This document shows positions 1 to 64,000 of a stretch of DNA of 64,000 nt, in pieces. The notes beneath the pieces were generated by a model that was given only the letters and a program-made list of their open reading frames with translations, had not been told where the DNA came from and did not search any database. This stretch comes from Kiritimatiellia bacterium (GTDB lineage: Bacteria > Verrucomicrobiota > Kiritimatiellia > RFP12 > UBA1067): contig JAPXSY010000004.1 of NCBI GenBank assembly GCA_033812795.1, positions 20,768 to 84,767 on the forward strand. Direction: 5' to 3'. Every line of letters starts with the position of its first letter. Position 1 is the first letter of the stretch. Made by a program: the position numbers and the translations under genes.

Positions 1-2
1 TC

Positions 3-1184
3 GAGCCGTGGTTCGCCGCATACAACCCCGGCCACAAGAAGGGGTTCGCATTTCTTTTCGACTTCAACACGCTTTGCGCCGCGTTCGGCGCGAACGACAT
101 GATGACGCGGGGCGTGCTCTTTGATGGCGGCATGCTGCCGCCCGGCAAGAAGGTCACCGTAACAACCGTCGTGCGCGAACTCTCGGGACTACCGTCCCTT
201 GCCACGGTGAATGACCGGTTCGCCGCCGGATTCTCGGGGCCGGAAACCTCTCCGTCGCTGAGTGTCCTCGCTTTCGAGGATCTGTCTCTCGACGGCACGG
301 CCACACAGACGGACGTAAACGGAAAAATCCTCGGTTCCGCAGTTGTGAAGGCGGACGTGAAAGCCGGACGGGTCGCGAACGTCTGCGTGATCAAGAGCGA
401 CAAGCCCGAAACGCAGTCCGTCCTCTCCGCAGACCTGAACGGCATAAAGTTCGAGTTTTTCCGTGAGAACGGTTTCAGGATGGCGTCTCTCCCGATGGTG
501 CCAGCCGTTTGGACGCATCACCGGCCGATGCCGGTTAAGAAACTCGAAGTTCCCATCGCAGTGAAACAAACCGCGAAGAACAAGGCGCTCCTCCTGTTCG
601 GCTTCTATGCGAACTTCTTTCGTTTTCCGGAGATGTTTCCCGAATTCGAATTTACGATCCTTTCCGCAACCCCGCAAGGCATTATGAACAGTCCTCCGTA
701 TTCGACGATTGGCGAGTACAAATATATTTTCATGGGCGATGTGAATGAGGAAAGCGTGCGTCCGATCATGACGCGTCTTGCAGCGTATGTCAATAGCGGC
801 GGGACACTCGTTCTGGGCGGCGGTCCCTTCGCGTACGGCTGCGGTGGATACACGGGAACGTTTCTCGAAGAAATGCTGCCCGTGAAGACGCGGCCCTTCG
901 ACTGTCTTCCGGCGTGTGTCTCGGACAAGGATGGCCGTACCGCAGTCGCTTTCGACACGGGAGATGCGAAGGTCTTCTGGATCCATCGGGATGAGGTGAA
1001 ACCCGGAGCGGAGGTCCTCCTCAAAACCGTTGCCGGCGATCCGCTTCTTGTGAAGGGCAGGTACGGGGAAGGGACGGTCTACGCGTTCCTCGGTGCGCCG
1101 ATTGGTGACGCGGCCCGCGACGCGAAAGCCTTTTGGAATGACAACCCAAGCTATCTTGAAACGTTGAAGGGACTCCTCAAATGA
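3..1184 (+). CDS. hypothetical protein, 5' end outside window; C-terminal DUF1355-like (GATase1-like) region
   Basis: Frame is open from nt 3 (EPWFAAYNPGHKKGF...) into listed ORF 99..1184, so the gene probably starts upstream of the window. C-terminal YKYIFMGDVNEESVRPIMTRLAAYVNSGGTLVLGGGPFAYGCGGYTGTFLEEMLPV resembles the putative glutamine-amidotransferase-like DUF1355 motif. Stop overlaps next start (ATGA at 1181-1184). Confidence 0.6.
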   Translation, partial: EPWFAAYNPGHKKGFAFLFDFNTLCAAFGANDMMTRGVLFDGGMLPPGKKVTVTTVVRELSGLPSLATVNDRFAAGFSGPETSPSLSVLAFEDLSLDGTATQTDVNGKILGSAVVKADVKAGRVANVCVIKSDKPETQSVLSADLNGIKFEFFRENGFRMASLPMVPAVWTHHRPMPVKKLEVPIAVKQTAKNKALLLFGFYANFFRFPEMFPEFEFTILSATPQGIMNSPPYSTIGEYKYIFMGDVNEESVRPIMTRLAAYVNSGGTLVLGGGPFAYGCGGYTGTFLEEMLPVKTRPFDCLPACVSDKDGRTAVAFDTGDAKVFWIHRDEVKPGAEVLLKTVAGDPLLVKGRYGEGTVYAFLGAPIGDAARDAKAFWNDNPSYLETLKGLLK

Positions 1185-3064
1185 TACCTCTCGTTGCTCT
1201 GCTCGCGGCGATCACGCCGCTCAGGATTATCCCGAACAAGATTGTCTATCCGGTTAACGAGTCCGGATTGATGACTGTCGTGTTGACAAACAAGGCGTCG
1301 GATCAAGCCACCTCGACCGTGAAAGTTGAAGAAATCTGGGGGATTGAAGGTGCTTCCCGCTGCATTCATGAGGCCGGAATATCCTTGGCCGGCCATGAGG
1401 GAAGGACGCTGAAAATTCCCTGGCCGGGGAGCCGGGAAAGGTACGGGCGCGAAATACGCGTGACGACCATTGTGGATGGGAACCCGACCGGGTCGCGCTC
1501 GGAATATTTCAATGTCATCGACGAGTGGTGGCGCGTGAACCAGGGGTGCGGGCTCAGTACGGCGCGCGGGGTGGTCACACCGGGCCTGAAGCACATGCTC
1601 GACCACTACGGTTACGGGACAAACGATTGGCATGACTGCGCAGGGCAGATGACGCATGTGGCGTGGGAACGCAACATGCCCGGCATGGGGCCGTTCATGG
1701 GGTATCACACGATGGAGACACGCTGGCAGATGCAGAAATCGTCTGTCGGCGGAAACTTCATCACGACAACGTATCCCGACGATATGAAATGGATCACGCC
1801 GAACGGTAGCGCCCCGCGATGGACCGGAAAGATCCGGAAGGACACGCGCATCTCGCATGACTGGGGATTCCATCATACCCGTTTCACAATCTACTTTATG
1901 GAGGGTCCATACGGCTTCGAACTCGCGCGTCAGAACCCAGAGTATATGTTGCGTAACGCGCGCGGACAGTACGAGGGGCGGTATATGGATGTGAACACCG
2001 ATCCGGTGAAGATTTCCGTGCAGGACAATCCGCAGCACTATCCCTGGACCTACGTCGAGCCGAATTTTTTCCGCGAAGACGCCTTCGACTGGGCGATTGA
2101 CGACCTCGTGACATGCGTCACGGCACTTGAAGAGGATGGCGTCTATTTCGACGGGCGTTACATGAAGAAACAGGGATACGACGCTTTCGGGAACAATCTG
2201 CAGAAAGTCTATGACCGGGACCTGTGTGTCGCGCGCAACATGGAAAAGACGAAGGCGAAGATCTTCGACGCGAATCCAAACGCCTACATCTGGTCCAACG
2301 GAGGCAGTGCGGCGGATCCCGAACTTGTGATCGCGAGTCATCCTCAGAGCGGGCTTCTAAATGAAATTCAGTGGCCGTTTCTCCTCAATCCGTCGCGTTC
2401 GGATCATTCGTACCGCGGTTTTCTGGAGTCGCTGCTGAAAACCCGTAATGCGACATGGTTCGGCGGCAAGTACGTGAAGACGCCATCGAAAATCATGCAT
2501 TGCGGCTATCTCGCGACCCGGTGGGATGCGAAGTTCATCTTGGAGCACCGAGAGAGTTTCGTGATGGCGCGGCATGTGATGTCCATAATCGCATCCGTCT
2601 GCGCGCATCCGTTTGCCAGCAGTGTCGTTTTCCGTCCTTTCAAGCAGATGATGACGCGTTACTCCGAGTTCTTCTGGCACGAGGATATGAACATCATGAA
2701 AGACGGTTACAAGAAGTTTGCAGCCGATTCTCTGCGCGAAATTTGGTACGATGATCTGATCTACATCAGAGAAACACCAAATTTCACCCAGTATCTGATT
2801 CATCTCGTGAATGCTCCCGAACAGGAGTTTTGCGATGATACGGTCATCGAAGAACCGCCCGAAGCCGATGATGTGGAAGTCTCGACGAAACTTTTCGCCC
2901 CCGGCGGAGTCAAAGCCTGGACGATTAAGCCTCACGGTTTTCTGTCCGACGTCTACGAACCCTCATGCATCGCCGTGACACCGAAGGAGGTGAAGGGCGA
3001 GACCGTTTTCGTGGTGCCGCCATTCAGGTATTACACGCTTCTCGTAATCAGGAAGTACAAGTAA
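1181..3064 (+). CDS. hypothetical protein (627 aa), N-terminal hydrophobic signal-like segment
   Basis: Long ORF translationally coupled to the upstream gene (ATGA overlap). N-terminus is MIPLVALLAAITPLRIIPNKIVYPVNES. No family recognised by eye. A truncated paralogous N-terminus lies at 3528. Confidence 0.7.
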   Translation: MIPLVALLAAITPLRIIPNKIVYPVNESGLMTVVLTNKASDQATSTVKVEEIWGIEGASRCIHEAGISLAGHEGRTLKIPWPGSRERYGREIRVTTIVDGNPTGSRSEYFNVIDEWWRVNQGCGLSTARGVVTPGLKHMLDHYGYGTNDWHDCAGQMTHVAWERNMPGMGPFMGYHTMETRWQMQKSSVGGNFITTTYPDDMKWITPNGSAPRWTGKIRKDTRISHDWGFHHTRFTIYFMEGPYGFELARQNPEYMLRNARGQYEGRYMDVNTDPVKISVQDNPQHYPWTYVEPNFFREDAFDWAIDDLVTCVTALEEDGVYFDGRYMKKQGYDAFGNNLQKVYDRDLCVARNMEKTKAKIFDANPNAYIWSNGGSAADPELVIASHPQSGLLNEIQWPFLLNPSRSDHSYRGFLESLLKTRNATWFGGKYVKTPSKIMHCGYLATRWDAKFILEHRESFVMARHVMSIIASVCAHPFASSVVFRPFKQMMTRYSEFFWHEDMNIMKDGYKKFAADSLREIWYDDLIYIRETPNFTQYLIHLVNAPEQEFCDDTVIEEPPEADDVEVSTKLFAPGGVKAWTIKPHGFLSDVYEPSCIAVTPKEVKGETVFVVPPFRYYTLLVIRKYK

Positions 3065-3497
3065 ACCTAAAAAGAGCAGTTGAACCTTCAACTCTCTTGG
3101 GTTTCATGGTTTCTGGGTTTCATGGTTTCATGGTTTCATCCAAATCGGGGTCGGGATCGCTATCGGTATCGGTATCGGTATCGGTATCGGGATCGGGAAC
3201 GTCGACCCGCGACCCGCGACATTCGACCCGCGACGATCGACAGGGACGCCCGCGTTTCCGGCACCGCAGGTCGCTCGTCGCGGGTCGACATATAAGGTCT
3301 GACGGGAGAAGCGGGCGTCCCTACCGGTTGGCGGACGCCTTAGTCCCGCATACGCACCGGTCTCCAAAACTCAGTCGATTGCGCTTGCGACGAAGGGCTG
3401 GGACGAAGAGTTCAAAAAGAGCGTCGGGCGCACCGCAAAACCCAATGTTTACGGGGCTTTGCTAGAATTCTACCCGTTCAACTGCTCCTTTTAGGGT
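3064..3497. repeat. inverted-repeat-flanked non-coding mosaic element built from tandem short words
   Basis: Terminal inverted repeats ACCTAAAAAGAGCAGTTGAAC (3065-3085) and GTTCAACTGCTCCTTTTAGGGT (3476-3497) have one mismatch and one extra G. Internal tandem words are GGTTTCAT-like (about 3099-3139), GGTATC/GGGATC (about 3146-3197) and CGACCCGCGA-like (about 3203-3236). 3064-3105 is 42/42 identical to 23026-23067, and 3211-3234 is a perfect inverted copy of 19770-19793. Confidence 0.8.
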
Positions 3498-3527
3498 AAA
3501 TGCCGGGGGAGTGGAGAAAAGATCGAA

Positions 3528-3773
3528 ATGAGTACGCGCCGCGTCATCCACGCGGCGATCACACTGCTCCGCATCGTTCCGGACAAAATCGTCTGGGTTA
3601 CCGAAAATTCGACACCTCAACGTCAACGGTCAGCGATTCGGATATACACCTTTTGGAGTATATTTTTCGATTTGACTCATTTCGTCCCCGGCGCACATAA
3701 TAAGTGCCAATCATGGGAATCGGTATCTTTTGGGCCACTACCCTATGGGAGGATAGTGGTTTTCTTTTTTTAA
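3528..3773 (+). pseudogene. truncated N-terminal fragment of a paralog of the 1181..3064 gene
   Basis: Translation AAITLLRIVPDKIVWVTENS matches AAITPLRIIPNKIVYPVNES at the start of the 1181 ORF, and the nucleotide run GCGGCGATCAC is shared. Similarity is lost after about 40 codons, and the rest of the 81-aa ORF is low-GC and Phe-rich. It ends directly at the tRNA. Confidence 0.45.
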
Positions 3774-3850
3774 TGGTGGGCGCTACAAGATTCGAACTTG
3801 TGACTTCTACCGTGTGAAAGTAGCGCTCTAACCAACTGAGCTAAGCGCCC
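3774..3850 (-). tRNA. tRNA-Val (anticodon CAC), CCA encoded
   Basis: The reverse complement folds as a 77-nt cloverleaf: GGGCGCT acceptor, GCTC/GAGC D stem, CTACT-TTCACAC-GGTAG anticodon arm (anticodon CAC), ACAAG-TTCGAAT-CTTGT T arm, then AGCGCCC-A-CCA. Confidence 0.93.
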
Positions 3851-3989
3851 CCGTTTGCTGAAATCAGGCGTATGTATAGCATGACGGACGCCCGCGTGTC
3901 AAGGCGCCTGCAGAAAAAAAACGGGATGTCAGAATGTCAGGAAACAAGTCGTGTCGAGGTGTCCGATTCTGAAACAGTGAAAGGGAACG

Positions 3990-4700
3990 ATGACTGCAAA
4001 TGGAGAACAGAAAAAGAAAAGCGGCGGCACCAGCCGGAACCGGAAACGAATTCTGGTTGTGGACGACCATCCTCTGATGCGGAAGGGGATCGCCGCCCTG
4101 ATCGGCACGGTTCCGGATTTGGTGTTATGCGGTCAGGCAGGGAGCGGGGAGGAAACGCTGGCCTTGATGAAAAAGGCGCGGCCGGATCTGATTCTGCTGG
4201 ATCTCTCCCTGTCCGGATGCAACGGCATTCAACTGCTCAAAACCCTGCGGGAAAAATATCCCGCGATCCGTGTGCTGGTCTTCTCCATGTACGAGGAGGG
4301 GATCTACGCCGAGCGGGTGTTGCGCGCCGGAGCGGACGGCTACATCATGAAAAAAGAGTCGGGCACCCGGATCATGGAGGCGATCCGGTGTGTGTTGCAG
4401 GGGGAAATATATGTGAGTACTCCGGTGGCGTTACAACTGGTCAAACAGTTCTTGAAGGGCAGGCAGGCCAGCAAAACGATCGATGTCGATCGGCTGAGCA
4501 ACCGTGAGCTTCAGGTCTACACCTATTTGGGCAACGGATTCTCGTCGAGGGAGATCGCGGACCGGTTGCAGTTGAGCAGTAAAACCGTCCACACCCACCG
4601 CGAACACATTAAACGCAAACTCGGTTTGCGCAATGCCAGCGATCTCGTGCATCACGCCACGAGTTGGGTCCAGTCGCAATCAAGTCCGGTGACGCTTTGA
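3990..4700 (+). CDS. NarL/FixJ-family response regulator (REC + LuxR-type HTH), no kinase adjacent
   Basis: RILVVDDHPLMRKGI...DLILLDLSLSGCNG receiver motifs. C-terminal LSNRELQVYTYLGNGFSSREIADRLQLSSKTVHTHREHIKRKLG is a LuxR HTH. Confidence 0.9.
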   Translation: MTANGEQKKKSGGTSRNRKRILVVDDHPLMRKGIAALIGTVPDLVLCGQAGSGEETLALMKKARPDLILLDLSLSGCNGIQLLKTLREKYPAIRVLVFSMYEEGIYAERVLRAGADGYIMKKESGTRIMEAIRCVLQGEIYVSTPVALQLVKQFLKGRQASKTIDVDRLSNRELQVYTYLGNGFSSREIADRLQLSSKTVHTHREHIKRKLGLRNASDLVHHATSWVQSQSSPVTL

Positions 4701-4707
4701 AGCATGT

Positions 4708-5616
4708 TCAGGTCCGGTGTCCTGACGCGATCCACGGGGGCGTATCGGGCAACAGCGCCTCGAACGCCTCGATTAGCCCCTGTTCGTACGGTCCGGCGTA
4801 GGTGCCGTCCAAAAAGCGGGCATACGATTCATCGCAGAACCGCTCCCACGCGCGTTCCTCGTCACCCGGATTGATCGGGTAAAAGAGTACGCCGGCCCGG
4901 CGGGCCGCAGCGAGGTCGCCCTGCGCATCGCCGATCAACAAGACACGGCGCATATCGTATTTGTTGTCGGCGGCCAAGCGCAGATGCTGGTCTTTCGATC
5001 CCAGTTCTTGGCCTGCGATGAAATCCACGTAGCCGTCGATCGCGTGTTGACGCCACTCTTTGACCAGCGCCTCCTCTGGAGTTTGTGAAACCACGATGGC
5101 GTCACTGGATGCCCGGATCAGTTCCAGCGCTTTCACGGCCCAGCGGAATGGCGGCACCGGGCGCATATTGGCAGCGATTTCCGCGTTGATCGCCAAGCTC
5201 CACTCTAAGATGCGGCGCAGGGCAGGGTCGCCCGTACGGTCGACTTCCTGTTGCAGCGAGGGGTTGCCGAGCGGCAAACCGGAGTTGACATAGGCGCGCA
5301 GGGCCGTCGTCTCCGGCAGTGTCACCCCGCATTCGCTGATTCCCGGGTAGTCGGACAGCAGCTCAAAGACCCGCAACAGCGCGGGGAAGCGGTTGCTGCC
5401 GCGGGTTTTTGAGTGCAGGTTGACGAACTCCGCGCAGGCGCGGAGTTGCTCTTCGCAATCTTGCAGGTTCCAGAAGCGGATGATCAACGGATGGAAGTGA
5501 TCGCACTGCTTGACCCGCATGGTGTCGAACACGCAGCCGTCGGAATCGATTCCGACAAGCGAATCGTGGCGGGCCATAAGCTGTTTGAGAGCATCAAGCG
5601 TGAAAATGCGTTGCAT
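4708..5616 (-). CDS. HAD-superfamily hydrolase
   Basis: DxD motif VGIDSDGCVFDT near the N-terminus and LLIGDAQGDLAAARRAG (motif IV-like). 302-aa ORF. Confidence 0.7.
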   Translation of the reverse strand: MQRIFTLDALKQLMARHDSLVGIDSDGCVFDTMRVKQCDHFHPLIIRFWNLQDCEEQLRACAEFVNLHSKTRGSNRFPALLRVFELLSDYPGISECGVTLPETTALRAYVNSGLPLGNPSLQQEVDRTGDPALRRILEWSLAINAEIAANMRPVPPFRWAVKALELIRASSDAIVVSQTPEEALVKEWRQHAIDGYVDFIAGQELGSKDQHLRLAADNKYDMRRVLLIGDAQGDLAAARRAGVLFYPINPGDEERAWERFCDESYARFLDGTYAGPYEQGLIEAFEALLPDTPPWIASGHRT

Positions 5617-5624
5617 GGTTTATG

Positions 5625-5688
5625 AGTGCATTAGTTCATTAGTGCATTAGTGCGTTAGTGCGTTAGTGCGTTAGTGCGTTAGTGCATT
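5625..5688. repeat. tandem octamer array AGTGCRTT x8
   Basis: Eight contiguous 8-nt units (agtgcatt, agttcatt, agtgcatt, agtgcgtt x4, agtgcatt) begin 9 nt upstream of the HAD gene start codon. The same word recurs at 19719-19758. Confidence 0.9.
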
Positions 5689-6056
5689 ACAACCTCACAG
5701 CCTTACTCACGGTAGGGACGGTTCGCCGAGCCGTCCGCAGACCATAACTATTCATTATTCGTTATTCACTTGCTATCGCTCCCGATAGCGATTCCGATAA
5801 TTCCTTGCCTATAAATTGACAGGATGACAGGATTTTCAGGATTGAACAACATCATGTTAATCATGGATTTCTTCCCGCCGAAGCGAAGCTGTCGGAAATC
5901 ATGTCCTAAACTTACTTCCAAGGTTTTTTCGCGGCAGAGCCGCGCGGCGGGCTAATTCCTGACTCAGCGCGTAGCACAGCAGGCTCGTCCCTTAATCGGA
6001 ACCGAAATCGGGACCGGTGTCGAGCCCCCCGTCCACGTTTCCGTGTAAGGACAACG

Positions 6057-6524
6057 TTAAACGTTGATCTGCAGCACGGCGATCAGGGAGAACACCATGG
6101 TGAAAATCGCCACGGTCTCGATGATGCCCAGCACGCCGAAATAGTTTGTCAATCCCTGTCCGGTCTCGGCCTGCGCGTCACACGCGGCAGCGGCGGCACG
6201 GCCCTGGAACAGTGCCGAGACGCCGATGCCCAGTCCTGCGAAAACGCCGAGGAGCAACAGCGGCAGACCGGCGGCGGCTTTGCCGAACATGATGAACATC
6301 AGGATCATGCCGTACAGTGTCTGAGTGATCGGCGCACCGACCAGCCCGAGCAGGATAAAGGGGGCCGGCTTGTTCTGCGCATAGCACTTTTTCCATGCGC
6401 CCACGGCGGCGATAGCAGCGTAGCCGGTGCCGAAGGACGAGCCGATTGCGCTCAATCCCAGACAGACGACGGCTCCTGCCACGCCTATAGCCTGATTCAT
6501 GTTTGCGACTGTTTCTGGATTCAT
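6057..6524 (-). CDS. atpK: V-type ATPase proteolipid subunit K
   Basis: 155 aa, four hydrophobic helices, Gly/Ala-rich, conserved carboxylate in GIIETVAIF. Last gene of the V-ATPase operon. GGAG lies 8 nt upstream of the ATG. Confidence 0.9.
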   Translation of the reverse strand: MNPETVANMNQAIGVAGAVVCLGLSAIGSSFGTGYAAIAAVGAWKKCYAQNKPAPFILLGLVGAPITQTLYGMILMFIMFGKAAAGLPLLLLGVFAGLGIGVSALFQGRAAAAACDAQAETGQGLTNYFGVLGIIETVAIFTMVFSLIAVLQINV

Positions 6525-6612
6525 TTTTTTCTCCGTTTGGTTTGAGGTTGTAAGGTTTTAAGACTGTGAGGGGGAAGGCTATAAGACCTGACAGCCTCAT
6601 AGCCTTAACTCC

Positions 6613-8448
6613 TTACAGCCTTTTGAACGGCTTGAAGGCATAGCCGGACCAGGTGATGCCTTTGTGGTTTGAGAACTCAAGGGTGTTGAGTCGGACAGCA
6701 TGCACCAAGATGCTGAGACCCGCCATCGCGAGGTTTAGCACATGGCCGGCAAGCAGGATCAGGATCATCGGCACAATTTTTGCCCACAGCGGTAATCCCA
6801 GGTTGACCGCCATGCTATTGAAGTTTTGCGCGACTTTGACCGAAGCCAGCCCCACGGCGAAAAGACGCACGTACGAGATGATGTCCCCGAGCGCACTCAC
6901 GATATTGAGCGGCAACATGCCGAGTTGAATGCCGTCGGTTTTCAGTTCATTACGCTTTAGCGTGAAGAGGAAAATCAAGGCTAGGGAGATACAAAAGACC
7001 GGATAAATCACGCGCGGGGCGGGAAAGATTCCGATGATCTGGCAGGTTATGCAGTACATGAACACGATCACACCGATCCAACCGACTTCCGCCAAGAACT
7101 TGGTGTCAGGGAAGAGGGCGGCGGCATTCCACGCGCGCGCCACAGAGAGGTGCACGACGCCTAAGGTGAAGCAGACCAGCATCGTGTTGTTGAGTCCGTT
7201 TTGCGGATCGCCGAGCCAAGCGCTGACCGGATTGGATAATATCGCAGGGGATGTTCCAAACCAAGTGTTGGACAAAAATCCCCAGACTATGGTGGCGCAC
7301 GCGAAGACGAACATCAAAATAAATGGGGAACGCGGCGCTTCCGGCAATTTTTTCCTGGCCCACAAGGTCAAGGCCATAATAATGGCGCCATAACCGCCGT
7401 CGCCGACCAGCATGGCGAAGAAAATGCTGAAGAAACAGAAGAAGGGAACGCTGATATCCGCTTCGTTATAGGCTGGCGAGATGTCGAGCCCCTTGAAGAG
7501 CGCGAGCACAGGCCGGAAGAGTCGCGGCGGGCGCAACAGGGTGGGGGGGGTGTCGTCCGGTCCGGGGTCGCGCAACAGCAGCCCCCACATATGTTTTACC
7601 GCATGTTCGCGCAGGGTCTGCTCCTGCTCCGCAGGCATCCAGCCGGTGATCCACGCCACATGCCCCTGCGCTTCCATAGCCTCGGCTGCGGCCGCGAACT
7701 CGCAGGCTTCGTAAAGGCGTTTGATATCCTGCCGGACTTCAGCAAGTTTTGGTTTTGCGGATGCAAGCAATGCGCCGATGGCATCCGCACGCTCGGCAAG
7801 CGCGGCACGGCAAGCGAGCAGTTCGGAGAGCGGCACTTCCGGCAATGCGATTTCTTCGCATGTCTTCGGCCATTCTCCGTCGCCGATCATGACGCCGTAG
7901 GTTGAGGTGCGGTCAGCGCTTAGTATGTGAACCGAACACGTTTCGGATGACGCAGGGGCGGGCTGTCCGGAAAGGCAACTAAACAGGCGGACTTGAATAC
8001 CCTGCGCGGCCAGTTGCTGCGGGAGCGTGACATCAAATTCGCCGAAGTGCTGGTAGAGGTTGATCTTGGTGTCTAGGCGCGCCACCTCATTGACCAGCGT
8101 TTGCCGGGTGTCGGCCAGCGAATTGACGGTTTTGACGATATCTGCAGCATGACCTTCAATCTTTTCAGGGAGAGCGGTTTCCATGAGGTCCGCCAGCATT
8201 TTGCGGTTATCGCTTGCGGCGTAGTGTCCGCCGGTAACAGGCGTTACGGGCAAGCCTTTGGCGGCATTCTGGATATAGCGCAATGCCTGTCGGGCGGCCT
8301 CGAACGTATTGTGCGCCGCACGGAAATCGGCGGATTCGGCGGACTTCAGCGTCACATGCATGCCGCCGAAATCGCGCAGACTTTCCAGTGCTTCATCGCG
8401 TTCCGCTGCCACGCAAAGCAGGGTCACATGTTTCATCGGCACGATCAA
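6613..8448 (-). CDS. atpI: V-type ATPase subunit I (a-subunit, stator/proton channel)
   Basis: 611 aa with a soluble N-terminal half followed by multiple TM helices, positioned between D and K. Stop overlaps the D gene region (8445-8448). Confidence 0.88.
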   Translation of the reverse strand: MIVPMKHVTLLCVAAERDEALESLRDFGGMHVTLKSAESADFRAAHNTFEAARQALRYIQNAAKGLPVTPVTGGHYAASDNRKMLADLMETALPEKIEGHAADIVKTVNSLADTRQTLVNEVARLDTKINLYQHFGEFDVTLPQQLAAQGIQVRLFSCLSGQPAPASSETCSVHILSADRTSTYGVMIGDGEWPKTCEEIALPEVPLSELLACRAALAERADAIGALLASAKPKLAEVRQDIKRLYEACEFAAAAEAMEAQGHVAWITGWMPAEQEQTLREHAVKHMWGLLLRDPGPDDTPPTLLRPPRLFRPVLALFKGLDISPAYNEADISVPFFCFFSIFFAMLVGDGGYGAIIMALTLWARKKLPEAPRSPFILMFVFACATIVWGFLSNTWFGTSPAILSNPVSAWLGDPQNGLNNTMLVCFTLGVVHLSVARAWNAAALFPDTKFLAEVGWIGVIVFMYCITCQIIGIFPAPRVIYPVFCISLALIFLFTLKRNELKTDGIQLGMLPLNIVSALGDIISYVRLFAVGLASVKVAQNFNSMAVNLGLPLWAKIVPMILILLAGHVLNLAMAGLSILVHAVRLNTLEFSNHKGITWSGYAFKPFKRL

Positions 8449-9059
8449 GCCGCTTCCTCCTTGTCAGCTTTGGCGCTACGGCCTTTGGCGATCTTGCCGC
8501 GGGTTACGGATGCGGTCTGCTCATCGCCGATTGCGATCTTGATGATCCGGATGTTCTCTTTGCACTCCGGAATCTTGACTTTCTCGAAGAGGTTCACGCG
8601 CTGTGAGGTGGTGTTGAGTTCTTCCACGATCAGCTTGCGCTGTTCTTTGAGCACGGCGCGTTCGGCCTTCAACTCCCAAATTCCCTTAATCGCTTTGATC
8701 GCGTCATCATACCAGGCTGGCGTGGCAAACAAATCCATTTCGCCAACCTTCACGTCAATGCCTTCATACACCGGTATCATGATTCCCGCGATGTTGCTGG
8801 CACCGGTGCGGATGCTCTGAAAGACCAGCAGCTCCCGCAACGGCGCGATGTCGGCGGCGAACAGCTTAATCCAGCCGGTAAGAGCCTTTTTGGCTGTGTC
8901 CTCGCGCTGCTCCACATCGGCGATGCGCGTGTCGACCGAGGCGATCTCCGCCTGCAACTGCTGCTTCTTGAGCTGCAGCATCGGCAGAAAACGCTGGAAG
9001 CGCTTGAGCGCGTCGTTCTGCGCCTTCAGTTCAGTCTTGGTGTATTTGATTTTGGCCAT
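8445..9059 (-). CDS. atpD: V-type ATPase subunit D
   Basis: MAKIKYTKTELKAQNDALKRFQRFLPMLQLKKQQLQ is a typical subunit D coiled-coil N-terminus. 204 aa, follows subunit B. Confidence 0.9.
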   Translation of the reverse strand: MAKIKYTKTELKAQNDALKRFQRFLPMLQLKKQQLQAEIASVDTRIADVEQREDTAKKALTGWIKLFAADIAPLRELLVFQSIRTGASNIAGIMIPVYEGIDVKVGEMDLFATPAWYDDAIKAIKGIWELKAERAVLKEQRKLIVEELNTTSQRVNLFEKVKIPECKENIRIIKIAIGDEQTASVTRGKIAKGRSAKADKEEAA

Positions 9060-9120
9060 ATGAGGAGGCTGTGAGGGGTTAAGGGGTTAAGGTTGTGAGG
9101 TGTTAAGGGGTTGAGGCTGT
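9060..9120 (-). repeat. intercistronic spacer made of GGTTAAGG/GTGAGG words (CCTTAACC/CCTCAC in the mRNA)
   Basis: The whole 61-nt atpB-atpD spacer is tandem degenerate words. The plus strand contains only 2 C, so the transcript has only 2 G. No Shine-Dalgarno precedes atpD; CCTCC is there instead. Related words occur at 5689-5712, 6540-6612 and 17010-17062. Confidence 0.8.
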
Positions 9121-10416
9121 CTACTTCTCCGGCCAGAACTTGTCAGTGAGTTTGCTGGGTATGCCGATCTCGCCTTTGTTGAAGCAGTCGGCCAGGATCT
9201 TCCAGCCCAAGTCCAGCGCCTTTTCTAGCGGGATGTTGACGGACAGGTCCATCATCTCTGTTTCAAAGCGCTCGCCGTATTTGAGCAGTTTGTTATCCCA
9301 GTCGCTCATGCGGAAGCCCATGGACTGCTTTTCTTGGGTCTCTTTGAACGAGGCATAGAGTTTGATCATGGCGTCCATGATCGTGCGGTGGTCTTCGCGC
9401 GTGTCTTTATTGACCTGCTGCTTGAGGCGGCTCAGCGAGCCGAAGGGCTCGATGCGTCCGTCACGCAGGTAGAACTGCCCCTCGGTGATGTAGCCGGTGT
9501 TGTCCGGCACCGGGTGGGTGACGTCGTCACCGGGCATGGTCGTGGCCGCGAGGATGGTGATGGAACCCGCGCCCTCGAAGTCGACCGCCTTCTCATACCG
9601 CGCGGCGAGTTGCGAGTAAAGATCGCCCGGGTAACCGCGGTTGGAGGGGATCTGCTCCATGGTGATGGCGATCTCCTTGAGCGCATCGGCGAAGTTGGTC
9701 ATGTCGGTCAGCAGCACCAGCACCTTTTTGCCCTGCAAGGCAAACTGCTCGGCTGCGGCCAGCGCGATGTCCGGCACCAGCGTACACTCGACGATCGGGT
9801 CGGCGGCGGTATGCACGAACATGACGGTGCGCGAGAGCGCGCCGCTCTCATCCAGCGTGTCGCGGAAGGCGAGGTAGTCATCGTGCTTGAGCCCCATGCC
9901 GCCGAGGATGATGATGTCGACCTCGGCTTGCAAGGCGATACGCGCGAGCAGGGCGTTGTAGGGTTCGCCGGCGCGGGCGAAGATCGGCAGCTTTTGCGAT
10001 TCAACCAGCGAGTTGAAGACATCGATCATCGGGATATTGGTGCGCACCATGTTACGCGGGATGATGCGCTTGGCCGGGTTGACCGAAGGTGTGCCGACAT
10101 CGATCAGATTGTCGGTCAGCGCGGGGCCGCCGTCGCGCGGCACGGCGCTGCCGGTGAAGGCGCGGCCGAGCAGCGCATCCGAAAACGGGACGCGCATAGG
10201 CCTGCCCAGAAAGCGCACCTTGCCGTCGGTCGCGATACCGCGCGCCCCGGCGAAGACTTGCAGGGTGACGGTGTCGCCATCAAGCTTGATGACCTGCGCC
10301 AACGACGTGCCGCTCCGCGAGGAGACTTCGGCGAGTTCGCGGTATTTTACCCCCCGTGCGCGCAGCGTGATGACGCTACCCGACAGGTTGTCAATCATAT
10401 GGTAAATTTTATGCAT
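9121..10416 (-). CDS. atpB: V-type ATPase subunit B
   Basis: 431 aa of the non-catalytic A/B family (…[31 protein letters not shown]…[17 protein letters not shown]). Overlaps the A gene by 8 nt. Confidence 0.93.
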
Positions 10417-12160
10417 GCGTGACCTCCTTAAGCATCTTGGCCAGCGCCTCCTTGCGGGTAATGTATTCCGGCGTGTTTTGAACGGTCATGTTCCAGTCGA
10501 TGAAGCTCTGCGAAAGCTGCTGGAAAAACTTACGGGCCGCAGCCTTGTCGTCAAAAGCGTATGAGGCGGTTATGGTCTGTTCCACCATGTCGAACATCTC
10601 GCGCTGGCGCTCCGCTGGCGAGGCGGCGTCGATGTCGTTGAAAGCATTCTGTTGGAGGTACACGGCGTCGATGAACTCGCTTTTCAGATAGGTGATGAAG
10701 TCGGCGATGTTGGTGCCTTCTTCACCGACCACCTTCATCATCTGGGCTACTTCGTTGCCTTGGCGCAGGACTGCGCGCGCCTGCGCGACGCGATTTTTAT
10801 CGATGATACTGTTGTATTGGCTCCAGCTCTCCAGCGGGTCGATGGCTGGAAAGCGGCGCGCGTCGGAGCGTGCGCGGGAGAGGCCGTGGAAAGCACCGAC
10901 AACTTTGAGCGTGGCCTGCGTGACCGGCTCGTCGAAGTTGCCGCCTGCGGGCGAGACCGTGCCGCCGATGGTGACCGAGCCGGTTGAGCCGTCCTTGAGC
11001 CTCACCAGACCGGCGCGTTCGTAGAAGTTGGAAATGAGCGATTCGAGATAGGCGGGGAAGGCTTCCTCGCCGGGGATCTCCTCCAGACGGCCCGAGAGTT
11101 CGCGTAGCGCCTGCGCCCAACGCGAGGTCGAATCTGCCAGCAGCAACACGTTCAGCCCCATCTGGCGGTAATAGCTTGCGATGGTGACGGCGGTGTAGAC
11201 CGAGGCCTCGCGCGCCGCCACCGGCATGGATGAGGTGTTGCAGATGATGACGGTGCGGTCCATCAGGCTTTTACCGGTGCGCGGGTCTTCCAGTTCGGGG
11301 AACTCGCGCAGGGTTTCCACCACCTCGCCCGCGCGTTCACCGCAAGCGGCGAACACCACGATGTCCACGTCGGCATAACGCGAGGTGAGCTGTTGCAGCA
11401 CGGTCTTGCCGGCGCCGAAGGGGCCGGGGATACAGTAGGTGCCGCCGAGCGCGACCGGGAAAAAGGTGTCGATCGAGCGCACACGGGTGGTCATGGTGTC
11501 CTTAGGCATCAGTCTTTCCGCGAAGCAGGTGACCGGCAATTTGACCGGCCAGCGTTGCAGCATGGTGACGCTGTGGTCGTTGCCGCCTTCATCCGTGATG
11601 ACGGCGATCTCGTCCTCGACTCTGTATTTACCGGCGTTTTTGACGCTTTTGACCGTGAAGACTCCCTGCATGGCGAAAGGCACCATGATGCGGTGCTTGA
11701 AAATACCTTCGGGCACGGTGCCCAGCGTCTCGCCCGCTGTCAGACGGTCGCCGGGTTTGGCGACCGGCGTGAAATCCCATTGTACGTCGCGGTCAATGGC
11801 GTTGAGGTAGGTGCCGCGCTGCAAGAAAAAGCCGCATTGCTCGGCGAGGCGGGGCAGGGGGTTCTGCAGACCGTCGTAAATCTGCGTGAGCAACCCCGGG
11901 GCCAACTCAGCGGAGAGCAAGTGGCCGGTGAACGTCACCGCATCGCCGATACTCAGATCGCGCGTGTCCTCGAAGACCTGCATGTCCGCAACGCGACCGC
12001 GTATGCGTACGATCTCGCTCATCAGGCGCTGTTCCGTGCCGTCTTCTTGGCGCACTTGCGCGAACCCGACTTCGTTCTGCGCGACCGCACCGTCGAACGC
12101 GACAGTGATCATGTTTCCGTTGACACCTACGACTTTACCTGTAGTTTCCATATGGCTCAC
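10409..12160 (-). CDS. atpA: V-type ATPase catalytic subunit A
   Basis: 583 aa, Walker [16 protein letters not shown], and the non-homologous insert typical of V/A-type A subunits. Confidence 0.95.
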
Positions 12161-12708
12161 GATTCGGTTTGCGGAATAGCCTCAGCGTTGTCCGCCGGCT
12201 TGATTTCCGCCAGTTGCTCGAAATGCTCCGTCCCGGCCTTGGTATCCCATTCCGCCTGCCGGGCTAGGATGCGGAGTTTTATTGCGTATGCGAAGACCGC
12301 GTTTTTGCACAGGGGGTCCGGCCCTTGCAACTCATCCACGATTGTCCAGCATATCCGGTCAAGCGCCTTCTCGCGTTGCAGGGGATCGGAACTCTGAAAA
12401 GCTTCTTCCACCAGATTCTCGATCCAGACTTCGACCCTGTGGCTGTAGCGCAGCCAAGGCTCTTCATCCGCACCAGAGCGCTGCGCGCGCTTATAGGCGA
12501 CCGCATTACGCAAGATGGTCATGTGGTCCTGCCATTTACGTGCGAAAGGATGATCCGGGGTCTCGCCTTTCAGCAGGCTTTCGACAACCTGCACATCTGC
12601 TGCGTCAAGCTGTTCGCGGCACATTCCAACGAACCCAGTTTGTGTAATACCGGGTTCAGTGCCTAAATTCAGCATCGGCAGAGAAGAAAGAAGGTAAATC
12701 AGGCTCAT
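12157..12708 (-). CDS. DUF2764-family protein (V-ATPase-operon associated, possible C-subunit analogue)
   Basis: 183 aa starting MSLIYLLSSLPMLNLG, sitting between E and A exactly as in Bacteroides/Chlamydia-type V-ATPase operons. 4-nt overlaps on both sides. Confidence 0.75.
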   Translation of the reverse strand: MSLIYLLSSLPMLNLGTEPGITQTGFVGMCREQLDAADVQVVESLLKGETPDHPFARKWQDHMTILRNAVAYKRAQRSGADEEPWLRYSHRVEVWIENLVEEAFQSSDPLQREKALDRICWTIVDELQGPDPLCKNAVFAYAIKLRILARQAEWDTKAGTEHFEQLAEIKPADNAEAIPQTES

Positions 12709-13292
12709 GGCTTCATCAATGCCGCCAAGCGCGGGCGGAGGCGCTTGGCGAGGGCGTCAGCTACCGCGTCGCCGGTAAACGAGTGTTCGATGCGTCCTTC
12801 TGATAAGCGCACGCGGAATCCGCTGGTAGCGGTTTTGTCGGTTAATATCTCCAGCCCGTTTTTCGCCTCGGCGGCAAGCTTGGCGCGCAGGGTTTCGGCC
12901 AGTTTCTCGCCCGCGGCCAGTTCTACCGGCTCTTCCCCGTTCAAATAATTCTTAACAGCGGCTTGGGCCAACTCCGTTACGACCGGCTCTTGCGCCAGTG
13001 CCTGATTGACTTCGGTGAGCAACAGGTTGGTGAATAGCGCGGTGACCGTTTTTTCGACCTGTATAACCGTGTCGCGAGCGACTTGGCGCAGCGTTTCCTC
13101 GGCGCGCTGTGTGAACGCCTCAGCCTCCTGCCGCGCTTGCTCGGAAAGCTTATCCGCTTTCTCTTGCGCGGATTTCAAAAGCTCGTCGGCCTTTTTTTGG
13201 GCATCTGCGATGATTTTGTCGGCTTCTTCGCGGGCCTTCTCAATGCCGTCGCGCTGGATTTTCTCTAAAATGGGCTGTAACTCTTGTGTCAT
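12705..13292 (-). CDS. atpE: V-type ATPase subunit E
   Basis: 195 aa with a charged coiled-coil N-terminus (IEKAREEADKIIADAQKKADELLKSAQEKADKL). First gene of the operon. Confidence 0.88.
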   Translation of the reverse strand: MTQELQPILEKIQRDGIEKAREEADKIIADAQKKADELLKSAQEKADKLSEQARQEAEAFTQRAEETLRQVARDTVIQVEKTVTALFTNLLLTEVNQALAQEPVVTELAQAAVKNYLNGEEPVELAAGEKLAETLRAKLAAEAKNGLEILTDKTATSGFRVRLSEGRIEHSFTGDAVADALAKRLRPRLAALMKP

Positions 13293-13367
13293 GTCATCAC
13301 CTTAAAGCTGCCTGGAATGGAATTGGATCGCTTGCAAACACCCCCATCGCAGGCGAATATCCCCACA

Positions 13368-13396
13368 TTATTAAAAAGTAGTGGTAAGGCGGTCAA
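13368..13396 (-). promoter_or_regulatory. candidate sigma70-like promoter of the V-ATPase operon
   Basis: The minus strand reads TTGACC (13396-13391), 17 nt, TAATAA (13373-13368), about 75 nt upstream of the atpE start. Hexamer match only, and the promoter consensus in this lineage is unknown. Confidence 0.3.
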
Positions 13397-13426
13397 GTAC
13401 GAATCGATTTTTTTTTACGCAGTTGT

Positions 13427-13906
13427 TTAAAACGGTGTGATCGGTCCGGTGTAGGTGTCGCAGGCCTGTTGGAGCGCCTCCGTATGCTGGTGCATGATAC
13501 GGATGAGGTGCCGCAGGTCGGTTTCACCGACGGTTCGGAGAGCGCTGGTTTCTACGGCATGGACCTCGGCTTTCAAGCGTTTCACCTTGTCGAGCCCTCT
13601 GCGTGTGAGGCGGATGATCTTGCGGCGGCGGTCCTGCGGATGCGGCAGGCGGGCAATCAGCCCCTGTTTTTCAAGGCCGTCGAGCAGGGCGGTCACGGTT
13701 TGGCGGGGAATCGCCAGTTCGTCAGCCGCTTCGGCTGCCTCGGCATGTTCGCGGTGGCAGTCGAGATAATCCAGCAGCATATACGTGTTGAGGGGTACCC
13801 CCCATTTGAGGAGAAAGAGGTTCGCTTGACGGGCAAGTTTATGAAAAACCTCCTTCATCTCACCAGCCAACTGAATGACTGTTTCGTCCTTCATTTCGTT
13901 GTGCAT
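13427..13906 (-). CDS. MarR-family transcriptional regulator
   Basis: 159 aa winged-helix protein (…AIPRQTVTALLDGLEKQGLIARLPHPQDRRRKIIRLTRRG…). Lies 16 nt downstream of the RND pump gene. Confidence 0.88.
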   Translation of the reverse strand: MHNEMKDETVIQLAGEMKEVFHKLARQANLFLLKWGVPLNTYMLLDYLDCHREHAEAAEAADELAIPRQTVTALLDGLEKQGLIARLPHPQDRRRKIIRLTRRGLDKVKRLKAEVHAVETSALRTVGETDLRHLIRIMHQHTEALQQACDTYTGPITPF

Positions 13907-13922
13907 ATCGAACCTCCGTGGC

Positions 13923-16900
13923 TCATTTAGCCCTCCACTTGCGCCGCCAGCCGGTGAACAGCGCGTAAGTCACGGGGAGGAGGGTCAGGGTTAGAATACC
14001 CGCCATGAAGATGCCGCCGACCGAGGCGACACCGATCCCCACGCGGTTTTCGGAGCCGATGCCCGTGCCGGTCGCCAGCGGGATCATGCCGATGCCGGAG
14101 GCCAGAATCACCATGAGCACGGCGCGGAACTCTTCGGACATGGCGTTGCGCAAGGCGCGGTGCGGCACCATGCCCGCAGCCAGATTCTGCCCTAGTTTGT
14201 CGGCGATCAGAATCGCGGGGTTGACCACCACACCGATCAGCATCACGACACCCAACTGCACAAAGATGGAGGCCGACGAACCGGTCATATCCAGTGCCCA
14301 CATGACGCCGATCAGACCCATCGGTAACGTGGTGAGCACGAGGAACATGCGGCGGAAGGATTCCAGCATGGCGGCCAGGGTCAGCAAGGTCAAGAACGCG
14401 GCGATTATGATTGCCTCCGTAAAGTCGGCGATGGCCGTGCCCATCTCTTCGCTGATTCCCGAAAACTCAAGCGTGTAGCCCGGTGGCAGCATGTTTTCGT
14501 CGCGGACGGTCTGCATGAGGCGATTGCGGACATCTCCGAGTTTCGCGTCTTGGGTAATATCACCGACGATTTTGACGGCGCGTTGCTTGTCGTGACGGAA
14601 GATCATGACCTTCATTAGGGCGTCGCGCACATCCGCTACGGTTTCTAGAGTGACGGCCTGCCCGTCTTTTGTGGGCAGCAGAAATTCGCGGACCTGCTCG
14701 CGTCCGGGGATCTCATCGAATTTGACGCGGATGTCATAGGTACGGTCGCCCCGCTTGTAGTCGGCAGCCTCGATGCCCTCGACATTGGCACGGACCGTCC
14801 AGGCGAGCATTTCAGGAGTCACGCCGATATCCGCCATAACGGAACGCTTAGGCAGCACACGGACCTCGCGTTTGGGGTCGCGCACGTTGGTGTCGAGGAT
14901 GCCCACACCGTCGATTTCGAGGAACCGTTTCTGTATATTCAGAGCGGTGCGGTCGAGTACGTCTAAGTCGTCGCCCTTGAGCACTAGGTCAAGTTGGAGA
15001 CTTTGGGTGCCTGTCGTGGCGCCAGGAACGGCGGCCGTGGCGATCACGTCGGTTTCATGAGCCAGCAGTCCACGGACTTCTTCCACGCGATCGAAGATCG
15101 TCCAGTCGCGATCGGTCTTATCCGTGAAGAGCAAGATGATCATCGCCAGATAGACGCCCTGATTAGCCTGTCCGCTGTGGGCCTCGGCACGCCCGACCAG
15201 TGAGAAAGTGCGCAATCGGTCTTGCAGCGGCTCAAAGCGTTTTTCGATTTCGTGGACACGCTCAACGGTGTGCTCAAGATCGTAGTACGGCGGGAACTCC
15301 AGGCGGACGAAGATCTTGCCGTAGTCATTGTTCTCGACGAAGCCCATACTGATGCGCTGCCCACAGATTTTCAAGGTGCCGACAAACAGGAGGATGCCGC
15401 CCAAGACGATCAGCGCGGCGAGCCAGCGGCGTTCGATGATGCGTCTGAGTATCACGGCGTGGAGACGTCCGTAGCGTTGGACGAAGTCGACCCAACGTCC
15501 GCCGAAGCGTGCCGCCCAGTTCTGCTTGCGTTGCGAGGCCGGCCGCATGATGAGGGCACAGAGGATGGGGGTGAGCGTGAAACTGACGAGAATGGAGGCA
15601 GCGTTGACGATCAGGGTAGTTCCGGCGAATGGCGCGAAGAAACGACCGACCATACTTGTCATCATCGTGATCGGCAACATCACGACCACGTTCGTGCCGG
15701 CCGATGCCAGCACCGCCACCGCGACTTCCGACGTGCCGATGCGCGCCGCTTCCCAACGGTCGGGTATGTCATCAAAGCGTTTGACGACGTTCTCAAGCAC
15801 CACGATGGAGTTCGAGACCAAGATGCCGACCGAAAGGCCGATGGCCAGCAGGGTGGACTGGTTGAGCGTATACCCGGCCAGTCCCATAAAGAAAAGCGAG
15901 ATGATGATGGTAACCGGCATGGCCAGCGCGACCACAAACGTGGCGCGGATGTTGACGAGGAAAAGGAATAAGATCGCCGCGCACAGCAGGATGCCGGAGA
16001 GGATGTCTTCGATCGTCGCATCCACCGATGCCTGCACGTTGCGCGCGTCGTCGTCAACCCAGATCAACTCCATGCCCGGCGGCAAGGTTTTGATCACCTC
16101 TTCGTAACGCTTGCGGGACTCTTTGACCACGGTAACGGTGTTGCCCTCTGATTTTTTGACTACGCGCATCGCGACACCTTGGCGCCCGTCCAGAAACGCG
16201 CGCTCCCGCACCTCTTCCGGCGCGACCCGCACGGAACCTAGATCCTTGAGGGTGCGGCGTCGGCCATCGCGCGTGGCAACCTCCAGCGTCTCAATCTCCT
16301 CAACCGTGTCATATTCCGCGTAAAACCGTACGTTGTACTCGCTGCCCGCCTCGCGGATACGTCCACCGGGCACGTTGACGATGCTGTTGCGCAACGCAGT
16401 GACGATATCCCAACTGGTCAGGCCGGCAGCGACGACCTTATCGCGATCCAGTTCCACCCAGACTTCGCGCTCGTTGCCGCCGGTGAGTTCGATCTTCTCC
16501 ACGCCGCGCACGGTGGAAAAACGGTCATCCAGCGTGTTGTCGGCGTAGTCATAGAGTTCGTCAACTGGGATGTCTCCGGTCAGGAACATGCTGGCCACGG
16601 GAACCGCATTGATGTCCTCCTTTTCAATGATCGGACGGTCGGCGGTCTCCGGCAGGTCGGGCAAGACGGCATCCAGTTTTTCCCGTACGTCGTCAGCGGC
16701 GACGTTGACGTCCACGCCCATTTCAAACTGGAGCACCACCAGACTGATGTTTTCTTGGCAGGAGGAGAAGACATGCTTCAGGCCGTCCAAGCCCGATACC
16801 GCGTCCTCGATGTGTTTCGCCACGTCTTTTTCCATGTCCTCGGGCGATGCGCCGAGCCAGGTGGTCGTGATCGTGATATAGGGAATATCCACGCTCGGCA

Positions 16901-17009
16901 GGAACTCGAGGGAGAGTTTGCGCCAGGTGTTTAATCCCAGCGCGATCAGCGCGATGAGCATACAACTCACAGCGACGGGGCGTTTGGTGGAGGCATTGGC
17001 AAGGAACAT
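13923..17009 (-). CDS. RND efflux transporter permease (AcrB/HAE family)
   Basis: 1028 aa. The N-terminus FLANASTKRPVAVSCMLIALIALGLNTWRKLSLEFLPSVDIPYITITT and the 12-TM two-lobe architecture are typical of AcrB-like pumps. Confidence 0.95.
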   Translation of the reverse strand: MFLANASTKRPVAVSCMLIALIALGLNTWRKLSLEFLPSVDIPYITITTTWLGASPEDMEKDVAKHIEDAVSGLDGLKHVFSSCQENISLVVLQFEMGVDVNVAADDVREKLDAVLPDLPETADRPIIEKEDINAVPVASMFLTGDIPVDELYDYADNTLDDRFSTVRGVEKIELTGGNEREVWVELDRDKVVAAGLTSWDIVTALRNSIVNVPGGRIREAGSEYNVRFYAEYDTVEEIETLEVATRDGRRRTLKDLGSVRVAPEEVRERAFLDGRQGVAMRVVKKSEGNTVTVVKESRKRYEEVIKTLPPGMELIWVDDDARNVQASVDATIEDILSGILLCAAILFLFLVNIRATFVVALAMPVTIIISLFFMGLAGYTLNQSTLLAIGLSVGILVSNSIVVLENVVKRFDDIPDRWEAARIGTSEVAVAVLASAGTNVVVMLPITMMTSMVGRFFAPFAGTTLIVNAASILVSFTLTPILCALIMRPASQRKQNWAARFGGRWVDFVQRYGRLHAVILRRIIERRWLAALIVLGGILLFVGTLKICGQRISMGFVENNDYGKIFVRLEFPPYYDLEHTVERVHEIEKRFEPLQDRLRTFSLVGRAEAHSGQANQGVYLAMIILLFTDKTDRDWTIFDRVEEVRGLLAHETDVIATAAVPGATTGTQSLQLDLVLKGDDLDVLDRTALNIQKRFLEIDGVGILDTNVRDPKREVRVLPKRSVMADIGVTPEMLAWTVRANVEGIEAADYKRGDRTYDIRVKFDEIPGREQVREFLLPTKDGQAVTLETVADVRDALMKVMIFRHDKQRAVKIVGDITQDAKLGDVRNRLMQTVRDENMLPPGYTLEFSGISEEMGTAIADFTEAIIIAAFLTLLTLAAMLESFRRMFLVLTTLPMGLIGVMWALDMTGSSASIFVQLGVVMLIGVVVNPAILIADKLGQNLAAGMVPHRALRNAMSEEFRAVLMVILASGIGMIPLATGTGIGSENRVGIGVASVGGIFMAGILTLTLLPVTYALFTGWRRKWRAK

Positions 17010-17062
17010 AAGTATAGGGGCGTTTAAGGGTTTAAGATTGAGGTGCCGGAAACGAGGTATGA

Positions 17063-18202
17063 TTAGCGGATGTCTACTGCGACACCGTCAGTGGCTTGGG
17101 ATTGGCCTTCGACCAAAATCTGCTCGCCTTCCGCGAGGCCTTCTAGGATTTCGGTCCAGCCGTCATTGCGCAGGCCGGCTTTTACATCGCGCATGTTGGC
17201 CTTGCCGTCTTTGACGACAAAGACGACTGATCGGTTCAGACGCGCCACAATGGAGGCATCCGGTACAGCTAAGCCGTCACGTTTCTCGAACACGAAGGAG
17301 AATGAGGCCATGTTTCCGGGGACGGCTGCAGGATTGTTCTCGATCAGACCTTTCACTTCAAAGGTGCGCAGGATGGCGTCGATCGTCGGGCTGCGGTAGG
17401 TGACGGGATAGGAGCCTAGATCCTTTCCGTCCGCAGAGAGTTTGAAGGTGGCTTTGCCCGGCTCGGCCTCGGGGTAAAGCGTAGCCGGCAGATAGGCGAC
17501 GGCCTCGACAACGGTAGGATCGTCGATGCGCAGGACAACCTGTCCGGCGGCGAGATGTTCGCCCGGCTCGGCCGCACGTTTGTTGACAATGCCGGAGATC
17601 GGCGCGATGATGCGTGTGTCGTCCAATGCCTTCTGCGCGATGCGCAGGGCGGCCTCGGCCTGCACGACCCGCGCTTCGGCGAGTTCCACTTCGGCCTTCG
17701 TCAGGCGCAGGGCTGCCTGAGTGACGATATACGCAGTTTCGTAAATCTCAAACTCGTTGTCGGTCACGGTGCCTTTTTCATGGAGGCGGCTGTAACGCTT
17801 GAAGTCCCGTTCGGCCTTCAGGCTTTCGGCTGCGGTTTTTTCCGATGCGGCACGGCTGACCGCACAGGCGGCGCGCGCTACGGCCAGATCTTGCTCGGCG
17901 GCGGTGACCGCATTGCTCTGTGCGACGGGATCGACCTGAAACAGGACGGTTTTTCCCGCTTCCACACGATCCCCGTCATCCACCCAAATAGCATCCAGGT
18001 TGCCGCCGGTGCGTGCGGCGACATTGGCGAAGTTCTTGGTCTGGAGCGAGCCTTGCACCAGAAAGCGCCGTTCAAAGTTACGCGCCGCGACCGGCGTGAC
18101 CTTGACAGGCAGCACTTGTTGCGCAAGCGATGTCGTAGCGGCGAGCGCGACCGACGCCAACAGCAGATTCATAGGTTTGATAGCAGGTAGGGATACGTGC
18201 AT
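17063..18202 (-). CDS. RND efflux periplasmic adaptor (membrane fusion protein, HlyD family)
   Basis: 379 aa with signal peptide, alpha-hairpin (AEVELAEARVVQAEAALRIAQKALDDTRI) and beta-barrel regions. Sits between the OMF and RND genes. Confidence 0.92.
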   Translation of the reverse strand: MHVSLPAIKPMNLLLASVALAATTSLAQQVLPVKVTPVAARNFERRFLVQGSLQTKNFANVAARTGGNLDAIWVDDGDRVEAGKTVLFQVDPVAQSNAVTAAEQDLAVARAACAVSRAASEKTAAESLKAERDFKRYSRLHEKGTVTDNEFEIYETAYIVTQAALRLTKAEVELAEARVVQAEAALRIAQKALDDTRIIAPISGIVNKRAAEPGEHLAAGQVVLRIDDPTVVEAVAYLPATLYPEAEPGKATFKLSADGKDLGSYPVTYRSPTIDAILRTFEVKGLIENNPAAVPGNMASFSFVFEKRDGLAVPDASIVARLNRSVVFVVKDGKANMRDVKAGLRNDGWTEILEGLAEGEQILVEGQSQATDGVAVDIR

Positions 18203-18205
18203 GAT

Positions 18206-19585
18206 TTATTCTTCCTTCTTTAAATCGGTTTCGGGGAGGAGGGTCGTGCCCATGGCCAAGTCCAAAGTGGCGCGGGCGATCGCTTCCTGATAGCGTGTTT
18301 GTACGAGAATAACCTGAGCGGTGTCGCGTTCGGCTTCGGCCTCGAGGCTGTCCTTGGCCGGGATCAGGCCGGCGCGCATCTTTTCGCGGTAGTCGTTGCT
18401 TTTGAGGTCGAATGCGCGATGGTTCTGGGTCGCGACGCGGTAGGCGTCCGTCGCGTCCTGTATCCCCATATGCGCGCGGGTCACCTCCAGCATGATGCTG
18501 AGAAAGAGAGATTCACGGCTCAATTCAGCGGACGTGCGCTCGACCTTGGACGAGCGGTAACGCGCGACATTGGCAAAGCCGTCAAAGAGCTTCCAGGTTC
18601 CGGCAAGTCCCAGCTTCCAGTTGTGCAGGCGGTCCATCGACGTATTGTCGGCATAGGTGCCGGTCCAGAACCCCATCACATTGGGCAGGAAATCGCAGAA
18701 GGCTTGGCGGACCTGGTGGTTGCGCATGACCACATTCCGGTCAGCCATCGCAAGTTCCGGGTGGCTGGAGAGTGCCTGCAGCACGCGCTCTTCAAGGGTG
18801 GTGTCCGGTAGGGCGGATTCGTCAGGGGCACCTGCCAGCTTGATGGAGGCATCCGGCGCGAGCCCCAGCGTTAGGAGCAAGGCCCCGCGCGCGGTGACGA
18901 GCCCGCGCTCCGCCTGCGACAGGGCTGCGGCGCGATCTTCGTAGCGGGCACGCGCCAGCTCCCGCTCCCATACGGTGCTCATGCCCTCGGCGGCCAAACT
19001 GTCGATGCGGCGGAAGGTCTCCTGCGCGGCATCCCGCTGCGCGGTGAGCGCATTGATGATCTCCTCCTGAACGAGGCAGGTGTAATAATCGCGGGTGGTC
19101 TCCAGCACGATGACCTGCCGGACGTAGTGCGCGGCAACTGCGGCGATCTCCGTCTGCTGGCGACGCGCGGCGTAGAGGAACCAGACCGAGGGGGTGAGGA
19201 TCGGCACATCGACGTTAAGCGCGGCATCGCTGAAAGAGCGGCGTTCAAACGCCATGAGGCCGCCTCCGACCGTGTTGGGGAAGCGGTTGCGCGTGGCCGA
19301 GGCGGCCAACGTCATTTTCGGCAGGAACTCCGAGAACGCGATGTCTTTGCCGAGGCGGGCGAGTTCGTGCCGCAGGTCGGCTTGGCGGGCCTCGTAATTG
19401 TTTGTCATCGCGATCGTCAGACAGTCCTGCAAAGAGAGCGGCTGCGCCAACAGGGCGGCGGTCTGCGCGTCGAGGTCACGCCGGAAGTCTTCGGTGTGCT
19501 CGCTCCGCGTCTGCTGCGCGTCATAGGTGCTGCATCCACACCATGTGAGGACGATCAGAGAAAGAAAAATAGGCTTAAGATTCAT
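18206..19585 (-). CDS. TolC-family outer membrane efflux protein (lipoprotein)
   Basis: The listed ORF extends to 19669 (TTG). The preferred start is the ATG at 19585, giving MNLKPIFLSLIVLTWCGCS (lipobox). Two repeated TolC-like halves. Confidence 0.88.
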   Translation of the reverse strand: MNLKPIFLSLIVLTWCGCSTYDAQQTRSEHTEDFRRDLDAQTAALLAQPLSLQDCLTIAMTNNYEARQADLRHELARLGKDIAFSEFLPKMTLAASATRNRFPNTVGGGLMAFERRSFSDAALNVDVPILTPSVWFLYAARRQQTEIAAVAAHYVRQVIVLETTRDYYTCLVQEEIINALTAQRDAAQETFRRIDSLAAEGMSTVWERELARARYEDRAAALSQAERGLVTARGALLLTLGLAPDASIKLAGAPDESALPDTTLEERVLQALSSHPELAMADRNVVMRNHQVRQAFCDFLPNVMGFWTGTYADNTSMDRLHNWKLGLAGTWKLFDGFANVARYRSSKVERTSAELSRESLFLSIMLEVTRAHMGIQDATDAYRVATQNHRAFDLKSNDYREKMRAGLIPAKDSLEAEAERDTAQVILVQTRYQEAIARATLDLAMGTTLLPETDLKKEE

Positions 19586-19718
19586 TGTCAATGTTTGTGG
19601 GTTGCCGGGCCTATCCCGGGTTGAACGGGGCGGGATAATACAGGTTCGGATTATCCGAATCAAGACCAAATTTGTGTTTTTTTAACGCAGAGACGGGGAG
19701 ACGCAGAGGGTTGAGAGA

Positions 19719-19793
19719 AGTTCATTAGTTGATTAGTTCATTAGTGCATTAGTTTTGGCATGATCGCAGGTCGCGGGTCGAATGTCGCGGGTC
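19719..19793. repeat. AGTTSATT octamer array plus inverted copy of the CGACCCGCGA module
   Basis: agttcatt, agttgatt, agttcatt, agtgcatt, agttttgg (19719-19758). 19770-19793 is the perfect reverse complement of 3211-3234 (GACCCGCGACATTCGACCCGCGAC). Located in the divergent tolC/uvrA intergenic region. Confidence 0.85.
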
Positions 19794-20072
19794 AACCTCT
19801 CTTATTGCGGCCACCCAGTGGTCGCAACCGTGAGAGTAAAACAGGGTGACCATCTCAGGGCGACGCCGAATAGGGGCACGGGTTTTCCAAATACCGGGAA
19901 GGTGCTCATACCATGACCGCGAAACGCTGGCTTGGATCGCGTGCGGAAAAGAGCGGTTGACGCCTTTGGGGAGGCTCCGTACACTTCCTTCCCTATCAGG
20001 GGATCAGGCGGCGGACGCGGACGGTCTCCGGAGGCCTGGCCGGGGGCGGACTTGTCCGGCGCGGTGATCTTT

Positions 20073-22901
20073 ATGACAGACATCCTCATCAGTGGCGCGC
20101 GGCAGCATAATCTCAAGAATGTCGATGTGCGCATCCCGCGTGATTCGCTTACGGTGATCACCGGGCTCAGCGGTTCCGGCAAATCGTCGTTGGCGTTTGA
20201 CACGCTCTATGCCGAGGGGCAGCGCCGGTATGTCGAGAGTCTCTCGGCCTATGCGCGGCAGTTTCTGGACCGGATGCAGAAGCCCGACGTGGACCATATC
20301 GAAGGGCTGTCGCCCGCGATCGCAATCGAGCAGCGGACATCCGGCGGGAATCCCCGCTCCGTCGTGGCCACGGTGACGGAGATCCACGATTATCTGCGCC
20401 TGCTGTACGGCAGCATCGGACAGGCGCATTGTCCCGAGTGCGGCAAACCGGTGGGGCGGCAGAGCGCGGAGCAGATCGTGGACCGCCTGTCGGGCGAGCC
20501 AGCGGGAAGCAAGCTGATTCTGCTGGCACCTTTGGTGCGGGGACGCAAGGGTCGGCATGAGGAGGTGCTCGAGGCGGCCCGGCGTCAGGGTTTTGTCCGG
20601 ATCCGTGTGGATGGGAACCTGTTTGCGTTGGACGACGTGCCGCGGCTGGAGAAGAACAAAGCGCACACCCTTGAGGTGGTGGTGGACCGGCTGGTGGCGG
20701 GGGACGGGGTGCATGCGCGGCTCACCGACTCGGTCGAGTTGGGGCTGAAACAGGGTAACGGCCTCATTCTGGTGCAGGTGACCCGGCCGGACGGTAAGAC
20801 GCGCGAGGAGGTGTTTTCCGAAAAGAATGCGTGTCCGGATTGCGGGATCAGTTTTGAAGAGCTAAAGCCGCGGTCGTTCTCCTTCAACAATCCGTATGGC
20901 GCCTGTCCGGTTTGTGCGGGATTGGGCGCCCAATTGGTTTTTGACGAGGAGCGGGTGGTGCCGAACAAAACCCTGTCGCTGGCCGAAGGCGCGATTCAGC
21001 CCTGGCGTCACGGCGGGTTCCGCATGGTGGTTTACTACAAACACCTCACCAAGGCGGTGGCTGCGGCGTACGGGGTGGATTTGAACACGCCGTATCAGGA
21101 GTTGCCCGAGCGTTTCCGGCAGATTCTCCTGCACGGTAGCGGGGAGGAACCGGTGACGCTGCGGTTCTGGATGCGCGGTGCCTGGCGCAAAACCGAAAAG
21201 CCGTTCGAAGGCGTGCTGCCGAGTCTGTTGCGGCGCTACAACGAATCGGAGTTTGACGAGGTGCGGGAAAAACTCCGGCAATACATGAGCCGTCAGACCT
21301 GTCCGGCCTGTCAGGGGGCGCGTCTGCGTCCCGAGGCCCGCGTCTGCACCGTGTCAGGCCGTTCGCTGGTGGAGGTGATGGCCATGACGATCCGGCAGGG
21401 GGTGGCGTTTTTCGACAAACTGAAGTTGGATGCGGCGCAGGCGGCGGCGGTCTCCGAGGTGTTGAAAGAGATTCGCCGCCGGCTCGCGTTCCTTTCGGAT
21501 GTGGGGCTCGATTATCTCTCGCTCGACCGGGAGAGTTCGACCCTTTCCGGCGGCGAGATGCAGCGCATTCGGCTGGCCACGCAGATCGGGTCCGGGCTGG
21601 TCGGTGTGTTGTATGTGCTGGACGAGCCGACGATCGGTCTTCATCCGCGTGACAACGAGCGGCTCATCGGCATGCTGCGCCGGCTGCAGCGGCGCGGCAA
21701 CACCGTGGTGGTGGTCGAGCATGACGAGGAGATGATCCGAAATGCGGACCACATTGTGGATTTGGGGCCCCGGGCCGGACGTCAGGGTGGCGAGGTGGTG
21801 TATCAGGGAGGGTTAAAGGGACTGCTGGCCAGCAGGCATTCCCTGACGGCCGATTACCTGACCGGACGCATGCGGATCGCGATCCCTGAGGCGCGCGTCC
21901 AACCGGGTCCGGCCCGGCTCACCATCAAGGGGGCTGCGGAAAACAATCTCCGGAACATCGATGTGGAGATCCCGCTCGGTTGTTTCGTCTGTGTGACGGG
22001 GGTCTCCGGGTCCGGCAAATCCACACTGGTGGGCGAGATACTCAAGAACTACCTGTTCCGCCATTTCTACGGTTCCAAAGAGCGCGTGGGGGCCTGCAAG
22101 AAAATCACCGGGATCGAAGGGATCGACAGCGTCATCGAGATTGATCAGAGCCCGATCGGGCGCACGCCCCGCAGCAACCCAGTCACCTACACCGGGGCCT
22201 TCACACCGATCCGCAGCCTGTTCGCCGCCACGCCCGCGGCCAAGGTGCGCGGGTACGGTCCGGGGCGCTTCAGCTTCAACGTCAAGGGCGGTCGGTGCGA
22301 AGTGTGCAAGGGGGACGGCGTGCGCTGTCTGGAAATGCACTTTCTGCCGGATGTGTACGTGACCTGCGAGCAATGCGGCGGGCAGCGTTACAATAAAGAG
22401 ACACTGGAGGTCCGGTACGGTGGCAGGAACATCTCCGAGGTGTTGAATCTGACGGTGGACGAGGCGCTCGAGTTCTTTGCCCCGGTGCCGGCGGTCGCCA
22501 AGAAACTGCGGACTCTATCCGAGGTCGGGTTGGGATACATTCATTTGGGTCAGGCCTCGACGACCCTTTCGGGGGGCGAGGCGCAGCGCATCAAGCTGGC
22601 CGCCGAACTGTCGAAGCGCTCGACCGGCCGGACGCTGTATCTGTTGGACGAGCCGACGACCGGCCTGCACTTCGCGGATATTCACAAACTGCTCGATCTC
22701 CTGTTGCGGTTGCGTGAATCCGGCAACACGGTGGTGGTGATCGAACATAATCCGGATGTGATCAAATGTGCGGATCACCTCATTGATCTCGGGCCGGGCG
22801 GGGGGGACGAGGGCGGGTGGCTGGTTGCGACCGGCACGCCGGAGGAGGTCGCCGCCTGCCCGGACTCCGTGACGGGACGCTTTCTGAAGCGGCATCTGTG
22901 A
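20073..22901 (+). CDS. uvrA: excinuclease ABC subunit A
   Basis: [53 protein letters not shown] is the canonical UvrA N-terminus. Second ABC module [10 protein letters not shown] and zinc-finger Cys clusters are present. The ORF-track start at 19932 adds 47 non-conserved residues. Confidence 0.97.
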
Positions 22902-22969
22902 GGCGCGCTGACGCTTTTTGGGGGGAGGGAACGTGGGATGTGTCCGTCATGCCTGTCGCGAAGCATGGG

Positions 22970-23350
22970 CGGGGGACGGTTCCCTGAACCGTCCGCGGAC
23001 GCCTCGGGGAGGCGTCCCTGCCGTGAACCTAAAAAGAGCAGTTGAACCTTCAACTCTCTTGGGTTTCTGGGTTTCAAGGTTTCTGGGTTTCAGGGTTTCA
23101 TCGGGGTCGGGATCGGGATCGCTATCGGGTTTCTGGTTTCAGGATTTCATCCAAATCGGGATCGGGATCGGGTTTCAAGGTTTCAGGGTTTCTGGTTTCA
23201 AGGTTTCTGGTTTCAGGATTTCATCCAAATCGGGGTCGGGATCGGGATCGCTATCGGGATCGATTGCTTCACCACGTGACAAAAGGTAGGGCGGTTTCCC
23301 CGTAAACCGCCGCCGGGCCATGCGGACGCCTCGGGGAGGCGTCCCTGCCG
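22970..23350. repeat. mosaic intergenic repeat region bounded by a perfect 29-bp direct repeat
   Basis: GCGGACGCCTCGGGGAGGCGTCCCTGCCG occurs at 22995-23023 and 23322-23350, and each copy contains a 9-bp-stem palindrome. 23026-23067 is identical to 3064-3105. 23061-23262 holds tandem GGGTTTCWG and GGGATC words. The junction GGTTTCAGGATTTCATCCAAATCGGG is repeated at about 23134 and 23208 (also about 3127). Confidence 0.85.
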
Positions 23351-23386
23351 CACTTTCGGAGTTCGGCGTTCGATGTCCAACATTCG

Positions 23387-24244
23387 TCAATCTTGGGCAG
23401 TGGGCGGGGGAGACGGCGCGGCAGCGGTTTTCCTGTGTTCCCGGCGCAACAAGTTCCGGAAGGCCGCACCGCAGACAGGGATGGAGAGCAGGTAGAGGAT
23501 GCCGATGATCCCCAGGGTCAGCCAGAACTGGGAGACGAGCATGCCGATCAGGAACATGACGGTCAGCAGTACCGGCATCAGATAGCGGGGCGGCACGTGC
23601 AGGTTTTTGGCGGAGAGGGTCGGAAAACGGCTGGCCATGAGGATGCCGCAGAGTAGCAGCATGCCTCCCCCGATCCACGGGGATTGCAGGAAGGACGCTC
23701 CGGTGTGGAGATGCCAGATCGCGGGCGTCAGGACGAGTCCCGCGGCGCCGGGCGCAGGCAGGCCCATGAAAAACGGTTTCCAATGCGGCTGGGTCGGACC
23801 GCCGTCCAGCATGATGTTGAACCGCGCGAGGCGGAAGGCGCAGCACATGGCGTAGAAAAGCGCCAGCGCCCAGAACAGGCCGCGGAACGAATAGGCGGCA
23901 CTGTCGCGCGCCACGGTCTCCATGATCCAGAAGTAGACGAAAAGGGCCGGTGCCACGCCGAAGCTCACGAAATCGGCGAGGGAATCCAGTTCCGCGCCGA
24001 GTTTGGAAGTGGCGCGCAGCATGCGCGCCACCCGGCCGTCCAAGCCATCCAGCACGCAGGCGATGATGATCGCGATCACGGCGTTGCGGCTGTGCCCCTC
24101 ATACCCGCTGCAACTGTAACGGATCGAGGTGATGCCGCTCGCCGCCGCCATCAGCGTGACGAGGTTCGGGATCATTGACCGGACCGGCACGCCACGGCGC
24201 GCGCGGACCTTGTGCTTACGTTTGCGGAAACGGAATTTGCCCAT
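23387..24244 (-). CDS. pssA: CDP-diacylglycerol--serine O-phosphatidyltransferase
   Basis: CDP-alcohol phosphatidyltransferase motif DGLDGRVARM…GAELDSLADFVSFGVAP. Multi-TM, 285 aa, immediately downstream of psd. Confidence 0.9.
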   Translation of the reverse strand: MGKFRFRKRKHKVRARRGVPVRSMIPNLVTLMAAASGITSIRYSCSGYEGHSRNAVIAIIIACVLDGLDGRVARMLRATSKLGAELDSLADFVSFGVAPALFVYFWIMETVARDSAAYSFRGLFWALALFYAMCCAFRLARFNIMLDGGPTQPHWKPFFMGLPAPGAAGLVLTPAIWHLHTGASFLQSPWIGGGMLLLCGILMASRFPTLSAKNLHVPPRYLMPVLLTVMFLIGMLVSQFWLTLGIIGILYLLSIPVCGAAFRNLLRREHRKTAAAPSPPPTAQD

Positions 24245-24267
24245 AATGGTATCTGGAAAAACGTGTG

Positions 24268-24894
24268 TTAGAGTCGGGCGATTTCGGTTTCGCCCGCGAC
24301 CATCACTTGCCCGAGACGGACGGTGGGCGTCACGCCGGGCGGGAGATACACATCCACCCGGCTGCCGAAGCGGATCAGGCCGAAACGCTCGGCCCGTTCC
24401 AATGTCTGGCCTTCGTTGACAAACCGGACGATGCGGCGGGCGATGAGCCCCGCGATCTGCACCACGGCAAACAGTTGGCCCGAATGCGCGCGCAGGAGAT
24501 AAAGCTGGCGTTCGTTGTCTGTGCTGGCCTTGTCGCGTGACGCGTTGAAAAAGGCACCCGGCACGTAACGGGTCTTCACCACGGTTCCGGCCGCGGGCAT
24601 CCGGTTGACATGGACGTTGAACACGCTCATGAAGACGCTGACGCGCCAGACCGGTGTTTCATCCTCCGTCAGCTCGATGGGGAAAGGGAGCTGCGTGATG
24701 AGGCTGACGATCCCGTCCGCCGGGCTGACCACGGCGCGGGGATCAGCGGGCGGCACACGCTCCGGGTCGCGGAAAAAGAGGTAAACCCCGTAGGTCAGCA
24801 GCACTCCCGGCAGACCCAGCGGAAGGCGGATCCATGTGAGCAGCAGGGCGATCCCTGCGGCCGCGAACACCCAAGCGCGGCCCTCCGGGTGCAT
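24268..24894 (-). CDS. psd: phosphatidylserine decarboxylase (short form)
   Basis: [15 protein letters not shown] contains the GS self-cleavage site. N-terminal TM segment. ATG at 24894 is preferred over the track start 24993, which adds 33 residues; the start is uncertain. Confidence 0.85.
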
Positions 24895-25076
24895 CCGGGG
24901 GAAAAGAAAGCGTTTACAGGACAAATCTGGTGTACTCACAAGAGAAAACCCCAATGAAAAAACCAGTATGTCAGGAGAGGGGGGGCAATGCAAGAACGGA
25001 ACGAAAATCGGCGGCGACCGCGAAAGATTTCGCGTTGCGTCGCGTGCGCGGACCTGATAAAGTTACACGCCCATAC

Positions 25077-25724
25077 ATGAAAATAGTCGTTCTTCTGGGT
25101 GGACCGGGTTCGGGGAAAGGCACCATCGCCACGCGGCTGGTGGCTGCGGACCGCACGTTCCGTCATGTTTCGAGCGGAGATCTTTTGCGTGAGGCGGTGC
25201 GGCTTCAAACGGATGCGGGGCGTGAGGCGGACGGGTATATGAAGCGGGGCGAGTTGGTGCCGGACGAACTGGTCGCCGCGATGATCCGGGAATGGATGGG
25301 GCGGTCCGGCGAGGGTGCGAGCACTCTGCTGCTGGACGGATTCCCCCGCACGGTGCGGCAGGCCGAGATTTTGGACGAGACGGCGGCTGGTTGCGGGGCC
25401 GAGCTTTCCGCGGCCGTGTTGCTTGAGGTGGACGACGCGACCCTGTTCGACCGGATTGCCGGACGGCGCGGTTGTCCAGGATGCGGGGCGGGGTATCACG
25501 TGACGAATATCCCGCCCAAGCGGGAGGGCGTGTGCGATGTGTGCGGGAGCGCACTGGTGACCCGGAAAGACGACAGTTTCGAGACGGTGCGGAACCGGCT
25601 GGAGGTGTATCGGAACCAGACCCTTCCCCTGATTGATTTTTATCGGGCGCGAGGCGTGTTGCGGCGGGTGGCCGGCACGGGGCCGATTGAGGGGATTGTG
25701 GATCGGGTCAGGTGCGCGATATGA
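25077..25724 (+). CDS. adk: adenylate kinase
   Basis: MKIVVLLGGPGSGKGT P-loop and a Cys4 lid (CPGCGAGYH…CDVCGS). The track ORF start 24930 is an upstream extension. Confidence 0.95.
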   Translation: MKIVVLLGGPGSGKGTIATRLVAADRTFRHVSSGDLLREAVRLQTDAGREADGYMKRGELVPDELVAAMIREWMGRSGEGASTLLLDGFPRTVRQAEILDETAAGCGAELSAAVLLEVDDATLFDRIAGRRGCPGCGAGYHVTNIPPKREGVCDVCGSALVTRKDDSFETVRNRLEVYRNQTLPLIDFYRARGVLRRVAGTGPIEGIVDRVRCAI

Positions 25725-26491
25725 TGGCGATACCGGTGAAAAACGCTGCGGAGTTGGAGGCGATGCGCGTGAGCGGCAGGATGACCGCGGAGGTCCTGCG
25801 GCAGGTGGCGGAGGCGGTGCGGCCGGGCGTGACGACGGGTGAGTTGGATGCCCTGACCCGGCGGCTCATCGGGGAGATGGGGGCCAAACCCTCGTTTCTC
25901 GGGTACCGCGGGTATCCGGGCGCGATTTGTATTTCGATCAACGATGAAGTGATCCACGGCATTCCGGGAAGCCGGGTTGTGCAACCGGGTGACGTGGTGA
26001 GCCTTGACGTAGGAGTGTATTACAACGGGTTCAACGGGGATTCGGCCACCACCGTGATGGTGGGGGTCCGGGATCCCGATACGATCCGTCTGGTGGAGGC
26101 GACCCGCCGCGCATTGGCGGCGGGAGTGGCCGCTGTCAGGCCGGGTGCCCGGCTCTCCGATGTTTCGCATGCGGTGGAAAGCGTCGCGCGGGCATCGGGG
26201 TGTTCGGTGGTCCGGGATTTCGTCGGTCACGGCGTGGGGCGTCATCTCCACGAGGAACCGCAGATCCCGAACTACGGGTTGCCCGGACGCGGTCCCGTCC
26301 TGAAGCCGGGGATGACGTTGGCGATTGAGCCGATGGTCAATCTCGGCAGGCCGGAAGTGGCCGTTTTGGATGACGGGTGGACCGTGGTGACGCGGGACGG
26401 GAAACCGTCCGCGCACTTCGAGCACACCGTGGCCGTGCTCGAAGAAGGGGCGGAGATTCTGACGCGGTCAGAGAATTTCCAAACTTTGTGA
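25721..26491 (+). CDS. map: type I methionine aminopeptidase
   Basis: MMAIPVKNAAELEAMR…, FLGYRGYPGAICISINDEVIHGIP, SLDVGVYYNGFNGDSA, HGVGRHLHEEP, LAIEPM, FEHTV metal-ligand motifs. The ATG at 25721 overlaps the adk stop (ATGA). Confidence 0.95.
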   Translation: MMAIPVKNAAELEAMRVSGRMTAEVLRQVAEAVRPGVTTGELDALTRRLIGEMGAKPSFLGYRGYPGAICISINDEVIHGIPGSRVVQPGDVVSLDVGVYYNGFNGDSATTVMVGVRDPDTIRLVEATRRALAAGVAAVRPGARLSDVSHAVESVARASGCSVVRDFVGHGVGRHLHEEPQIPNYGLPGRGPVLKPGMTLAIEPMVNLGRPEVAVLDDGWTVVTRDGKPSAHFEHTVAVLEEGAEILTRSENFQTL

Positions 26492-26552
26492 TAGACAGGG
26501 CGACGGACTTTTGGTTCAATCTAAAACCTTTTTTTGAACAAGGGAAAAGACC

Positions 26553-26666
26553 ATGAAGGTTCGCAGTTCAGTGCGGCGCATTTGTGAGCGTTGCCGGGTG
26601 GTACGTCGCAAAGGCGTCGTTCGCATCATTTGTACGAATCCCCGCCATAAGCAGCGCCAAGGTTAA
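26553..26666 (+). CDS. rpmJ: 50S ribosomal protein L36
   Basis: Not in the ORF track because it is under 60 aa. Translates to [37 protein letters not shown]. Confidence 0.93.
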
Positions 26667-26681
26667 CGGAAGAGGACAACC

Positions 26682-27086
26682 ATGCCGAGATTGATGGGTG
26701 TGGATATCCCGGGCAGGAAGCGTGTGGAATACGCGCTCCGGTATATTCATGGAATCGGTCCCAAACGGGCCCGTGACGTGGTCGAGTTTTGTAAAATTGA
26801 CCCGGCCAAAAAAGCGGACGATCTCTCGCCGGACGAGATCCGGCAGATCGTGGCGCACATTCAGGACAAATACCGGGTGGAAGGCGATCTCCGGCGTGAG
26901 GTTTCGCAGAACATCCGCCGTCTGATCAGCATTGGGACGTACCGCGGATTGCGCCATAAGCGCGGGCTGCCGGTACGCGGGCAACGGACCCGCACCAATG
27001 CGCGGACCCGGAAGGGTGGAAAACGGACGGTGGGTGCGGTGCGTGACAAGATGGCACGGGCGGCCATCAAGGCCAAGAGCTCCTAA
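26682..27086 (+). CDS. rpsM: 30S ribosomal protein S13
   Basis: MPRLMGVDIPGRKRVEYALRYIHGIGPKRA…GLRHKRGLPVRGQRTRTNART. Confidence 0.96.
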   Translation: MPRLMGVDIPGRKRVEYALRYIHGIGPKRARDVVEFCKIDPAKKADDLSPDEIRQIVAHIQDKYRVEGDLRREVSQNIRRLISIGTYRGLRHKRGLPVRGQRTRTNARTRKGGKRTVGAVRDKMARAAIKAKSS

Positions 27087-27163
27087 CAACCCGGCGTCGG
27101 CACGGCTCTCTGCTGTTAGCGCAGGGGGAAGGTGCCCGCCACACCATTTAAAGGCTGAGACGC

Positions 27164-27676
27164 ATGAGCGAAGAAGAAGCGAAGAAAGAAGCGAAGAAAG
27201 AAGAAGAGCAGGCCGCTGCTTCCGAGCAGCAGCCGGAGATCAGTGAGGCGCAGGCCGTGTTATCCGAGGGGGATGACCCCACCAAAACCGGTACCGCGGA
27301 TGTGGCTAAGAAAAAAGGCAAGACAAAGTCGATTCCCGCGGGCATCGCCTTTGTCCGGTCGACGTTCAACAACACGCTGGTATCGATTACGGATGCCCGC
27401 GGCGGGGTGATCGCCTGGAGTTCGGCCGGGAAGGCCGGATTCAAGGGATCGCGCAAGAGCACCGCGTTCGCGGCCACCATGGTAGCGCAGGATGCCGCCC
27501 GTCAGGCGATCGCCAAAGGGATGCACGAAGTGGAAGTCAGGATTCAGGGCGCAGGCGCGGGCCGCGAATCGGCCGTGCGCGCGATCCAGTCCGTCGGCAT
27601 TCACATCACCCTGCTCAAGGATTGCACGCCGATCCCCCATAACGGGTGCCGTCCGCGTAAACGGAGGAGAGTCTAA
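27164..27676 (+). CDS. rpsK: 30S ribosomal protein S11 (with acidic N-terminal extension, or GTG start at 27302)
   Basis: Core is [57 protein letters not shown]. The ATG at 27164 adds about 46 Glu/Lys/Ala-rich residues. The in-frame GTG at 27302 would give the canonical MAKKKGK N-terminus. Confidence 0.9.
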
Positions 27677-27677
27677 C

Positions 27678-28307
27678 ATGGGAAGATATACTGGCCCCGT
27701 TTGCCGCATTTGCCGGCGCGAGGGGCAAAAGCTGTTTTTGAAGGGCGCACGGTGCTACATGGCGAAGTGCGCGATCGAGCAGGGCAAGCCGGCGCCCGGT
27801 CAGCACGGCACGCGCCGCGGCCGTAAAATTTCCGGATACGGGGAGCAACTCCGCCAGAAGCAGAGCCTGCGACGCCAGTTCGGCATGCAGGAACTGCAGT
27901 TCAAGCGGTTCTTCAAAGAGGCCCTGCGCCGGAAAGGGGTCACCGGCGAGATCTTGCTGCAGTTGTTGGAAACCCGCATGGACAATCTGGTTTACCGGCT
28001 CGGTTTCGCGTCTTCGCGCCGCGCTGCCCGTCAGTTCGTGCTCCACGGCCACATGGCGGTGAACGGCAAGAAGGTCGCGGTCCCCTCCATGATCCTCAAG
28101 GTCGGGGATGTGATTGAAGTCCGGGACCGCGCACGTAGCCGAGACCTCGCCACACGCAGCCTTGAGGCCGCCACCACCCAGCAGACGCCGGCCTGGCTCG
28201 CGCTGGACAGGAAGGCCTTCCGCGCTGAGTTGTTGAGTATCCCGACGCGCGAGCAGATCGCGCCGATCGTGGATGAGCAGGCGATTGTCGAATTGTACTC
28301 GCGTTAA
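27678..28307 (+). CDS. rpsD: 30S ribosomal protein S4
   Basis: MGRYTGPVCRICRREGQKLFLKG…, with an S4 RNA-binding domain at the C-terminus. The track ORF starts upstream in the rpsK overlap region. Confidence 0.95.
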   Translation: MGRYTGPVCRICRREGQKLFLKGARCYMAKCAIEQGKPAPGQHGTRRGRKISGYGEQLRQKQSLRRQFGMQELQFKRFFKEALRRKGVTGEILLQLLETRMDNLVYRLGFASSRRAARQFVLHGHMAVNGKKVAVPSMILKVGDVIEVRDRARSRDLATRSLEAATTQQTPAWLALDRKAFRAELLSIPTREQIAPIVDEQAIVELYSR

Positions 28308-28372
28308 GCGCAGATGTACTGACGGCCGCCGTCTCCCAAAGGGGGGGCGGGCGGTCTGAAAGGAATGGGAAC

Positions 28373-29368
28373 ATGCCGATTCGTTTAAGCCATTTTGAGA
28401 TGCCCCGGCGCGTGCAGAAGGAAGAGAACACCGCGACCGCGACCTATACGCGTTTTGTCGCGGAGCCGTTTGAGGTGGGTTACGCCCGCACCATCGGCAA
28501 CTCGATCCGACGTGTGCTGTTGTCCTCTATCGAGGGCGTGGCGGTCACCTCCGTGAAGATCGCGGGCGCGAGTCACGAGTTCTGCGCCCTGCCCGGCATC
28601 AGCGAGGATGTCACGGACATCATCCTGAACCTCAAGCGGCTGTTGTTCAAGAGCTATAGCCGTAACCCGGTCTGGATCAAGTTGCACAAGAAGGGGCCGT
28701 GCGTCGTGACGGCGGCGGATTTTGCCGAGGAGAGTGCGGTGGAGGTGCTCAACCCCACTCAGTACATCGCCACGCTGGATACAGACGGGGTGCTGGACCT
28801 GGAGGCGGAAATCCGTATAGGACGCGGGTTCTGTCCGGCCGAGGGCAACAAGACGCCGGAACAGGAGATCGGGCGCATTCCGATCGATAGCGTTTTCTCT
28901 CCGGTCACCCGTGTGAATTTCCTCGTGGAAAACACCCGGGTGGGGCAGCGCACGGATTATGAGAAGCTGATCCTCGATGTCTGGACCGACGGGCGTGTCT
29001 CGCCGGAGGAAGCCCTCAAGACCTCGGCGGCCGTGTTGCGCCACCACCTCGACGTGTTTGTGGACTATAGCGAGGAAGTGCTGGAGTTCGAGGAGTCGGA
29101 GAAGAAGGTCGATGAGGAGCGTGACCGTCTGCGCCGTATCCTTAACATGAGCGTGAACGAGATCGAGTTGAGTGTCCGCGCCGCGAACTGCCTGAACAAC
29201 GCGAACATCACCACGGTGGGCGAGTTGGCGATGAAGACCGAGGCCGACATGTTGAAGTACCGGAACTTCGGCAAGAAATCGCTGAACGAGATCAAGGATA
29301 AACTCACCGAGTTGGGGCTCTATCTGGGGTACAAGTTCGACCCGGACCTGTTCGAAGATAACAAGTAA
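28373..29368 (+). CDS. rpoA: DNA-directed RNA polymerase alpha subunit
   Basis: 331 aa with N-terminal dimerisation domain (FVAEPFEVGYARTIGNSIRRVLLSSIEG) and C-terminal domain (ELSVRAANCLNNANITTVGEL). Confidence 0.96.
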   Translation: MPIRLSHFEMPRRVQKEENTATATYTRFVAEPFEVGYARTIGNSIRRVLLSSIEGVAVTSVKIAGASHEFCALPGISEDVTDIILNLKRLLFKSYSRNPVWIKLHKKGPCVVTAADFAEESAVEVLNPTQYIATLDTDGVLDLEAEIRIGRGFCPAEGNKTPEQEIGRIPIDSVFSPVTRVNFLVENTRVGQRTDYEKLILDVWTDGRVSPEEALKTSAAVLRHHLDVFVDYSEEVLEFEESEKKVDEERDRLRRILNMSVNEIELSVRAANCLNNANITTVGELAMKTEADMLKYRNFGKKSLNEIKDKLTELGLYLGYKFDPDLFEDNK

Positions 29369-29387
29369 ACGTTTGAGGTTCTGAGAG

Positions 29388-29798
29388 ATGCGTCATAAAA
29401 GATTAGCGAAAAAGTTCGGGCGGTCCATGTCACATCGTAAGGCGCTCATGAGCAGCCTTGTGGCGAATCTGGTGCTGCAGGACAGCATCAAGACGACGTT
29501 GGCCAAAGCGAAACAGGCCCGTAAGGATGCCGAGAAGATGGTCACGCTGGCCCGGAAAGGGACCTTGGCCTCACGGCGTCTTGCGGCGGCGCGTCTGCGG
29601 AGCCCGTCCGCCGTGCAGAGGCTGTTTGACAGCGTCGTGCCGGCGATGGACGGTCGGAACGGTGGCTACACGCGGATTCTTAAACTCGGCCAACGCCGCA
29701 GTGACGGCTCGGAGATGTGCCTGTTGCAGTGGGTCGTGCCTCCGGTGAAGAAGGCCGAGGCTGTTGAAGCGGACGCTGCGGCGGCGAAGAAAAGCTGA
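29388..29798 (+). CDS. rplQ: 50S ribosomal protein L17
   Basis: MRHKRLAKKFGRSMSHRKALMSSLVANL…GGYTRILKLGQRRSDGSEM. Confidence 0.95.
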   Translation: MRHKRLAKKFGRSMSHRKALMSSLVANLVLQDSIKTTLAKAKQARKDAEKMVTLARKGTLASRRLAAARLRSPSAVQRLFDSVVPAMDGRNGGYTRILKLGQRRSDGSEMCLLQWVVPPVKKAEAVEADAAAAKKS

Positions 29799-29821
29799 GC
29801 CGACTGCCTGCCTGACGCGGT

Positions 29822-30298
29822 CTAAAAGGACGGTCCCCGATGGGGGCCGTCTTTTTCCTTTTCAACCCCCTGCCGCCGATGGCGCGCGCGTACCCGCCAG
29901 CCCGCCAGCCCCGCCGCTATCGACGCACCCAACAGATTGGCCAGCGCGTCGAACCAGTCGAATCCACGGCTCACGGTCAGCCCGTGCTGGAAAAACTCCA
30001 TGAGCAGCCCGTACCCGCCTGCGGCCAGTGCCACGCCGGTCCAGCAGGAGGCCCGTTCTTTGGCCTTTGGCGAGAGGGCGTGAAAAAGCGCGCGGGACAG
30101 CGCCGCATAGAGCAGGGCGTGGATCAGCTTGTCCCATCCCGGAATAAACGCCGCGGAAGGTATGACGCGCTTGAAATATGCGGCGGGAAGCAACGAGAGC
30201 ATCGGGATCGCCAGCGCGATGAAAGTCGCCGGGGCAAAACGGGCAAAGGCCTGATGGCGAAAATCGAAGTTTCCGGAATCCTTTTTGTCCATGACCAT
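29822..30298 (-). CDS. VanZ-like family membrane protein
   Basis: 158 aa, 4 TM, …WDKLIHALLYAALSRALFHAL…FQHGLTVSRGFDWFDALANLLGASI resembles the VanZ-like signature. Confidence 0.65.
   Translation of the reverse strand: MVMDKKDSGNFDFRHQAFARFAPATFIALAIPMLSLLPAAYFKRVIPSAAFIPGWDKLIHALLYAALSRALFHALSPKAKERASCWTGVALAAGGYGLLMEFFQHGLTVSRGFDWFDALANLLGASIAAGLAGWRVRARHRRQGVEKEKDGPHRGPSF
29829..29856 (+). terminator. rho-independent terminator after rplQ
   Basis: 10-bp stem GACGGTCCCC / GGGGGCCGTC (one G-U pair) with loop GAT, followed by TTTTT. It overlaps the last codons of the convergent VanZ-like ORF. Confidence 0.6.
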
Positions 30299-30315
30299 AA
30301 TCGATCGGGATCGTG

Positions 30316-30774
30316 TTACGGCTGTTGTTCGGCTTCGATGGACAGAACGCGGCCGTTCCGGAACTCGATGCGCCGATATTCGTAAGGGTGGTGGAAGAGG
30401 TCGGGGGACCAGAAGGTTTCGCGCCGCCAGATGACTCGTCCGCGCGCGGTTCGGACCGGATACAGGATAGGGCGCGCGGTCTCCACGGGCACGGCGTCGT
30501 AGGAGACATACGACCAGATGTTGTTGGTGGTTGTGCCGGTCACTTTCTGGAACACGCGGTCGGGGGTGCCGTAGAGGATCCAGACCGCATCCTCGGAATC
30601 CCCCGCCATGAGCACGCCTTCCCGCAGGCGCTGCTGGGTTTCAGGCGGCAGCGTCTCGAAAAACGCATGCTTCTGGCCGATGCGTTTTTCGATCAGCTCG
30701 CGCTGGGTGGCGCATCCCGCAAACAGGAGGGCGCTTGCCATCGCAGCCAACGGGAAGGTTCGCCACGCAGTCAT
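30316..30774 (-). CDS. lipoprotein, BamE/SmpA_OmlA-like
   Basis: The ATG at 30774 gives MTAWRTFPLAAMASALLFAGCATQ (lipobox), and its ATGA overlaps the stop of the upstream gene (30771). MAGDSEDAVWILYGTPDRV resembles the BamE-like motif. Confidence 0.6.
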   Translation of the reverse strand: MTAWRTFPLAAMASALLFAGCATQRELIEKRIGQKHAFFETLPPETQQRLREGVLMAGDSEDAVWILYGTPDRVFQKVTGTTTNNIWSYVSYDAVPVETARPILYPVRTARGRVIWRRETFWSPDLFHHPYEYRRIEFRNGRVLSIEAEQQP

Positions 30775-32990
30775 GGGCTCACCGCAGAGACGGGGGATTC
30801 CGCCTGCGGCGCGCGGAGCGCGCACGCGGCGGGCGGCTGGCGTTGCAGGCGGCGCGGCAAAACGGAGTCGAGCAGCCCTGTGAACCAGAGGGCCGCCACG
30901 ACCGCGACAAGCGCCAAGACCACCAGCAGCACGTTCCGCGCACGCGAATCGTCCGCGTACGGATCCATCAGTTCGCGTGACGAATTTGCCGGCAGCACGG
31001 CCTCACTCGTGAAAAGGCGGCCCAACTTGAGCGAGAAGCGCAGGCGGCGGTTGATGGCCCACCCGCAGGCATTGAGGATCGGCGCGAGATCGCGCGCGCG
31101 CAGTTTGAACCAAGTGAGGATCATGGAAGGTCCCGAGACGATCAGCACTACGGCCATGATGCCGAGCGCCGTCTTCCAGAGCGGCAATCCCGCCAGCACA
31201 CTGACGAGCCCGCCGACAGCGGAACCGATCAGGCCGACCGCGATGCCGAGGGCCGCGACCGACGAGGCCAGGGCCGCGCCCTCCATCTTTTTGGGCGGTT
31301 CGGCTGGTTTCGCGGTTGCGGCGGCGTCGACATTTTTGGATGCGGCGGCGAGCGCCGCGTCCTGCCGCGCCGAGAGCAGCTTGTTGATCTGTGTGCTGAT
31401 CATCGTCCCGATCTTGCGCCACGGATCCCAAAACGCTTCTTTGATCGAAATGGCGTTGTCCACGGTTTTGATGATTACAGCATCCCAGTCTTGCCCATCG
31501 ACATCGTAGAAGATGCCGTTTCGTCCGACCCAGAGCGTCTGCGCGAAGCCCGCTGTAAAGGCCGCGCAGAGGGTACGGGTTTTGGCGCCGGGCCGCGTGA
31601 GGGAACAGTAGACAAGGCAGCATTTGCTGGCCGCAGCCAGTGCGGCGTGGGCTTCCACATGATCGACCTCGAAGCAGAGGTTGCAGGCGCGGGCATCCAT
31701 GAAGAGCGTGCCGACCTGAAACAACGCGGTAGCCTCCGGGTCGTAGAGGCGTCCCATGTTGACGTAGTTGTTCAGCAACGCGGCTAGATTCGCATGGTAG
31801 CGGATCAGTTGCTCCACCTCGGTGATTTGCGCGATTTCGGCTTCCAGCGCCACATCTTTGGCGATCAGCGCCGTGATTTCAGCCTGATCGTTTCCGTTGC
31901 GCAGGGCTTCCAGCCGGTCCGCGCCAAGGGAAGCGACTTCGGTGCCGGCACAGGCGGCCTGCCAGGCCGCGAAGGGGGCGAACCGGTCTTTCAACTCGCG
32001 CCATTGCGAGAGAGAAAGCGTTTCTGCCGCACCATCCGTGAGCGGGGTCACGACCGCATCACGGAACGAGGCCAGCGCGCAGGCCCAATACGGATTGACC
32101 CCTGCGGTGAGGGGAAGATCCCGGCCGGCTTCGATCCGGGCCAGGGGAAAATCCGCCAACCCGGCGTGGCAATCCGTGAGTTCCTTGTCGGCCAGCTCGG
32201 CCAAATCGGCGTCCGTGCGGCTGAGGGCCTGCGCGGCGCGCGGATCATATTCGGCCATGCGGCACCGGGTGAAGTAGTCATCGATTTTGGCGCGTACCGC
32301 TTGGAGCGCGTCAAACGCCGTGGCGGTCTGGTCGCCCAGCATCCGGATCGCCGGGTCAGCGGCGGGGCGGGCCACCCAGTCGAGGTGCTCCGCAACAGCG
32401 GTGAAGAATGCGTCGGTTTTCGTCTGATTGATACCGGGCTTGCCGCTGCGGTCGGTCTCCGCGCCGAAACATGCGATGATCTCTTCGATCGTCTGGCGCA
32501 ACGCTGGCGCGTCTGCGGCATCTGCGGGAATCACACCGTCGCCATTGAACCGGGTCTCGGCGAAGATCGCGGCAATGTCGCTCACATCAGCCAGGGTGAT
32601 GGCGTTCGCATCGCCTTTCCCGAGATTCTTGAGAATACGTTTCGCGTTGGATAGCAGGGCCTTTCCTTCCGCGGTTCCGGTATGGATCGCGGCGAGGTTG
32701 ACGGCGTCGCCGCCAACGAGCAACGGATCGAGGGAGGTGAGGCGTTTTTCGAGCCAGTCGATGGCGTGCAGGATTTCCGACGCGCGAATCCGGCCGTCCG
32801 CATCGGTGTCCAACAACTTCAGGGTGGCGGCGTCAAAACGGATGCCGGTGGTCGGGCAACTCAGGGCGGTCCAGAGTTTCTGATCCAGGGTTTTCAAGTT
32901 AGCGAGATCCGCGCCGGTACGGAGAAGCGCCTGGTCAAGACCACCGCTTCTGAAGAAATGCCACGTATGCGTCGTGTTGGAGGTGTTCAT
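30771..32990 (-). CDS. large conserved-hypothetical membrane protein with canonical EF-hand loop
   Basis: The ATG at 32990 gives MNTSNTTHTWHFFRSGGLDQ…; the track start 33284 overlaps nadA and adds an Arg/His-rich extension. DTDADGRIRASE fits the 12-residue EF-hand loop. The C-terminus has 3-4 TM helices (ALASSVAALGIAVGLIGSAVGGLVSVLAGL…). Confidence 0.7.
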   Translation of the reverse strand: MNTSNTTHTWHFFRSGGLDQALLRTGADLANLKTLDQKLWTALSCPTTGIRFDAATLKLLDTDADGRIRASEILHAIDWLEKRLTSLDPLLVGGDAVNLAAIHTGTAEGKALLSNAKRILKNLGKGDANAITLADVSDIAAIFAETRFNGDGVIPADAADAPALRQTIEEIIACFGAETDRSGKPGINQTKTDAFFTAVAEHLDWVARPAADPAIRMLGDQTATAFDALQAVRAKIDDYFTRCRMAEYDPRAAQALSRTDADLAELADKELTDCHAGLADFPLARIEAGRDLPLTAGVNPYWACALASFRDAVVTPLTDGAAETLSLSQWRELKDRFAPFAAWQAACAGTEVASLGADRLEALRNGNDQAEITALIAKDVALEAEIAQITEVEQLIRYHANLAALLNNYVNMGRLYDPEATALFQVGTLFMDARACNLCFEVDHVEAHAALAAASKCCLVYCSLTRPGAKTRTLCAAFTAGFAQTLWVGRNGIFYDVDGQDWDAVIIKTVDNAISIKEAFWDPWRKIGTMISTQINKLLSARQDAALAAASKNVDAAATAKPAEPPKKMEGAALASSVAALGIAVGLIGSAVGGLVSVLAGLPLWKTALGIMAVVLIVSGPSMILTWFKLRARDLAPILNACGWAINRRLRFSLKLGRLFTSEAVLPANSSRELMDPYADDSRARNVLLVVLALVAVVAALWFTGLLDSVLPRRLQRQPPAACALRAPQAESPVSAVSP

Positions 32991-33025
32991 GCTATCTTGT
33001 CCTTGCGAGCCACATTGATTGGGGT

Positions 33026-33928
33026 TCAGTGAATGGCCAGCATTGCGTCGATGGCGCGTCTGGCACGTTGTGCGATAGGTTCCGGAACGGTGATGACCGT
33101 CTGCAGGTCCCGCAGACTCCTGAGCACATGCTCTACCGAGGTTTTTTTCATGTACGGACAGACGGCCTGTTCGAGCAGCGGAATAAAGGTTTTGTCCGGG
33201 TTCTCCCGCCGCAATCGGTGGAGGATGCCGGTTTCGGTGCCGATGAGAAAGACCGGTTCGGCCCGTTCCTTCACCCATTGGCACATGCCGCCGGTCGACA
33301 GCACAGCATCAGCGGCATCGCGGACCGGTTTAGGGCACTCCGGATGGACCAGCACCGGCGCGCCGGGATACGCGGCCCGCGCCGTTGCGATATGGGCCTC
33401 GGTCAGCCGCGCGTGCGTCGGACAGAAACCCGGCCACAGGATAAGGTCGTGTCCGGTCTGCTCCGCCGTGTACGAGCCGAGATGGCGGTCCGGCACGAAA
33501 AGCAGCGGTTGTTGCGGCGGGAAACTCCGGGCCACTGCCACGGCATTGGCCGATGTGACACAGCAGTCGCTTTCGGCTTTGACCTCGGCGGTGCTGTTGA
33601 CGTAACAGAGCACCCGGGCGTCCGGGTGCCGGGCCTTCATCGCGCGGAGCTGCTCACCGGTGATCATGTCGGCCATAGGGCAACCCGCGTCGGCCGCAGG
33701 CAGCAGAACGGTCTTGTCCGGATTGAGGATCGCCGCGGTTTCGGCCATGAAATGCACACCGCAGAAAACAACCACGCGGGCGCGGATATGGGTCGCTTCG
33801 CGCGCCAACTCCAGCGAGTCGCCCGTGAAGTCGGCGATGTCCTGAATTTCGCCGGGCTGATAGTTGTGTGCGAGAATTACGGCGTCCCGCTCCGCTTTCA
33901 GCGTTTGAATCTCCTGTTCGATCCGCAT
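33026..33928 (-). CDS. nadA: quinolinate synthase
   Basis: ERDAVILAHNYQPGEIQDIADFTGDSLELA, CGVHFMAETA, and Cys ligands (…YVNSTAEVKA…GFCPTH…CPYM). The track start at 33934 is a TTG; the ATG is two codons in. Confidence 0.93.
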   Translation of the reverse strand: MRIEQEIQTLKAERDAVILAHNYQPGEIQDIADFTGDSLELAREATHIRARVVVFCGVHFMAETAAILNPDKTVLLPAADAGCPMADMITGEQLRAMKARHPDARVLCYVNSTAEVKAESDCCVTSANAVAVARSFPPQQPLLFVPDRHLGSYTAEQTGHDLILWPGFCPTHARLTEAHIATARAAYPGAPVLVHPECPKPVRDAADAVLSTGGMCQWVKERAEPVFLIGTETGILHRLRRENPDKTFIPLLEQAVCPYMKKTSVEHVLRSLRDLQTVITVPEPIAQRARRAIDAMLAIH

Positions 33929-34159
33929 GATCAAGCCACCTCAAATGATTTGTCCGGTATTCCTTTCACTACGGTACCACAGGTTTCGTTATGACGGAAC
34001 AAAGAAAAGGACGCACGTGTGCGACTGGCTATCGCAACTCTTAAGGTTTTGGAGGCGACCTCGCATTCGTGCGGCAAACAGGTAAGATTGAAGCGTCTTA
34101 CACACACATGGCGGATAGAGGGTAGCCAGATTTACACTCTGAGACAAGCCGGAAAAGGC

Positions 34160-34429
34160 AATCGGTTCGTGACAGGGGGAAGAGTTATCGTGTACGGGTA
34201 CGGGTACGTGAACGGGGTATGGCCAACGTTCACGCTCTCCAAATCGGTATCGGTATCGCTATCGGGTTCGGTATCGCTATCGGGTTCGAAATCGACTGTT
34301 GCGCCCACGCAGTGGCCCGCGGCGACAAGTGTAATGACGGCGGCGATTCCGATCCCGATCCCGATGGCGATAGCGCCGCAATGGGACCCTGAAACGCATG
34401 ACCTTCGGACCCCCCTGTCCCGCCCGTCC
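34160..34429. mobile_element. MITE-like inverted-repeat element (degenerate copy)
   Basis: The left end AATCGGTTCGTGACAGGGGG (34160-34179) is the inverse of the right end region GAAACGCATGACCTTCGGACCCCCCTGTCC (34391-34420). The same termini occur at 50661-50918. The interior holds GGTATC/GCTATCGGG words (34241-34296) and their reverse complement (34345-34375), forming a long imperfect palindrome. Confidence 0.6.
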
Positions 34430-34787
34430 CTCTCCGCCGACCCCGCCCCCCTTGGAGCAACTAAATGCCACTGGCCGCATCAACCCCGTTCGGAAGTAGT
34501 GGATGAGACCACCCCAGTCGCATTTGCTTTGCCAAGTGAGGTCTCCTGTGCGTGCGTTCATTGCTGTCTGGACGGGCATGCGGAGGTGGTATAAACTAAC
34601 CGCGTTTTTTGTTTGTGTTGTATCCCCTATGCGGGGATACAGGATGCGGAACGGATTCCGATGTTCGAGACGGGGGGTCTTTTGCCGTGGCGCGTGTCAC
34701 GGCGGACAAGGATTTGAATGTGCGCGGGTATGGAAAGGCCGTGAGCCGGTTTTTGGCGTACGGCGCGAAAAAAGCAGGGGAGGACAG

Positions 34788-36653
34788 ATGAACGGAGGCA
34801 GACGAATCGGGATACTGGCCATGACCATCGGCTGTGCGGGGATGCTGTGTGGCGCCACGCTGATGATCGAGGCGGAAGCGTTCGCTGAAAAGGGCGGTTG
34901 GGTCGTGGACCAGCAGTTTATGGATCAGATGGGGTCGCCTTTTCTCATGGCGCACGGTCTGGGTAAGCCGGTTGCGGATGCGGTCACCTCCTGTGAGATT
35001 CCGGAGGCCGGAACTTACCGCGTACTGGTGCGGACGCGTGATTGGGCCGCGCCGTGGGAACGCAAGGACGCCCCTGGTAAATTCCGGGTGCGGATCAACG
35101 ACACGCTGTTGCCGCAGGTTCTCGGCACCGCGGGTGCGGAGTGGGGCTGGCACACCGCAGGCAAAGTGACGCTGAAGAAGGGGAGCGCGCGGATAGCGCT
35201 ATGCGACCTGACCGGTTTCAACGGCCGCTGTGACGCGCTGATCCTGACCACCGAGGAAGATTTCGTGCCGGAGAGCGAGGTCGCGAGACTGGAGGCGTTC
35301 CGGCGGCGGATCGGTACGATCCGCAGTGCGCAGACCTGTGAGACGGTCGATCTGATTATCGCGGGCGGCGGTATTCCCGGCATCTGCATGGCAATCTCGG
35401 CGGCGCGTTTGGGATTGGCTGTGGCGCTGATTCAGGACCGTCCGGTTTTGGGCGGCAACAACAGCTCGGAAGTCCGCGTCCATTTGGCAGGGCGTATGAA
35501 TCTGGACCCTTACCCGCGGCTCGGTGATGTGGTCAGCGAGATCGGCCCCCGCCGCGGCGGCAATGCCCAGCCGGGCGACTATTACGAGGATGAACGCAAA
35601 ATCGCGGCGGTCCGGGCAGAGAAGAACATCCGGCTCTATCTCAGCACGCGTGCGTTGGGGGTTGAGAAAACCGGAGCGCGGATCACCGCCGTGACCGCCC
35701 GTCATATCGAAACCGGTCAGGAGATCCGGTTGGCCGCGCCGCTGGTGGCGGATTGCACGGGTGACGGCGTGATCGGCGTGCTGGCGGGCGCCGAGTACCG
35801 TTACGGTCGCGAAAGCCGCGAGGAGACGGGGGAACCCACGGCGGTGGAGAAGGCGGACACGCAGACCATGGGCTCCTCGGTCCAGTGGTATTCGCGCGAG
35901 GCCGAGGAGCCGGTCGCCTTTCCGGAGATCGCATGGGGCTTGGAGTTCAATGACGAGAACTGTGAGCGGGTCAAGATGGGGGAGTGGACTTGGGAGACCG
36001 GCATGCGCCTGCATCAGGTCCACGACTTCGAGCGCATTCGGGACTACGGTTTGTTGGTGGTGTTCTCAAACTGGTCTTTCCTTAAAAATCGTTCGGAACA
36101 CAAAGCGGAGTACGCGAAACGGCGTCTCGACTGGGTGGCGTATGTGGCCGGAAAACGGGAGTCGCGCCGGTTGATCGGTGATCTCGTGCTGACCGAGCAG
36201 GATATCGTCAATCAGGTGATCTACCCCGATGCCACCGCCTGCACGACCTGGACCATCGATCTGCACTATCCCGATCCGAAAAACAGTCGGCACTTCCCGG
36301 GGGCGGAGTTTAAGTCGATCGCCAAACATCAGGCGATCTATCCGTATCCGCTTCCGTACCGCTGCCTCTATTCCCGCAATGTGGAGAATCTCTTCATGGC
36401 CGGCCGGAACATCAGCGTGACGCATGTGGCACTCGGAACCGTGCGGGTGATGCGTACTGGCGGCATGATGGGCGAAGTGCTCGGCATGGCCGCCTCACTC
36501 TGCAAAAAGCACGGATGCACGCCGCGCGAGGTCTATACCGATCATCTGGGCGAACTCCAAGAGTTGATGCGCCGGGGTGTCGGGTCGGGCCGGGAGCAGC
36601 CGCCGCAACGGTACAATCTGGGCGGTACGCTGATGAAGGTGAAGAAGGAATAG
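34788..36653 (+). CDS. FAD-dependent oxidoreductase (PF12831-like) with N-terminal signal and extra N-terminal domain
   Basis: The ATG at 34788 is preceded by AGGGGAGGA. MNGGRRIGILAMTIGCAGMLCGA is signal-like. Dinucleotide fold DLIIAGGGIPGICMAISAARLGLAVALIQDRPVLGGN. The track ORF start 34503 lies in the repeat region. Confidence 0.82.
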   Translation: MNGGRRIGILAMTIGCAGMLCGATLMIEAEAFAEKGGWVVDQQFMDQMGSPFLMAHGLGKPVADAVTSCEIPEAGTYRVLVRTRDWAAPWERKDAPGKFRVRINDTLLPQVLGTAGAEWGWHTAGKVTLKKGSARIALCDLTGFNGRCDALILTTEEDFVPESEVARLEAFRRRIGTIRSAQTCETVDLIIAGGGIPGICMAISAARLGLAVALIQDRPVLGGNNSSEVRVHLAGRMNLDPYPRLGDVVSEIGPRRGGNAQPGDYYEDERKIAAVRAEKNIRLYLSTRALGVEKTGARITAVTARHIETGQEIRLAAPLVADCTGDGVIGVLAGAEYRYGRESREETGEPTAVEKADTQTMGSSVQWYSREAEEPVAFPEIAWGLEFNDENCERVKMGEWTWETGMRLHQVHDFERIRDYGLLVVFSNWSFLKNRSEHKAEYAKRRLDWVAYVAGKRESRRLIGDLVLTEQDIVNQVIYPDATACTTWTIDLHYPDPKNSRHFPGAEFKSIAKHQAIYPYPLPYRCLYSRNVENLFMAGRNISVTHVALGTVRVMRTGGMMGEVLGMAASLCKKHGCTPREVYTDHLGELQELMRRGVGSGREQPPQRYNLGGTLMKVKKE

Positions 36654-36733
36654 TTACGCATCAGGCCGTCCGCAACAGCGTGCGGTACGGCACGCGGAGA
36701 CCCATAGGCATTGCCTGTGGAGCGGGAGAGAAA

Positions 36734-37747
36734 ATGCGAACGCGCAACGTTCGAGAAGACATCGGGCCGATCGTGGTCTATCAGGAGAGTGCTGTCCCGT
36801 ACTTCTGTCTGCGGCCGCGGCAGGTCGCGCGGTTGCGCGCGGCGTTTCCGGGAACGCGGGTGGTTTGGTGCCGGACCGAACGCGCGTTCGTGCGGAACCT
36901 GCCGACTGTCCGGGTGGCGGTGACGTGGGCGTTCCGCCAAGCGTGGTTTGAGGCCGCGCCGCAACTGCGCGTGGTAATCTCGTCGGCTGCGGGGCGCGAT
37001 CTTTCCCCGCTCACGCCGCCGCCGCGCGTCACGGTATGGCACGGCACCTTTCACGGGGCGCTCATGGCGGAAACGGTTCTGGGGTGGATGCTGGCCTTCA
37101 ACCGCGGGATTCTGTCTGCCTATCGTTATCAGATTCAAGGCGCACTCTGGCCGCGTGAGGCGCTCTACGGGCAGGTGCGCCTGTTGCACGGCACACATGC
37201 GCTGATCGTGGGGTTCGGGCACATCGGCACCGCGATCGGCAGATTGCTCAAACCGTTCGGTGTGCGGGTGACGGGTGTGCGCCGGACGCCCCAAACCCGC
37301 CTGCCTGCGGGGTTCGGCCCCGAGGATGCCGTGGTCCCGATCGGACAGCTTGATGCGCTCCTGCCTGAGGCGGACCATCTGATTCTGGTGCTGCCCTCGG
37401 ACACCGGCACGGACCGGTTGATCAATGCTGCGCGGTTGGCGCGTTTGCCGCGTCACGCGGTGCTCTACAACGTGGGCCGCGGCAACTGTCTGGACGAGGC
37501 CGCGTTGGCGCGCGCGCTGACCACGGGCAGACTGCGCGGCGCGTGCCTCGATGTCTTCGCTGAGGAGCCGCTGCAGCCGGGGTCGCCGTTGGTTGCGGAT
37601 CTCCCCGGACTGGTGCGCCTGCCGCACGCTTCCGCTTTTGCCGACGAGTATATGGAGCGTTTCACGGATGAGGTGATCGCCCGGCTGGCCGCGCGGAGCC
37701 GCAGGCGCACGCGATCGGCCCGCGCCGCGAGGGAGGGGGCGGAATGA
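36734..37747 (+). CDS. D-isomer-specific 2-hydroxyacid dehydrogenase family protein
   Basis: GFGHIGTAIGRLLKPFGVRVTGVRR (GxGxxG), NVGRGNCLDEAAL, LDVFAEEPL, PHAS catalytic His region. The start was moved from 36515 to the ATG at 36734. Confidence 0.85.
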   Translation: MRTRNVREDIGPIVVYQESAVPYFCLRPRQVARLRAAFPGTRVVWCRTERAFVRNLPTVRVAVTWAFRQAWFEAAPQLRVVISSAAGRDLSPLTPPPRVTVWHGTFHGALMAETVLGWMLAFNRGILSAYRYQIQGALWPREALYGQVRLLHGTHALIVGFGHIGTAIGRLLKPFGVRVTGVRRTPQTRLPAGFGPEDAVVPIGQLDALLPEADHLILVLPSDTGTDRLINAARLARLPRHAVLYNVGRGNCLDEAALARALTTGRLRGACLDVFAEEPLQPGSPLVADLPGLVRLPHASAFADEYMERFTDEVIARLAARSRRRTRSARAAREGAE

Positions 37748-38175
37748 CGCCGCGCACGCATACGGTCCGATCGGTTGAGGAAACCTGGCGACTGGCTGCG
37801 GAGGTCGCGGTTGGGTTGGAGCCCGGTATGGTGATCGCGCTGCACGGCGATTTGGGCGCGGGGAAAACCACCTTTGTGCAGGGGCTGGGACAGGCGCTGG
37901 GGATCCGGCGGCCGATGACGAGTCCGACCTTCACGGTTTCCACTGAATACCGGACACCGGCGTTCACCTTGGTCCATATGGATCTCTACCGGCTCAATGG
38001 CCCGGATGATCTGCTGACGATCGGCTATCCCGAGTATCTCGAGAACGGCGCGGTTGTGGCAATCGAGTGGCCGGAACGGGCCGGCGACCTGATCCCGGCA
38101 GACGCGCTGCATGTGCGGTTCACGCTGACCGGAGAGGCGGAAACGCGCGTCATTGAAATCAGCGCGGCAGGGTGA
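37744..38175 (+). CDS. tsaE: tRNA t6A37 biosynthesis ATPase TsaE
   Basis: 143 aa, GDLGAGKTTFVQGL P-loop, SPTF…HMDLYRL motif. ATGA overlap with the upstream gene. Confidence 0.9.
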   Translation: MTPRTHTVRSVEETWRLAAEVAVGLEPGMVIALHGDLGAGKTTFVQGLGQALGIRRPMTSPTFTVSTEYRTPAFTLVHMDLYRLNGPDDLLTIGYPEYLENGAVVAIEWPERAGDLIPADALHVRFTLTGEAETRVIEISAAG

Positions 38176-38626
38176 GTTGGCGGTAGGCTTCGTAAGAGGC
38201 GATGGAGACCGCGTTCGCGAGGTTGAGACTTCGGGACTGATCGCCGGGCATGGGGATCTGGAACAGTGCGTCGCCGTAACGGGCATAGAACGCTTTTGGC
38301 AGGCCGCGGTTCTCATTGCCGAAGATCAGCGCGTCGTCCGGGCGGAATGCGCAGGCGTACAGGCTGCGTGCGCCACGGGTGCTGAGGAAGAAGAGCCGCG
38401 GCGGTTGGACGGTATCGAGAAACGCCTCCCAAGAGTCGTGAACCGTGAGCCGGACGTGGTTCCAGTAATCCAGCCCCGCCCGGTGCACGTAGGTATCCGA
38501 AAGATGGAACCCGAGCGGCCGGATCAGATGGAGGGCGCAACCCAATCCCACGCATACACGGCCGATGGCGCCCGTGTTGTGCGGGATCTGCGGCTGAAGC
38601 AACACGATCTGTAGCGGGGTGTTCAT
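38159..38626 (-). CDS. trmL: tRNA (cytidine/uridine-2'-O)-methyltransferase TrmL (SpoU/TrmH class)
   Basis: MNTPLQIVLLQPQIPHNTGAIGRVC…LIFGNENRGLP…SLNLANAVSIASYEA. The start was moved from 38698 to 38626. Confidence 0.88.
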   Translation of the reverse strand: MNTPLQIVLLQPQIPHNTGAIGRVCVGLGCALHLIRPLGFHLSDTYVHRAGLDYWNHVRLTVHDSWEAFLDTVQPPRLFFLSTRGARSLYACAFRPDDALIFGNENRGLPKAFYARYGDALFQIPMPGDQSRSLNLANAVSIASYEAYRQLTLPR

Positions 38627-38634
38627 GGTTTGCG

Positions 38635-39549
38635 TCACAGGCTCCGGAGATATTCCGTTTCCAGACTGTCGCCCCGGGATACGGCGAGCAGCCCGCACTG
38701 CGCCAGCAACGCTGGCAGCAGGCGCGCGTTGACGGCTTCGGCGGTAAGCAGTGTCGGGTTGTAGTGACAGACGACTTCACCGCGCTCCGCATCGTACGCG
38801 ATTGTTGTATCCGGCACCGCCGCCTCCAGCGCGGCGCGATCGGTTGGCATGGCGGTGACGCGGTAAATCAGCTTCCCCGCCCTGCCGGTCACCTCGTCCA
38901 GCGTGGCGACACGTACCGCACGGCCCTTGTCGATAAATGCGACATGCGTGCAGAGGCGTTCGATGTCATGGAGATTGTGCGAACTGATCACGATTGTTTG
39001 GCGACCGCGCTGCCGCGTGAAAAAGCCGCGCATGTTTTCCACCTCGCGGGGATCGAGGCCGCTAAGCGGCTCATCCAGCAACACCACTTCCGGATAACCG
39101 AGAAAACACTGGGCGATCATCACGCGTTTACGCATCCCGTGCGAGAGCGAACGGATTGGTGCGTGCAGGCGGTCGCCGAGATGCACCGCCTCGAGGACGT
39201 GCGTCGCGGATCGTGCCGCCTCCTGCCGCTTCAGTCCTTGGATCTGCGCGAAGTGGGTCAGGAGTTCCAGCGGCCGGCTTTCCGGCGGCAGCTCCGAATC
39301 CTGCGGCAGGATCGCGAGGCGTCCGCTGTGAACCTGCGGGTCGAACGCGCCGCTGCCCAACAGGTTCACGCTGCCGCCGGTCAGGTGCGTGAGCCCCGCC
39401 ACGGACATCATCCAGGTGGTTTTCCCTGCGCCGTTGGGGCCGACCAGGCCGAACACGGCGAACCGGGGCACGGAAAGCGTGAACCCGTCCAGCGCGCGCC
39501 GCGCGCCGTAGCGTTTGACCAGTCCGGTGGTTTCAATCGCGTTGTCCAT
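38635..39549 (-). CDS. ABC transporter ATP-binding protein (ABC-2 type)
   Basis: Walker A GPNGAGKTT, signature LSHGMRKRV, Walker B VVLLDEPLSGLD. Start ATG at 39549 (MDNAIETTGLVKRYG). Confidence 0.92.
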   Translation of the reverse strand: MDNAIETTGLVKRYGARRALDGFTLSVPRFAVFGLVGPNGAGKTTWMMSVAGLTHLTGGSVNLLGSGAFDPQVHSGRLAILPQDSELPPESRPLELLTHFAQIQGLKRQEAARSATHVLEAVHLGDRLHAPIRSLSHGMRKRVMIAQCFLGYPEVVLLDEPLSGLDPREVENMRGFFTRQRGRQTIVISSHNLHDIERLCTHVAFIDKGRAVRVATLDEVTGRAGKLIYRVTAMPTDRAALEAAVPDTTIAYDAERGEVVCHYNPTLLTAEAVNARLLPALLAQCGLLAVSRGDSLETEYLRSL

Positions 39550-39551
39550 GA

Positions 39552-40457
39552 TCACACATCGCGTTTGCGGAAGCACGCATGCCCTGCCAGCAGATAAACG
39601 AAGCCGAGGGTCACCAGCGTGACGCCGCCGGACACCAGCGGCGGCACCGACCGGCGCCAAAGGCACATTTTATACCCGTCGGGCAGCAGCATGCCGATCG
39701 CGGGCAGCATCGCGCGCCAGCCGCTCTCGCCGCTGAAATGCCGGATCAGGATCGAGAGCACGAAGCAGAGGGTGATCGCGAGGATGCCCAGCACCGTTGC
39801 GCGGCTGGCCGAACGGGTCAGATGGGAGAGGCCCATCGCCAAGCCGAGGAACGGGAAGGAATAGAGCCAGGCGCGCGCGGACCACTGCACGATGTTGAGC
39901 AGCAGGCCGGGCGCGCCCGATCCCGCTAACCGGAAGCGGGCTACCGCATAGGCGCCGAGCCCGCTCAACAGCAGCGCGAGTCCGATCATCATCGTCTGCC
40001 CTAGAAATTTACCGACCGACCATCCGGCACGCGAGATCCGGACGATGGTGTATCGAACCGATCCAGAGCCGATTTCCTCGGCGATGCGGTTGCCGGCCAC
40101 CAGCACCACCAGCAGCGGGGTGTAAAAAAAGGCGAAAAAGGCGTAGATCAGTTCTGCAGGATGTTTGCCGGTGATGTCTTGCAGAACCAGATCGTTCCGG
40201 GTCATCTGACGCATCATGCGCTGAAAGGGCTTGGATTTCCAGAGGGCGGTGGAGATCACGCCCGCACGCTCGGACGCTGGCAACTGCAGTGCCGTGGCAA
40301 GTTCGTTTTCCAGCCGGTGCAGCAGGTTGATCGACCAGTGCATGTTGCAGAGGGCGGCGGCCATGTAAAGCAACAGCACCACCAGCGCGCGGCGACTGCG
40401 CAGGGCGTCTAACCCCTCGTGGACGGCCACCAGTCCGATGTCGCGCAACGCTTTCAC
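39552..40457 (-). CDS. ABC-2 family transporter permease
   Basis: 301 aa, about 6 TM helices, immediately upstream of the ATPase with a 2-nt gap. Confidence 0.75.
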   Translation of the reverse strand: MKALRDIGLVAVHEGLDALRSRRALVVLLLYMAAALCNMHWSINLLHRLENELATALQLPASERAGVISTALWKSKPFQRMMRQMTRNDLVLQDITGKHPAELIYAFFAFFYTPLLVVLVAGNRIAEEIGSGSVRYTIVRISRAGWSVGKFLGQTMMIGLALLLSGLGAYAVARFRLAGSGAPGLLLNIVQWSARAWLYSFPFLGLAMGLSHLTRSASRATVLGILAITLCFVLSILIRHFSGESGWRAMLPAIGMLLPDGYKMCLWRRSVPPLVSGGVTLVTLGFVYLLAGHACFRKRDV

Positions 40458-41224
40458 CGCGGCATCCCCCGGGGGTGGCGCCGCGTGCCGCGCGGCATGT
40501 CGCGGAGTTTGTCCTGCACGGCGATCAACGGCTCGCCCACGCCGGGATCGATGAAATCGGTCAACTCCATGTGGCTCGTTTCGTCCTGCCGGTCTTGCGG
40601 GACGAAGGAGGCCAACGTGTCATAGGTCTCGACCATGACGGCGGTCATCTCGTTCATGACCCGTGTGCCGGCTTCGGGTGTGAGCGGATCGCCGGACTCC
40701 AGCCGGTCGGCAAAGCGTTGCAGTGCGTCATAGAGGTTCTCGTTCATCAGATCGATCGTCTCGTCGAACAGCGGGGTTTGCGCCTCCGTCAGGTTAAGGC
40801 GCGCGATCCACTGCGAGCGCGCGATATCGACGCGCGTCCGCCACAACTCTTTGGCCTCGTCGATCCGGGCGCGCAGGTCCTCGGGCGCCGGTGCCGTGCG
40901 TTGGGGCGTTGCGTCCGGCGGCGTCGTTGCGTCCGGCGGCGTTGTGTCCGGCGCATTGGTGACGGGAGACGCGTTAGCCGTCTTATTGGTGGAAAGGGAG
41001 GACCGGTTGGGGTCGGTTGTCCGGGGGCGCTCGGCACGGGCGCGGTCCGGGATTTGCACCCACCGCGTGAGGGTGTCCACGCGCGTGTTTTTTTCCTGTG
41101 CGGCGAGGCGTTTCTCCAAGTCCGCGATTTTACGGCGCGCGTCGAGCAGATCCGATTTCGGTCCCCAGGCCCCGATGAGCAGTCCCAGCAGCAACACGGC
41201 CGGCAAAAAGAGGAAAGCCTTCAT
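40454..41224 (-). CDS. membrane-anchored hypothetical protein with coiled coil and Pro/Thr-rich linker
   Basis: The ATG at 41224 gives MKAFLFLPAVLLLGLLIGAWGP (signal anchor), then IADLEKRLAAQEK, then the PDTTPPDATTPPDATPQ repeat. The 4-nt overlap with the permease gene suggests one operon. The track start 41644 is a 140-aa Arg/His-rich extension. Confidence 0.6.
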   Translation of the reverse strand: MKAFLFLPAVLLLGLLIGAWGPKSDLLDARRKIADLEKRLAAQEKNTRVDTLTRWVQIPDRARAERPRTTDPNRSSLSTNKTANASPVTNAPDTTPPDATTPPDATPQRTAPAPEDLRARIDEAKELWRTRVDIARSQWIARLNLTEAQTPLFDETIDLMNENLYDALQRFADRLESGDPLTPEAGTRVMNEMTAVMVETYDTLASFVPQDRQDETSHMELTDFIDPGVGEPLIAVQDKLRDMPRGTRRHPRGMPR

Positions 41225-41311
41225 ACGTGGATGATACACCAGACGGATACCGGGCGATAAGCGAAAAGTTTGCGTTTGCGGGGGCGCGTCCGGTTCGGCT
41301 ATGATACATGC

Positions 41312-41623
41312 ATGAACCGATGGATCACCCTCTGTATGTTGTGCGTCATGATGGTCACGGGATGCCGCGTGTCGGATGTCCGGACTCATGTGGTCCGGGT
41401 GCCGGGGATGGCGAAGCAGGAAGATGCGGAGCAAATCCGGAAAGCGCTGCTCCCGCTGAACGGTTTGCAGCAGGACAAAACGGTCTTCGATCTGAGCCAG
41501 CGCAAGGTTACCGTGACGTACGATTCCATGATGATCGCGCACAAGAACATCGAGATCGCGATTGCGGAAGCGGGATATACCGCGAATACCATTCCGGCAA
41601 TCCGTCCCGCTTCCTCCAAGTAG
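41312..41623 (+). CDS. HMA-fold (heavy-metal-associated-like) lipoprotein lacking the CxxC motif
   Basis: MNRWITLCMLCVMMVTGC lipobox. VVRVPGMAKQEDAEQIRKALLPLNGL…VTVTYDSMMIAHKNIEIAIAEAGY follows the ferredoxin-like HMA pattern, but GMxCxxC is replaced by GMAKQED. Confidence 0.6.
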   Translation: MNRWITLCMLCVMMVTGCRVSDVRTHVVRVPGMAKQEDAEQIRKALLPLNGLQQDKTVFDLSQRKVTVTYDSMMIAHKNIEIAIAEAGYTANTIPAIRPASSK

Positions 41624-41633
41624 GAGCGCGGCT

Positions 41634-42524
41634 ATGCGCGACACCGTGGCGCTGTATCTCGATCATCTCGCCTGCGAGCGCGGGCTTGCCGCCAACACCC
41701 GCGCTGCGTACGCGCGCGACCTTGCCGCGTTCGGCGCGTTTCTGGAAGACCGCGGGATCACGGCGGCCGGGGCGGTCACGCGCGAGCAGGTGCTCGCTTT
41801 TCTCGACTCGCAGGCCCGTCTGAAGCTGAGCCCCGCGACGCGGGGACGACGGCTCGTCGCCTTGAAAGGGTTCTTCGCCTTTCTCCGCGCGGAAGGGATC
41901 GTGTCTTCAGAGGTGACGGAGGGCATGTCCGGTCCGGCCAAGGGATTGCGTCTTCCGCACACGCTTTCGGAGGAGGAGATTGTCCGGTTGGTCGAGTCCG
42001 TTCGGGGGACGTCGGTGTACGATTTGCGCGACCGGGCCATGCTGGAGTTGTTTTACGCCTGCGGACTGCGCGTGTCGGAAGGGATTTCACTGCGTGTCGA
42101 GGATCTCCGGTTTGACGAGTCGGTGGTGTGGTGCATCGGTAAAGGCGACAAGCAGCGCGCGGTTCCCTTGGGCAGTTCGGCGCGGCAGGCGTTGGAACGC
42201 TATCTGGACGGTTCGCGCCCGTGGTTCGCGCGAAACGCGGCGGCGGAGCGGCATCTGTTCCTCACCCGGCTTGGCGCGCCGTTCACGCGGCAGGGTGTGT
42301 TTGACATGCTGGTCAAACGCGCGCGGGCTGCGGGTGTCGGGGAGGCGTTCTCGCCGCATGTGCTGCGACACTGCTTCGCGAGTCACCTGCTGGCGCACGG
42401 TGCGCCGCTGCGGGCGATTCAGGAGATGTTGGGTCACGCGGATATCGCGACCACCCAGATTTACACGCACATCGACGAAGGCCAAGTGGTCCGCACCCAT
42501 GCCCGGTTTCACCCGCGACACTGA
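41634..42524 (+). CDS. xerD: tyrosine recombinase XerD/XerC
   Basis: LYLDHLACERGLAANTRAAYARDLAAF core-binding domain. Catalytic ARLKLSPATRGRR…, HVLRHCFASHLL, GHADIATTQIYTH (R-H-R-Y set). Confidence 0.9.
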   Translation: MRDTVALYLDHLACERGLAANTRAAYARDLAAFGAFLEDRGITAAGAVTREQVLAFLDSQARLKLSPATRGRRLVALKGFFAFLRAEGIVSSEVTEGMSGPAKGLRLPHTLSEEEIVRLVESVRGTSVYDLRDRAMLELFYACGLRVSEGISLRVEDLRFDESVVWCIGKGDKQRAVPLGSSARQALERYLDGSRPWFARNAAAERHLFLTRLGAPFTRQGVFDMLVKRARAAGVGEAFSPHVLRHCFASHLLAHGAPLRAIQEMLGHADIATTQIYTHIDEGQVVRTHARFHPRH

Positions 42525-42662
42525 CCGGTTGCGCGCGATAAGGTTCAAGGGGCGCCTGCGGTTTTTCGCGGGTTTTTCGTTTTTGTGGTTGCTTCTTTAA
42601 CAAAAAAGGCTATGTTGTGGACTGTTGTGGGGTTTTTCCCATTAACGAAAAGGAGTTAACGT

Positions 42663-42962
42663 ATGGCTAAAAAGGCAACGCCCAAGACGAAAAGCGAAAT
42701 CATGGCCGCTCTGGCCGCGGCTGGTGAGATCAGCAAAAAGCAGGCAAGCACGGTGTATGAAGCTCTGTTGAAGATCGCCTACACTGGCGCTAAAGATCCC
42801 AAGGGCATTATGCTCCCGGGGCTCGGCAAACTGATCAAGGTCAAGCGCGCCGCCCGTAAGGGCCGCAATCCCGCCACCGGCGCGGAGATCAAGATCCCCG
42901 CGAAGACGGTTGTGAAATTCCGTCTGGCGAAAGCCGCCAAGGACGCAGTGCTTGGCAAATAA
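42663..42962 (+). CDS. hup: HU/IHF-family DNA-binding protein
   Basis: 99 aa, …KKQASTVYEALLKIA…RKGRNPATGAEIKIPAKTVVKFRLAKAAKDAV. AAGGAG lies 7 nt upstream. Confidence 0.93.
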   Translation: MAKKATPKTKSEIMAALAAAGEISKKQASTVYEALLKIAYTGAKDPKGIMLPGLGKLIKVKRAARKGRNPATGAEIKIPAKTVVKFRLAKAAKDAVLGK

Positions 42963-42989
42963 CGCCTCGCACAAGCGATGGCTTTACGT

Positions 42990-43026
42990 GACACCGCATT
43001 GTTCGATGCGGTGTCTTTCTTTTTTC
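42990..43026 (+). terminator. rho-independent terminator after hup
   Basis: Perfect 10-bp stem GACACCGCAT / ATGCGGTGTC with loop TGTTCG, followed by TTTCTTTTTTT. Confidence 0.85.
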
Positions 43027-43028
43027 AT

Positions 43029-43080
43029 CAGAAACGCATGATCTTCACGTTCTCTCCCATCACGAACCCATTGCCATTAC
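43029..43080. repeat. solo degenerate copy of the MITE end module
   Basis: CAGAAACGCATGATCTTCAC… matches 50877-50898 (CAGAAACGCATGATCTTCGCAC) and 34389-34410. The downstream part, …CCCATCACGAACCCATTGCC, is a diverged version of CCCCTGTCACGAGCCGATTAC. Confidence 0.6.
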
Positions 43081-43214
43081 GCTTTATGTTGTGTGCGGGT
43101 TTTTGCTAAGCTGATGGCGATGCGGGCGGAAGGCGGTGGTTTTCCCGGAGCGGGCAACACGGGGTATTGTGCGACCGCCGGGATTCGGGTCCGGCAGAAG
43201 GGGGAGGCGTGCGG

Positions 43215-44099
43215 ATGCAACGGTTGGAGGAGCGGGTTCAAGAGGGTGTGCTGGTATGTGACGGGGCGATGGGGACCGAACTCCACCGGTTGGGACTTGC
43301 GCCGGGCGAATGCCCCGAACAGTGGTGCCTCGATCATCCCGAAAAGGTGCGGGCAGTGCATCAGGCGTACCGCGAGGCGGGCAGCGCGATTGTGGAAACC
43401 AATACCTTTGGCGGGAACCGCTATAAACTCGCGCATTACGGTTTGGAGTCGGCGGTTGAGGCGATCAACCGCGCGGGCGCGGCTCTGGCGCGGGAGGTGG
43501 CGGGAGACACGCAATGGGTGATGGCGAGTCTGGGTCCCACCGGTGTTTTTCTGGAGCCGTATGGCGAGGAGAGCGAACAGGCCTTCTATGACGCCTTTGC
43601 CGCGCAGGCCCGCGCGTTCGAAGCCGGAGGCGCGGATGCGGTGGTCGTGGAAACCATGATGGCTGTCGAAGAGTGTTGCGTGGCTGTGCGCGCCGTGCGG
43701 GAAAACACGCGGCTCACCTGCATCGCGAGTTTCACTTTCGATCCGCAGCCGGATGGCGGCTATGCCTCGATGATGGGGGTCACGCCGGAGCAGTTCGCGG
43801 CGCAGGCGCAGGCGGCTGGCGCGCAGATCCTTGGCGCGAACTGCGGGACGGGGACGGATCACATGATCGCGATCATCCGGCGTCTGCGCGCGGTCGCCGG
43901 GGTTCCGCTGATCGCCATGCCGAACGCGGGGATGCCGATGCTGGTCAGGGGCGAAACGGTTTTTCCCGAAACGCCGGATGAGATGGCGGCTCAGGTCGGG
44001 TGCCTGGTGGAGGCGGGAGCCTCGATTGTCGGTGGCTGTTGCGGCACCACGCCCGCGCATATCGCGGCCATCGCGGCCGCGCTGAACGCACGGCGCTGA
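43215..44099 (+). CDS. homocysteine S-methyltransferase family protein (stand-alone Hcy-binding domain, MmuM/MetH-N-like)
   Basis: LVCDGAMGTEL, …ETNTFGGN…, GANCGTG and GGCCGTTPAHI zinc-ligand cysteines. About 295 aa with no pterin or B12 domains following. Confidence 0.85.
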   Translation: MQRLEERVQEGVLVCDGAMGTELHRLGLAPGECPEQWCLDHPEKVRAVHQAYREAGSAIVETNTFGGNRYKLAHYGLESAVEAINRAGAALAREVAGDTQWVMASLGPTGVFLEPYGEESEQAFYDAFAAQARAFEAGGADAVVVETMMAVEECCVAVRAVRENTRLTCIASFTFDPQPDGGYASMMGVTPEQFAAQAQAAGAQILGANCGTGTDHMIAIIRRLRAVAGVPLIAMPNAGMPMLVRGETVFPETPDEMAAQVGCLVEAGASIVGGCCGTTPAHIAAIAAALNARR

Positions 44100-44128
44100 A
44101 TCGCAAACGGGAGGGGGAGAAAAGTCCG

Positions 44129-45250
44129 ATGTTGTATTGGATCGCACCGTATCTGACGGCGAGCTGGGGGCCGTTCCGGCTGTTCTCGTCGCATCTGATG
44201 TTGTTGGCCGCTGGCACATTGGCAGGCGGAATAGTCGTGTGGCTCCTGTTGCCGCGCCTGTGGTCGCGCCTGCCGACCGACCGGGGCAAAAGCCTGGCTG
44301 CGGACGGCGGGTTGAAATCGGCTGGAAAACCGACCGGGGCGGGGCTGTTGCTCGCCCTGTTGCTGTTGCCGGTGCTTGCGGTTTTCGTGCCGATGGGGCG
44401 TTGGGAGGCGGGGGTGGTGGCGTGCCTTTACGCAAGCATGGTTTTCGGGTTCCTCGATGACCGCAGCATGTGCCCGTGGGGCGAGTGGAAAAAGGGTATA
44501 CTGGATCTGGTGGTGGCGTTGGCTGCGGCGCTCTGTCTGTATCAGGGGCAGGGTTCCCTGTTGTGGATGCCGTTCTTCAAATCCACGCTGACCCTGCCTC
44601 CGGCGCTTTATGTGACGGGGGCCGCAGCGCTCTTGTGGTTCACGATGAACGCAACGAACTGTTCGGATGGGGTGGACGGCCTTGCCGGTTCGCTGACCCT
44701 GCTGTCGCTGTTCGCGCTCGCCGGGTTTCTCTACGGGGTGATCGGGTATCGGCCGATCGCCGAATATCTGCTGATTCCGCACAATCCTGATGGCGCGCGC
44801 TGGGCGATTTTGGTGGCGACGGTGGCCGGTTCGCTGGCCGGATATCTGTGGCACAATGCCGAGCCGAGCCGGGTGCTGATGGGCGACGCCGGATCGCGCC
44901 TGCTGGGTATGCTGGTAGGGGTGGCCGTGTTGGTGGCGGGCAATCCCTTTCTGATCGTGGTGGTCTCGCCAGTGGTGTTGGTCAACGGCGGCACGGGTCT
45001 GTTCAAGCTGATTCTGCTGCGCACGCTCCGGTGGGCTGGTTTTGACGTGCGGCCGCCGCAGACGCTTCCGCAGGAGGCGGCTGCGCGGCAGCTCGCGCCG
45101 GTGAAAATGCTGCACCGGATCCGCTTCCCGTTGCATGACCACTGCCGCAGGAATCTGCACTGGAGTAATGCCCAGGTGCTGATGCGTTTCGTTCTGATTC
45201 AGGCGTTCCTTACGCCGCTGCTGTTTGTGATTCTGATCAAGATCCGGTAA
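44129..45250 (+). CDS. MraY/WecA-family polyprenyl-phosphate sugar-phosphate transferase (divergent MraY paralog)
   Basis: 10-TM-like protein with FGFLDDRS (DD motif), GKPTGAGLLL (compare GTPTMGG), NATNCSDGVDGLAG (NxxNxxDGxDGLA), PLHDH (compare the MraY HHH motif). Start ATG at 44129. Confidence 0.8.
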   Translation: MLYWIAPYLTASWGPFRLFSSHLMLLAAGTLAGGIVVWLLLPRLWSRLPTDRGKSLAADGGLKSAGKPTGAGLLLALLLLPVLAVFVPMGRWEAGVVACLYASMVFGFLDDRSMCPWGEWKKGILDLVVALAAALCLYQGQGSLLWMPFFKSTLTLPPALYVTGAAALLWFTMNATNCSDGVDGLAGSLTLLSLFALAGFLYGVIGYRPIAEYLLIPHNPDGARWAILVATVAGSLAGYLWHNAEPSRVLMGDAGSRLLGMLVGVAVLVAGNPFLIVVVSPVVLVNGGTGLFKLILLRTLRWAGFDVRPPQTLPQEAAARQLAPVKMLHRIRFPLHDHCRRNLHWSNAQVLMRFVLIQAFLTPLLFVILIKIR

Positions 45251-45260
45251 GGAGGACTCT

Positions 45261-45965
45261 GTGGCGACTGTCATGCTGATCTTTCTGGGTGCGCGGGACC
45301 GGCTGTTGGCGGACGGGGTCGCAACGCTTGCCGCCCATGCGGGTGTGCCGCCGGAAACGGTTGTGCAGCTTACGGATCTGGCGGAACAGGCGTTGCCGCG
45401 CGGGCGGGAGCAAATCCGGGCGCGGTTCCGCGGCGAGGAGCCGCTGGTGATCGGATGTTCGCGGCCGCGCGCCGTGCGGGCGCTGCTCGATTTCGCCGGG
45501 GTCGACACCACGGCGCGACCCATTGAATGGGTTGCGCTGCCGTTTGACCGCGAGGCGCTCCGGCGGGAATCTGGCGTGCCGTGGTATCCGGTGATCGACC
45601 GCACGCTCTGCACGGGGTGCGGAACCTGCCGCGAGTATTGCCTCTTTTCCGTGTATGGCCGGACGCCCGGGGAGCAGGGCGTGGGTCCGGTTCGTGTGGT
45701 CGAACCGTTGTACTGCAAAACCGGATGTCCCGCCTGCGCGCGGCTCTGTCCGGTCGGCGCACTGATCTTCCCGTTCTGTCCTGAAGCGGAACTGAATGGC
45801 GAAATCGAGACGCCCGCGCCGCAGTCCAACGCTGATTTGAAACGTCAACTGGGGGAAGACCCCCTGCGGCTTTTGACCGAGCGCCGTAAACGCAGAGGGT
45901 TGCTTGACCTGTCCAAGTTCGAACAGGCTGAGGAAGACCGCATCCGTCATTCCGGTGTGCTGTGA
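45261..45965 (+). CDS. 4Fe-4S dicluster-domain protein
   Basis: CTGCGTCREYC and CKTGCPACARLCP cluster motifs in the centre of a 234-aa protein. GTG start 10 nt after the MraY-like stop. Confidence 0.65.
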   Translation: MATVMLIFLGARDRLLADGVATLAAHAGVPPETVVQLTDLAEQALPRGREQIRARFRGEEPLVIGCSRPRAVRALLDFAGVDTTARPIEWVALPFDREALRRESGVPWYPVIDRTLCTGCGTCREYCLFSVYGRTPGEQGVGPVRVVEPLYCKTGCPACARLCPVGALIFPFCPEAELNGEIETPAPQSNADLKRQLGEDPLRLLTERRKRRGLLDLSKFEQAEEDRIRHSGVL

Positions 45966-46058
45966 GCGGTCGTTCCGTTCCGCGCGTTCGGCGGATGAAT
46001 ACGGAATTGACCTCTCTGTCATGGTGGGGTACGGTATCACAAAACCAGACGGAGTGAC

Positions 46059-47048
46059 ATGTCGCGATCCGGTCATCACCATCATCATCACCGTAATTCT
46101 GTGCGCGCGGAGCGTTCTAAACGAACGGTCGCAGGGGTGCGGACGTCACGTCGTCTTTCCGGCGGCAGAAGGGCGGCCTCGCTTTGTCTGGCTTTTGCGC
46201 TGGCGGGACTCTTCTGCATTGTGGCCGGGGAAGCGGTGCATCACGATCGGACGACCTCCGGGGCGGTAGGCCTGAACATCGCGGCGGGGTTCGCCATCGC
46301 CTTATCTCTTGCGCTGGGACTGATCGCGGTGGCGGTGCAGCAGCGGCAATGGAGCCGTCGTGCGCGTAACCGGCTGGTCCTCGGTTTTCCGATCGCGTTG
46401 CTGAGTCTGCTGATGCTGGTGGTGGATGCCGCGAGCCGGGGCTCGGCCCGCGGCGGACTGGGGAAAGCGGGGCCGTCCCCTTCGGCGTTGGCCTCGCCGG
46501 AGCCGGTCCGCCTCGCGCCGCTCTTCCAGTCTGGTTGGTACGGGGAGGCGCATCAGGACGGATTGCTGTTGGTCGTCACCTCCTTTCACACGAATTCAGT
46601 GGAGAGTCGGGCGTTCAACCGCGCATTGCGCAAGCCGGTCTCCTACGCCACGCTCTCGGTGATCAATCTGGGGAGCGCGGCACCGGTGGTGCTGAGACGT
46701 GCGGAGGTTTTTTTCCTGCTCGACTCCGGCGAAACCCAGTCGAGTCTGGAGGTTAAGCCACTGCTCGCCCCTCATTCGGAGCACGCTGCCCTGCGTAAAC
46801 GGCTTGCCGTACCGCGCGAAGTGAAAGGCGGCGGCATGGTGGCGGATCTGCCGATCTGCGTGGAACGCGATTTCCCTTGGGAACGGGTGGCGGCGGTGCT
46901 CGTTTCGCTGCATGACCGGACCTGCACAATCCCGGGCCGGATGATGACGGAAAAAGAGAAACGGGCGCTGTTGGAACAAAACACGGAACGCGCGTCTACG
47001 GCAAACGCCACCAACCGGGATGCCGAAGCTTGGTTCAAACACCTCTAA
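46059..47048 (+). CDS. hypothetical membrane protein with N-terminal His6 tract
   Basis: MSRSGHHHHHHRNS…, then three predicted TM helices (ASLCLAFALAGLFCIVAG, LNIAAGFAIALSLALGLIAVAV, LVLGFPIALLSLLMLVV), then a soluble C-terminal domain. Confidence 0.6.
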   Translation: MSRSGHHHHHHRNSVRAERSKRTVAGVRTSRRLSGGRRAASLCLAFALAGLFCIVAGEAVHHDRTTSGAVGLNIAAGFAIALSLALGLIAVAVQQRQWSRRARNRLVLGFPIALLSLLMLVVDAASRGSARGGLGKAGPSPSALASPEPVRLAPLFQSGWYGEAHQDGLLLVVTSFHTNSVESRAFNRALRKPVSYATLSVINLGSAAPVVLRRAEVFFLLDSGETQSSLEVKPLLAPHSEHAALRKRLAVPREVKGGGMVADLPICVERDFPWERVAAVLVSLHDRTCTIPGRMMTEKEKRALLEQNTERASTANATNRDAEAWFKHL

Positions 47049-47262
47049 GCCGTGATTTGAATAACCGGCGGTTGCCCTTTCCGGTGCCCGGTTTTAGGTT
47101 TACGAGGCTTGCCAAGACTTACCGTGTTTTGCGATACTAACCCCGTACAGAGTTGAGTAGCCGGTAATGGGCGAGGGTGGTACGGCTACCGGCCGTTGTA
47201 GGCGACAGGGGTTAGGCGGTTTCAACGATGTCGGTAACGGATAATACGGAAAGGAAGTGCGC

Positions 47263-50202
47263 ATGAGAGTAGGGTTGATTACGCTTCTGATTTGTGCCGC
47301 GGGTGTTCAGGCGGAGACGCATGTGTGGCTGGGCGGGGACGGCGCCTACGCGACCCCGGGAAAGTGGGATTCCGGCGTCGTGCCGTCGGCGGGGGACAGC
47401 GTGGTGATCTCCAACGGGTCGGTGACGGTCACGGCAGCCGACACGTTTGCCGAACTGGCATCCGTCACTCTGGGCGAGAACGGCGCGCTCGTGTGCAATG
47501 AAACCGTCGAGACGACGGCCGATGTGGCTTTCGGCGTCAGCAACATCCTCGATGTCACGGCGGGCGAACTGGTTTTCCACGGCTATGCCGGCGGCACCGG
47601 GTTCACGAAAGAGGGCGCGGGCCGGGTGCGTTTCACCGGGGGGGAGAGCGGGGTCACCGCATGGCTCCCCGGTTTGCGGGAGTGCCGGCTTCCGGGGTCG
47701 TTCAACCTCGCCTCGCCGAATACGGGAACGCGGGTGTCGACCGGGCTCGACATGGCGAATACGGTCTGGCCCGCCGATTATACGGACACCACGTTCGCCT
47801 ATGCCGGAGAGATCTATCTGGACGGATCGCGGTACACCTTCGCCGAGCGTGTGGACGATAACGCCTATCTCGAAATCGGCGGCACGGTCGTGCTTTCCAA
47901 CAGTTCTTACACCGCGGTCTCGGAGGGGTCGATCCAGCCTGCGGCCGGCTGGCACCCGATCAATCTGCGGGTCGGGAACGCAAGCGGCGCGGGCGGCTCG
48001 CTGAACGTGCATGCCACGGGCGGCGGGATCGCCTGGAGGAAAGAGGGCGCCGTATGGCAGAGGCTGCGTGATTTCAGCGGCGGCATGGCCCTGCGCGCCC
48101 CCGGCCGGCTGGCCGCGGGGTTCTCGGAAGGGATCACCCTCAACAATGGATCGGTTGTGGTGCTCACCGAGACCGCCGCCGGTTCGGCGGGCGACGCATC
48201 CGCGAACTCCCTCGGCGCGCTCGCGCTGAACGCGGGCACGCTCATCCTCTCCAACGCCGCGTGCCGCGCCTCTGCCCTTGACGGGAACGCGTCCGCCCTC
48301 CTCCGTCTGGATCTGGCCGGGCTCACCCTGTCGAACGAGACGGACAGCGTCTATCCCGGCAAAACCTCAGGCGTTGGCACGCTGATTAAGGACGGCGCCG
48401 GCCGGTTGCAGTGGCAGGCCCGCAGCGTCTCGCACTACGCGCACTCCGCGACGATCGTCAACAACGGCATGGTCGCGCTCGGCGATTCCGGATCCTGGCT
48501 GGGGGACTATAACTTCGGCACCTTCACCGTGAATCAGCCCGGCATGGTGAACACCCTCATCAACGGCAACACGCAGTTCGACAGCCTCTGGGGCGACGGG
48601 GTCATGACCAACAGCACAGGCCTTTCCGCTTACCAGCAACTGCGGATACAAACCGGGCCGTGCGAATTCGCGGGCATCATCAGCGGGAAGATCCGGTACT
48701 ACTCCAGAGGCAATGTCGCGCTCACCGGCACCGACAGCACGTTCGCCGGAAATTTCGCCGTCCACAGCAGCGGCGGCCCGGGCATCACGGGGCTCAAGAA
48801 AATCGGCCTCACCGGACAGCCCTCCTCCATGGGGACTTCCGGCACCATCGACATCCGCGAAAATGGCGGCACGCTCCGTTATCTCGGGACCGGGGAGACC
48901 ACCGACAAAAACTTCCTCCTCTATCCGTCCGGCACCCGGGCGGTGATTGACGGCGGCGCGCACGGCGGGGTGACCTTCAACGGAAAATGGAGCACCACGG
49001 GCGGCCGGCTCGTCCGTCTCGCGCTCAAGGGAACCAACGCCGCGCCCTGCGTCTTCAACGGCGAATATAACGAGCATTCGATGAACGGCACAAACTACTC
49101 GACCTATATCGCCAAAGAGGATCCCGGCGTTTGGGTGTTCAAGCACCATGCGGGCCGCTCCAACCGCGGGGTGATCGACGTGCGGGAGGGAACGCTCCAA
49201 TTCGAGTCGATCGCCGAGGCGGGGCAGATCTGTTCGCTGGGGCGTTCGGACCTCCTGTTCGAGGACGTGATCAACAATAACACGAACGGGCTCGGGGTCG
49301 CTTACGCGTTCAGTCTCGGAACCCCGTCGACAACCGGCACGCTGGAGTATATCGGCGCCTACAGCGCCAGTTGCGCGACGCGCAGGCTCGTCCTGCAGGG
49401 GGACGGACGGTTGAAGTCCGACGGCGCGCCGTTGTCGTTCAGCGGCGGGGTCGAGTCCCTCACCGCAGGCGGCAAGACCCTCTATCTCGACGGCGGCGCG
49501 ACCAATGCGCTCGGTACGGTCGCGGACGGCGCGGGGACGGTCGGCATCACGAAAGAGGGCTCCGGCACCTGGTGCCTCGCCGCAACCAACGCGTTCACCG
49601 GCCCGCTGGAGGTGAAGGCCGGGCGGGTGGTGCTGGACAAACGGGGTTACGCCTACTACCGTTTCAACCTGCTGCAGCGGAACTACGGCAACACGGTGGC
49701 CGACACCAACATCGAACTCACCGAGTTCGCCCTGTACAGCGCCGACGGGGTGCGCCGCAATCTGAATCTCGCCAAGAACGGCACCAACAATGTGTCCGCG
49801 CTCCGGCCCGGCGAGTTCTGCCCCATGGGGTCGTATCAAACCTATGGGGTTCGGAATGACGACAAGTTGTTTGACGGCGATAGCGATTCGCAGTGGACGG
49901 TCAACACGGTCGGCTTTCTGCCGCACACGCCGATCCGGCTGGTGATGCGTCTGGCGGAGGACACACCGCCCATCACGGGGTACGATTTACAATACTGGCC
50001 TGCGGCGGCTGACCGTTTTCTCTCGGGTTGGTCGGTCGAGGGCAGCCGTGACGGCGTGACCTGGGATCTGCTCGACAGCGTGATGGATTACCAGCCGGTG
50101 CCTCCCGCGGGCATGGGCGGCACGGAGATGGCGGACAGAAAGCGGCGAACAAGTTTCGGTGCCTCCCGCGGGCATGGGCGGCACCGTCAAATGGTGGTAT
50201 AG
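47263..50202 (+). CDS. giant secreted autotransporter-associated beta-strand-repeat (PATR) protein with C-terminal discoidin-like domain; reading frame broken at about 50124
   Basis: Signal peptide MRVGLITLLICAAGVQA, with AAGGAAG 5 nt upstream of the ATG at 47263. Repeated W-GG-G-W / TKEGAGRV / IKDGAGRLQW / ITKEGSGTWCLAATNAFTGPLEVKAGRVVL PATR-style units. FALYSADGV…WSVEGSRDGVTWDLLD is F5/8-type-C-like. The last 26 residues (EMADRKRRTSFGASRGHGRHRQMVV) are out-of-frame junk after a 61-bp insertion. Confidence 0.8.
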   Translation: MRVGLITLLICAAGVQAETHVWLGGDGAYATPGKWDSGVVPSAGDSVVISNGSVTVTAADTFAELASVTLGENGALVCNETVETTADVAFGVSNILDVTAGELVFHGYAGGTGFTKEGAGRVRFTGGESGVTAWLPGLRECRLPGSFNLASPNTGTRVSTGLDMANTVWPADYTDTTFAYAGEIYLDGSRYTFAERVDDNAYLEIGGTVVLSNSSYTAVSEGSIQPAAGWHPINLRVGNASGAGGSLNVHATGGGIAWRKEGAVWQRLRDFSGGMALRAPGRLAAGFSEGITLNNGSVVVLTETAAGSAGDASANSLGALALNAGTLILSNAACRASALDGNASALLRLDLAGLTLSNETDSVYPGKTSGVGTLIKDGAGRLQWQARSVSHYAHSATIVNNGMVALGDSGSWLGDYNFGTFTVNQPGMVNTLINGNTQFDSLWGDGVMTNSTGLSAYQQLRIQTGPCEFAGIISGKIRYYSRGNVALTGTDSTFAGNFAVHSSGGPGITGLKKIGLTGQPSSMGTSGTIDIRENGGTLRYLGTGETTDKNFLLYPSGTRAVIDGGAHGGVTFNGKWSTTGGRLVRLALKGTNAAPCVFNGEYNEHSMNGTNYSTYIAKEDPGVWVFKHHAGRSNRGVIDVREGTLQFESIAEAGQICSLGRSDLLFEDVINNNTNGLGVAYAFSLGTPSTTGTLEYIGAYSASCATRRLVLQGDGRLKSDGAPLSFSGGVESLTAGGKTLYLDGGATNALGTVADGAGTVGITKEGSGTWCLAATNAFTGPLEVKAGRVVLDKRGYAYYRFNLLQRNYGNTVADTNIELTEFALYSADGVRRNLNLAKNGTNNVSALRPGEFCPMGSYQTYGVRNDDKLFDGDSDSQWTVNTVGFLPHTPIRLVMRLAEDTPPITGYDLQYWPAAADRFLSGWSVEGSRDGVTWDLLDSVMDYQPVPPAGMGGTEMADRKRRTSFGASRGHGRHRQMVV
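50096..50184 (+). repeat. perfect 28-bp direct repeat flanking a 33-bp insert (61-bp period) inside the adhesin gene
   Basis: CGGTGCCTCCCGCGGGCATGGGCGGCAC occurs at 50096-50123 and 50157-50184. Removing one repeat unit plus the spacer (61 nt) fuses frame 1 (…PVPPAGMGGT) to ORF 50159..50611 (PPAGMGGTVKWWYSTG…). Confidence 0.9.
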
Positions 50203-50611
50203 CACCGGCACGGTCACGCCCGGCAACGGGTTCGCCATCGCCGACGGCGTGGTGACTCAGGCGTTGCTGGCGGCGGACGTGCGGGTCGGCGTTTCGGACG
50301 GCGCCGAACTGGCGGTCCTCGGTGGCACCGAAACGCTCAGCGCGCTGGCCATCGACTATGACGCGGGCGGCGGCACGGTCCGCGGCGTGACGCTGGCCCC
50401 GAACGGGAGGCTTGACGTGACCGGGACGACGATGCGGGGGCTGAATTTGGTTCTGCCGCTGACGATCCCGGAGCTGGGTAACCCCGGCGCTTTGGCCAGT
50501 TGGAGCCTGTATATCAACAATGAACTGATTCCGGGCGTATCCCTGAGTTGGGATGCGAAGACCGGGATGATCCGGGTTTCCCCCCTCGGCACGCTCATGC
50601 TGTTCCGATGA
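50159..50611 (+). CDS. C-terminal fragment of the PATR/discoidin protein (frameshifted continuation)
   Basis: 150-aa ORF starting in the second repeat copy, with the same PPAGMGGT peptide as the end of the upstream ORF. It has no independent RBS. Confidence 0.6.
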   Translation: MPPAGMGGTVKWWYSTGTVTPGNGFAIADGVVTQALLAADVRVGVSDGAELAVLGGTETLSALAIDYDAGGGTVRGVTLAPNGRLDVTGTTMRGLNLVLPLTIPELGNPGALASWSLYINNELIPGVSLSWDAKTGMIRVSPLGTLMLFR

Positions 50612-50649
50612 GCGTTGGCGGCACATCAATCCCGTCCTTTTCCGAAAAG

Positions 50650-50931
50650 AACCGAATGGTAATCGGTTCGTGACAGGGGTCATGCGAGTCGAGCGCGTGT
50701 TTTACGTGTACGCAGTCGGGAGCGCGGGCGTCCCCGCCCGCTCTGTGAAAGGCCGATTGTGATTCCGATGCGCGGTTTGATTTCAAATGGAGGTACGCGC
50801 GTCAGCCTTTCTTTTGCAAGACACGTTGTTGCGGGCGAGGACGCCCGCGTTCCCGACTCACCGCTCCTCTTTTCACCAGAAACGCATGATCTTCGCACCC
50901 CCCTGTCACGAGCCGATTACAACCGAATGGT
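50650..50931. mobile_element. MITE-like element with terminal inverted repeats and 11-bp flanking direct repeat
   Basis: TIRs are AATCGGTTCGTGACAGGGG (50661-50679) and CCCCTGTCACGAGCCGATT (50900-50918), 18/19 complementary. AACCGAATGGT flanks both sides (50650-50660 and 50921-50931). No ORF with coding character inside. Same family as 34160-34429. Confidence 0.7.
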
Positions 50932-51055
50932 GGACATGACGAACCGCCCTTTTTTTGCTTTAATTAAGAAATGAATCGGAGAAGGACGGGAAATCCGTGC
51001 TTCAGGGGGCATGGATACCCGGGCGCAGCCATGCAACGATCAAAGGAGTAAGACG

Positions 51056-52408
51056 ATGGAGACCATGACATTCAATCGGAGGACGTTCCTCAAATCCACG
51101 GCCGCCGCAGCCGCCGTGTTGCCGACCTTCAACATCCTGAGCCAAGAGGCAAAGACCATTGGCCCCGATGATGATCAGGTCAACGCGGCCGTGATCGGCT
51201 ACGGCGCCGAGGGTGAGATTTTGGCGGACGCCGCGATGAAGATCCCCGGTGTGCGTTTCAAGGCGGTCTGCGACATCTGGGACTACCGCCGCAAGATGGC
51301 GCGCGGCCGCATGCGCGCGCTGGGTCACGATGTCAAGGTCTACGAAGATTACCGTGAGATGCTTGACAAAGAGGACAAGAACATCGACTGCGTGATCGTC
51401 GCGACCCCGGACTGGATGCATGCGGAACACAGCGTCTACTGCATGGAGAAGGGCAAGCACGTCTATTGCGAAAAGGAGATGTCCAACCGTCTGGAGAAGG
51501 CCAAGGAGATGGTTCTGGGTCAGCGCCGCACCGGCAAGATCTTCCAGATCGGCCACCAGCGCCGCTCCAATCCGCGCTACATCCACGCGATCAACCGCGT
51601 GATCCGCGAGGCCAACATGCTGGGCCGCGTGACCCACGCCTACGGCCAGTGGAACCGTTCGGTCGCTCCCTTCCTGACCGTGCGCGACCGCCTCAACATC
51701 CCGACCGAGACGCTCCAGAAGTACGGCTACGAGAACATGGAGCAGTTCCTCAACTGGCGCTGGTTCGATAAGTACGGCGGCGGCCCGATGGTCGACCTTG
51801 GCTCGCACCAGATCGACCTCTTCTTCTGGGTCTGGGACTGCGTGCCGGTCACGGTCACCGCAATCGGCGGCAATGACTACTACAACCGCCAGATGAACGA
51901 CAACGTGATGGCGATTTACGAATTTAAGACCAAGGAGGGCGTGATCAACCGCGCCTACTATCAGGTGCTGACGACCTCCAGCCGCGGCGGCTTTTACGAG
52001 CAGTTCATGGGCGAGAACGGCTCGCTCACCATCTCCGAGATCGCGGCCCGCGGTAATGCGGTGCAGCGCGAAGTGCGCGACGGCGTGCCGGACTGGGAGC
52101 AGTTCGCCAAGAAGGGTCTGGTGCTGCCGGTCAGGAAGCCGGTGGCCGCGGCTGTCACCTCCAACGCGGCGCTCGACGTGCGCGTGACCGCCGAGGCCGA
52201 TGGCTGGCCGTTGCCGGTCGATCTGCTCAAGCCGGCGCACATGCCGCATCTGGAAAACTTCTTCCTCGCCGTGCGCCGTAACAAGCCCGAGCTTCTGACC
52301 TGCCCGGTCGAATTGGCGTACGAGTCGGCAGTGGCGGTGCTGGCGGCCAACCGTTCGGTCGCTGAAGGGAAGACCATTACCTTCAAGCCGGAAGATTTCA
52401 AAGTTTAA
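51056..52408 (+). CDS. Tat-exported Gfo/Idh/MocA-family oxidoreductase
   Basis: METMTFNRRTFLKSTAAAAAVLPTF contains a perfect twin-arginine motif (RRTFLK). Rossmann segment AAVIGYGAEGE and YCEKEM (EKP-like motif). AAAGGAG lies 7 nt upstream of the ATG at 51056. Confidence 0.9.
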   Translation: METMTFNRRTFLKSTAAAAAVLPTFNILSQEAKTIGPDDDQVNAAVIGYGAEGEILADAAMKIPGVRFKAVCDIWDYRRKMARGRMRALGHDVKVYEDYREMLDKEDKNIDCVIVATPDWMHAEHSVYCMEKGKHVYCEKEMSNRLEKAKEMVLGQRRTGKIFQIGHQRRSNPRYIHAINRVIREANMLGRVTHAYGQWNRSVAPFLTVRDRLNIPTETLQKYGYENMEQFLNWRWFDKYGGGPMVDLGSHQIDLFFWVWDCVPVTVTAIGGNDYYNRQMNDNVMAIYEFKTKEGVINRAYYQVLTTSSRGGFYEQFMGENGSLTISEIAARGNAVQREVRDGVPDWEQFAKKGLVLPVRKPVAAAVTSNAALDVRVTAEADGWPLPVDLLKPAHMPHLENFFLAVRRNKPELLTCPVELAYESAVAVLAANRSVAEGKTITFKPEDFKV

Positions 52409-52417
52409 GCAGCGGAC

Positions 52418-52454
52418 AGGTCCGACAGGTCTCCACCGGTCTGACAGGTCGGAC
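52418..52454 (+). repeat. RGGTCKGAC nonamer array upstream of the cytochrome gene
   Basis: aggtccgac, aggtctccac, cggtctgac, aggtcggac in tandem, ending 17 nt before the ATG at 52472. The same word array occurs at 56188-56232. Confidence 0.8.
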
Positions 52455-52471
52455 GGACAGGAAGTCATCGA

Positions 52472-55201
52472 ATGAAAAAGTTTCTCTCTATCATACTGGC
52501 CTGCGCGATCGTCCCGGCGTTTGCGAAGGTCGAGTCGCACTGGGACGGCGGGCGTAACACGCCGGTGCACCGTCTCAACCTGAATGACGAGTTCGGCGAT
52601 GTGATTGTGCCCGGCACGCCCAACGCCCTGCCGTTGAGCACGCGTCAGACCTGCGGTCAGTGCCATGATTACGACACCATCGCGTCCGGCTGGCATTTCA
52701 ATATGTCCTGCACAAATGCGGTGCACGGCCGTAGCGGCCAGCCTTGGTTCCTGATCGATCCGCTCAGCGGGTCGCAGATCCCGATGAGCCTGCGCGGCTG
52801 GCAGGGTACGCATACGCCCGGCCAGCTCGGCATGACCGACTGGGAGTGGGTCTACGCCTTTGGCCGTCACATGCCGGGCGGCGACCGCGCTGATCCCAAG
52901 GATCTCTACGCCGAAGGCGGGCCGCGCGCCCGCTGGGACGTGTCGGGGCCCGTTGAAATCAACTGTTTCGCCTGCCACAGCCGGAACGCGGAATACGACC
53001 ATAGCGAGTGGGTGCGCCTGATTCTGCGCCAGAACTTCCGCTGGGCCGCCACCGGCGCCCTCGGGCTGGGCGACATCCGCGGTATGGGTTCGCGTGTGGC
53101 GGACTATTGGGGCGTGCTGCGCGGCCTGAACCGGGACGATTCGGTCTTTGCCGTGCCGCCGCATGTGGTCTATGATATGCGGCAGTTCGATGCCAAGAAC
53201 CGCACGGTGTTACAGGTTGGTGCGCCGCGCAATGAAAACTGCTTGAGTTGCCACTCGACGTCGCAGGCCGGCATGCCGCATAAAGACATTGACGGCGATG
53301 TGCATCTGCGCGCCGGCATGAGCTGCGCCGACTGCCACGGCAATGGCGAAAACCACGCCATCGCGCGCGGTTACGAAGGCGACACCACCGGCAAGATGGA
53401 CAAGACCCGCGCCAGCGCGAGTTGTGTGGGTTGCCACGTGGGTTCGGATTGCGCGCGCGCCGGTCGTCACGGCGCGCCTGCGCCGCAGCATGTCGGCATT
53501 CCGGTCAGTCACTTCAGGGCTCTGAGCTGCACGACTTGTCACTCCGGCGTGACCGAGGACGGGGCGCTGGCGGAGGTGCGCACCTCGCGCGCCAATCGTA
53601 TGGGTGTCTACGGGCGCGCCCGCTGGGCCACGCCGCAGCCGTTCATTCTGGAGCCGGTCTTCGTGCGCAACGAGACGGGCAAAATCGAGCCGCGCCGCAT
53701 GGTCTGGCCTGCCTTCTGGGGTGTCCGCGCTGAAAACGATGCCGCGTCGATCTCGCCGCTCCGTCCCGAAACCGTGACCGAGGCTTGCACGGGCCTGCTG
53801 GACGTGCGCGAGCAGATCGGGTTGGTTCTGGGGGCACTTGCGACCGACCCCAGCATTCCGGGAATCCCGGTGCTGGCGATCGACGGCAAGCTCTTCAAGC
53901 GGCATCTGGACGGTTATGCCGAGCCGGCCGGCGACACGACGCAGGCGGACGGGTTCTATTACCAGACCGCGACCAACCTGATCGCCGTCATTCCGCCCTT
54001 TGATCCAAACGCTGACACTGAGAAGATGAATGAAGCGCAGCTTGAGGCGCGTCAGAACAACGAGAAGCGGCTGGGGAACCTCTTGCAGACGCTTGATGCC
54101 GCGCCGATGGCTGTGACCAACGGCTTTGGCGCGGTGGTTTATGGCGACAAGCTCTTCTTCCGCGGCGGCGATGGCGAAGCCATGATCAGCACCAACGCGC
54201 CGGCCAAGGTCGATGCACCGGTCGTAGGCTGGTACAAAGACGGTGCCTTCACCGCGCTGGTTTCCGAGTACGCCGCCAAGAATGTCAAGGAACTGGGCGG
54301 CAGCGCGTGCTCGATCACCGAAACGATGGTCGCCGCCGTGCTCAAGCGGCTTACCGAAGTTGGACATGCCCGCGCGGTTTACGTTGCGCACGGTCAGGTC
54401 TGGGAGTTGAAGGCCGACGGCAGCCTGAGTGCCCAGGTCGCGAAAGTCGCGGAACCGGTCTCGTGGGCGGTGGGGCATGACGTGCGTCCCGCGCGCATGG
54501 CCCGCGGCGCGCGGCCGTCCAAGTGCAACGACTGCCATACGGTGGGGTCCACGTTTTTCTTCACCAAAGTCGCGTCGACGGGTCCGTTGCTGACTGCGCG
54601 TAAGCTGGTCAAGATGCAGCACGATTTCATGGGTCTCAGCGGCAGCTACAACAAGGTCTTCGGTACTACCTTCCTGATGCGTCCGTTCTTTAAGGTCTTC
54701 CTCTGGACGGTCTTTGTGATCTTGATGCTGGTCACGGTGGCCTTTGCGGCAGCGGCGGTGCCGGCGGTGCTCGACAAGGGCGGCATCCCGTACGGCAAGC
54801 CGTCCGAACAGTTGATGACGATGATCGACCGTGGTGCGGCGATCACTTTGGCACTTGCCAGTGCTTACCTGTGCCTCTCCGGATTGCTGGGCTGGTTCTT
54901 CCATCTGCTGGTCGGCTATATCTTGGTCTTCCACATGGTGGGCGGTGGGATCTTCGCGGCCTGCCTGCTGGTGCTGATCTGGTTGCGCGGCGGGCGTCGT
55001 ATCGCGAATCCCCGGCGTAACATGCTTTGGATGATCGTCATGCTGCTGGGTGTCGGCGTGGTCTTTACGGCGGTGGCACCGATGATGACCTGGTTCGGCG
55101 AGGGCTGGCAGTGGCTGATGCTCTGGTGCCACCGCCTCGTGACGATGGCGTTCCTGGCCGTTGCGGTCTGGATGCTGCTCACCGGCGGGCGCAAGGAGTA
55201 G
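52472..55201 (+). CDS. heptaheme c-type cytochrome fused to a C-terminal multi-TM module
   Basis: Sec signal MKKFLSIILACAIVPAFA. Seven CxxCH motifs (CGQCH, CFACH, CLSCH, CADCH, CVGCH, CTTCH, CNDCH). The last about 190 aa form 4-5 TM helices with conserved-looking His (FFHLLVGYILVFHMVGG, WCHRLV). Confidence 0.88.
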   Translation: MKKFLSIILACAIVPAFAKVESHWDGGRNTPVHRLNLNDEFGDVIVPGTPNALPLSTRQTCGQCHDYDTIASGWHFNMSCTNAVHGRSGQPWFLIDPLSGSQIPMSLRGWQGTHTPGQLGMTDWEWVYAFGRHMPGGDRADPKDLYAEGGPRARWDVSGPVEINCFACHSRNAEYDHSEWVRLILRQNFRWAATGALGLGDIRGMGSRVADYWGVLRGLNRDDSVFAVPPHVVYDMRQFDAKNRTVLQVGAPRNENCLSCHSTSQAGMPHKDIDGDVHLRAGMSCADCHGNGENHAIARGYEGDTTGKMDKTRASASCVGCHVGSDCARAGRHGAPAPQHVGIPVSHFRALSCTTCHSGVTEDGALAEVRTSRANRMGVYGRARWATPQPFILEPVFVRNETGKIEPRRMVWPAFWGVRAENDAASISPLRPETVTEACTGLLDVREQIGLVLGALATDPSIPGIPVLAIDGKLFKRHLDGYAEPAGDTTQADGFYYQTATNLIAVIPPFDPNADTEKMNEAQLEARQNNEKRLGNLLQTLDAAPMAVTNGFGAVVYGDKLFFRGGDGEAMISTNAPAKVDAPVVGWYKDGAFTALVSEYAAKNVKELGGSACSITETMVAAVLKRLTEVGHARAVYVAHGQVWELKADGSLSAQVAKVAEPVSWAVGHDVRPARMARGARPSKCNDCHTVGSTFFFTKVASTGPLLTARKLVKMQHDFMGLSGSYNKVFGTTFLMRPFFKVFLWTVFVILMLVTVAFAAAAVPAVLDKGGIPYGKPSEQLMTMIDRGAAITLALASAYLCLSGLLGWFFHLLVGYILVFHMVGGGIFAACLLVLIWLRGGRRIANPRRNMLWMIVMLLGVGVVFTAVAPMMTWFGEGWQWLMLWCHRLVTMAFLAVAVWMLLTGGRKE

Positions 55202-55216
55202 CGCGGCATTTGTTCT

Positions 55217-56170
55217 ATGACATCCCAGGTCCACAGGTTTGAGCACCAAGCCATGTCGACGGTGTTCGAGCTGTTGATCGCGACAGAAGATCGGCAGCTT
55301 GCCCAAAGCGCGGCTTATGCGGTGTTCAAAAAGGTGGACGGTCTGGAGGAGCTGATCAGCCGCTTCCTCGACGTGAGCGAGGTGGCGCTGATCAGCCGCC
55401 TGAAGCCGGGTGAGACCTTCCGCGTGGCGCCGGAGCTGATGGAGTTGCTGCTGACCGCCACGCGCGTCTGCGCAGCCACGCAGGGCGCGTTTGATGTGAC
55501 GGTCGGCCCGGTGATGGACGCCCTGCGCGAGGTCAAGCACCGCTGGCGCGCGTTGACGCCGCAAGAGCGCGAAAGCGCCTTGGCCGCGTGCGGCATGAAC
55601 CGGCTGGTTATCGACACCGAAAACCTGCTGATCGCGGTGCAGCCCGACCGCATGGGACGCGCCTCGCCGCTGGAGCTGGATTTCGGCGCCATCGGTAAGG
55701 GCTACGCGCTGGATGTGGCATGCCGCATGTTGACGGAGGACTGGGACTTTGCCGACTTCCTGATGCACAGCGGCACCAGCACCGTGATCGCGCGCGGGAC
55801 GATGGGCGACGGTCAGCCGGGCTGGCCGGTGAGCGTGGGCGGCGATTGGCGCGAACGCGCCGGTTTGCACCATGTGCGGCTTAGCGAGGGCGCGATCAGC
55901 GGGTCGGGCTTTGATGTGAAAGGCGCGCACGTTGTGGACGTGCGTCGCGGCGTCGCGGCATCGCGGCATCCTGCCGCATGGTCGTACGCCCCGGCGGCGG
56001 CGGTGTCGGATGCGCTTTCGACCGCCTGCCTCGGACTGGGATGGAGAGAGATTTGCGCCGCATGCGCGGCGTTGGAAGGATGCGGTGCTTTGGTGGCGCG
56101 GGCGCAGCCCGTGTGGATGGACCGGTTGAGAAGTCCGGTGAGGCAATATGGTGCCTTTCCCGCCGTTTAA
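55217..56170 (+). CDS. apbE: FAD:protein FMN transferase (ApbE family), no signal peptide evident
   Basis: AMSTVFELLIA…FDVTVGP…DFGAIGKGYALD…SGSGF are typical ApbE motifs. The N-terminus MTSQVHRFEHQ has no hydrophobic or lipobox segment. Confidence 0.85.
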   Translation: MTSQVHRFEHQAMSTVFELLIATEDRQLAQSAAYAVFKKVDGLEELISRFLDVSEVALISRLKPGETFRVAPELMELLLTATRVCAATQGAFDVTVGPVMDALREVKHRWRALTPQERESALAACGMNRLVIDTENLLIAVQPDRMGRASPLELDFGAIGKGYALDVACRMLTEDWDFADFLMHSGTSTVIARGTMGDGQPGWPVSVGGDWRERAGLHHVRLSEGAISGSGFDVKGAHVVDVRRGVAASRHPAAWSYAPAAAVSDALSTACLGLGWREICAACAALEGCGALVARAQPVWMDRLRSPVRQYGAFPAV

Positions 56171-56187
56171 TGAAGTGAACGCTTTTC

Positions 56188-56232
56188 GGGTCTGACGGGT
56201 CGGACAGGTCTGACAGGTTGGACGGATCGGAC
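56188..56232 (+). repeat. RGGTCKGAC nonamer array x5 upstream of the discoidin gene
   Basis: gggtctgac, gggtcggac, aggtctgac, aggttggac, ggatcggac as contiguous 9-mers, ending 29 nt before the ATG at 56262. Confidence 0.85.
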
Positions 56233-56261
56233 AAATACGAACAGAGGAACAAGGAGGACAC

Positions 56262-56930
56262 ATGAAGCACACAGGAATGATGTTGGCGGCTGTTGTGGCG
56301 GGCCTTGCCGTGGTGGCGGGCGCGCAGGACGGAGCCAAGGTGCAGTTGAAGATCGAACTGCCGAAACCGCAGTTCACGGGTACGCCCAAAGACATTCGCT
56401 CGCCGAACCTCGAGCCGGCCCGCGGCGGCAAGCCGCGTCCGCCGATTGATGTTCCGGCTGGCGCTGACAAGGTGCTCTCGAAAGACTGCAAGGTCACGTC
56501 GAGCGATCCAGAGCCGATCATCGGCGAGCTGTCGTTCATCACGGACGGCGACAAAGAGCATGACGCCGCGACGTATGTCGAACTCGGCCCCGGCACGCAG
56601 TGGGTGCAGGTCGATCTGGGCAAGGAGAAGGAAGTCTACGCCGCGTGCGTGTGGCACTACCACGGCGAGGCGCGCGTCTATCGTGACGTGGTCTGCCAGA
56701 TTTCCAATGATCCTGACTTCATCGACGGCGTCGTGACGGTCTTCAACAACGACCATGACAATTCCTCGAAGCTGGGTGAAGGCAAAGAGAAAGAGTATAT
56801 CGAGACCAACGAGGGCCGTCCTTTCGCCGTCAGTGGCGTGAAGGGCCGTTACGTCCGCTTCTACAGCAAGGGCAACACCTCGAACGAGATGAACCACTAC
56901 ACGGAGATTGAAGTGTACGGCAAGCCCTGA
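56262..56930 (+). CDS. secreted discoidin (F5/8 type C) domain protein
   Basis: Signal MKHTGMMLAAVVAGLAVVAGAQ. …TYVELGPGTQWVQVDLGKEKEVYAACVWHYH…GRYVRFYSKGNTSNEMNHYTEIEVYG is the discoidin pattern. AAGGAGG lies 5 nt upstream. Confidence 0.85.
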   Translation: MKHTGMMLAAVVAGLAVVAGAQDGAKVQLKIELPKPQFTGTPKDIRSPNLEPARGGKPRPPIDVPAGADKVLSKDCKVTSSDPEPIIGELSFITDGDKEHDAATYVELGPGTQWVQVDLGKEKEVYAACVWHYHGEARVYRDVVCQISNDPDFIDGVVTVFNNDHDNSSKLGEGKEKEYIETNEGRPFAVSGVKGRYVRFYSKGNTSNEMNHYTEIEVYGKP

Positions 56931-56938
56931 GCGGGAGT

Positions 56939-57015
56939 AGGAGTTGGGATTTAGGATTTAGGATTTAGGATTTAGGATTTAGGAGTTAGGAGTTAGGATT
57001 TAGGATTTAGGAGTT
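56939..57015. repeat. tandem heptamer array AGGAKTT x11
   Basis: aggagtt, gggattt, aggattt x4, aggagtt x2, aggattt x2, aggagtt as contiguous 7-mers starting 9 nt after the discoidin stop codon. A related TTTAGGATTCAGGAGG forms the RBS region of trx (57158-57173). Confidence 0.9.
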
Positions 57016-57181
57016 GATGTTTCTGAATCCGAAACCTGACTTCGGCAACAAGAGCGGCGTGGCGGGCAAACGGGTCCGTCCGCCGCCTGTTTTGTTGCGT
57101 AAGAAATTGACGCATTGGGCCGGTTCCTGATATGTTGTCCGAAACCATCAGGATGGGTTTAGGATTCAGGAGGACGAAACG

Positions 57182-57613
57182 ATGAGAATGAGGATTTTCG
57201 CGACGGTATCGGTGATCGGATGCTTGTGGCTGACGGGGTGCAAGCCTGCGGGAGCGCCGACAACGGATTCCGTACCGGATGCAGGATCCGGCACTGCGGC
57301 GCAGGTGCTGGAGTTGAATGACATGACGTTTACGGCGCAGACCGCGCAGGGCGTGGTGCTGGTTGATTTCTGGGCACCCTGGTGCGGGCCCTGCCGTACC
57401 CAGGGGCCGATCATCGAGCAGGCGGCCAAGCTGTTGGGGGATTCTGCAAAGGTGGCTAAGGTCAATGTGGATGACGCGCAGCAAACGGCAAAGCGTTTTG
57501 GGGTTCAGGGCATTCCGACGCTGATCGTATTCAAGGATGGCAAGCCGGGCAAACGGTTTGTGGGCGTGACTCAGGCTGCGGTGCTGGTCGAGGCGGTGAA
57601 AGAGGCGCTGTGA
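57182..57613 (+). CDS. trxA: thioredoxin (lipoprotein-anchored)
   Basis: Lipobox WLTGC, active site WAPWCGPC, …GIPTLIVFKDGK. GGAGG lies 8 nt upstream. Confidence 0.92.
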   Translation: MRMRIFATVSVIGCLWLTGCKPAGAPTTDSVPDAGSGTAAQVLELNDMTFTAQTAQGVVLVDFWAPWCGPCRTQGPIIEQAAKLLGDSAKVAKVNVDDAQQTAKRFGVQGIPTLIVFKDGKPGKRFVGVTQAAVLVEAVKEAL

Positions 57614-57703
57614 TATTTAGGATGTGACGTGCTCTTTCCGCCTTTGCGCCTTCGGGATTTTTGACCTGACAGACTCCCGCCGGAGCCCGTATACTGCATA
57701 CCA

Positions 57704-60484
57704 ATGGGTTTTATGCCGGAGGATTTGCGGGGGGGTGTGTGCGTGAGTGAGACGGCCAAGTTGTTCCTGATCGATGTGATGCCGCTGCTGTACCGCGGCC
57801 ATTTCGTGTTTCTCAAATCCCCGCGCGTGACGAGTGGCGGGGTCAATACCTCCGCGTTGACCGGGTTTGCCAACTGTCTGTTGCAGATTCTCAACGAGCA
57901 CACCCCCACGCATGTTGCGTTGGTGCTGGATTCGTCCACGCCGACTTTCCGGCATGAGGCATATCCTCTCTACAAGGCCCAACGGCAGAAAATGCCGGAG
58001 GACCTGGCGGCCGCGATCCCTATGTCGATCGAGTTGGCCGAGGCGTTGCGGATTCCGATCTTGCGCGTGGACGGGTTTGAGGCGGATGACGTGATGGGGA
58101 CTCTGGCCGCGCATGCCGCAACGAAACCCGGCTGGCAGACTTATCTGGCCACGCCCGACAAGGACGTGGCGCAACTGGTCGGCCCGGCGACGTTCCTGTT
58201 CCGTCCCGGCAAGGGGGGGGCACCAGCGGAAATTTACGATGAGGCGGCGGTATGCCGACATTGGGGTGTGAGTGCCCCTAGCCAGATGATCGACCTCCTA
58301 GGCTTGGCGGGGGATGCCTCAGACAACATTCCGGGCATTCCTGGTGTGGGTGAGAAAACAGCGACCGCACTGTTGGCGCAGTTCGGCGATTTGGAAAACG
58401 TGCTTGCGCATGCCGCGGAACTCAAGGGGAAACTCGCGGAGAAAGTGGCGGCCGGGGCGGCGAGCGCGCGACAGAGTCGTGAGTTGGCAGCCATCCGGAC
58501 GGATGTGCCCCTGACGATCCGCCTCGACGACCTCGCGTGCCGGGATCCCGATGAGGCGCGTTTGCGCGCGGTGCTGAAGAAATATGAGTTGGCGGCGCTT
58601 GGCAAACGGCTGCTGGGCGAGGGGTTTACGGACGGCACCGGAGGTGTTGCGGCATCCGGCGCCTACCAAACGTTGGCCGATGTCCCGCATACCTATGTCT
58701 GCGTCACGGACGAGGAGCGGATGCGGGAATTGCTACGGGCGCTGGAGGAGGCACCCGAGTGGGCGTTCGACACGGAAACCACGGGGTTGAACCCGCGTCA
58801 CGACCGGCTGGTGGGCCTCTCCTTCGCGACCGCGCCGGGACGGGCATGGTACGTGCCCGTGCCCGAAACGCATGAGGCCTGCCGCGCGGCGCTGCACCGT
58901 TTCGCGCCCTATTTCGATGACCCGGCTACGATCAAGATCGGGCATAACGCGAAATTCGATCTCACGGTCCTGCGTCAATATGGCATCACTCTGCGCGGTG
59001 GATTGCATGACACCATGCTCGCGCATTATGTGATCGACGCATCGGATCGGCACGGCATGGACCATCTCGCACGGCAGTATCTGCATTACAATCCGATTCC
59101 GATCACCGCGCTGATCGGCGAAAAGAAGCGGGGCACGGTGCAGGGGAACATGGGTGACCGGGCTCCCGAGGAGATCTGCGACTATGCGGCCGAGGATGCG
59201 GACATCACGCTGCGGCTGGACCGGCTGTTGCGTCAGGAGGCGCAGGAAACGGGATGCCTGCGCGCGTTGACCGAGTGCGAGGAGCCGCTGGTCGGCGTGC
59301 TGTTGGATATGGAGTCCGAGGGGATCCGCATCAACGAACAGGCATTACGGGAATACGGGCGCGAACTGGATCGCGAGATATTGGATTTGGAGATCCGTAT
59401 TCGTGAATTCGGGGGCGGTCCCTTCAACCCCGCTTCGCCCAAGCAACTCGGCGAGGTTTTGTTCGACCACCTCAAGCTTGATCCGGACGCCGCGCGCACG
59501 GCATCCGGTCAGTACGCTACCAGCGAAGAAGTGCTGCTCAAGCTCCGGGACCGTCATCCGATTGTGCCGCTGATTCTGGAGTACCGGATGTGCGGAAAAC
59601 TCAAATCCACATATGTTGACAAACTGCCCGACTGCATCGATCCGGAGACCGGACGCATTCACACTTCGTTCTCGCAGGCTCTGACCGAAACCGGCCGTCT
59701 CTCCTCCTCCGATCCGAATCTGCAGAACATCCCCATCCGAACCGAGCGCGGTCAGCGCATCCGTTCCGCTTTTGTGGCGCGCGATGCGGATCATGTGCTG
59801 CTCTCCGCCGACTACTCGCAGATCGAGTTGCGCGTGATGGCGGCGCTCAGTAAGGATCCGGGAATGATCGAGGCGTTCCGGCGCGGCGCGGATATTCATC
59901 GCGAGACCGCCTCGCGTGTGTACGGCGTGCCCCCCGACGAGGTCACGCCGGAGATGCGTTCCGTCTGCAAAATGGTCAACTTCGGCATCATTTACGGTAT
60001 TTCCGCGTTCGGCTTGGGTCAGCGGCTGGATGTGCCGCGCAAACAGGCGGCAGAGCTGATCGAAACCTATTTCACCACATACCCCGGCGTGAAAACGTAC
60101 ATGGATCAGGCGATTGCCGAGGCGCGCGCGAAAGGATATGCGCAGACCCTCTTGGGGCGGCGGCGGTTTTTGCGTGATATCAATTCGCGCAACGCCACCT
60201 CGCGTCAATCGGCCGAACGTAACGCGATCAACACCCCGGTGCAGGGCACGGCGGCGGATCTGATCAAGCTGGCAATGGTGCGGGTACACCGCGAATTGGC
60301 CGAACGCGGCCTCAAGACTCGGATGGTGTTGCAGATCCACGACGAACTGCTGTTCGACGCGCCCCGCGGGGAAGTCGAAACGGTCCGCGAGCTGGTCACA
60401 CAGGCCATGACCACGGTATGGGAGATCGGTGTGCCGCTGGAGGTGAGCGTCGGGACGGGGGAAACTTGGCTGGAGGCTCATTGA
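57704..60484 (+). CDS. polA: DNA polymerase I
   Basis: 5'-nuclease domain (LFLIDVMPLLYRGHF…, GDASDNIPGIPGVGEKTA), 3'-5' exo-like domain (FDTETTGL), polymerase motifs (DYSQIELRV, RSVCKMVNFGIIYG, QIHDEL). The true start may be an internal GTG (VSETAKLFLID). Confidence 0.95.
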   Translation: MGFMPEDLRGGVCVSETAKLFLIDVMPLLYRGHFVFLKSPRVTSGGVNTSALTGFANCLLQILNEHTPTHVALVLDSSTPTFRHEAYPLYKAQRQKMPEDLAAAIPMSIELAEALRIPILRVDGFEADDVMGTLAAHAATKPGWQTYLATPDKDVAQLVGPATFLFRPGKGGAPAEIYDEAAVCRHWGVSAPSQMIDLLGLAGDASDNIPGIPGVGEKTATALLAQFGDLENVLAHAAELKGKLAEKVAAGAASARQSRELAAIRTDVPLTIRLDDLACRDPDEARLRAVLKKYELAALGKRLLGEGFTDGTGGVAASGAYQTLADVPHTYVCVTDEERMRELLRALEEAPEWAFDTETTGLNPRHDRLVGLSFATAPGRAWYVPVPETHEACRAALHRFAPYFDDPATIKIGHNAKFDLTVLRQYGITLRGGLHDTMLAHYVIDASDRHGMDHLARQYLHYNPIPITALIGEKKRGTVQGNMGDRAPEEICDYAAEDADITLRLDRLLRQEAQETGCLRALTECEEPLVGVLLDMESEGIRINEQALREYGRELDREILDLEIRIREFGGGPFNPASPKQLGEVLFDHLKLDPDAARTASGQYATSEEVLLKLRDRHPIVPLILEYRMCGKLKSTYVDKLPDCIDPETGRIHTSFSQALTETGRLSSSDPNLQNIPIRTERGQRIRSAFVARDADHVLLSADYSQIELRVMAALSKDPGMIEAFRRGADIHRETASRVYGVPPDEVTPEMRSVCKMVNFGIIYGISAFGLGQRLDVPRKQAAELIETYFTTYPGVKTYMDQAIAEARAKGYAQTLLGRRRFLRDINSRNATSRQSAERNAINTPVQGTAADLIKLAMVRVHRELAERGLKTRMVLQIHDELLFDAPRGEVETVRELVTQAMTTVWEIGVPLEVSVGTGETWLEAH

Positions 60485-60538
60485 GCAACGCCTTCCGGGA
60501 TATTGGCGCAGACGCGCGGGACGTATGGGGAATCAGGC

Positions 60539-61132
60539 ATGAATGAGAAGGAAGGGCAGGAAGTGACGCGCAGGAACGCGCTGGCCTGGTTGTTGCGGGT
60601 TGGCGCGGGCGCGGCGATAACCGCCGCGGCCGTCCAAGCCACACGGCGGGCTTCGGGCAAGCGGACGGTCTGGCAGATCGATCCGCGCAAGTGCATTCAG
60701 TGCGGGCGTTGCGAAACCGAATGCGTGCTCCACCCGTCGGCGGTGAAGTGTGTTCACGGGTACGCGATGTGCGGGTATTGCAAACTCTGTTTTGGCTATT
60801 TCCAACCGGATGCCGCGCGTCTTGATGAGGCGGCGGAGAACCAGATTTGCCCGACCGGTGCGATCCGCCGCCAGTTCATTGAATCACCCTACTTCGAGTA
60901 TCACATCGATGAAGCGCGTTGCACGGGCTGCGCCCTCTGCGTGAAGGGGTGCACACATTTCGGCAACGGGGCGCTGTATCTTCAGATCCGGCATGACCGG
61001 TGTGTCGGATGCAACGCCTGCCGTATCGCGGAGGCGTGTCCGGCTCAGGCTATTATGCGGGTGTCGGCCGACACCCCATACCTGCTGAAAGAAAAACTGG
61101 GGCCGTCCGGCCCAAAGGAATCGGACGGATGA
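60539..61132 (+). CDS. Tat-signal periplasmic polyferredoxin (NapG/MauM-like)
   Basis: MNEKEGQEVTRRNALAWLLRVGAGAAITAAAVQA is Tat-like. Four Cys clusters: CIQCGRCETEC, CGYCKLC…ICPTGAI, CTGCALCVKGC, CVGCNACRIAEACP. Confidence 0.8.
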   Translation: MNEKEGQEVTRRNALAWLLRVGAGAAITAAAVQATRRASGKRTVWQIDPRKCIQCGRCETECVLHPSAVKCVHGYAMCGYCKLCFGYFQPDAARLDEAAENQICPTGAIRRQFIESPYFEYHIDEARCTGCALCVKGCTHFGNGALYLQIRHDRCVGCNACRIAEACPAQAIMRVSADTPYLLKEKLGPSGPKESDG

Positions 61133-62439
61133 AGCGGCCGGGGTGCATCCGGAAACGGGCGGGTCTGGCGGGTATGCTGTTGCCGTTGGTTACCTGGGCG
61201 GCCGATCCGCGTTTTCCACAACCGCAATTCGAATCGGGGCATACGCTGCCGCAGACGCCGCATCCGGCCTTTGTGGAGCAGGTGCCTGCTTGGATGGATG
61301 TGCTGTTGCTCGCGTTGGCTTTGGGCATAGCGGTCTGGCTGGTGCGGCGATTGCGGTCGCGACGCGGCGTATTGCTCTTTTCGCTGCTCTGCTTGGGGTG
61401 GTTTGGTTTTGTGCGGCGCGGATGCGTCTGTCCGGTCGGGGCGGTGCAAAATGTGGCAGAGGCCATGTGGAATGGCGGCGGGTTGCCGTGGTTTGTGGCC
61501 GCAATCTTCGTTTTGCCGCTGTTCGCGACGCTTCTGTATGGCCGGGTGTTTTGTGGCGCGGTATGCCCGTTAGGCGCGTTACAGGATCTTTTCATCATCC
61601 GGCCGCAGCGGGTACCCCGAGCCGTGGATGCGGTGTTGCGGTTGGTGCCGCTCGGGGTGCTTGCGCTGGGTGTGGTGGCTGCGGTCAACGGCGCGGGGTA
61701 TCTGATCTGCCAATGGGACCCCTTTGTGGGGCTGTTCCGGCGCAGCGCGCCGATGACGGTGATGTTAACCGGGATGGCCGTTCTGTTCGTGGGGATGGTG
61801 GTGGCGCGTCCGTACTGCCGTTATTTCTGCCCATACGGTGTGCTGCTGGAGTTTTGCGCGGGGTTGGCGTGGCGTCCGGTGACGATCCCCTCGCGGACAT
61901 GTGTCAACTGCCGGTTATGTGTCGGCACGTGTCCGGTTGGCGCGGTCACGGCACCGCGGGAGGTGACGTCCGGTGCGGAACGGAAGCGGCTTTTCCGGCG
62001 GTTTGTGACGTTGGCGGTGCTGATGCCGCTCGGTGTGCTTTTATGCGCAAGTACAGGCTGGCTGACCGGTGCTTGGGTCGCACGGGCGCATCCTGCGGTG
62101 AGGATGGCGGAAGTGCTCGCGACGGTACCGCAGGAGGCGGCGGATCAGCATCCCGAACTCGAGGCGTTTCGACGCGGGGGCGCGTCGCGTGATGAGGCTG
62201 AGGCATACGCTGCTGAAGCAGTGCGGCGTTTCCGAGCGGGGGGGGCCGGTGCCGGCGTATTTGTGGGGGTGGTGATGGGCCTGCGGCTTTTGGGGATGAC
62301 ACGGCTGCGACGGCGCCCGCTGCATGAGGCGGACCGGATGCGGTGTGTTGCCTGCGGCCGCTGTTGGGACGCGTGCCCCCTGAACCGGTCTGTTGCCGGA
62401 ACCTCAGGATCGACGTCTGACGGCCCTTCAGTGGGCTGA
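61129..62439 (+). CDS. membrane polyferredoxin (NapH/MauN/NosR-like, CX3CP motifs)
   Basis: ATGA overlap with the upstream gene. TM helices carry FCGAVCPLGA and YCRYFCPYG (CX3CP). C-terminal CVNCRLCVGTCPVGA and CVACGRCWDACP are 4Fe-4S motifs. Confidence 0.8.
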   Translation: MKRPGCIRKRAGLAGMLLPLVTWAADPRFPQPQFESGHTLPQTPHPAFVEQVPAWMDVLLLALALGIAVWLVRRLRSRRGVLLFSLLCLGWFGFVRRGCVCPVGAVQNVAEAMWNGGGLPWFVAAIFVLPLFATLLYGRVFCGAVCPLGALQDLFIIRPQRVPRAVDAVLRLVPLGVLALGVVAAVNGAGYLICQWDPFVGLFRRSAPMTVMLTGMAVLFVGMVVARPYCRYFCPYGVLLEFCAGLAWRPVTIPSRTCVNCRLCVGTCPVGAVTAPREVTSGAERKRLFRRFVTLAVLMPLGVLLCASTGWLTGAWVARAHPAVRMAEVLATVPQEAADQHPELEAFRRGGASRDEAEAYAAEAVRRFRAGGAGAGVFVGVVMGLRLLGMTRLRRRPLHEADRMRCVACGRCWDACPLNRSVAGTSGSTSDGPSVG

Positions 62440-63294
62440 GGTCAGGGCCGGTTCCGGAAAATCCGGTAGCGGTACGCCGATACGTGGCACGGCACTCAAC
62501 AGGAGCCGTGTGTACGGATGTTCCGGTGTGTTCAGCACCTGTTCGACCGGGCCGGTTTCGACGATCCGGCCTCGGTTCATGACCGCGATGCGGTCGGCGA
62601 TGTGTTGTACCACGCTGATGTCATGCGTGATGAACAGGTAGGAGAGTCCGTGTTTCGCCTTCAGATCTTCGAGGAGGTTCAACACTTGTGCCCGCACCGA
62701 AAGATCCAACGCGCTGACCGCCTCGTCGCAGATGAGCAGTTGTGGCCCGAGGGCGAGTGCCCGGGCGATGCACAGACGCTGGCGCTGCCCGCCGGAAAAT
62801 TCATGCGGATAACGGTCGAGGATTTCTTCCGGCAGGCCGACATCAGCGAGCAGGCGTACCGCCGCGTCGCGACGGGTTTCAGGCGTCACCAGCCGGTGCG
62901 CCAACATGGCTTCGGTGAGCAGGTCGAGCACGGTGTGACGTGGGTTGAGGGAGGCGTATGGATCTTGGAACACGACTTGCACGGTGCGGCGGTAGGTGCG
63001 GAGATCCGCGCCGCGAAGCGTCCGGATGTCCCGGCCGTTCAGCAGGAGGGTCCCGGCCCGCGGTTTCTCCAGGCGCAGGATAGTACGCGCGAGAGTCGAT
63101 TTGCCGCAACCCGATTCTCCGACGATGCCCAGAGTCTCACCCCGCATCAGATCCAGATCCACACCGTCCACCGCGCGGATATGCCCGACGGTACGGGCGA
63201 AGACCCCTTTTTTGACGGGGTACCAAGTTTTCAGCCCCCGAATCCGCAGGAGCGGCATATCCCTGTCCGAATTGGCCATGACGGTATATAGCAT
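62428..63294 (-). CDS. ABC transporter ATP-binding protein, oligopeptide/dipeptide (OppF/DppF) type
   Basis: Walker A GESGCGKST, signature FSGGQRQR, Walker B LLICDEAVSALD. The C-terminal TPEHPYTRLLLSAVP box is typical of OppD/F. Confidence 0.9.
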   Translation of the reverse strand: MLYTVMANSDRDMPLLRIRGLKTWYPVKKGVFARTVGHIRAVDGVDLDLMRGETLGIVGESGCGKSTLARTILRLEKPRAGTLLLNGRDIRTLRGADLRTYRRTVQVVFQDPYASLNPRHTVLDLLTEAMLAHRLVTPETRRDAAVRLLADVGLPEEILDRYPHEFSGGQRQRLCIARALALGPQLLICDEAVSALDLSVRAQVLNLLEDLKAKHGLSYLFITHDISVVQHIADRIAVMNRGRIVETGPVEQVLNTPEHPYTRLLLSAVPRIGVPLPDFPEPALTSAH

Positions 63295-63461
63295 ACCGGC
63301 ATGGCGGACGGACAGGATAAAAGGCGAATGTCGGTGAAACCCGCAGCGGATTATGAGGATTGGGAGACAAACGAACCGGGGTGACCAGAAACTCCGGTTT
63401 CCTTCCGGGAAGCGGATGTGTTATGCTTCTTTTTTTCAAACCCAATGAGGAATAGCCGGAC

Positions 63462-64000
63462 ATGAACAAGAAGACGTTGCGTGATGTGGACCTGAAGGGC
63501 AAGCGCGTGGTGATGCGCGTGGATTTCAACGTGCCGATCAAGGAAGGCGTGATCAAGGACGATACCCGTATTCGGGGTGCCTTGGCGTCGATCCGTTACG
63601 TGCTGGAGCAGGGCGGGAGTTTGGTGCTGATGAGCCACCTCGGCCGGCCTAAGGGCAAAGGGTATGAGGAGGAGTTCTCGCTGAAGCCGGTGGCTGAACA
63701 CCTTGCCGGGCTTTTGGGTAAGCCCGTGACTTTCGCGCCGGATTGCGCCAACGCCGACGCGGAAGTCTCGGCGTTGCAGCCCGGGGGCGTCGTGATGCTG
63801 GAGAACACGCGTTTTTACAAAGCCGAGGACGGCAAGGTCAAAAAGACCGATGAGATGAGCGATGAGGAGGTTGCCCGGAAGAAAGCCGAGTTGAAAGCCA
63901 AGCGCGAGGAGCTGGCCAAAAAACTCGCCTCCTACGGTGACCTTTTCTGCAACGACGCCTTCGGTACCGCCCACCGCGCCCATGCCTCCACAGCCGTGAT
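63462..64000 (+). CDS. pgk: phosphoglycerate kinase (3' end outside window)
   Basis: Not in the ORF track because no stop falls in the window. Translates to [65 protein letters not shown]…[16 protein letters not shown] lysine/glutamate-rich insert follows ENTRFY. Confidence 0.93.

Follow-up and report, generated by a model that had tools for sequence, protein, structure and literature searches.

The short-unit arrays that lie between genes in the window (the whole 64,000 nt stretch of DNA that was analysed) are probably best explained by replication slippage and transposition, both tolerated downstream of genes; a few of the arrays may have been co-opted. What the original prediction described as a shared vocabulary of words was traced to two sources: the modules of a MITE-like element, which make up ∼52% of the intergenic array bases in the window, and stand-alone tandem repeats (AGTGCRTT, AGGAKTT, RGGTCKGAC and GGTTAAGG/GTGAGG), which lie just past stop codons or fill intra-operon gaps. 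A non-autonomous MITE-like element would have spread to dozens of sites in the host and its close relatives, and the stand-alone 7–9 nt arrays would have gained and lost units by replication slippage starting from local seed sequences, occupying transcribed untranslated gaps, mainly the stretch from stop codon to terminator and the gaps within operons. The majority of the arrays would then be selfish or neutral DNA located where harm is least, and a minority, for example the conserved 9-mer leaders and the spacer with hairpin and tail that precedes V-ATPase subunit K, may have taken on a role in mRNA stability or translation.

Arrays of 6–9 nt units were located by TRF at nearly all of the places for which they had been predicted. 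The 27 rows covered 927 bp, far above the 0–4 rows and 0–74 bp obtained from third-order Markov simulations (n = 30); a 50 kb stretch of E. coli K-12 gave two rows, both intragenic. Intergenic DNA makes up 11.5% of the window and holds 738 of the 927 array bases, which corresponds to a density of 100 bp/kb compared with 3.3 bp/kb in coding DNA (∼30-fold). The arrays are confined to 11 of the 36 spacers, and none was found by TRF in the spacers at 24–33 kb and 36–52 kb, so that their reported presence throughout the window was too strong a description. The recurrence of identical words tens of kilobases apart, in both orientations and in varied combinations, was borne out; the arrays are free of the unique spacers of CRISPR and themselves differ from REP/BIME palindromes, as had been stated.

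The MITE-like element is bounded by 20 nt terminal inverted repeats (CCTAAAARGAGCAGTTGAAC) and a 5 bp target duplication of the form NTNAN. Its body is ordered as (GGTTTCWR)n, ATCCAAATC, (GGKATC)n and an alternative tail, which is a (CGACCCGCGA)n hairpin, a (AGCCTCAC)n run or a unique hairpin; the GGTTTCWK, GGKATC and CGACCCGCGA arrays and some of the CCTCACAG arrays are modules of this element. Copy 1 (430 bp, 3066–3495, + strand) carries terminal inverted repeats at 3066–3085 and 3476–3495 and is flanked by the 5 bp duplication GTAAA (3061–3065 and 3496–3500), the left copy of which includes the TAA stop codon (3062–3064) of the gene at 1181–3064. It consists of a leader palindrome, five GGTTTCWK units (3099–3139; TRF, 3100–3139, 5.0 copies), ATCCAAATC, eight GGKATC units (3146–3199; TRF, 3151–3196), a CGACCCGCGA hairpin module (3200–3290; TRF, 3203–3242) and a unique tail, and the hairpin (3195–3295) was predicted to fold with −47.5 kcal/mol. 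Copy 2 (23028–23285, + strand) has a left inverted repeat at 23028–23047 and no recognisable right one, contains the GGTTTCWK (TRF, 23061–23100, 5.0 copies; 23171–23223, 6.9 copies) and GGKATC (TRF, 23100–23129, 23155–23172 and 23229–23262) modules two to three times over, and is 88% identical to copy 1 across 106 nt; exact copies of a 29 nt GC-rich hairpin unit lie on both sides of it (22995–23023 and 23322–23350). In an internal-module fragment at 34236–34375 (+ strand) a GGKATC array (34243–34290; TRF, 34243–34283) pairs with its own reverse complement (34344–34375; TRF, 34344–34365) to form a long inverted repeat (−62.7 kcal/mol, z = −2.5), and the same module was found within a full element at another locus. 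A CGACCCGCGA module fragment lies in reverse orientation at 19764–19793 (− strand), the 24 nt at 19770–19793 being 100% complementary to 3211–3234.

The 20 nt non-repetitive leader of the element was found in at least 116 stretches, with at least 127 matches and at least 60 distinct upstream flanks. Among the matches listed, 40 lay no more than 300 nt from the end of a locus and 33 belonged to complete left-to-right elements of 243–695 bp. A perfect 5 bp duplication was present in eight of these 33, including copy 1 of the window, and nearly all other intact element ends adjoin NTNAN pentamers; the 25 elements without a perfect duplication may be products of recombination between copies or of chimeric joins in short-read assemblies. 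Of 74 unique sites among the matches listed, 47 lay past the end of a gene transcribed in the direction of the leader end (15 within 20 nt of the stop codon, six within 2 nt), and the remaining 27 were upstream of a gene start at a distance of at least 75 nt. Since the T-N-A core of the target fits stop codons and near-start insertions are absent, copies accumulate at or just past stops. Searches for an autonomous transposase with matching ends and for an empty site lacking the element found neither, and 1.1 Mb of DNA from other species of the Kiritimatiellia contained no such element ends.

Gain and loss of whole units were observed both between near-identical strains and between related species, as slippage had been predicted to produce. 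The GGTTTCWK array of copy 1 has five units in the window and eight at the same site in other strains; at one element site two versus eight GGTTTCWR units were found between flanks that are 99.7% identical, and the internal arrays of copy 2 occur as two alleles in four contigs whose encoded UvrA is identical. The stand-alone AGTGCRTT array at 5625–5689 (− strand; TRF, 8.1 copies, 92% matches), which takes the form (AAUGCACU)n on the sense strand of the HAD-like gene at 4708–5616 and stops 9 nt short of its ATG, has eight units in the window and in L221 and seven in L222, with otherwise identical flanks. This word is a quasi-palindrome, and the + strand RNA was predicted to fold with −30.2 kcal/mol (z = −4.3) compared with −12.2 kcal/mol (z = −0.4) for the sense strand. 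Its stand-alone counterpart (AGTKCATT; TRF as AGTGCRTT, 4.5 copies) at 19719–19754 (+ strand), in the divergent spacer between an outer-membrane efflux gene and uvrA, showed no variation across four contigs. The first array is followed by a mosaic of short word runs (5689–5850, no strand assigned) comprising CCTCACAG-type words (5689–5712; two or three words, a weaker run than claimed), a GC-rich hairpin, three TTATTCR units (5749–5768; TRF, 2.9 copies), reverse-complement GGKATC-like words (5767–5800) and two to three GACAGGAT units (5806–5842; TRF, mosaic unit, 2.1 copies); the GACAGGAT unit was seen again beside element ends at other loci.

Adjacency of the arrays to start and stop codons was confirmed. 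The AGGAKTT array (56938–57012, + strand; TRF, 10.7 copies) begins 7 nt past a stop codon in the 3′ untranslated region and has ∼11 units in the window versus ∼4–6 in four related species; its unit has a Shine–Dalgarno-like AGGAG core. It is followed by an intrinsic-terminator-like hairpin with a U-rich run (57052–57098, + strand), which is conserved across species (−26.3 kcal/mol in the window; −27.4 kcal/mol with U7 in L014). AGGAKTT was also found past stop codons in distant Kiritimatiellia, and AGGAG-type heptamers occupy this position even in species whose PolA proteins are only 58% identical. Two 9-mer arrays, both degenerate with 75% matches in TRF as RGGTCKGAC, precede genes on the + strand. 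One (GGTCYGACA, 52415–52454, 4.3 copies) lies in a 63 nt spacer (52409–52471) upstream of a multihaem cytochrome gene and has a constant copy number in four related species, the spacer being ∼86–97% identical (by eye) compared with 75–79% at the fourfold-degenerate sites of the neighbouring gene. The other (GGTCKGACA, 56189–56233, 5.0 copies) lies upstream of a discoidin-domain gene and has four units in L016 and L036, a clean 9 nt difference from the five of the window.

The remaining word runs lie in operon spacers on the − strand. The spacer between the V-ATPase B and D genes (9060–9120) consists entirely of CCUCACAG and CCUUAACC words in the sense strand (TRF, GGTTAAGG/GTGAGG, 9066–9120, 5.4 copies plus a 24 nt higher-order unit), fills the gap from the stop codon of one gene to the ATG of the next and was predicted to be unstructured as RNA (MFE 0). 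It is 61 nt long here; relatives have 20 nt, with each word present once, 427 nt or an inserted gene. In the spacer that separates V-ATPase genes I and K (6525–6612; GGTTAAGG/GTGAGG, weak in TRF at 6541–6622; predicted fold −23.3 kcal/mol, z = −2.6) inverted word runs form a 14 bp hairpin, after which come a G-poor tail and a GGAG ribosome-binding site; the corresponding spacer of L208 has the same layout built from different word copies (−33.9 kcal/mol). The spacer that separates the membrane-fusion from the AcrB-type efflux gene (17010–17062), listed originally as an array, was found to hold about two loose GTTTAAG/TTGAGG words, with no TRF row and no true array.

The host is an uncultured member of the Kiritimatiellia of an anaerobic digester. 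In a survey of 75 Kiritimatiellia loci, 7–9 nt arrays similar to the stand-alone ones of the window were found across the class. Arrays made up 30 bp/kb of intergenic and 2.7 bp/kb of intragenic DNA in these loci, with unit lengths ranked 7 > 8 > 9 > 6 nt. Their placement favours the region 3′ of genes: of the 61 arrays in co-directional spacers, 45 are closer to the upstream stop than to the downstream start (p = 2.6 × 10−4), and convergent spacers hold 27 arrays (14 expected) and divergent spacers nine (17.5 expected; chi-square p = 3 × 10−4). Intergenic, stop-codon-proximal heptamer repeats with the same placement pattern have already been published for Xanthomonas and Nostoc (PMC4692102), and the stand-alone arrays also recall the cyanobacterial heptanucleotide repeats as these are cited there. 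The architecture can therefore no longer be called undescribed, as about half of the array bases are explained by the MITE-like element and the stand-alone arrays match the published heptamers.

Control at the RNA level, in which the arrays are putative spacers setting relative translation, mRNA stability and termination within operons, AGGAG heptamers serve as extra ribosome-binding or retention sites and copy number acts as a tunable dial, is rather unlikely as a general explanation. The arrays do occur where housekeeping operons (V-ATPase, RND efflux, cytochrome/ApbE cluster) have transcribed gaps, and a functional role for part of them is allowed by the spacer at 52409–52471, seemingly better conserved than fourfold-degenerate sites, by the persistence, despite changes of word, of the layout that precedes the high-stoichiometry subunit K, by the recurrence of AGGAG and by the G-richness of the units on the sense strand (G 0.31 versus C 0.18, p = 0.002). 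However, words and copy numbers vary freely between species, as does the B–D spacer within one and the same operon, stop triplets are unbiased by strand (25 versus 23) and no regulatory role was found for the Xanthomonas and Nostoc heptamers (PMC4692102). Many arrays are, as proposed, nearly structure-free as RNA (essentially unstructured sense strands in 39%, versus 17% of matched intergenic controls), but selection for this is unsupported: the antisense strand has even less structure, so that low structure is a by-product of low complexity.

That each word is a putative site for a lineage-specific protein (a nucleoid-associated protein, a regulator or the transposase of the element) is very doubtful. 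Palindromic cores (TGCA in AGTGCATT, GTCNGAC, GATC, CATG and TTAA) and the 16 bp palindrome AGTTGAACCTTCAACT of the element leader, which has a 2 nt non-complementary centre and occurs twice exactly in the window (0.16 matches expected by chance with up to three mismatches), would suit such binding, but 7–9 nt units lose helical phase, orthologous positions carry different words between species, the arrays are enriched downstream of genes rather than in promoter-bearing divergent spacers and no candidate protein was identified. A role in G-quadruplexes or other non-B DNA or RNA structures is highly improbable: GGGATC, one of the variants of GGKATC, is similar to GGGAATC, which like GGGGAYT is a G4-forming repeat of Xanthomonas and Nostoc with similar placement rules (PMC4692102), but of the five canonical motifs in the window only one (four tracts, 23085–23111) lies in an array, GGTATC and GCTATC units break up the GGKATC runs and most words (AGTGCRTT, AGGAKTT, GGTTTCWK and CCTCACAG) are devoid of GGG tracts. 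Short-read assembly artefacts (repeat collapse or expansion) are hardly credible, since, although contigs often end in elements, some loci share one flank and differ in the other, as chimeric joins might, and a run of Ns interrupts the expanded array of one relative, identical alleles were seen in independent samples, arrays of 64–75 nt are probably below the typical short-read length, orthologous arrays exist in related species (for example L016, on a 1.97 Mb contig) and the arrays at ∼56.2–57.0 kb are base-identical in ten independent JGI and ENA assemblies from different assemblers.

Tandem arrays of 6-9 nt words, which the original prediction had picked out from the sequence alone, were recovered by TRF at nearly all of the sites named in it. 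AGTGCRTT was found at 5625-5689 (8.1 copies) and 19719-19754 (4.5 copies), AGGAKTT at 56938-57012 (10.7 copies), degenerate 9-mer arrays (RGGTCKGAC) at 52415-52454 and 56189-56233, GGTTTCWK at 3100-3139, 23061-23100 and 23171-23223, GGKATC at five sites, once in reverse complement, and CGACCCGCGA at 3203-3242, part of which is matched perfectly over 24 nt in inverted orientation at 19770-19793. GGTTAAGG/GTGAGG words were detected at 9066-9120 and weakly at 6541-6622; two other sites were reduced, 17010-17062 to only about two loose units and 5689-5712 to two or three words. The window yielded 27 TRF rows covering 927 bp; third-order Markov simulations (n = 30) gave 0-4 rows and 0-74 bp, and 50 kb of E. 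coli K-12 used as a control gave two rows, both intragenic. Genes were called with a codon-usage model, and intergenic and coding DNA were separated on this basis. Intergenic DNA makes up 11.5% of the window and contains 738 of the 927 array bases, a density of 100 bp per kb compared with 3.3 bp per kb in coding DNA (30-fold). To describe spacers throughout the window as built in this way was nevertheless too strong: arrays occur in 11 of 36 spacers, with none at 24-33 kb or 36-52 kb. The genes next to them are housekeeping genes and include a V-type ATPase operon (6057-13292), an RND efflux operon (13923-19669), uvrA, a cluster encoding an oxidoreductase, a multihaem cytochrome, ApbE and a discoidin-domain protein, thioredoxin and polA.

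The arrays are not assembly artefacts, because ten independent assemblies from JGI and ENA agree base for base in those flanking the gene at 56262-56930 and orthologous arrays were found in related species, for example on a contig of 1.97 Mb (L016). Exact matches to window proteins came from anaerobic-digester metagenomes, in which the arrays could serve as strain markers. PolA matched only metagenome-assembled genomes of Kiritimatiellia and other PVC-group bacteria, at best with 90% protein identity.

A large part of the array sequence belongs to a MITE-like element with a body built from repeats. An alignment of 3061-3166 with 23023-23128 shows 88% identity across 106 nt, including a non-repetitive 36-nt leader, the start of which recurs inverted at 3476-3497. 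Copy 1 of the element (3066-3495) is bounded by terminal inverted repeats with one mismatch (CCTAAAAAGAGCAGTTGAAC at 3066-3085 and GTTCAACTGCTCCTTTTAGG at 3476-3495) and has GTAAA on either side; the left GTAAA includes the TAA stop codon of the gene at 1181-3064. Only the left end is present in copy 2 (23028 to about 23285). Internal modules of the element are matched by 34236-34375, 19764-19793, 5767-5800 and part of 5689-5712, and when these segments and both copies were summed in this analysis about 383 of the 738 intergenic array bases (52%) were derived from the element. A 58-codon reading frame at 34219-34392 (+), which passes through the inverted GGKATC arrays and in which GGKATC hexamers would encode (IG)n or (DP)n, was judged spurious; it is probably not a gene because its coding score is low (8.5) and it matches a non-coding element module.

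The leader 20-mer CAGTTGAACCTTCAACTCTC is present in at least 116 stretches of public metagenome contigs; it occurs 127 times among the matches listed, 40 of these within 300 nt of the end of the locus, and the element is one likely reason for the fragmented assembly of these genomes. At least 60 distinct upstream flanks among the first 88 instances listed show that the copies are dispersed in different contexts. Ends of the element in the window and in related loci numbered 172 among the matches listed and formed 33 left-to-right pairs, which delimit complete elements of 243-695 bp. The order common to the copies is CCTAAAAAGAGCAGTTGAAC-CTTCAACTCTCTTTGGTTTC, 2 to about 25 units of GGTTTCWR, ATCCAAATCGG, (GGKATC)n, a tail and a closing ...GTTCAACTGCTCCTTTTAGG, which is the left end inverted. 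Tails differ between copies, which have a hairpin module of (CGACCCGCGA)n, a run of AACCAC(AGCCTCAC)n or else a unique hairpin. The interior is made up solely of tandem arrays and hairpins and has no transposase gene. A perfect 5-bp target duplication was present in 8 of the 33 elements, copy 1 of the window among them, and nearly all other intact ends adjoin NTNAN pentamers; elements with an imperfect duplication may be recombinant or chimeric. Given the ends of the element (CCTAAAARGAGCAGTTGAAC type, starting with CC) and the 5-bp duplication, an autonomous partner might be of an IS1380- or IS5-like family.

Insertion sites were oriented relative to genes at 74 unique positions among the matches listed. 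At 47 of these the element lies downstream of a gene reading towards the leader end, with a distance to the stop codon of at most 20 nt in 15 cases and at most 2 nt in six; the remaining 27 lie upstream of a gene start, none closer than 75 nt. The arrays of the element abut stop codons because the target core is T-N-A and insertions near starts are lost. At other loci the element often directly abuts AGTGCATT or AGGATTT arrays (...TTAG joined to CCTAAAAAG), which offer many NTNAN targets. Element ends were absent from 1.1 Mb of other Kiritimatiellia species, so the family is lineage-specific. An empty site was not found: all six contigs with the same variant of the neighbouring gene carry the element, homologues of the gene at 1181-3064 fall into two groups, one with 90% identity or more, in which every member has the element, and one with 65% or less, and on the uvrA side relatives with 84% identical UvrA are not syntenic.

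Several minor features were noted around copy 1. One contig (L224, JGI 3300009715) carries the same gene and element allele as the window with other sequence past the right inverted repeat (TTCAA, not GTAAA), which points either to recombination between copies of the element or to a chimeric join in the assembly. Just past the element, a short reading frame at 3529-3678 (+) repeats the first ~20 codons of the gene at 1181-3064 (compare 1204-1247; 44 nt, 77% identity) and looks like a partial duplicate of the 5' end of this gene. The gene itself (+) encodes 627 amino acids without a Pfam match; several of the nearest non-identical homologues of its product (58-65% identity) have 919-946 amino acids and are perhaps fusions with the product of the upstream gene; in the window the end of the upstream gene and the start of this one share 4 nt. 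A tRNA-Val (anticodon CAC) at 3774-3850 (-), about 280 nt past the right end of copy 1, was the sole match when the window was searched with Rfam and ARAGORN, and no other known RNA family was found.

The AGTGCRTT, AGGAKTT, RGGTCKGAC and GGTTAAGG/GTGAGG arrays are not bounded by element ends and all lie in transcribed gaps. The AGGAKTT array starts 7 nt past a stop codon and is followed by a conserved terminator-like hairpin and U-run, with a predicted folding energy of -26.3 kcal/mol in the window and -27.4 kcal/mol in L014, a comparison locus. The 9-mer arrays occupy gaps of 63 and 91 nt within a gene cluster, and the 61-nt gap between V-ATPase subunits B and D (9060-9120) consists wholly of CCUCACAG and CCUUAACC words. 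Before subunit K the same words form a hairpin plus a G-poor tail, and (AAUGCACU)8 stops 9 nt short of the ATG of a HAD-like gene.

Such arrays are not restricted to the window. Arrays of this kind were also present in 75 loci (1.18 Mb) surveyed from other Kiritimatiellia, at 30 bp per kb in intergenic and 2.7 bp per kb in intragenic DNA (11-fold), with units of 7 nt (45 arrays), 8 nt (27), 9 nt (19) and 6 nt (10) and with words that are mostly species-specific. Intergenic long-unit arrays are a property of the class. Their positions relative to genes are not random: in co-directional spacers 45 of 61 arrays are closer to the upstream stop (p = 2.6e-4), and arrays are enriched in convergent spacers (27 against 14 expected) and depleted in divergent ones (9 against 17.5 expected; p = 3e-4). 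The units are G-rich on the sense strand (G 0.31, C 0.18; p = 0.002).

Whole-unit changes were seen at every level examined, from near-identical strains to species, which bears out the earlier suggestion that the arrays are prone to slippage. Between near-identical strains the stand-alone arrays differ modestly, by 0-1 unit: AGTGCRTT has eight units in the window and in contig L221 and seven in L222, with the surrounding 1.2 kb otherwise identical, and no variation was found in AGGAKTT x11 and RGGTCKGAC x5 among ten contigs or in the arrays at 19.7 kb among four. Within the element, GGTTTCWK of copy 1 has five or eight units in near-identical strains, copy 2 has two alleles among contigs with identical encoded UvrA, and another site has two or eight units between flanks that are 99.7% identical. 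Between species AGGAKTT falls from 11 units in the window to about 4-6 in relatives, and RGGTCKGAC from five to four, a clean 9-nt difference. The V-ATPase B-D spacer has 20 nt in its shortest form among relatives, with each word once, 61 nt in the window and 427 nt in its longest form, a higher-order repeat of the words of the 61-nt form; the arrays have therefore been added to a minimal spacer that is functional on its own. A fourth form has a small Avd-like gene inserted between inverted word arrays. This gene (L211 475-843, L212 250-618; 122 amino acids, 23S-rRNA-intervening-sequence/Avd-like family, PF05635) was found in relatives with 98% identical V-ATPase D subunits; it is flanked by inverted CTGTGAGG and CCTCACAG runs, and the word runs around it are possibly the ends of another mobile unit. 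Downstream of uvrA in a related species (L213-L215, 5336 to ~5590; UvrA 84% identical), a 30-nt hairpin unit, GGCATGCCGTGGCGCCATCGACACCCTTGC, has two, three or at least four copies in 99.9% identical strains, a VNTR of the classical kind within this clade.

Taken jointly, these observations are probably explained by a MITE-like element, specific to the lineage and with a body built from repeats, together with class-wide long-unit tandem repeats generated by slippage. Such repeats would arise by slippage and be kept where they are least harmful, downstream of genes and between the genes of an operon. A striking sequence pattern is thereby accounted for by two known mechanisms, transposition and slippage. 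The practical use lies in assembly, strain typing and annotation in a poorly studied class, and the biological interest is moderate unless regulatory tuning is shown.

The alternative is a cis-acting code, common to Kiritimatiellia, of 7-9 nt tandem words in the untranslated RNA of operons, the copy number of which would tune translation, termination or mRNA decay while the mobile element spreads word cassettes to the 3' ends of genes; we consider this improbable. A few arrays have features that would fit a function. The unit number of the 9-mer spacer at 52409-52471 is constant in four related species, and its identity (~86-97%, estimated by eye) exceeds the 75-79% at fourfold-degenerate sites in the gene next to it; before subunit K the layout of hairpin and tail is kept while the words change; and AGGAG-type heptamers again follow stop codons in distant species. 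It is possible that this minority of arrays has been co-opted, but these features do not speak for a general code. Should some arrays turn out to set expression levels inside operons, the natural series of copy numbers would be ready test material.

More specific roles fared less well. Many arrays would give RNA of low structure, as had been suggested: sense strands had a median of -0.10 kcal/mol per nt and length-matched intergenic controls -0.148 kcal/mol per nt (p = 0.006). Selection for sense transcripts without structure was nonetheless rejected, as the antisense strands are even less structured (p = 0.001), and the low structure is for this reason a by-product of low complexity. Translational insulation by stops in the three frames of 7-8 nt units was rejected, with stop-bearing units numbering 25 on the sense and 23 on the antisense strand, of 61. 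A CsrA-sponge or TRAP-like role of (UAGGAUU)11 was set aside, its copy number ranging from ~4 to 11 between species. The proposed G-quadruplex role did not stand, as a sole canonical motif overlaps an array and most words lack GGG.

No paper on tandem repeats in Kiritimatiellia was found in a full-text literature search. The architecture had been called undescribed, but about half of the array bases come from the MITE-like element and the placement rules match those of the intergenic, transcribed heptamers GGGAATC of Xanthomonas and GGGGAYT of Nostoc, which have a mean distance of 28 nt from the gene upstream, seldom occur between divergent genes, differ in copy number among species and have no known function (Rehm et al., 2015; PMC4692102). 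The features by which long-unit repeats are recognized there were found here as well, namely head-to-tail units of 5-11 nt (about 7 nt in both) in at least three copies, strong intergenic enrichment, proximity to the upstream stop (here with a median of 30 nt), frequent occurrence in co-directional and convergent spacers and depletion in divergent ones, a G-rich strand that is usually sense and downstream of genes, unit-number variation between related species at conserved positions and some inverted pairs. G-tract units able to form quadruplexes and a preference for four units were not found: many unrelated words of 6-9 nt occur per genome instead of one dominant G-rich heptamer, and most lack G tracts and cannot form quadruplexes. 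The host belongs to a different phylum (PVC group), and about half of the array bases lie within a transposable element. Stop-proximal long-unit repeats are thus extended to a class of the PVC group. The same paper cites Mazel (1990) for tandem heptanucleotides in Calothrix and Mrazek (2007) for a general excess of heptamer repeats ascribed to polymerase slippage.

By analogy, the STRR of heterocystous cyanobacteria are the closest precedent for a vocabulary of words. They too comprise several heptamer families per genome, tandem, non-coding and at many loci; the unit sequences and the host are different, units of 6, 8 and 9 nt occur here in addition, and a tie to a mobile element bounded by inverted repeats is not known to be part of their description. 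The element shares with bacterial MITEs, as reviewed by Delihas (2011; PMC3184786), terminal inverted repeats, target duplication, small size without a transposase gene, many dispersed intergenic copies and strong predicted hairpins; the review also cites the mycobacterial interspersed repetitive units. A related autonomous insertion sequence with matching ends was not found in 888 kb of element-bearing loci, where no left-to-right pair of ends lies 0.9-3.5 kb apart. The BOX element of Streptococcus pneumoniae (boxA-boxB(n)-boxC) has a similarly modular body with a variable number of an internal repeat. Unlike MITEs and BOX, with its one 45-nt box, the element has several successive arrays of 2 to ~25 microsatellite-like units of 6-10 nt and alternative tails that are shuffled between copies, and its insertions concentrate on or beside stop codons. 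It is unusual for bacteria in having a body made almost wholly of variable microsatellite arrays and in tending to land on stop codons.

Further repeat classes were compared. Mycobacterial interspersed repetitive units (MIRU; 40-100 bp, often with small reading frames) likewise are strain-variable tandem repeats that fill operon gaps and touch stop and start codons, as the spacer at 9060-9120 does, whereas the units here have 7-9 nt and are non-coding. Contingency loci of phase variation also change unit number by slippage; the present arrays lie outside the promoters and 5' coding regions of surface or restriction-modification genes and mostly past stops, next to V-ATPase, RND efflux, UvrA, PolA-region and redox genes. 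The arrays were rightly separated from CRISPR and REP, being contiguous, spacer-free direct repeats of 6-9 nt. CRISPR has repeats of 23-47 nt with unique spacers of similar length; enterobacterial REP/BIME are likewise transcribed mosaics between genes, usually on the downstream side, in which short motifs stand in both orientations, but REP are imperfect palindromes of 20-40 nt in alternating orientation. GC-rich REP-like hairpins of the GGACGCCTCGGGGAGGCGTCC type, separate from the arrays, were noted at 22995-23023, 23322-23350 and 42337-42358 and also at 22973-23018, 5713-5745 and 3231-3333; the two at 22995-23023 and 23322-23350 are exact 29-nt copies that bracket element copy 2, and similar hairpins (TTCCGCGC...GCGCGGAA) adjoin arrays and element ends at other loci.

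Two further observations were made. The block at 51011-56930 (oxidoreductase, cytochrome, ApbE, discoidin) has 93-98% protein identity to two related loci (L016 and L036), whereas PolA is only 80% identical, and it lies downstream of polA in both and upstream in the window; this contrast suggests rearrangement or exchange between related species. An exact 28-nt direct repeat (50096-50123 and 50157-50184, copies 61 nt apart) is located near the 3' end of the large reading frame at 47257-50202.

Follow-up and report, generated by a model that had tools for sequence, protein, structure and literature searches.

The window, a 64,000-nucleotide stretch of DNA from a Kiritimatiellia bacterium, contains four adjacent genes that form a module conserved across two distant bacterial phyla. 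These genes encode a Gfo/Idh/MocA oxidoreductase (hereafter Gfo), a heptaheme cytochrome with a membrane module, an ApbE-family FAD:protein FMN transferase and a discoidin protein. We believe, with somewhat better than even confidence, that they specify one membrane-attached periplasmic dehydrogenase complex, namely a glycoside (probably 3-)dehydrogenase:quinone oxidoreductase.

Overall organization of the four-gene cluster

All four genes are located on the + strand in the order Gfo (51056-52408; 450 aa), cytochrome (52472-55201; 909 aa), ApbE (55217-56170; 317 aa) and discoidin protein (56262-56930; 222 aa), and are separated by gaps of 63, 15 and 91 nt. A same-strand cluster with short gaps had been described in an earlier note on this DNA, and the family assignments made there all hold in profile searches, through Pfam for the Gfo, ApbE and discoidin proteins and as a multiheme protein for the cytochrome. 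The earlier note regarded termination between the genes as an argument against a functional unit; at the sequence level, we found no terminator-like site on the + strand in the three intergenic gaps. It had also failed to recognize the gene combination as a described module, and a literature search, with most subscription journals outside its reach, likewise found no published description of this gene set. A NapH-like/Fer4 pair further downstream (60503-62439) was considered and left out of the module; thioredoxin and polA genes lie in between, and the pair does not recur in related loci.

The Gfo protein and its discoidin partner

The Gfo start at 51056 is the one used by the orthologues, whose N-terminus reads M[DE]TMTFNRR. 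The protein scored 62.1 bits against PF01408 (GFO_IDH_MocA; cut-off 24, E = 1e-16), and its C-terminal domains PF22725 and PF02894 were also above cut-off. It contains the Rossmann motif GYGAEG at residues 48-53 and the catalytic-type motifs EKE and DLGSH; the segments surrounding the latter, YCEKEMS and VDLGSHQID, are at least 95% conserved across 72 orthologues and align with DgpA.

Export signals had been proposed for three of the four proteins, a Tat signal on Gfo and Sec signals on the cytochrome and the discoidin protein. The Gfo N-terminus carries the Tat-type motif NRRTFLKSTAAAAAV, in which the twin-arginine stretch RRTFLK occupies residues 8-13 and the preceding N gives NRRTFLK; the RR is kept in nearly all orthologues, and by the twin-arginine criterion Gfo is a predicted Tat substrate. 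The Pfam TAT_signal model, however, gave 21.3 bits, just under its cut-off of 22.7, and the Sec-type N-termini of the other two proteins were judged by inspection, both being conserved in orthologues.

Comparison with the PDB revealed that the closest solved relatives of Gfo are DgpA C-glycoside 3-oxidase (E = 1.8e-19) and glucuronide-3-dehydrogenase, with inositol dehydrogenases also among the close relatives and Zymomonas GFOR matched at E ~1e-9. The best NCBIfam model was BT_2158 glycoside 3-dehydrogenase (NF058561), which covered only the N-terminal half and scored 82.8 bits against a cut-off of 750, placing Gfo outside this equivalog as a distant relative of BT_2158. The nearest characterized relatives oxidize the C3 hydroxyl of glycosides, and the substrate would thus be a glycoside that is oxidized probably at C3; this assignment is weak because of the low NF058561 score and because inositol dehydrogenases are also close relatives.

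The discoidin protein barely passes the PF00754 (F5_F8_type_C) cut-off (28.9 bits against 28.2; E = 1.4e-6). It contains a conserved segment, LPKPxFxGTPxxIxxPNLE, at residues 33-51 and a predicted β-sandwich at approximately residues 75-221 (AF2 pLDDT 82), for which the best Foldseek match was the CBM32 of AlyQ (E = 3e-8, TM 0.79), suggesting a CBM32 fold. The protein shows 56-63% identity across phyla, and elsewhere its family is directly paired with Gfo genes; it behaves as a conserved Gfo partner. The two also pair up in the absence of the cytochrome, and their association is older than the full module.

The heptaheme cytochrome

The earlier note had described a cytochrome with seven CxxCH motifs and a C-terminal membrane module, and this agrees with our analysis: the 909-aa protein contains exactly seven motifs (residues 61, 165, 257, 285, 318, 353 and 685) and five transmembrane helices (approximately 742-903). 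From the N-terminus, the Sec signal is followed by six CxxCH motifs (residues 61-357), a middle domain, the seventh motif at 685 and the membrane helices. All seven motifs are invariant among 44 homologues, as are seven further periplasmic histidines, H33, H75, H278, H295, H340, H347 and H669. The hexaheme region (CxxCH 1-6; 52652..53542, + strand) includes H75, H278, H295, H340 and H347 as candidate distal ligands, and the two remaining candidates, H33 and H669, lie outside it. As putative ligands, the additional histidines fit seven bis-His electron-transfer hemes, and the combination of seven CxxCH motifs with seven invariant histidines argues for an electron wire and not a catalytic heme.

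The AF2 confidence was low over the hexaheme region, as expected for a model built without hemes. The middle α/β domain (residues ~390-666; 53639..54469, + strand) was modeled with a pLDDT of ~90 and consists of two helix-plus-β-meander repeats. It has no Pfam match even at an E-value of 10, and a PepSY-like identity, considered from its secondary-structure pattern, was dropped. A fold search of the PDB with the AF2 model of the whole cytochrome gave no significant match; we do not consider the best one, PCNA at E = 0.4, meaningful.

The cytochrome matches the Pfam families Cytochrome_C7 and c3_2 with E-values from 1e-8 to 1e-6, and its similarity to the Pfam MtrC/MtrF domain is weak, with matches below or near threshold. 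The weak similarity to MtrC/MtrF and cytochrome c7 would suit a cytochrome that takes part in extracellular electron transfer, passing electrons from sugar or quinol to iron, humics or a partner organism, and reduction of AQDS and metals through an unexplained mechanism has been described for Kiritimatiellales (PMC7356697). We consider this route very unlikely, given that the MtrC/MtrF and c7 matches lie below or near threshold, that the protein's own helices are predicted to fix it in the inner membrane, and that no outer-membrane porin-cytochrome or additional multiheme gene recurs in the neighborhoods of the module.

The cytochrome b-like membrane module

The C-terminal helices include a cytochrome b-like four-helix module (54830..55186, + strand) with the invariant residues H821, M871 and H887. 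PF01292 (Ni_hydr_CYTB) was matched by 13 of the 22 aligned family members (best E = 1.1e-8), whereas the membrane C-terminus of the window protein itself showed no significant match to PF01292 or any other Pfam family; the PF01292 assignment therefore comes from the aligned relatives and not from the window sequence. A family profile of the module matched FdnI (1kqf_C, E = 0.007), with H821 aligned to His57. Of the FdnI positions that we take to be heme b ligands (His18, His57 and His155), His155 does not align with H887, and the His18-type ligand has no counterpart in the profile alignment. Across phyla, only one G, H821, M871 and H887 are invariant; the four-histidine pattern of a two-heme cytochrome b is absent, H821 and H887 being the only invariant histidines, and the first of them is replaced in some distant members (L087). 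The module is encoded by a separate gene of 205-230 aa in Aminicenantes and is fused to the c-heme part in Kiritimatiellia.

From these alignments, the membrane part is probably a divergent cytochrome b of the PF01292/FdnI type. The predicted topology places H821 and H887 near the periplasmic face, and a cytochrome b-type module with this arrangement suggests that the conduit most likely ends in the quinone pool.

Conservation of the module and its neighboring genes

Our comparison covered related loci from Kiritimatiellia and Aminicenantes/Acidobacteriota genomes, 76 in all, in which the cytochrome call was usable. Gfo adjoins the cytochrome gene in 66 of the 67 loci with room for it, ApbE follows in 60 of 64, and the discoidin gene comes after ApbE in at least 48 of 57. 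The order Gfo-cytochrome-ApbE-discoidin is kept in both Kiritimatiellia and Aminicenantes, and distant lineages have the genes end to end or overlapping. The earlier note had proposed neighborhood conservation as a check and had held that non-syntenic orthologues, or a cytochrome from a well-characterized family with unrelated partners, would count against a functional link. The four genes proved to be syntenic in Kiritimatiellia and in a second phylum, and the cytochrome family (485 homologues; 431 clusters at 50% identity, E <= 1e-30) is uncharacterized and has a Gfo gene as its constant partner. In the wider family, the cytochrome gene follows a Gfo gene at all three places examined.

The related loci also link the module to genes of the 3-keto-glycoside pathway. 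In L055, the module encloses a gene for a PF06439 (DUF1080) 3-keto-disaccharide hydrolase (E = 2.8e-44), and in L087 and L088 such a gene adjoins the module. AP_endonuc_2 occupies the position directly upstream in 20 loci, and relatives also have a second Gfo gene. The window itself lacks all of the accessory genes that we looked for (ETF:quinone oxidoreductase (ETF-QO), EtfAB, AP_endonuc_2, DUF1080, PMT_2, GT2, HEAT protein and second Gfo).

The discoidin gene is followed by PMT_2 (GT39-like) in 15 loci and by GT2 in 8, and PMT_2 lies within the module in L087. These transferases would suit a module that is biosynthetic and oxidizes an envelope glycoconjugate sugar made by the linked PMT_2 and GT2 enzymes, similar to a DprE1-type oxidation feeding menaquinone. 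Both are missing here and in the majority of Kiritimatiellia loci, however, and the other recurrent neighbors (DUF1080, AP_endonuc_2 and the extra Gfo) are catabolic pathway genes; a biosynthetic role is in our opinion highly improbable.

ApbE and the flavin step

The ApbE protein matched PF02424 with 119 bits (E = 3.5e-34), and its motifs DFGAIGKGYALD, AHVVD and SDALSTA align with solved ApbE structures and are conserved in 68 orthologues. A signal peptide is absent from the window protein and from approximately 70 orthologous loci. The window reading frame opens only 5 codons upstream of the ATG, and an N-terminal extension is likewise ruled out by the reading frame in the orthologous loci. 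In the distant L087 module, which also includes ApbE, the enzyme could be taken for an exported lipoprotein; we gave this no weight, as the start may have been called too far upstream in DNA of 69% GC, which would account for the long N-terminus. A scan of all four window proteins with [ST][GSA][AGS][ST] revealed no canonical [S/T]GA[S/T] flavinylation motif, and no difference in conserved Ser/Thr columns discriminated the loci with ApbE from those without it.

Because ApbE is signal-less and the module contains no canonical acceptor motif, the flavin step is the least understood part of the system. ApbE might be a mere neighbor that serves Rnf/Nqr or another flavoprotein, with Gfo re-oxidized by the hemes directly or via a diffusible mediator; this would be compatible with the missing motif and with a few loci (L053, L075, L076 and L064) in which the Gfo-cytochrome pair occurs without ApbE nearby. 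We find this quite unlikely in view of the constant position of ApbE in two phyla and its recurrence in L087. Moreover, RnfG and NqrC are both flavinylated outside the cytoplasm, so a signal-less ApbE could not serve them.

Returning to the complex that we favor, the most economical FMN acceptor would be Gfo ahead of Tat export, since ApbE is cytoplasmic. We therefore offer, as a tentative and admittedly doubtful proposal, that ApbE places FMN at a non-canonical site on Gfo before export, generating a dual-cofactor enzyme that would deliver single electrons to a heptaheme c/heme b quinone reductase; both the existence and the site of a covalent FMN on a module protein are presumed here. To our knowledge, there is no precedent for a cytoplasmic ApbE modifying a Tat substrate, which counts against our main reading. 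Cytosolic ApbEs do exist (PMC12052999). If correct, the proposal would define a new class of ApbE substrate, an NAD-containing Gfo enzyme. In Kiritimatiellia and Aminicenantes, both glycan-degrading anaerobes, it would also be the first route to be described by which a periplasmic sugar dehydrogenase of the NAD type feeds a respiratory chain. Identifying the substrate of this cytoplasmic orphan ApbE, a substrate without the known motif, would widen the scope of protein flavinylation.

Proposed path and direction of electron flow

In the complex as we envisage it, Gfo would acquire both its fold and its NAD(P) in the cytoplasm, before export by the Tat system. Together with the CBM32-fold partner, it would act on a sugar or glycoside and oxidize one of its secondary alcohols, most likely the C3 hydroxyl, to yield a 3-keto-glycoside. 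NAD(P)H gives up two electrons at once as hydride, and the covalent FMN provided by ApbE would pass them on to the hemes one at a time. The reducing equivalents would pass to the seven bis-His c hemes of the 909-aa protein, not to a second sugar, and from there through a b-type heme at H821/H887 in the FdnI-like module to the menaquinone pool. We infer both the direction from sugar to cytochrome and the quinone as electron acceptor. Some cultured Kiritimatiellales have menaquinones together with genes for fumarate reductase, cytochrome bd and cbb3 (PMC7356697). Counting against this scheme, related Gfo enzymes can recycle NAD via 3-ketoglucose reduction, for which no cytochrome is needed.

The same complex might also run in reverse, from menaquinol through the b/c cytochrome to Gfo, which would then reduce a periplasmic carbonyl such as a 3-keto sugar and serve as an electron sink for fermenters. 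Quinone-reducing ETF systems are found upstream, with a co-directional ETF-QO gene immediately before the module in 21 loci of Kiritimatiellia and Fer4-EtfA and EtfB genes beside the module in 11 loci each; in addition, the hosts are anaerobic and Gfo enzymes of the same type do reduce 3-keto sugars. However, the potential of menaquinol is approximately -74 mV, and electron transfer from it to enzyme-bound NAD(P)+ would be uphill unless the potential of the bound cofactor were strongly shifted. ETF genes are also absent from the window and from the Aminicenantes loci, and we regard reverse flow as unlikely.

Comparison with known systems

Glycan breakdown via 3-keto-glycosides is a widespread, recently recognized route whose first step is carried out by Gfo/Idh/MocA enzymes that are exported by Tat and bind NAD tightly. 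In the BT2156-BT2159/AL1-AL4 pathway of Bacteroides and Alistipes, such an enzyme with a Tat signal operates with DUF1080 and AP_endonuc_2 enzymes, which, like a second Gfo, are shared with relatives of the module; the AL cluster fosmid also carries GT2 and GT39 genes. Unlike the module, this pathway has no cytochrome, ApbE or discoidin partner; recycling of its NAD has been ascribed to the reduction of 3-ketoglucose.

The layout of the module resembles that of FdnGHI and [NiFe]-hydrogenase-1 type complexes, with which it would share a four-helix cytochrome b of the PF01292 type. In FdnGHI, and likewise in the module as we read it, a Tat-exported periplasmic catalytic subunit is combined with an electron-transfer subunit that has one C-terminal membrane helix and with a cytochrome b. 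The FdnGHI wire consists of Fe-S clusters, whereas that of the module would consist of seven c-type hemes; additionally, the catalytic subunit of the module is an NAD enzyme, its b module has one invariant histidine pair, and its wire and b part are fused in Kiritimatiellia.

FAD-dependent glucoside 3-dehydrogenase and the fructose and gluconate dehydrogenase complexes are composed of a flavoprotein, a small Tat subunit and a cytochrome c subunit, and they oxidize periplasmic sugars to keto sugars while electrons pass via the heme c subunit to the respiratory chain. Catalysis in these complexes, which are mentioned in PMC8121099, is carried out by a GMC flavoprotein, in contrast to the NAD-type Rossmann enzyme of the module, and they contain up to three hemes and no ApbE, CBM32 partner or cytochrome b. 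In ApbE-associated extracytosolic clusters (Meheust et al. 2021; Huang et al. 2024), apbE lies beside a membrane cytochrome and extracytosolic redox proteins, as it does here. The ApbEs in those clusters are exported, their substrates carry [S/T]GA[S/T] and the membrane cytochrome is PepSY, MsrQ or DUF4405, whereas the module has a signal-less ApbE, no such motif and a PF01292-like cytochrome; the same work acknowledges orphan ApbEs with unknown substrates. Zymomonas GFOR, also a Gfo/Idh/MocA enzyme that is Tat-exported with its nicotinamide cofactor bound, differs in being self-contained, with a two-sugar ping-pong mechanism and no redox partner proteins.

What re-oxidizes the glycoside 3-dehydrogenases among the Tat-exported Gfo enzymes is a published open question, for which an unidentified second sugar (PMC8121099) and 3-ketoglucose, cytochromes or small hydride acceptors (bioRxiv 10.1101/2024.03.25.586180) have been proposed. 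The module provides genomic evidence for a dedicated cytochrome partner, conserved in two phyla and in a larger family that comprises hundreds of clusters, and is a possible answer to how exported NAD-carrying sugar dehydrogenases are re-oxidized outside the cytoplasm. If our reading is right, supposedly fermentative glycan degraders in digesters, sediments and guts could feed extracytoplasmic sugar electrons to the quinone pool. The module also names concrete proteins for expression and testing.

Intergenic nonamer arrays

The observation in the earlier note that the same nonamer array precedes two of the genes was confirmed. The Gfo-cytochrome spacer contains approximately 4.3 tandem copies of a GACAGGTCC-like unit (52415..52454, + strand), and the ApbE-discoidin spacer contains 5 copies of GGTCGGACA (56189..56233, + strand). 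The repeat consensus is GGTCNGACR, and the two-unit pattern gave 5 matches against 0.02 expected. We also found GTC[TG]GAC arrays in the Gfo-cytochrome spacer of several related loci. Short tandem arrays recur between genes throughout this genome, and the nonamer arrays are an instance of this.

Organization and conservation of the four-gene module

The module consists of four + strand genes, which encode a Gfo/Idh/MocA dehydrogenase (Gfo; 51056-52408, 450 aa), a multiheme cytochrome (52472-55201, 909 aa), an ApbE protein (55217-56170, 317 aa) and a discoidin protein (56262-56930, 222 aa). Their coordinates and intergenic spacers (63, 15 and 91 nt, in order) agreed with an earlier note, as did its family assignments, all of which were matched in a Pfam HMM search: GFO_IDH_MocA for Gfo (1e-16, with the C-terminal domains also matched), ApbE (3.5e-34), F5_F8_type_C for the discoidin protein (1.4e-6, barely over the cut-off) and multiheme cytochrome families for the 909-aa protein. 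The three proposed export signals were also recovered; the Gfo N-terminus, METMTFNRRTFLK, was kept at the same start in orthologues, and the cytochrome and discoidin protein showed Sec-type N-termini by inspection.

The cytochrome had 485 detectable homologues of approximately 900 aa, mostly labelled Kiritimatiellae, whose annotation went no further than "cytochrome c3 family protein". A survey of one genome per species yielded 79 loci with a usable cytochrome call in 76, and neighbors were counted only in loci whose contig left room. The earlier note had named three observations that would speak against a functional unit: a loss of synteny in related genomes, transcripts terminating between the genes, and a well-characterized cytochrome family with unrelated partners. 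The cytochrome family is an uncharacterized one, and its constant partner was a Gfo gene. Synteny was retained: a Gfo orthologue adjoined the cytochrome in 66 of 67 loci, ApbE followed in 60 of 64, and the discoidin gene followed ApbE in at least 48 of 57. Termination is not predicted, as the three spacers in the window contained no terminator-like + strand site; such a site was present at 50681, after the gene preceding the module. The module ranged over Kiritimatiellia (cytochrome identity of 37-93%) and Aminicenantes/Acidobacteriota, and the proteins of Aminicenantes-type loci shared 37-41% (cytochrome), 52-57% (Gfo), 56-63% (discoidin protein) and 35-41% (ApbE) identity with those of the window. 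In distant members, the module genes abutted or overlapped. The four genes are one conserved unit. An exhaustive profile search revealed 431 clusters at E<=1e-30, many of them 600-830 aa proteins sharing only the hexaheme part, and in the three distant cytochrome members that we looked up, the Gfo gene lay directly before the cytochrome in every case.

Gfo dehydrogenase and discoidin protein

Gfo retained an NAD-type Rossmann motif with the conserved Asp after strand 2, together with the EK- and D-x-x-x-H catalytic motifs. Its nearest solved relative was the C-glycoside 3-oxidase DgpA (E 1.8e-19), followed by myo-inositol 2-dehydrogenase (1.7e-15) and glucuronide-3-dehydrogenase (1e-10). The best NCBIfam model was the BT_2158 glycoside 3-dehydrogenase, with a score far under the cut-off.

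The discoidin protein was the most conserved of the four, and its family (4983 matches) was about 10-fold larger than that of the cytochrome. A fold search with its structure model (pLDDT 82) gave CBM32 sugar-binding modules as the best matches (E 3e-8, TM 0.79). On three further contigs, one labelled Verrucomicrobia, a copy with 74-76% identity was the first gene of an operon, directly followed by two or three Gfo genes and surrounded by carbohydrate-active enzymes; the cytochrome and ApbE were absent from these three operons. Several module loci carried second discoidin copies, which lay beside a second Gfo gene in three. From this observed pairing, we read the discoidin protein as a partner dedicated to periplasmic Gfo enzymes. 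Its CBM32 fold may recruit substrate, and its invariant LPKPxFxGTPxxIxxPNLE segment may serve docking. In the related locus L087, a distant member with 69% GC, the discoidin unit was tandemly duplicated (8663-10042, 459 aa).

The cytochrome and its membrane module

The cytochrome contained exactly seven CxxCH motifs (residues 61, 165, 257, 285, 318, 353 and 685), all invariant, and five transmembrane helices after the seventh, so the heptaheme protein with a membrane C-terminus was as the note had described it. Exactly seven further periplasmic histidines were invariant (H33, H75, H278, H295, H340, H347 and H669), which fits seven bis-His electron-transfer hemes and argues against a catalytic heme. 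The alpha/beta middle domain (residues ~390-666) was modelled with a pLDDT of ~90; it had no Pfam match, and its best PDB fold match was not significant (E 0.4).

The Aminicenantes-type cytochrome stopped after the first helix (760-790 aa) and was followed by a separate five-helix gene (205-230 aa) and then by apbE, which makes the Kiritimatiellia protein a fusion. In an alignment across phyla, only one Gly, H821, M871 and H887 were invariant in the membrane module, and the positive-inside rule placed the last three toward the periplasmic face. The C-terminus of the window protein had no Pfam match, and 13 of 22 aligned members matched PF01292 (prokaryotic cytochrome b561 / Ni_hydr_CYTB; best E 1.1e-8). 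The only credible PDB match of the module profile was FdnI, the cytochrome b subunit of formate dehydrogenase-N (E 0.007). H821 aligned with FdnI His57, which we take to be a ligand of the periplasm-side heme, and the cytoplasm-side ligands had no counterparts. We suggest with moderate confidence that a single b heme is bound by the membrane module close to the outer face and that this module contacts the quinone pool; nothing suggests a wire to the cytoplasm. Extracellular electron transfer by the cytochrome is an alternative reading that we regard as very unlikely.

ApbE and a candidate flavin

The ApbE signature motifs were present and aligned with solved ApbEs. The window protein lacked a signal peptide, and across ~70 loci there was neither space for nor trace of one, which indicates that this clade, unlike most ApbEs, is cytoplasmic. 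A cytosolic ApbE is known for Klebsiella fumarate reductase (PMC12052999). A [S/T]GA[S/T]-like motif is found on all known ApbE substrates (Meheust et al. 2021; Huang et al. 2024); it was present in none of the four module proteins of the window, and conserved Ser/Thr positions, e.g. the TT[ST] patch at 306-308, did not point clearly to a flavin acceptor. These results would suit an ApbE that is a bystander, its recurrent place after the cytochrome would not, and we consider this reading quite unlikely. As a Tat substrate, Gfo is the sole module protein that folds in the cytoplasm and is thus the simplest candidate acceptor of an ApbE-installed FMN. Such a flavin would also bridge the hydride of NAD(P)H and the one-electron hemes, a transfer that otherwise poses a chemical problem.

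In L087, ApbE (12117-13451) was called with a 140-residue N-terminal extension, which might represent a lipoprotein signal or result from a start called too far upstream. A flavodoxin-like gene (L075, 10096-10605; N-terminal sequence, by eye) occupied the usual ApbE position, and a riboflavin-synthase-like (Lum_binding) gene (L088, 9444-10271, - strand) adjoined the cytochrome; both, each seen in one locus only, are possible further flavin links.

Gene neighborhood and proposed electron pathway

Upstream of related modules, we found an AP_endonuc_2 TIM-barrel gene (directly upstream, 20 loci), a second Tat-signal Gfo of the C2 type (25 loci, upstream in most cases) and a HEAT-repeat protein (14 loci). 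In L055, a PF06439 3-keto-disaccharide hydrolase (E 2.8e-44) lay between the cytochrome and apbE. The gene order was Gfo-C2, DUF1080, Gfo, cytochrome (7 CxxCH), 226-aa membrane protein, duplicated discoidin, PMT_2 and ApbE in L087, and HEAT, Gfo-C2, AP_endonuc_2+DUF1080 fusion, Gfo and cytochrome in L088; the third distant member (6 kb contig) carried Gfo, the cytochrome and a 215-aa protein. The Gfo, DUF1080 and AP_endonuc_2 families are those of the BT2156-2159 / AL1-4 pathway, in which a Tat-exported Gfo with tightly bound NAD yields 3-keto-glycosides; how this NAD is re-oxidized is a question still posed in the literature (PMC8121099).

On balance, we favor the module as a periplasmic glycoside (probably 3-)dehydrogenase:quinone oxidoreductase, with an architecture resembling that of formate dehydrogenase-N. 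Electrons would pass from the Tat-exported Gfo, acting together with its CBM32 partner, to the seven c hemes, an ApbE-installed FMN would convert between hydride and single electrons, and one b heme would deliver them to menaquinone. Some cultured Kiritimatiellales have menaquinones and genes for fumarate reductase, cytochrome bd and cbb3 oxidase, with growth only fermentative (PMC7356697), which makes quinol sinks plausible. An ETF:quinone oxidoreductase gene lay on the same strand immediately before Gfo in 21 Kiritimatiellia loci (L001, L047, L035 and 18 others), and Fer4-EtfA and EtfB genes lay beside the module in 11 loci each; none of the three was present in the window. These genes would suit the same complex operating in reverse, from quinol to keto-sugar, a direction that is energetically uphill and that we consider unlikely.

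Downstream neighbors included a PMT_2 (GT39-like) transferase (15 loci) and a GT2 transferase (8 loci). The PMT_2 membrane glycosyltransferase adjoined the discoidin gene, often with GT2, in three lineages (L002, L049, L058, L087 and others). GT2 and GT39 genes are also found on the Alistipes fosmid with the published AL pathway (bioRxiv 10.1101/2024.03.25.586180). A biosynthetic role linked to these genes appears highly improbable; the accessory genes of related loci (AP_endonuc_2, DUF1080, second Gfo, HEAT, PMT_2 and GT2) were all absent from the window, which carries only the four core genes.

No part of the module falls outside known protein families, and complexes between a periplasmic sugar dehydrogenase and a cytochrome are known for enzymes that use FAD or PQQ. 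Our literature search, with most subscription journals outside its coverage, found no description of an NAD-type Gfo coupled to a multiheme cytochrome, of the heptaheme/b-type fusion, of its CBM32 partner, or of a conserved cytoplasmic ApbE without a recognizable substrate. With a module conserved across phyla, the NAD re-oxidation question becomes addressable by simple expression experiments.

Just downstream of the module, a thioredoxin gene (57182-57613, +; Pfam E 2.9e-26) encoded a lipoprotein-like N-terminus (LTGC); the exported protein could aid cytochrome c maturation. At 60503-62439 (+), a gene for a ferredoxin-type protein whose N-terminus is Tat-like precedes one for a NapH-like (Fer4_5) membrane protein, and the two form another putative membrane redox pair. 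We rejected this pair as a module part because the thioredoxin and polA genes intervene and it did not recur in related loci.

Tandem arrays and other repeats

The nonamer arrays that the earlier note had seen before two of the genes are real (52415-52454 and 56189-56233; five matches to the two-unit pattern versus 0.02 expected). Dozens of further tandem arrays, built from other units of 6-9 nt, were present in the window (70 rows in Tandem Repeats Finder, many of which overlap), e.g. at 3100-3139, 5625-5689, 23061-23262, 34243-34294 and 56938-57012, with 4-11 copies. Those examined within the module and immediately behind it were intergenic, and TAGGATT was repeated 10.7 times directly after the discoidin gene. 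Corresponding spacers of related genomes held similar but non-identical arrays or different units. Given these other arrays and varied units, we regard the nonamer arrays as a habit of the intergenic DNA in this lineage rather than a module-specific feature.

At 50096-50184, a 28-nt sequence repeated perfectly and in direct orientation at a spacing of 61 nt marked a 61-nt tandem duplication in the gene at 47257-50611, which encodes a large PATR-repeat protein. Pfam found only the PATR repeat in this protein, and a discoidin-like stretch was seen by eye at its C-terminus. The duplication shifted the frame, with the ORFs at 47257-50202 and 50159-50611 both reading PPAGMGGT at the junction, which points either to a pseudogene or to an artefact of the assembly.

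Follow-up and report, generated by a model that had tools for sequence, protein, structure and literature searches.

Many polysaccharide-degrading bacteria, for example in the Kiritimatiellota, Planctomycetota and Bacteroidota, have periplasmic Gfo/Idh/MocA dehydrogenases that are exported with NAD(P) tightly bound. The question of how this cofactor becomes re-oxidised has been raised explicitly for Bacteroides BT2158 (PMC8121099); the electron acceptor of the periplasmic, TAT-exported Gfo-type dehydrogenases is not known (Liu et al. 2021, PMC8121099). In a window of 64 kb, i.e. the whole stretch of DNA that was analysed, the gene of such a dehydrogenase (GFO) is followed by the gene of a large membrane-bound multiheme cytochrome. 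Does this cytochrome accept electrons from the dehydrogenase, and to which partner would it pass them?

Gene and heme motifs of the cytochrome

The features of the locus are collected in Table 1. The cytochrome contains exactly seven CxxCH motifs, as had been predicted for this reading frame; a motif scan of the 909-aa protein found neither CxxCK nor CxnCH variants. When the protein's own residues were shuffled 20,000 times the maximum was two CxxCH motifs, a number reached in only two shuffles. Seven motifs are therefore far above chance. The conservation of these motifs and the export signal mark the protein as a probable multiheme cytochrome of the c type.

Table 1. Positions of the features in the window.
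Feature	Position	Strand	Basis and remarks
TAT-signal Gfo/Idh/MocA NAD-dependent sugar dehydrogenase (GFO)	51011..52408	+	Pfam GFO_IDH_MocA N and C domains, TAT_signal
Heptaheme c plus proposed b-heme cytochrome	52472..55201	+	909 aa, ATG start
Sec-type signal peptide of the cytochrome (...PAFA/KV)	52472..52528	+	residues 1-19; hydrophobic N-terminus, kept in homologues
Region of hemes 1-6	52652..53542	+	CxxCH at 61, 165, 257, 285, 318, 353
Heme 1 CxxCH	52652-52666	+	
Heme 2 CxxCH	52964-52978	+	
Heme 3 CxxCH	53240-53254	+	
Heme 4 CxxCH	53324-53338	+	
Heme 5 CxxCH	53423-53437	+	
Heme 6 CxxCH	53528-53542	+	
Heme-free beta-rich domain, between hemes 6 and 7	53639..54511	+	residues ~390-680; AlphaFold pLDDT ~90
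Heme 7 CxxCH (C685-H689)	54524..54538	+	~50 residues ahead of TM1; invariant
TM1, anchor helix without His	54683..54769	+	counterpart of the anchor helix that ends the heptaheme subunit of split-gene relatives
Four-helix cytochrome-b module, TM2-TM5	54779..55198	+	assigned to PF01292/FdnI lineage; proposed mono-heme form
H811 (FFHLL)	54902-54904	+	unconserved
Proposed heme bP ligand H821	54932-54934	+	conservation and FdnI mapping
Proposed heme bP ligand H887	55130-55132	+	conservation and FdnI mapping
ApbE-family FAD:protein FMN transferase	55217..56170	+	317 aa, without signal peptide; Pfam PF02424 E 3.5e-34; PDB ApbE/Ftp matches
Secreted F5/8-type-C (discoidin/CBM32-like) protein	56262..56930	+	222 aa; Pfam F5_F8_type_C E 1.4e-6
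Terminator-like GC hairpin and T-run, possible end of four-gene unit	57060..57097	+	read from sequence; not listed by the consensus scan

The periplasmic part of the protein covers ~715 aa. The large heme-free insert between hemes 6 and 7, which the original prediction had pointed out, is indeed present as a gap of 327 residues (C353 to C685) and harbours a domain of ~290 aa that is predicted to be folded. This domain has no match in Pfam, no sequence or profile match in the PDB and no Foldseek match with E < 0.6; it may be a docking domain. At the C-terminal end, hydropathy analysis places five TM segments (residues 738-766, 788-810, 813-838, 851-873 and 881-904) in a region of ~175 aa, where four to five helices over ~190 aa had been expected. 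The strings FFHLLVGYILVFHMVGG (residues 809-825) and WCHRLV (885-890) are found in this region, as claimed.

More than 485 homologues of the cytochrome have a conserved length, and exactly seven CxxCH motifs occur in 82 of the 84 fetched loci, the remaining two being truncated; this indicates that the gene is real. In an alignment of 84 homologues all seven motifs are invariant. The same is true for seven additional periplasmic histidines, a number which makes one distal axial ligand available per c-heme. H33, H75, H278, H295, H340 and H347 in the region of hemes 1-6, together with H669 near heme 7, are candidates for these distal ligands. At least 415 species genomes from Kiritimatiellia, Phycisphaerae, Aminicenantes and Sumerlaeota contain a member, but neither a curated family nor a solved relative exists. 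The Pfam matches of the cytochrome are limited to generic multiheme families at residues 250-360, and over its full length the protein matches no family of established function.

The C-terminal membrane module

The TM part had been suspected to be a b-heme or quinone module joined to a periplasmic heme chain. Histidine conservation, topology and profile homology all support this view. In the homologues the module is kept either in fused form or as the next gene. In other phyla the latter layout consists of a heptaheme c subunit that ends in an anchor helix, followed by a b subunit of ~220 aa, which is sometimes a bona fide PF01292 protein. The window module aligns with these split-gene subunits with an hhalign probability of 99.8% (E 2e-29), and with the PF01292-type subunits of loci L045 and L052 with 95% (E 3.6e-8). 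The split subunits of L045, L052 and L060 match PF01292 with E values of 5e-19 to 6e-10, those of L045 and L052 being about 1e-18 to 1e-19. PF01292 is also matched by 88 of the 140 standalone relatives found with the module profile. DUF4405 was matched weakly by only three of the 140 relatives. A direct match of the window module to PF01292 was not obtained, neither with residues 698-909 at E values up to 10 nor with residues 770-909. A model of the 185-aa module (pLDDT 85) has a four-helix core; Foldseek returned no match with E < 0.6 for it, the match with the best probability (0.51) being the di-heme TM domain of NOX5.

FdnI, the cytochrome b556 of E. coli formate dehydrogenase-N, reportedly binds two hemes via H18/H169 and H57/H155 and reduces menaquinone on the cytoplasmic side of the membrane as part of a redox loop. 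The b subunit of L045 aligns with FdnI (1KQF_C) with E 1.5e-13, and TM2-TM5 of the window cytochrome align with subunits of this kind; in this way H821 corresponds to H57 and H887 to H155. The positions equivalent to H18 and H169 are not histidines in the window module; a histidine at the H169-like position is kept in 40 of 147 relatives. On the basis of these profile alignments the last four helices are assigned to a diverged FdnI/HydC-type cytochrome b of the PF01292 lineage. The module seems to have kept one b-heme site and not two, and H821 and H887 are proposed as the ligands of this periplasm-side heme.

Both histidines are invariant in the 84 full-length homologues. In representative clusters that carry the module, His is found at the position of H821 in 145/147 and at that of H887 in 147/147. 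According to hydropathy and the positive-inside rule, the two histidines are 7-8 positions deep in the membrane as counted from its periplasmic side, where further P-side residues are conserved as well (L800, G804, M871, Q880 and R888). The expectation of conserved TM histidines was thus borne out for H821 and H887 but not for H811, a position occupied by His in only 11/147 clusters. Together, the data portray the cytochrome as an uncharacterised membrane protein that probably has seven c-hemes and one b-heme. With it the FdnI/HydC cytochrome-b family would gain a new, mono-heme branch.

Operon and neighbouring genes

The gene order gfo-cyt-apbE-F5/8C is conserved in Kiritimatiellia, Phycisphaerae, Aminicenantes and Sumerlaeota. 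In almost all loci gfo is located directly upstream of the cytochrome gene, and the stop codon of the former often overlaps the start of the latter. No gfo adjoins the cytochrome gene in the gut-type loci L035, L047, L064, L067 and L068, which keep the cytochrome and apbE.

Counted from the first ATG, the GFO of the window has 465 aa; the likely start codon is that of M16 or M19, immediately ahead of RRTFLK. Its best NCBIfam match is the glycoside 3-dehydrogenase BT_2158_fam, albeit below the cut-off, and its best solved relatives are DgpA (7xr9) and a glucuronide 3-dehydrogenase (8tdi). Across 68 orthologues the NAD-binding and catalytic residues are kept, namely the Rossmann GxGxxG motif (G63/G65/G68), D88, E154-K155 with the EKP-type Lys, and D262..H266 of the D-x3-H motif; residues R23..F26 of the twin-arginine signal are also conserved. 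Judged by these relatives, the GFO partner would most plausibly be a glycoside 3-dehydrogenase.

The apbE gene is found downstream of the cytochrome, or of its b subunit, in nearly every locus, including those in which gfo is not adjacent. At least 95% of 58 ApbE orthologues share each of the FAD/Mg/catalytic-type residues D93, K161-G162, S228-x-S230-G231, H238, D265 and T269. None of ~40 orthologues has a signal peptide; the domain begins ~10 residues from the N-terminus, and the relatives in the databases are single-domain proteins of 305-320 aa. The ApbE beside the cytochrome is hence predicted to be cytoplasmic. A conserved flavinylation motif ([S/T]GA[S/T]) is absent from GFO, the cytochrome, ApbE and the discoidin-domain protein, and a Pfam search detected no FMN_bind, DUF2271 or similar domain in the proteins of the cassette.

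The discoidin-domain protein is conserved in its synteny and in its residues, among them an N-terminal PKPxFxGTP motif; its match to the AlyQ CBM is weak. This protein may bind the glycan substrate. The GC hairpin behind its gene could perhaps close the four-gene unit.

None of the loci examined has genes for an outer-membrane conduit or for further cytochromes within the cassette or close to it. Genes for an ETF:quinone oxidoreductase lie beside the cassette in locus L001 and a NapGH-like pair is encoded within the window, which suggests that the hosts have a quinone pool. The cassette is also present in cultured Pontiellaceae isolates, so that experiments are feasible.

Proposed function and alternatives

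The shared operon with an exported sugar dehydrogenase suggests that the cytochrome probably moves electrons from extracytoplasmic sugar oxidation to the quinone pool. The best reading of the unit, for which we see an even chance, is that of a periplasmic sugar-dehydrogenase:quinone oxidoreductase. After Sec export the cytochrome would expose a periplasmic part with seven bis-His c-hemes and the heme-free domain between hemes 6 and 7; heme 7 would adjoin the membrane, followed by the anchor helix and the FdnI/HydC-type four-helix b module. The protein would re-oxidise the TAT-exported GFO with its tightly bound NAD(P), and electrons would pass from GFO through the chain of c-hemes and heme b to menaquinone, which would bind close to the periplasmic side of the membrane. 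With a quinone site in this position the step would be non-electrogenic. The oxidation of an alcohol to a ketone has a lower redox potential than menaquinone, which would favour electron flow from GFO to the quinone. The analysis establishes the motifs with their conservation, the topology, the relationship of the TM module to cytochrome b and the synteny; we infer from these that heme b is bound in the TM module, that a quinone is the partner of the cytochrome, that electrons run from GFO to this quinone, that GFO is physically coupled to the cytochrome and that ApbE has a role in the cassette.

Several observations speak against this reading. A flavin is normally needed to pass hydride from enzyme-bound NAD(P)H on to hemes; the four proteins have no recognisable flavinylation motif and the adjacent ApbE appears to be cytoplasmic. 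The gut-type loci have no adjacent gfo. The TM module of the window has no direct Pfam match and no significant Foldseek match, and since the quinone site of FdnI is at the cytoplasm-side heme, which is missing here, a P-side site must be postulated.

The same components could work in the opposite direction. The cytochrome would then be a menaquinol oxidase like CbcL, CbcBA and CymA, which draws on the quinone pool and delivers the electrons to acceptors in the periplasm or outside the cell, with GFO as a terminal reductase or as an unrelated protein. The hosts are mostly anaerobes, for which an additional electron sink could be of use. Quinol oxidation is compatible with one heme b on the P side, and NarI oxidises quinol at a periplasm-side site. 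CbcL and CbcBA, whose architectures come closest among the known ones, oxidise quinol in extracellular electron transfer (PMC6295460; bioRxiv 10.1101/2021.04.15.440034). However, conduit or further cytochrome genes do not accompany the cassette in the loci examined, and the only redox enzyme conserved beside the cytochrome, GFO, is of the dehydrogenase type. Reduction of a ketone or of NAD+ by menaquinol would moreover be uphill in energy. We consider this direction possible but unlikely.

A further proposal adds a flavin to the pathway. A covalent FMN installed by ApbE would act as the obligatory two-electron/one-electron converter between the bound NAD(P)H and the hemes. The FMN would occupy a non-canonical site, either in GFO, modified by cytoplasmic ApbE before TAT export, or in the cytochrome or the discoidin protein after ApbE has hitch-hiked through the TAT system; the cytochrome would still re-oxidise GFO and feed menaquinone. 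This is a refinement of the sugar-dehydrogenase:quinone oxidoreductase and not an alternative which excludes it. In its favour, apbE occurs 3' of the cytochrome in virtually all loci even where gfo is not adjacent, and ApbE retains its transferase-type residues. The lack of a signal peptide across phyla would suit an enzyme that modifies a TAT substrate while the latter is folding in the cytoplasm, and membrane cytochromes b are known partners of ApbE systems (PMC11334425). On the other side stand the missing [S/T]GA[S/T] motif and the missing FMN_bind, DUF2271 or similar domain, and TAT hitch-hiking of ApbE is pure speculation. We also know of no flavinylated Gfo/Idh/MocA protein that could serve as a precedent. 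The proposal in this specific form is rather improbable.

It is very unlikely that the TM region is only a membrane anchor, with two structural or metal-binding histidines, neither heme b nor quinone chemistry, and electron exchange with soluble periplasmic partners alone. This view would account for the lack of a direct Pfam match or significant structural match and for the loss of two of the four canonical heme ligands. However, the retained pair is exactly the ligand pair of one FdnI heme, and H821/H887 are nearly 100% conserved along with M871, Q880 and R888 in ~150 diverse clusters; a plain anchor needs neither four conserved helices nor a conserved gene of its own. Finally, a multiheme enzyme that reduces nitrite, hydroxylamine, sulfite or tetrathionate and has the TM module as its quinol-oxidising anchor is hardly credible, in that the weak local matches to NrfA and octaheme reductases near hemes 4-5 are heme-packing matches of ~50 residues with 20 bits against a cut-off of 375, all seven motifs are CxxCH with no CxxCK, and each of them can be paired with an invariant extra His so that no obvious coordination site is left open.

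If the unit is a sugar-dehydrogenase:quinone oxidoreductase, a dedicated heme wire to the quinone pool would provide a concrete and testable answer to the re-oxidation problem in at least four phyla. It would make periplasmic glycoside oxidation a respiratory electron input in organisms that are usually called fermenters, and ApbE would appear in a new context, as a cytoplasmic enzyme beside a TAT substrate. Should the flavin take part as proposed, the four-gene cassette would be a previously undescribed respiratory entry point; no Gfo-family enzyme would have been found flavinylated before, or else no ApbE substrate modified ahead of its export. The electron disposal of periplasmic Gfo-type dehydrogenases, of which PVC bacteria have a great many, would then be explained as well.

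Comparison with known systems

Fusions between multiheme c domains and TM modules are uncommon, as the original prediction stated, yet they have precedents. CbcL (GSU0274), an inner-membrane bc-type quinol oxidase from Geobacter sulfurreducens, combines a periplasmic multiheme c-type N-terminal part with a HydC/FdnI-like b-type C-terminal part in one polypeptide (PMC6295460), which is the layout of the window cytochrome. CbcL presumably serves to connect a heme wire with the quinone pool. CbcL has nine CxxCH motifs, six TM helices, up to five candidate b-heme histidines and two hemes (PMC6295460; bioRxiv 10.1101/2021.04.15.440034). Measured against this description the window cytochrome is set apart by seven CxxCH motifs, five TM helices, two conserved histidines and one proposed heme, and also by its 290-aa heme-free domain. 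While CbcL is associated with components of extracellular electron transfer, the operon partners here are a TAT-exported GFO, ApbE and a discoidin protein.

The two-gene version is represented by CbcBA of Geobacter, with a seven-heme CbcA that has a C-terminal TM anchor and a four-TM di-heme CbcB (bioRxiv 10.1101/2021.04.15.440034). By description, the split-gene relatives have the same two-subunit layout, and CbcA likewise carries seven hemes. The gene order is c then b in these relatives and cbcB then cbcA in Geobacter. Three or four heme-ligand histidines in CbcBA compare with two in most b subunits of the cassette; the anchor helix of the window protein contains no His, and its genomic context is unlike that of CbcBA.

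In Fdn-N an anchor helix from the electron-transfer subunit is followed by a four-helix b subunit. The cytochrome mirrors this arrangement of FdnH anchor and four-helix FdnI with its own anchor helix and four-helix module; a Pfam match to PF09163 that bears on this arrangement has E 1e-3. Since only the equivalents of H57/H155 are kept, trans-membrane electron transfer and the generation of a pmf are unlikely.

NapC, NirT, NrfH and CymA are quinol dehydrogenases, i.e. membrane-anchored multiheme c-type cytochromes whose electron exchange with menaquinol takes place on the periplasmic side and builds up no pmf, the mode of action also proposed for the window cytochrome. They have one N-terminal TM helix, four hemes, a quinol site at heme 1 and no b module. 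A comparison with these proteins, suggested at the outset, gave no NapC/NirT family match; apart from a sub-threshold NrfB-like hit, Pfam and NCBIfam found no resemblance to the NapC/NirT/NrfH/CymA group, and the TM helices of the cytochrome are C-terminal instead. Nor was an NrfD-type or ActA-type match, as expected for an alternative complex III with its pentaheme ActA and NrfD-type ActC, found in the cytochrome or its neighbours.

The flavinylation-associated cytochromes b (DUF4405, MsrQ-like, PepSY-like) are His-ligated b-heme membrane proteins with apbE as a neighbouring gene (PMC11334425). The present cassette likewise has a putative His-ligated b-heme membrane protein beside apbE. These cytochromes have six TM helices, as monomer or dimer, and four central histidines, whereas the window cytochrome has two; their systems include an exported ApbE and [S/T]GA[S/T] substrates, in contrast to an ApbE without signal peptide and proteins without the motif.

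The glycoside 3-dehydrogenases of the BT2158 and DgpA types are TAT-exported Gfo/Idh/MocA proteins with bound NAD(P), and the GFO of the window is of the same kind. As electron acceptor of BT2158 a second sugar has been proposed (PMC8121099). Unlike BT2158, the GFO described here has a dedicated cytochrome encoded immediately downstream.

Sequence features and conservation of the cytochrome

The cytochrome ORF is a real gene encoding a protein of 909 amino acids, and the seven CxxCH motifs of the original prediction were confirmed. It contains exactly seven CxxCH motifs (at residues 61, 165, 257, 285, 318, 353 and 685), no CxxCK and no longer-spaced heme motif, and both sequence strings quoted from it were found; when its own residues were shuffled 20,000 times, no shuffle held more than two CxxCH. 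A stretch of 327 residues lies between hemes 6 and 7, in agreement with the large heme-free insert noticed earlier. Hydropathy analysis indicated an N-terminal signal peptide and five C-terminal transmembrane (TM) helices (TM1 to TM5: 738-766, 788-810, 813-838, 851-873 and 881-904), where four or five had been expected. The loop at 839-850 is strongly basic and the C-terminus reads RKE; since the c-heme domain has to be periplasmic, both are assigned to the cytoplasm. This topology would place H821 (VFHMVGG, TM3) and H887 (WCHRLV, TM5) each 7-8 residues below the periplasmic face of the membrane.

A search of 5.8 billion proteins returned more than 485 relatives of the cytochrome, mostly of about 900-1000 aa; those with a named source are labelled Kiritimatiellae. 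When one genome of each GTDB species was scanned, at least 415 genomes contained relatives, the taxa including Kiritimatiellia, cultured Pontiellaceae isolates, Phycisphaerae, Aminicenantes/Acidobacteriota and Sumerlaeota. Exactly seven CxxCH occur in 82 of the 84 loci fetched for comparison (L001-L084), and the remaining two are truncated. In alignments of 19 and 84 sequences, with identities down to 37%, all seven motifs are invariant, as are seven further periplasmic histidines (H33, H75, H278, H295, H340, H347 and H669), which would be enough for bis-His ligation of every c-heme. Three histidines lie in the membrane part; H821 and H887 are invariant in both alignments, whereas H811 (FFHLL) is not conserved.

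Pfam and NCBIfam gave only generic multiheme matches, mostly sub-threshold, around residues 250-360; the heme-free insert and the TM module went unmatched at any E up to 10. Among PDB sequences, phmmer and a profile of the 84 sequences recovered only heme-packing motifs of ~50 residues, in NrfA and octaheme reductases. With the 84 aligned sequences as input, AlphaFold modelled the full-length protein confidently (pLDDT 81, pTM 0.79), giving residues 390-680 as a well-folded beta-rich domain (pLDDT about 90). Foldseek gave no E below 0.6 either for this model against the PDB or for a focused model of the TM module (pLDDT 85), the method being ill-suited to heme-less multiheme folds and to helical bundles, respectively. 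A catalytic heme of the nitrite- or sulfite-reductase type is rejected, as there is no CxxCK and seven invariant histidines are to spare; membership of the NapC/NrfH/CymA and ActA/ActC families is rejected on wrong topology and the lack of an HMM match. Literature searches on Kiritimatiellae multihemes, Gfo/Idh/MocA proteins with cytochromes, acceptors of glycoside 3-dehydrogenases and FdnI heme ligands found no description of the family.

Relationship of the membrane module to FdnI

The heptaheme protein of Aminicenantes and of several further lineages stops after TM1, and the following gene encodes a membrane protein of 160-240 aa with HxxAGG and HRY motifs as in the module of the window. 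The b subunits at three loci (L045, L052 and L060) are bona fide members of PF01292 (prokaryotic cytochrome b561, FdnI/HydC type; E 5e-19 to 6e-10). Profile-profile comparison matched the module of the window to the split subunits at 99.8% (E 2e-29) and to the PF01292-type subunits at 95% (E 3.6e-8), and the split subunits to the PF01292 type at 98.5%. A module profile run against 1.84 billion representatives yielded 997 clusters at E up to 1e-3, the majority of them standalone proteins of 140-250 aa; PF01292 is matched by 88 of 140 module relatives. Among 147 module representatives, histidine occupies the H821 position in 145 and the H887 position in all 147; M871 (143), Q880 (138) and R888 (129) are also conserved, and histidine stands at the H811 position in 11.

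E. coli FdnI (1KQF chain C) could be aligned with the b subunit of L045 at E 1.5e-13. Through this subunit, H821 corresponds to H57 and H887 to H155 of FdnI, while equivalents of FdnI H18 and H169 are absent from the cytochrome of the window. In FdnI, H57 and H155 reportedly ligate the periplasm-side heme bP, and H18 and H169 the cytoplasm-side heme bC. These sides agree with the independent, hydropathy-based topology, in which H821 and H887 are periplasm-side. On the FdnI correspondence, TM1 is an anchor helix like that of FdnH, and TM2-TM5 are an FdnI-type cytochrome b presumably reduced to the periplasm-side heme site. The mono-heme state looks derived, because a histidine at an H169-like position is kept in 40 of the 147 module relatives. 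This count is also consistent with the subunits of L045, L052 and L060, which look like intermediate stages in evolution between the di-heme and the mono-heme form. We consider it very probable that the protein combines seven c-hemes with one predicted b-type site of FdnI ancestry. The b-heme or quinone-site module of the original prediction is supported in corrected form, with two conserved TM histidines instead of three and one b-heme site.

The gene cassette

The order gfo (encoding GFO, a TAT-exported Gfo/Idh/MocA dehydrogenase), cytochrome gene (with the b subunit gene where split), apbE and a gene for a secreted F5/8-type-C (discoidin) protein holds for the window and for nearly all related loci, regardless of phylum. 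The stop codon of gfo frequently overlaps the start of the cytochrome gene among related loci; the intergenic gaps in the window are 63, 15 and 91 nt. Scanning the operon for promoters and terminators gave no useful information. GFO retains the Rossmann motif, the EK catalytic pair and D-x3-H, and is nearest to glycoside or glucuronide 3-dehydrogenases and DgpA. Cassette GFOs form an orthologous group of their own, with scores of 450-1000 bits where the other GFO paralogues at these loci reach 25-90. This conserved context of the cytochrome is undescribed in the literature searched.

Variants of the cassette were also observed. Extra genes between the cytochrome gene and apbE encode a PF01261 xylose-isomerase-like TIM barrel, in some marine Kiritimatiellales, or a PD-(D/E)XK-superfamily protein. 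Five gut- or rumen-derived loci (L035, L047, L064, L067 and L068) keep the cytochrome gene and apbE, whose stop and start codons overlap. At these loci gfo and the discoidin gene are missing from the neighbourhood, and a MotA/TolQ/ExbB-family gene lies upstream. On a complete Kiritimatiellae-type chromosome (OW818680.1), ETF genes lie directly upstream of gfo-cyt-apbE, which suggests a local cluster of quinone-pool electron inputs.

Location of the cassette and other features in the window and in related loci
Feature	Location	Strand	Remarks
gfo	51011-52408	+	first gene of cassette
Cytochrome gene	52472-55201	+	909 aa
apbE	55217-56170	+	
F5/8-type-C (discoidin) gene	56262-56930	+	fourth gene of cassette
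TAGGATT heptanucleotide tandem repeat	56938-57012		10.7 copies, 92% matches; right after discoidin-gene stop, before hairpin
Terminator-like hairpin	~57060-57097		after fourth gene
NapG-like ferredoxin gene	60503-61132	+	TAT-like signal, several 4Fe-4S clusters
NapH/MauN/NosR-type membrane Fer4_5 protein gene	61000-62439	+	follows NapG-like gene
Secreted protein gene	47257-50202	+	981 aa; PATR (passenger-associated transport repeat) match; Gly/Thr/Ser repeats; upstream of cassette
ORF starting with six-His run (MSRSGHHHHHHR...)	46059-47048	+	TM-like hydrophobic segments; no Pfam match
V/A-type ATPase subunits I, B, A	6613-12160	-	
RND efflux genes	13923-19669	-	AcrB-like, HlyD-like, outer-membrane factor
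UvrA gene	19932-22901	+	
Short-period (6-8 nt) tandem repeats	3100-3242, 5625-5689, 9066-9120, 19719-19754, 23061-23223, 34243-34294		
Four-His b-subunit genes after heptaheme gene	L045:8351-9070, L052:8312-9058, L060:3873-4607		canonical PF01292/FdnI-type
Insertions between cytochrome gene and apbE	L042:8238-9260, L056 (same position); L039:8534-9247, L050, L071		marine Kiritimatiellales and Pontiellaceae
ETF alpha, ETF beta and ETF:quinone oxidoreductase genes	L001:2857-6498		

The ATPase, efflux and UvrA genes are ordinary chromosomal context. Short-period repeats are dispersed over many places in the window, several between large ORFs, with units that include GGTTTCAT, TCGGTA, AGTGCATT, AGTTCATT, GGGTTTCA and ATCGGT in 4-8 copies each; they look like a genome-wide feature of the host organism. 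Roughly 5 kb beyond the cassette on its downstream side, the NapGH-like pair could represent a second module for periplasmic electron transfer linked to quinol.

The ApbE of the cassette is catalytically plausible, judging from its sequence. A signal peptide is absent in about 40 orthologues from several phyla, and each of the best 120 relatives listed consists of the one domain, without a fusion partner. None of the four cassette protein families has a conserved [S/T]GA[S/T] motif, and the cytoplasmic loops of the cytochrome hold no conserved Ser/Thr. A published census discarded signal-less ApbEs (bioRxiv 10.1101/2021.01.07.425746) and would thus have missed the cassette. Chemically, an intervening flavin would be welcome for electron transfer from NAD(P)H to the hemes. 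ApbE might flavinylate a TAT substrate at a non-canonical site before export, might itself hitch-hike through TAT, or might act on a substrate encoded elsewhere.

Proposed route of electrons

TAT-exported Gfo-type enzymes hold their NAD(P) non-exchangeably, and to our knowledge there is no periplasmic NAD pool. For BT2158, a TAT-exported enzyme of the Gfo type, the acceptor is unknown (Liu et al., PMC8121099). The translationally coupled, conserved cytochrome is the obvious acceptor for the electrons of GFO. Electrons would pass from the sugar through GFO-NAD(P)H to the c-heme chain, on to heme 7 at the membrane surface and to heme b (H821/H887), and from there to menaquinone at a P-side site; this quinone-reduction step would be non-electrogenic. 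Since alcohol/ketone couples lie below menaquinone, the direction from GFO to menaquinone would be favoured thermodynamically. The ETF:quinone oxidoreductase genes at L001 and the NapGH-like pair in the window suggest that a quinone pool exists. Taken as a whole, a path from sugar oxidation by GFO through the cytochrome to menaquinone seems to us evenly balanced between right and wrong. The cassette brings an open question on periplasmic Gfo-type dehydrogenases within reach of a direct test.

Comparison with known systems

The cytochromes b associated with ApbE (DUF4405, MsrQ, PepSY; PMC11334425) resemble the present system only in that a b-heme membrane protein adjoins apbE. Fusions of c-multihemes to TM modules had been called uncommon in the original prediction; known precedents exist. 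CbcL of Geobacter combines nine c-hemes with a HydC/FdnI domain of six TM helices and two hemes (PMC6295460), and CbcBA pairs a seven-heme CbcA, which has a C-terminal anchor, with a four-TM CbcB (bioRxiv 10.1101/2021.04.15.440034); each serves extracellular electron transfer as a menaquinol oxidase. Compared by published description, the architecture of the cytochrome is that of CbcL, and its split-gene relatives have the layout of CbcBA. The family differs from them in heme count and b-heme ligands, possesses a heme-free domain, has no direct family match, and is encoded with entirely different operon partners.
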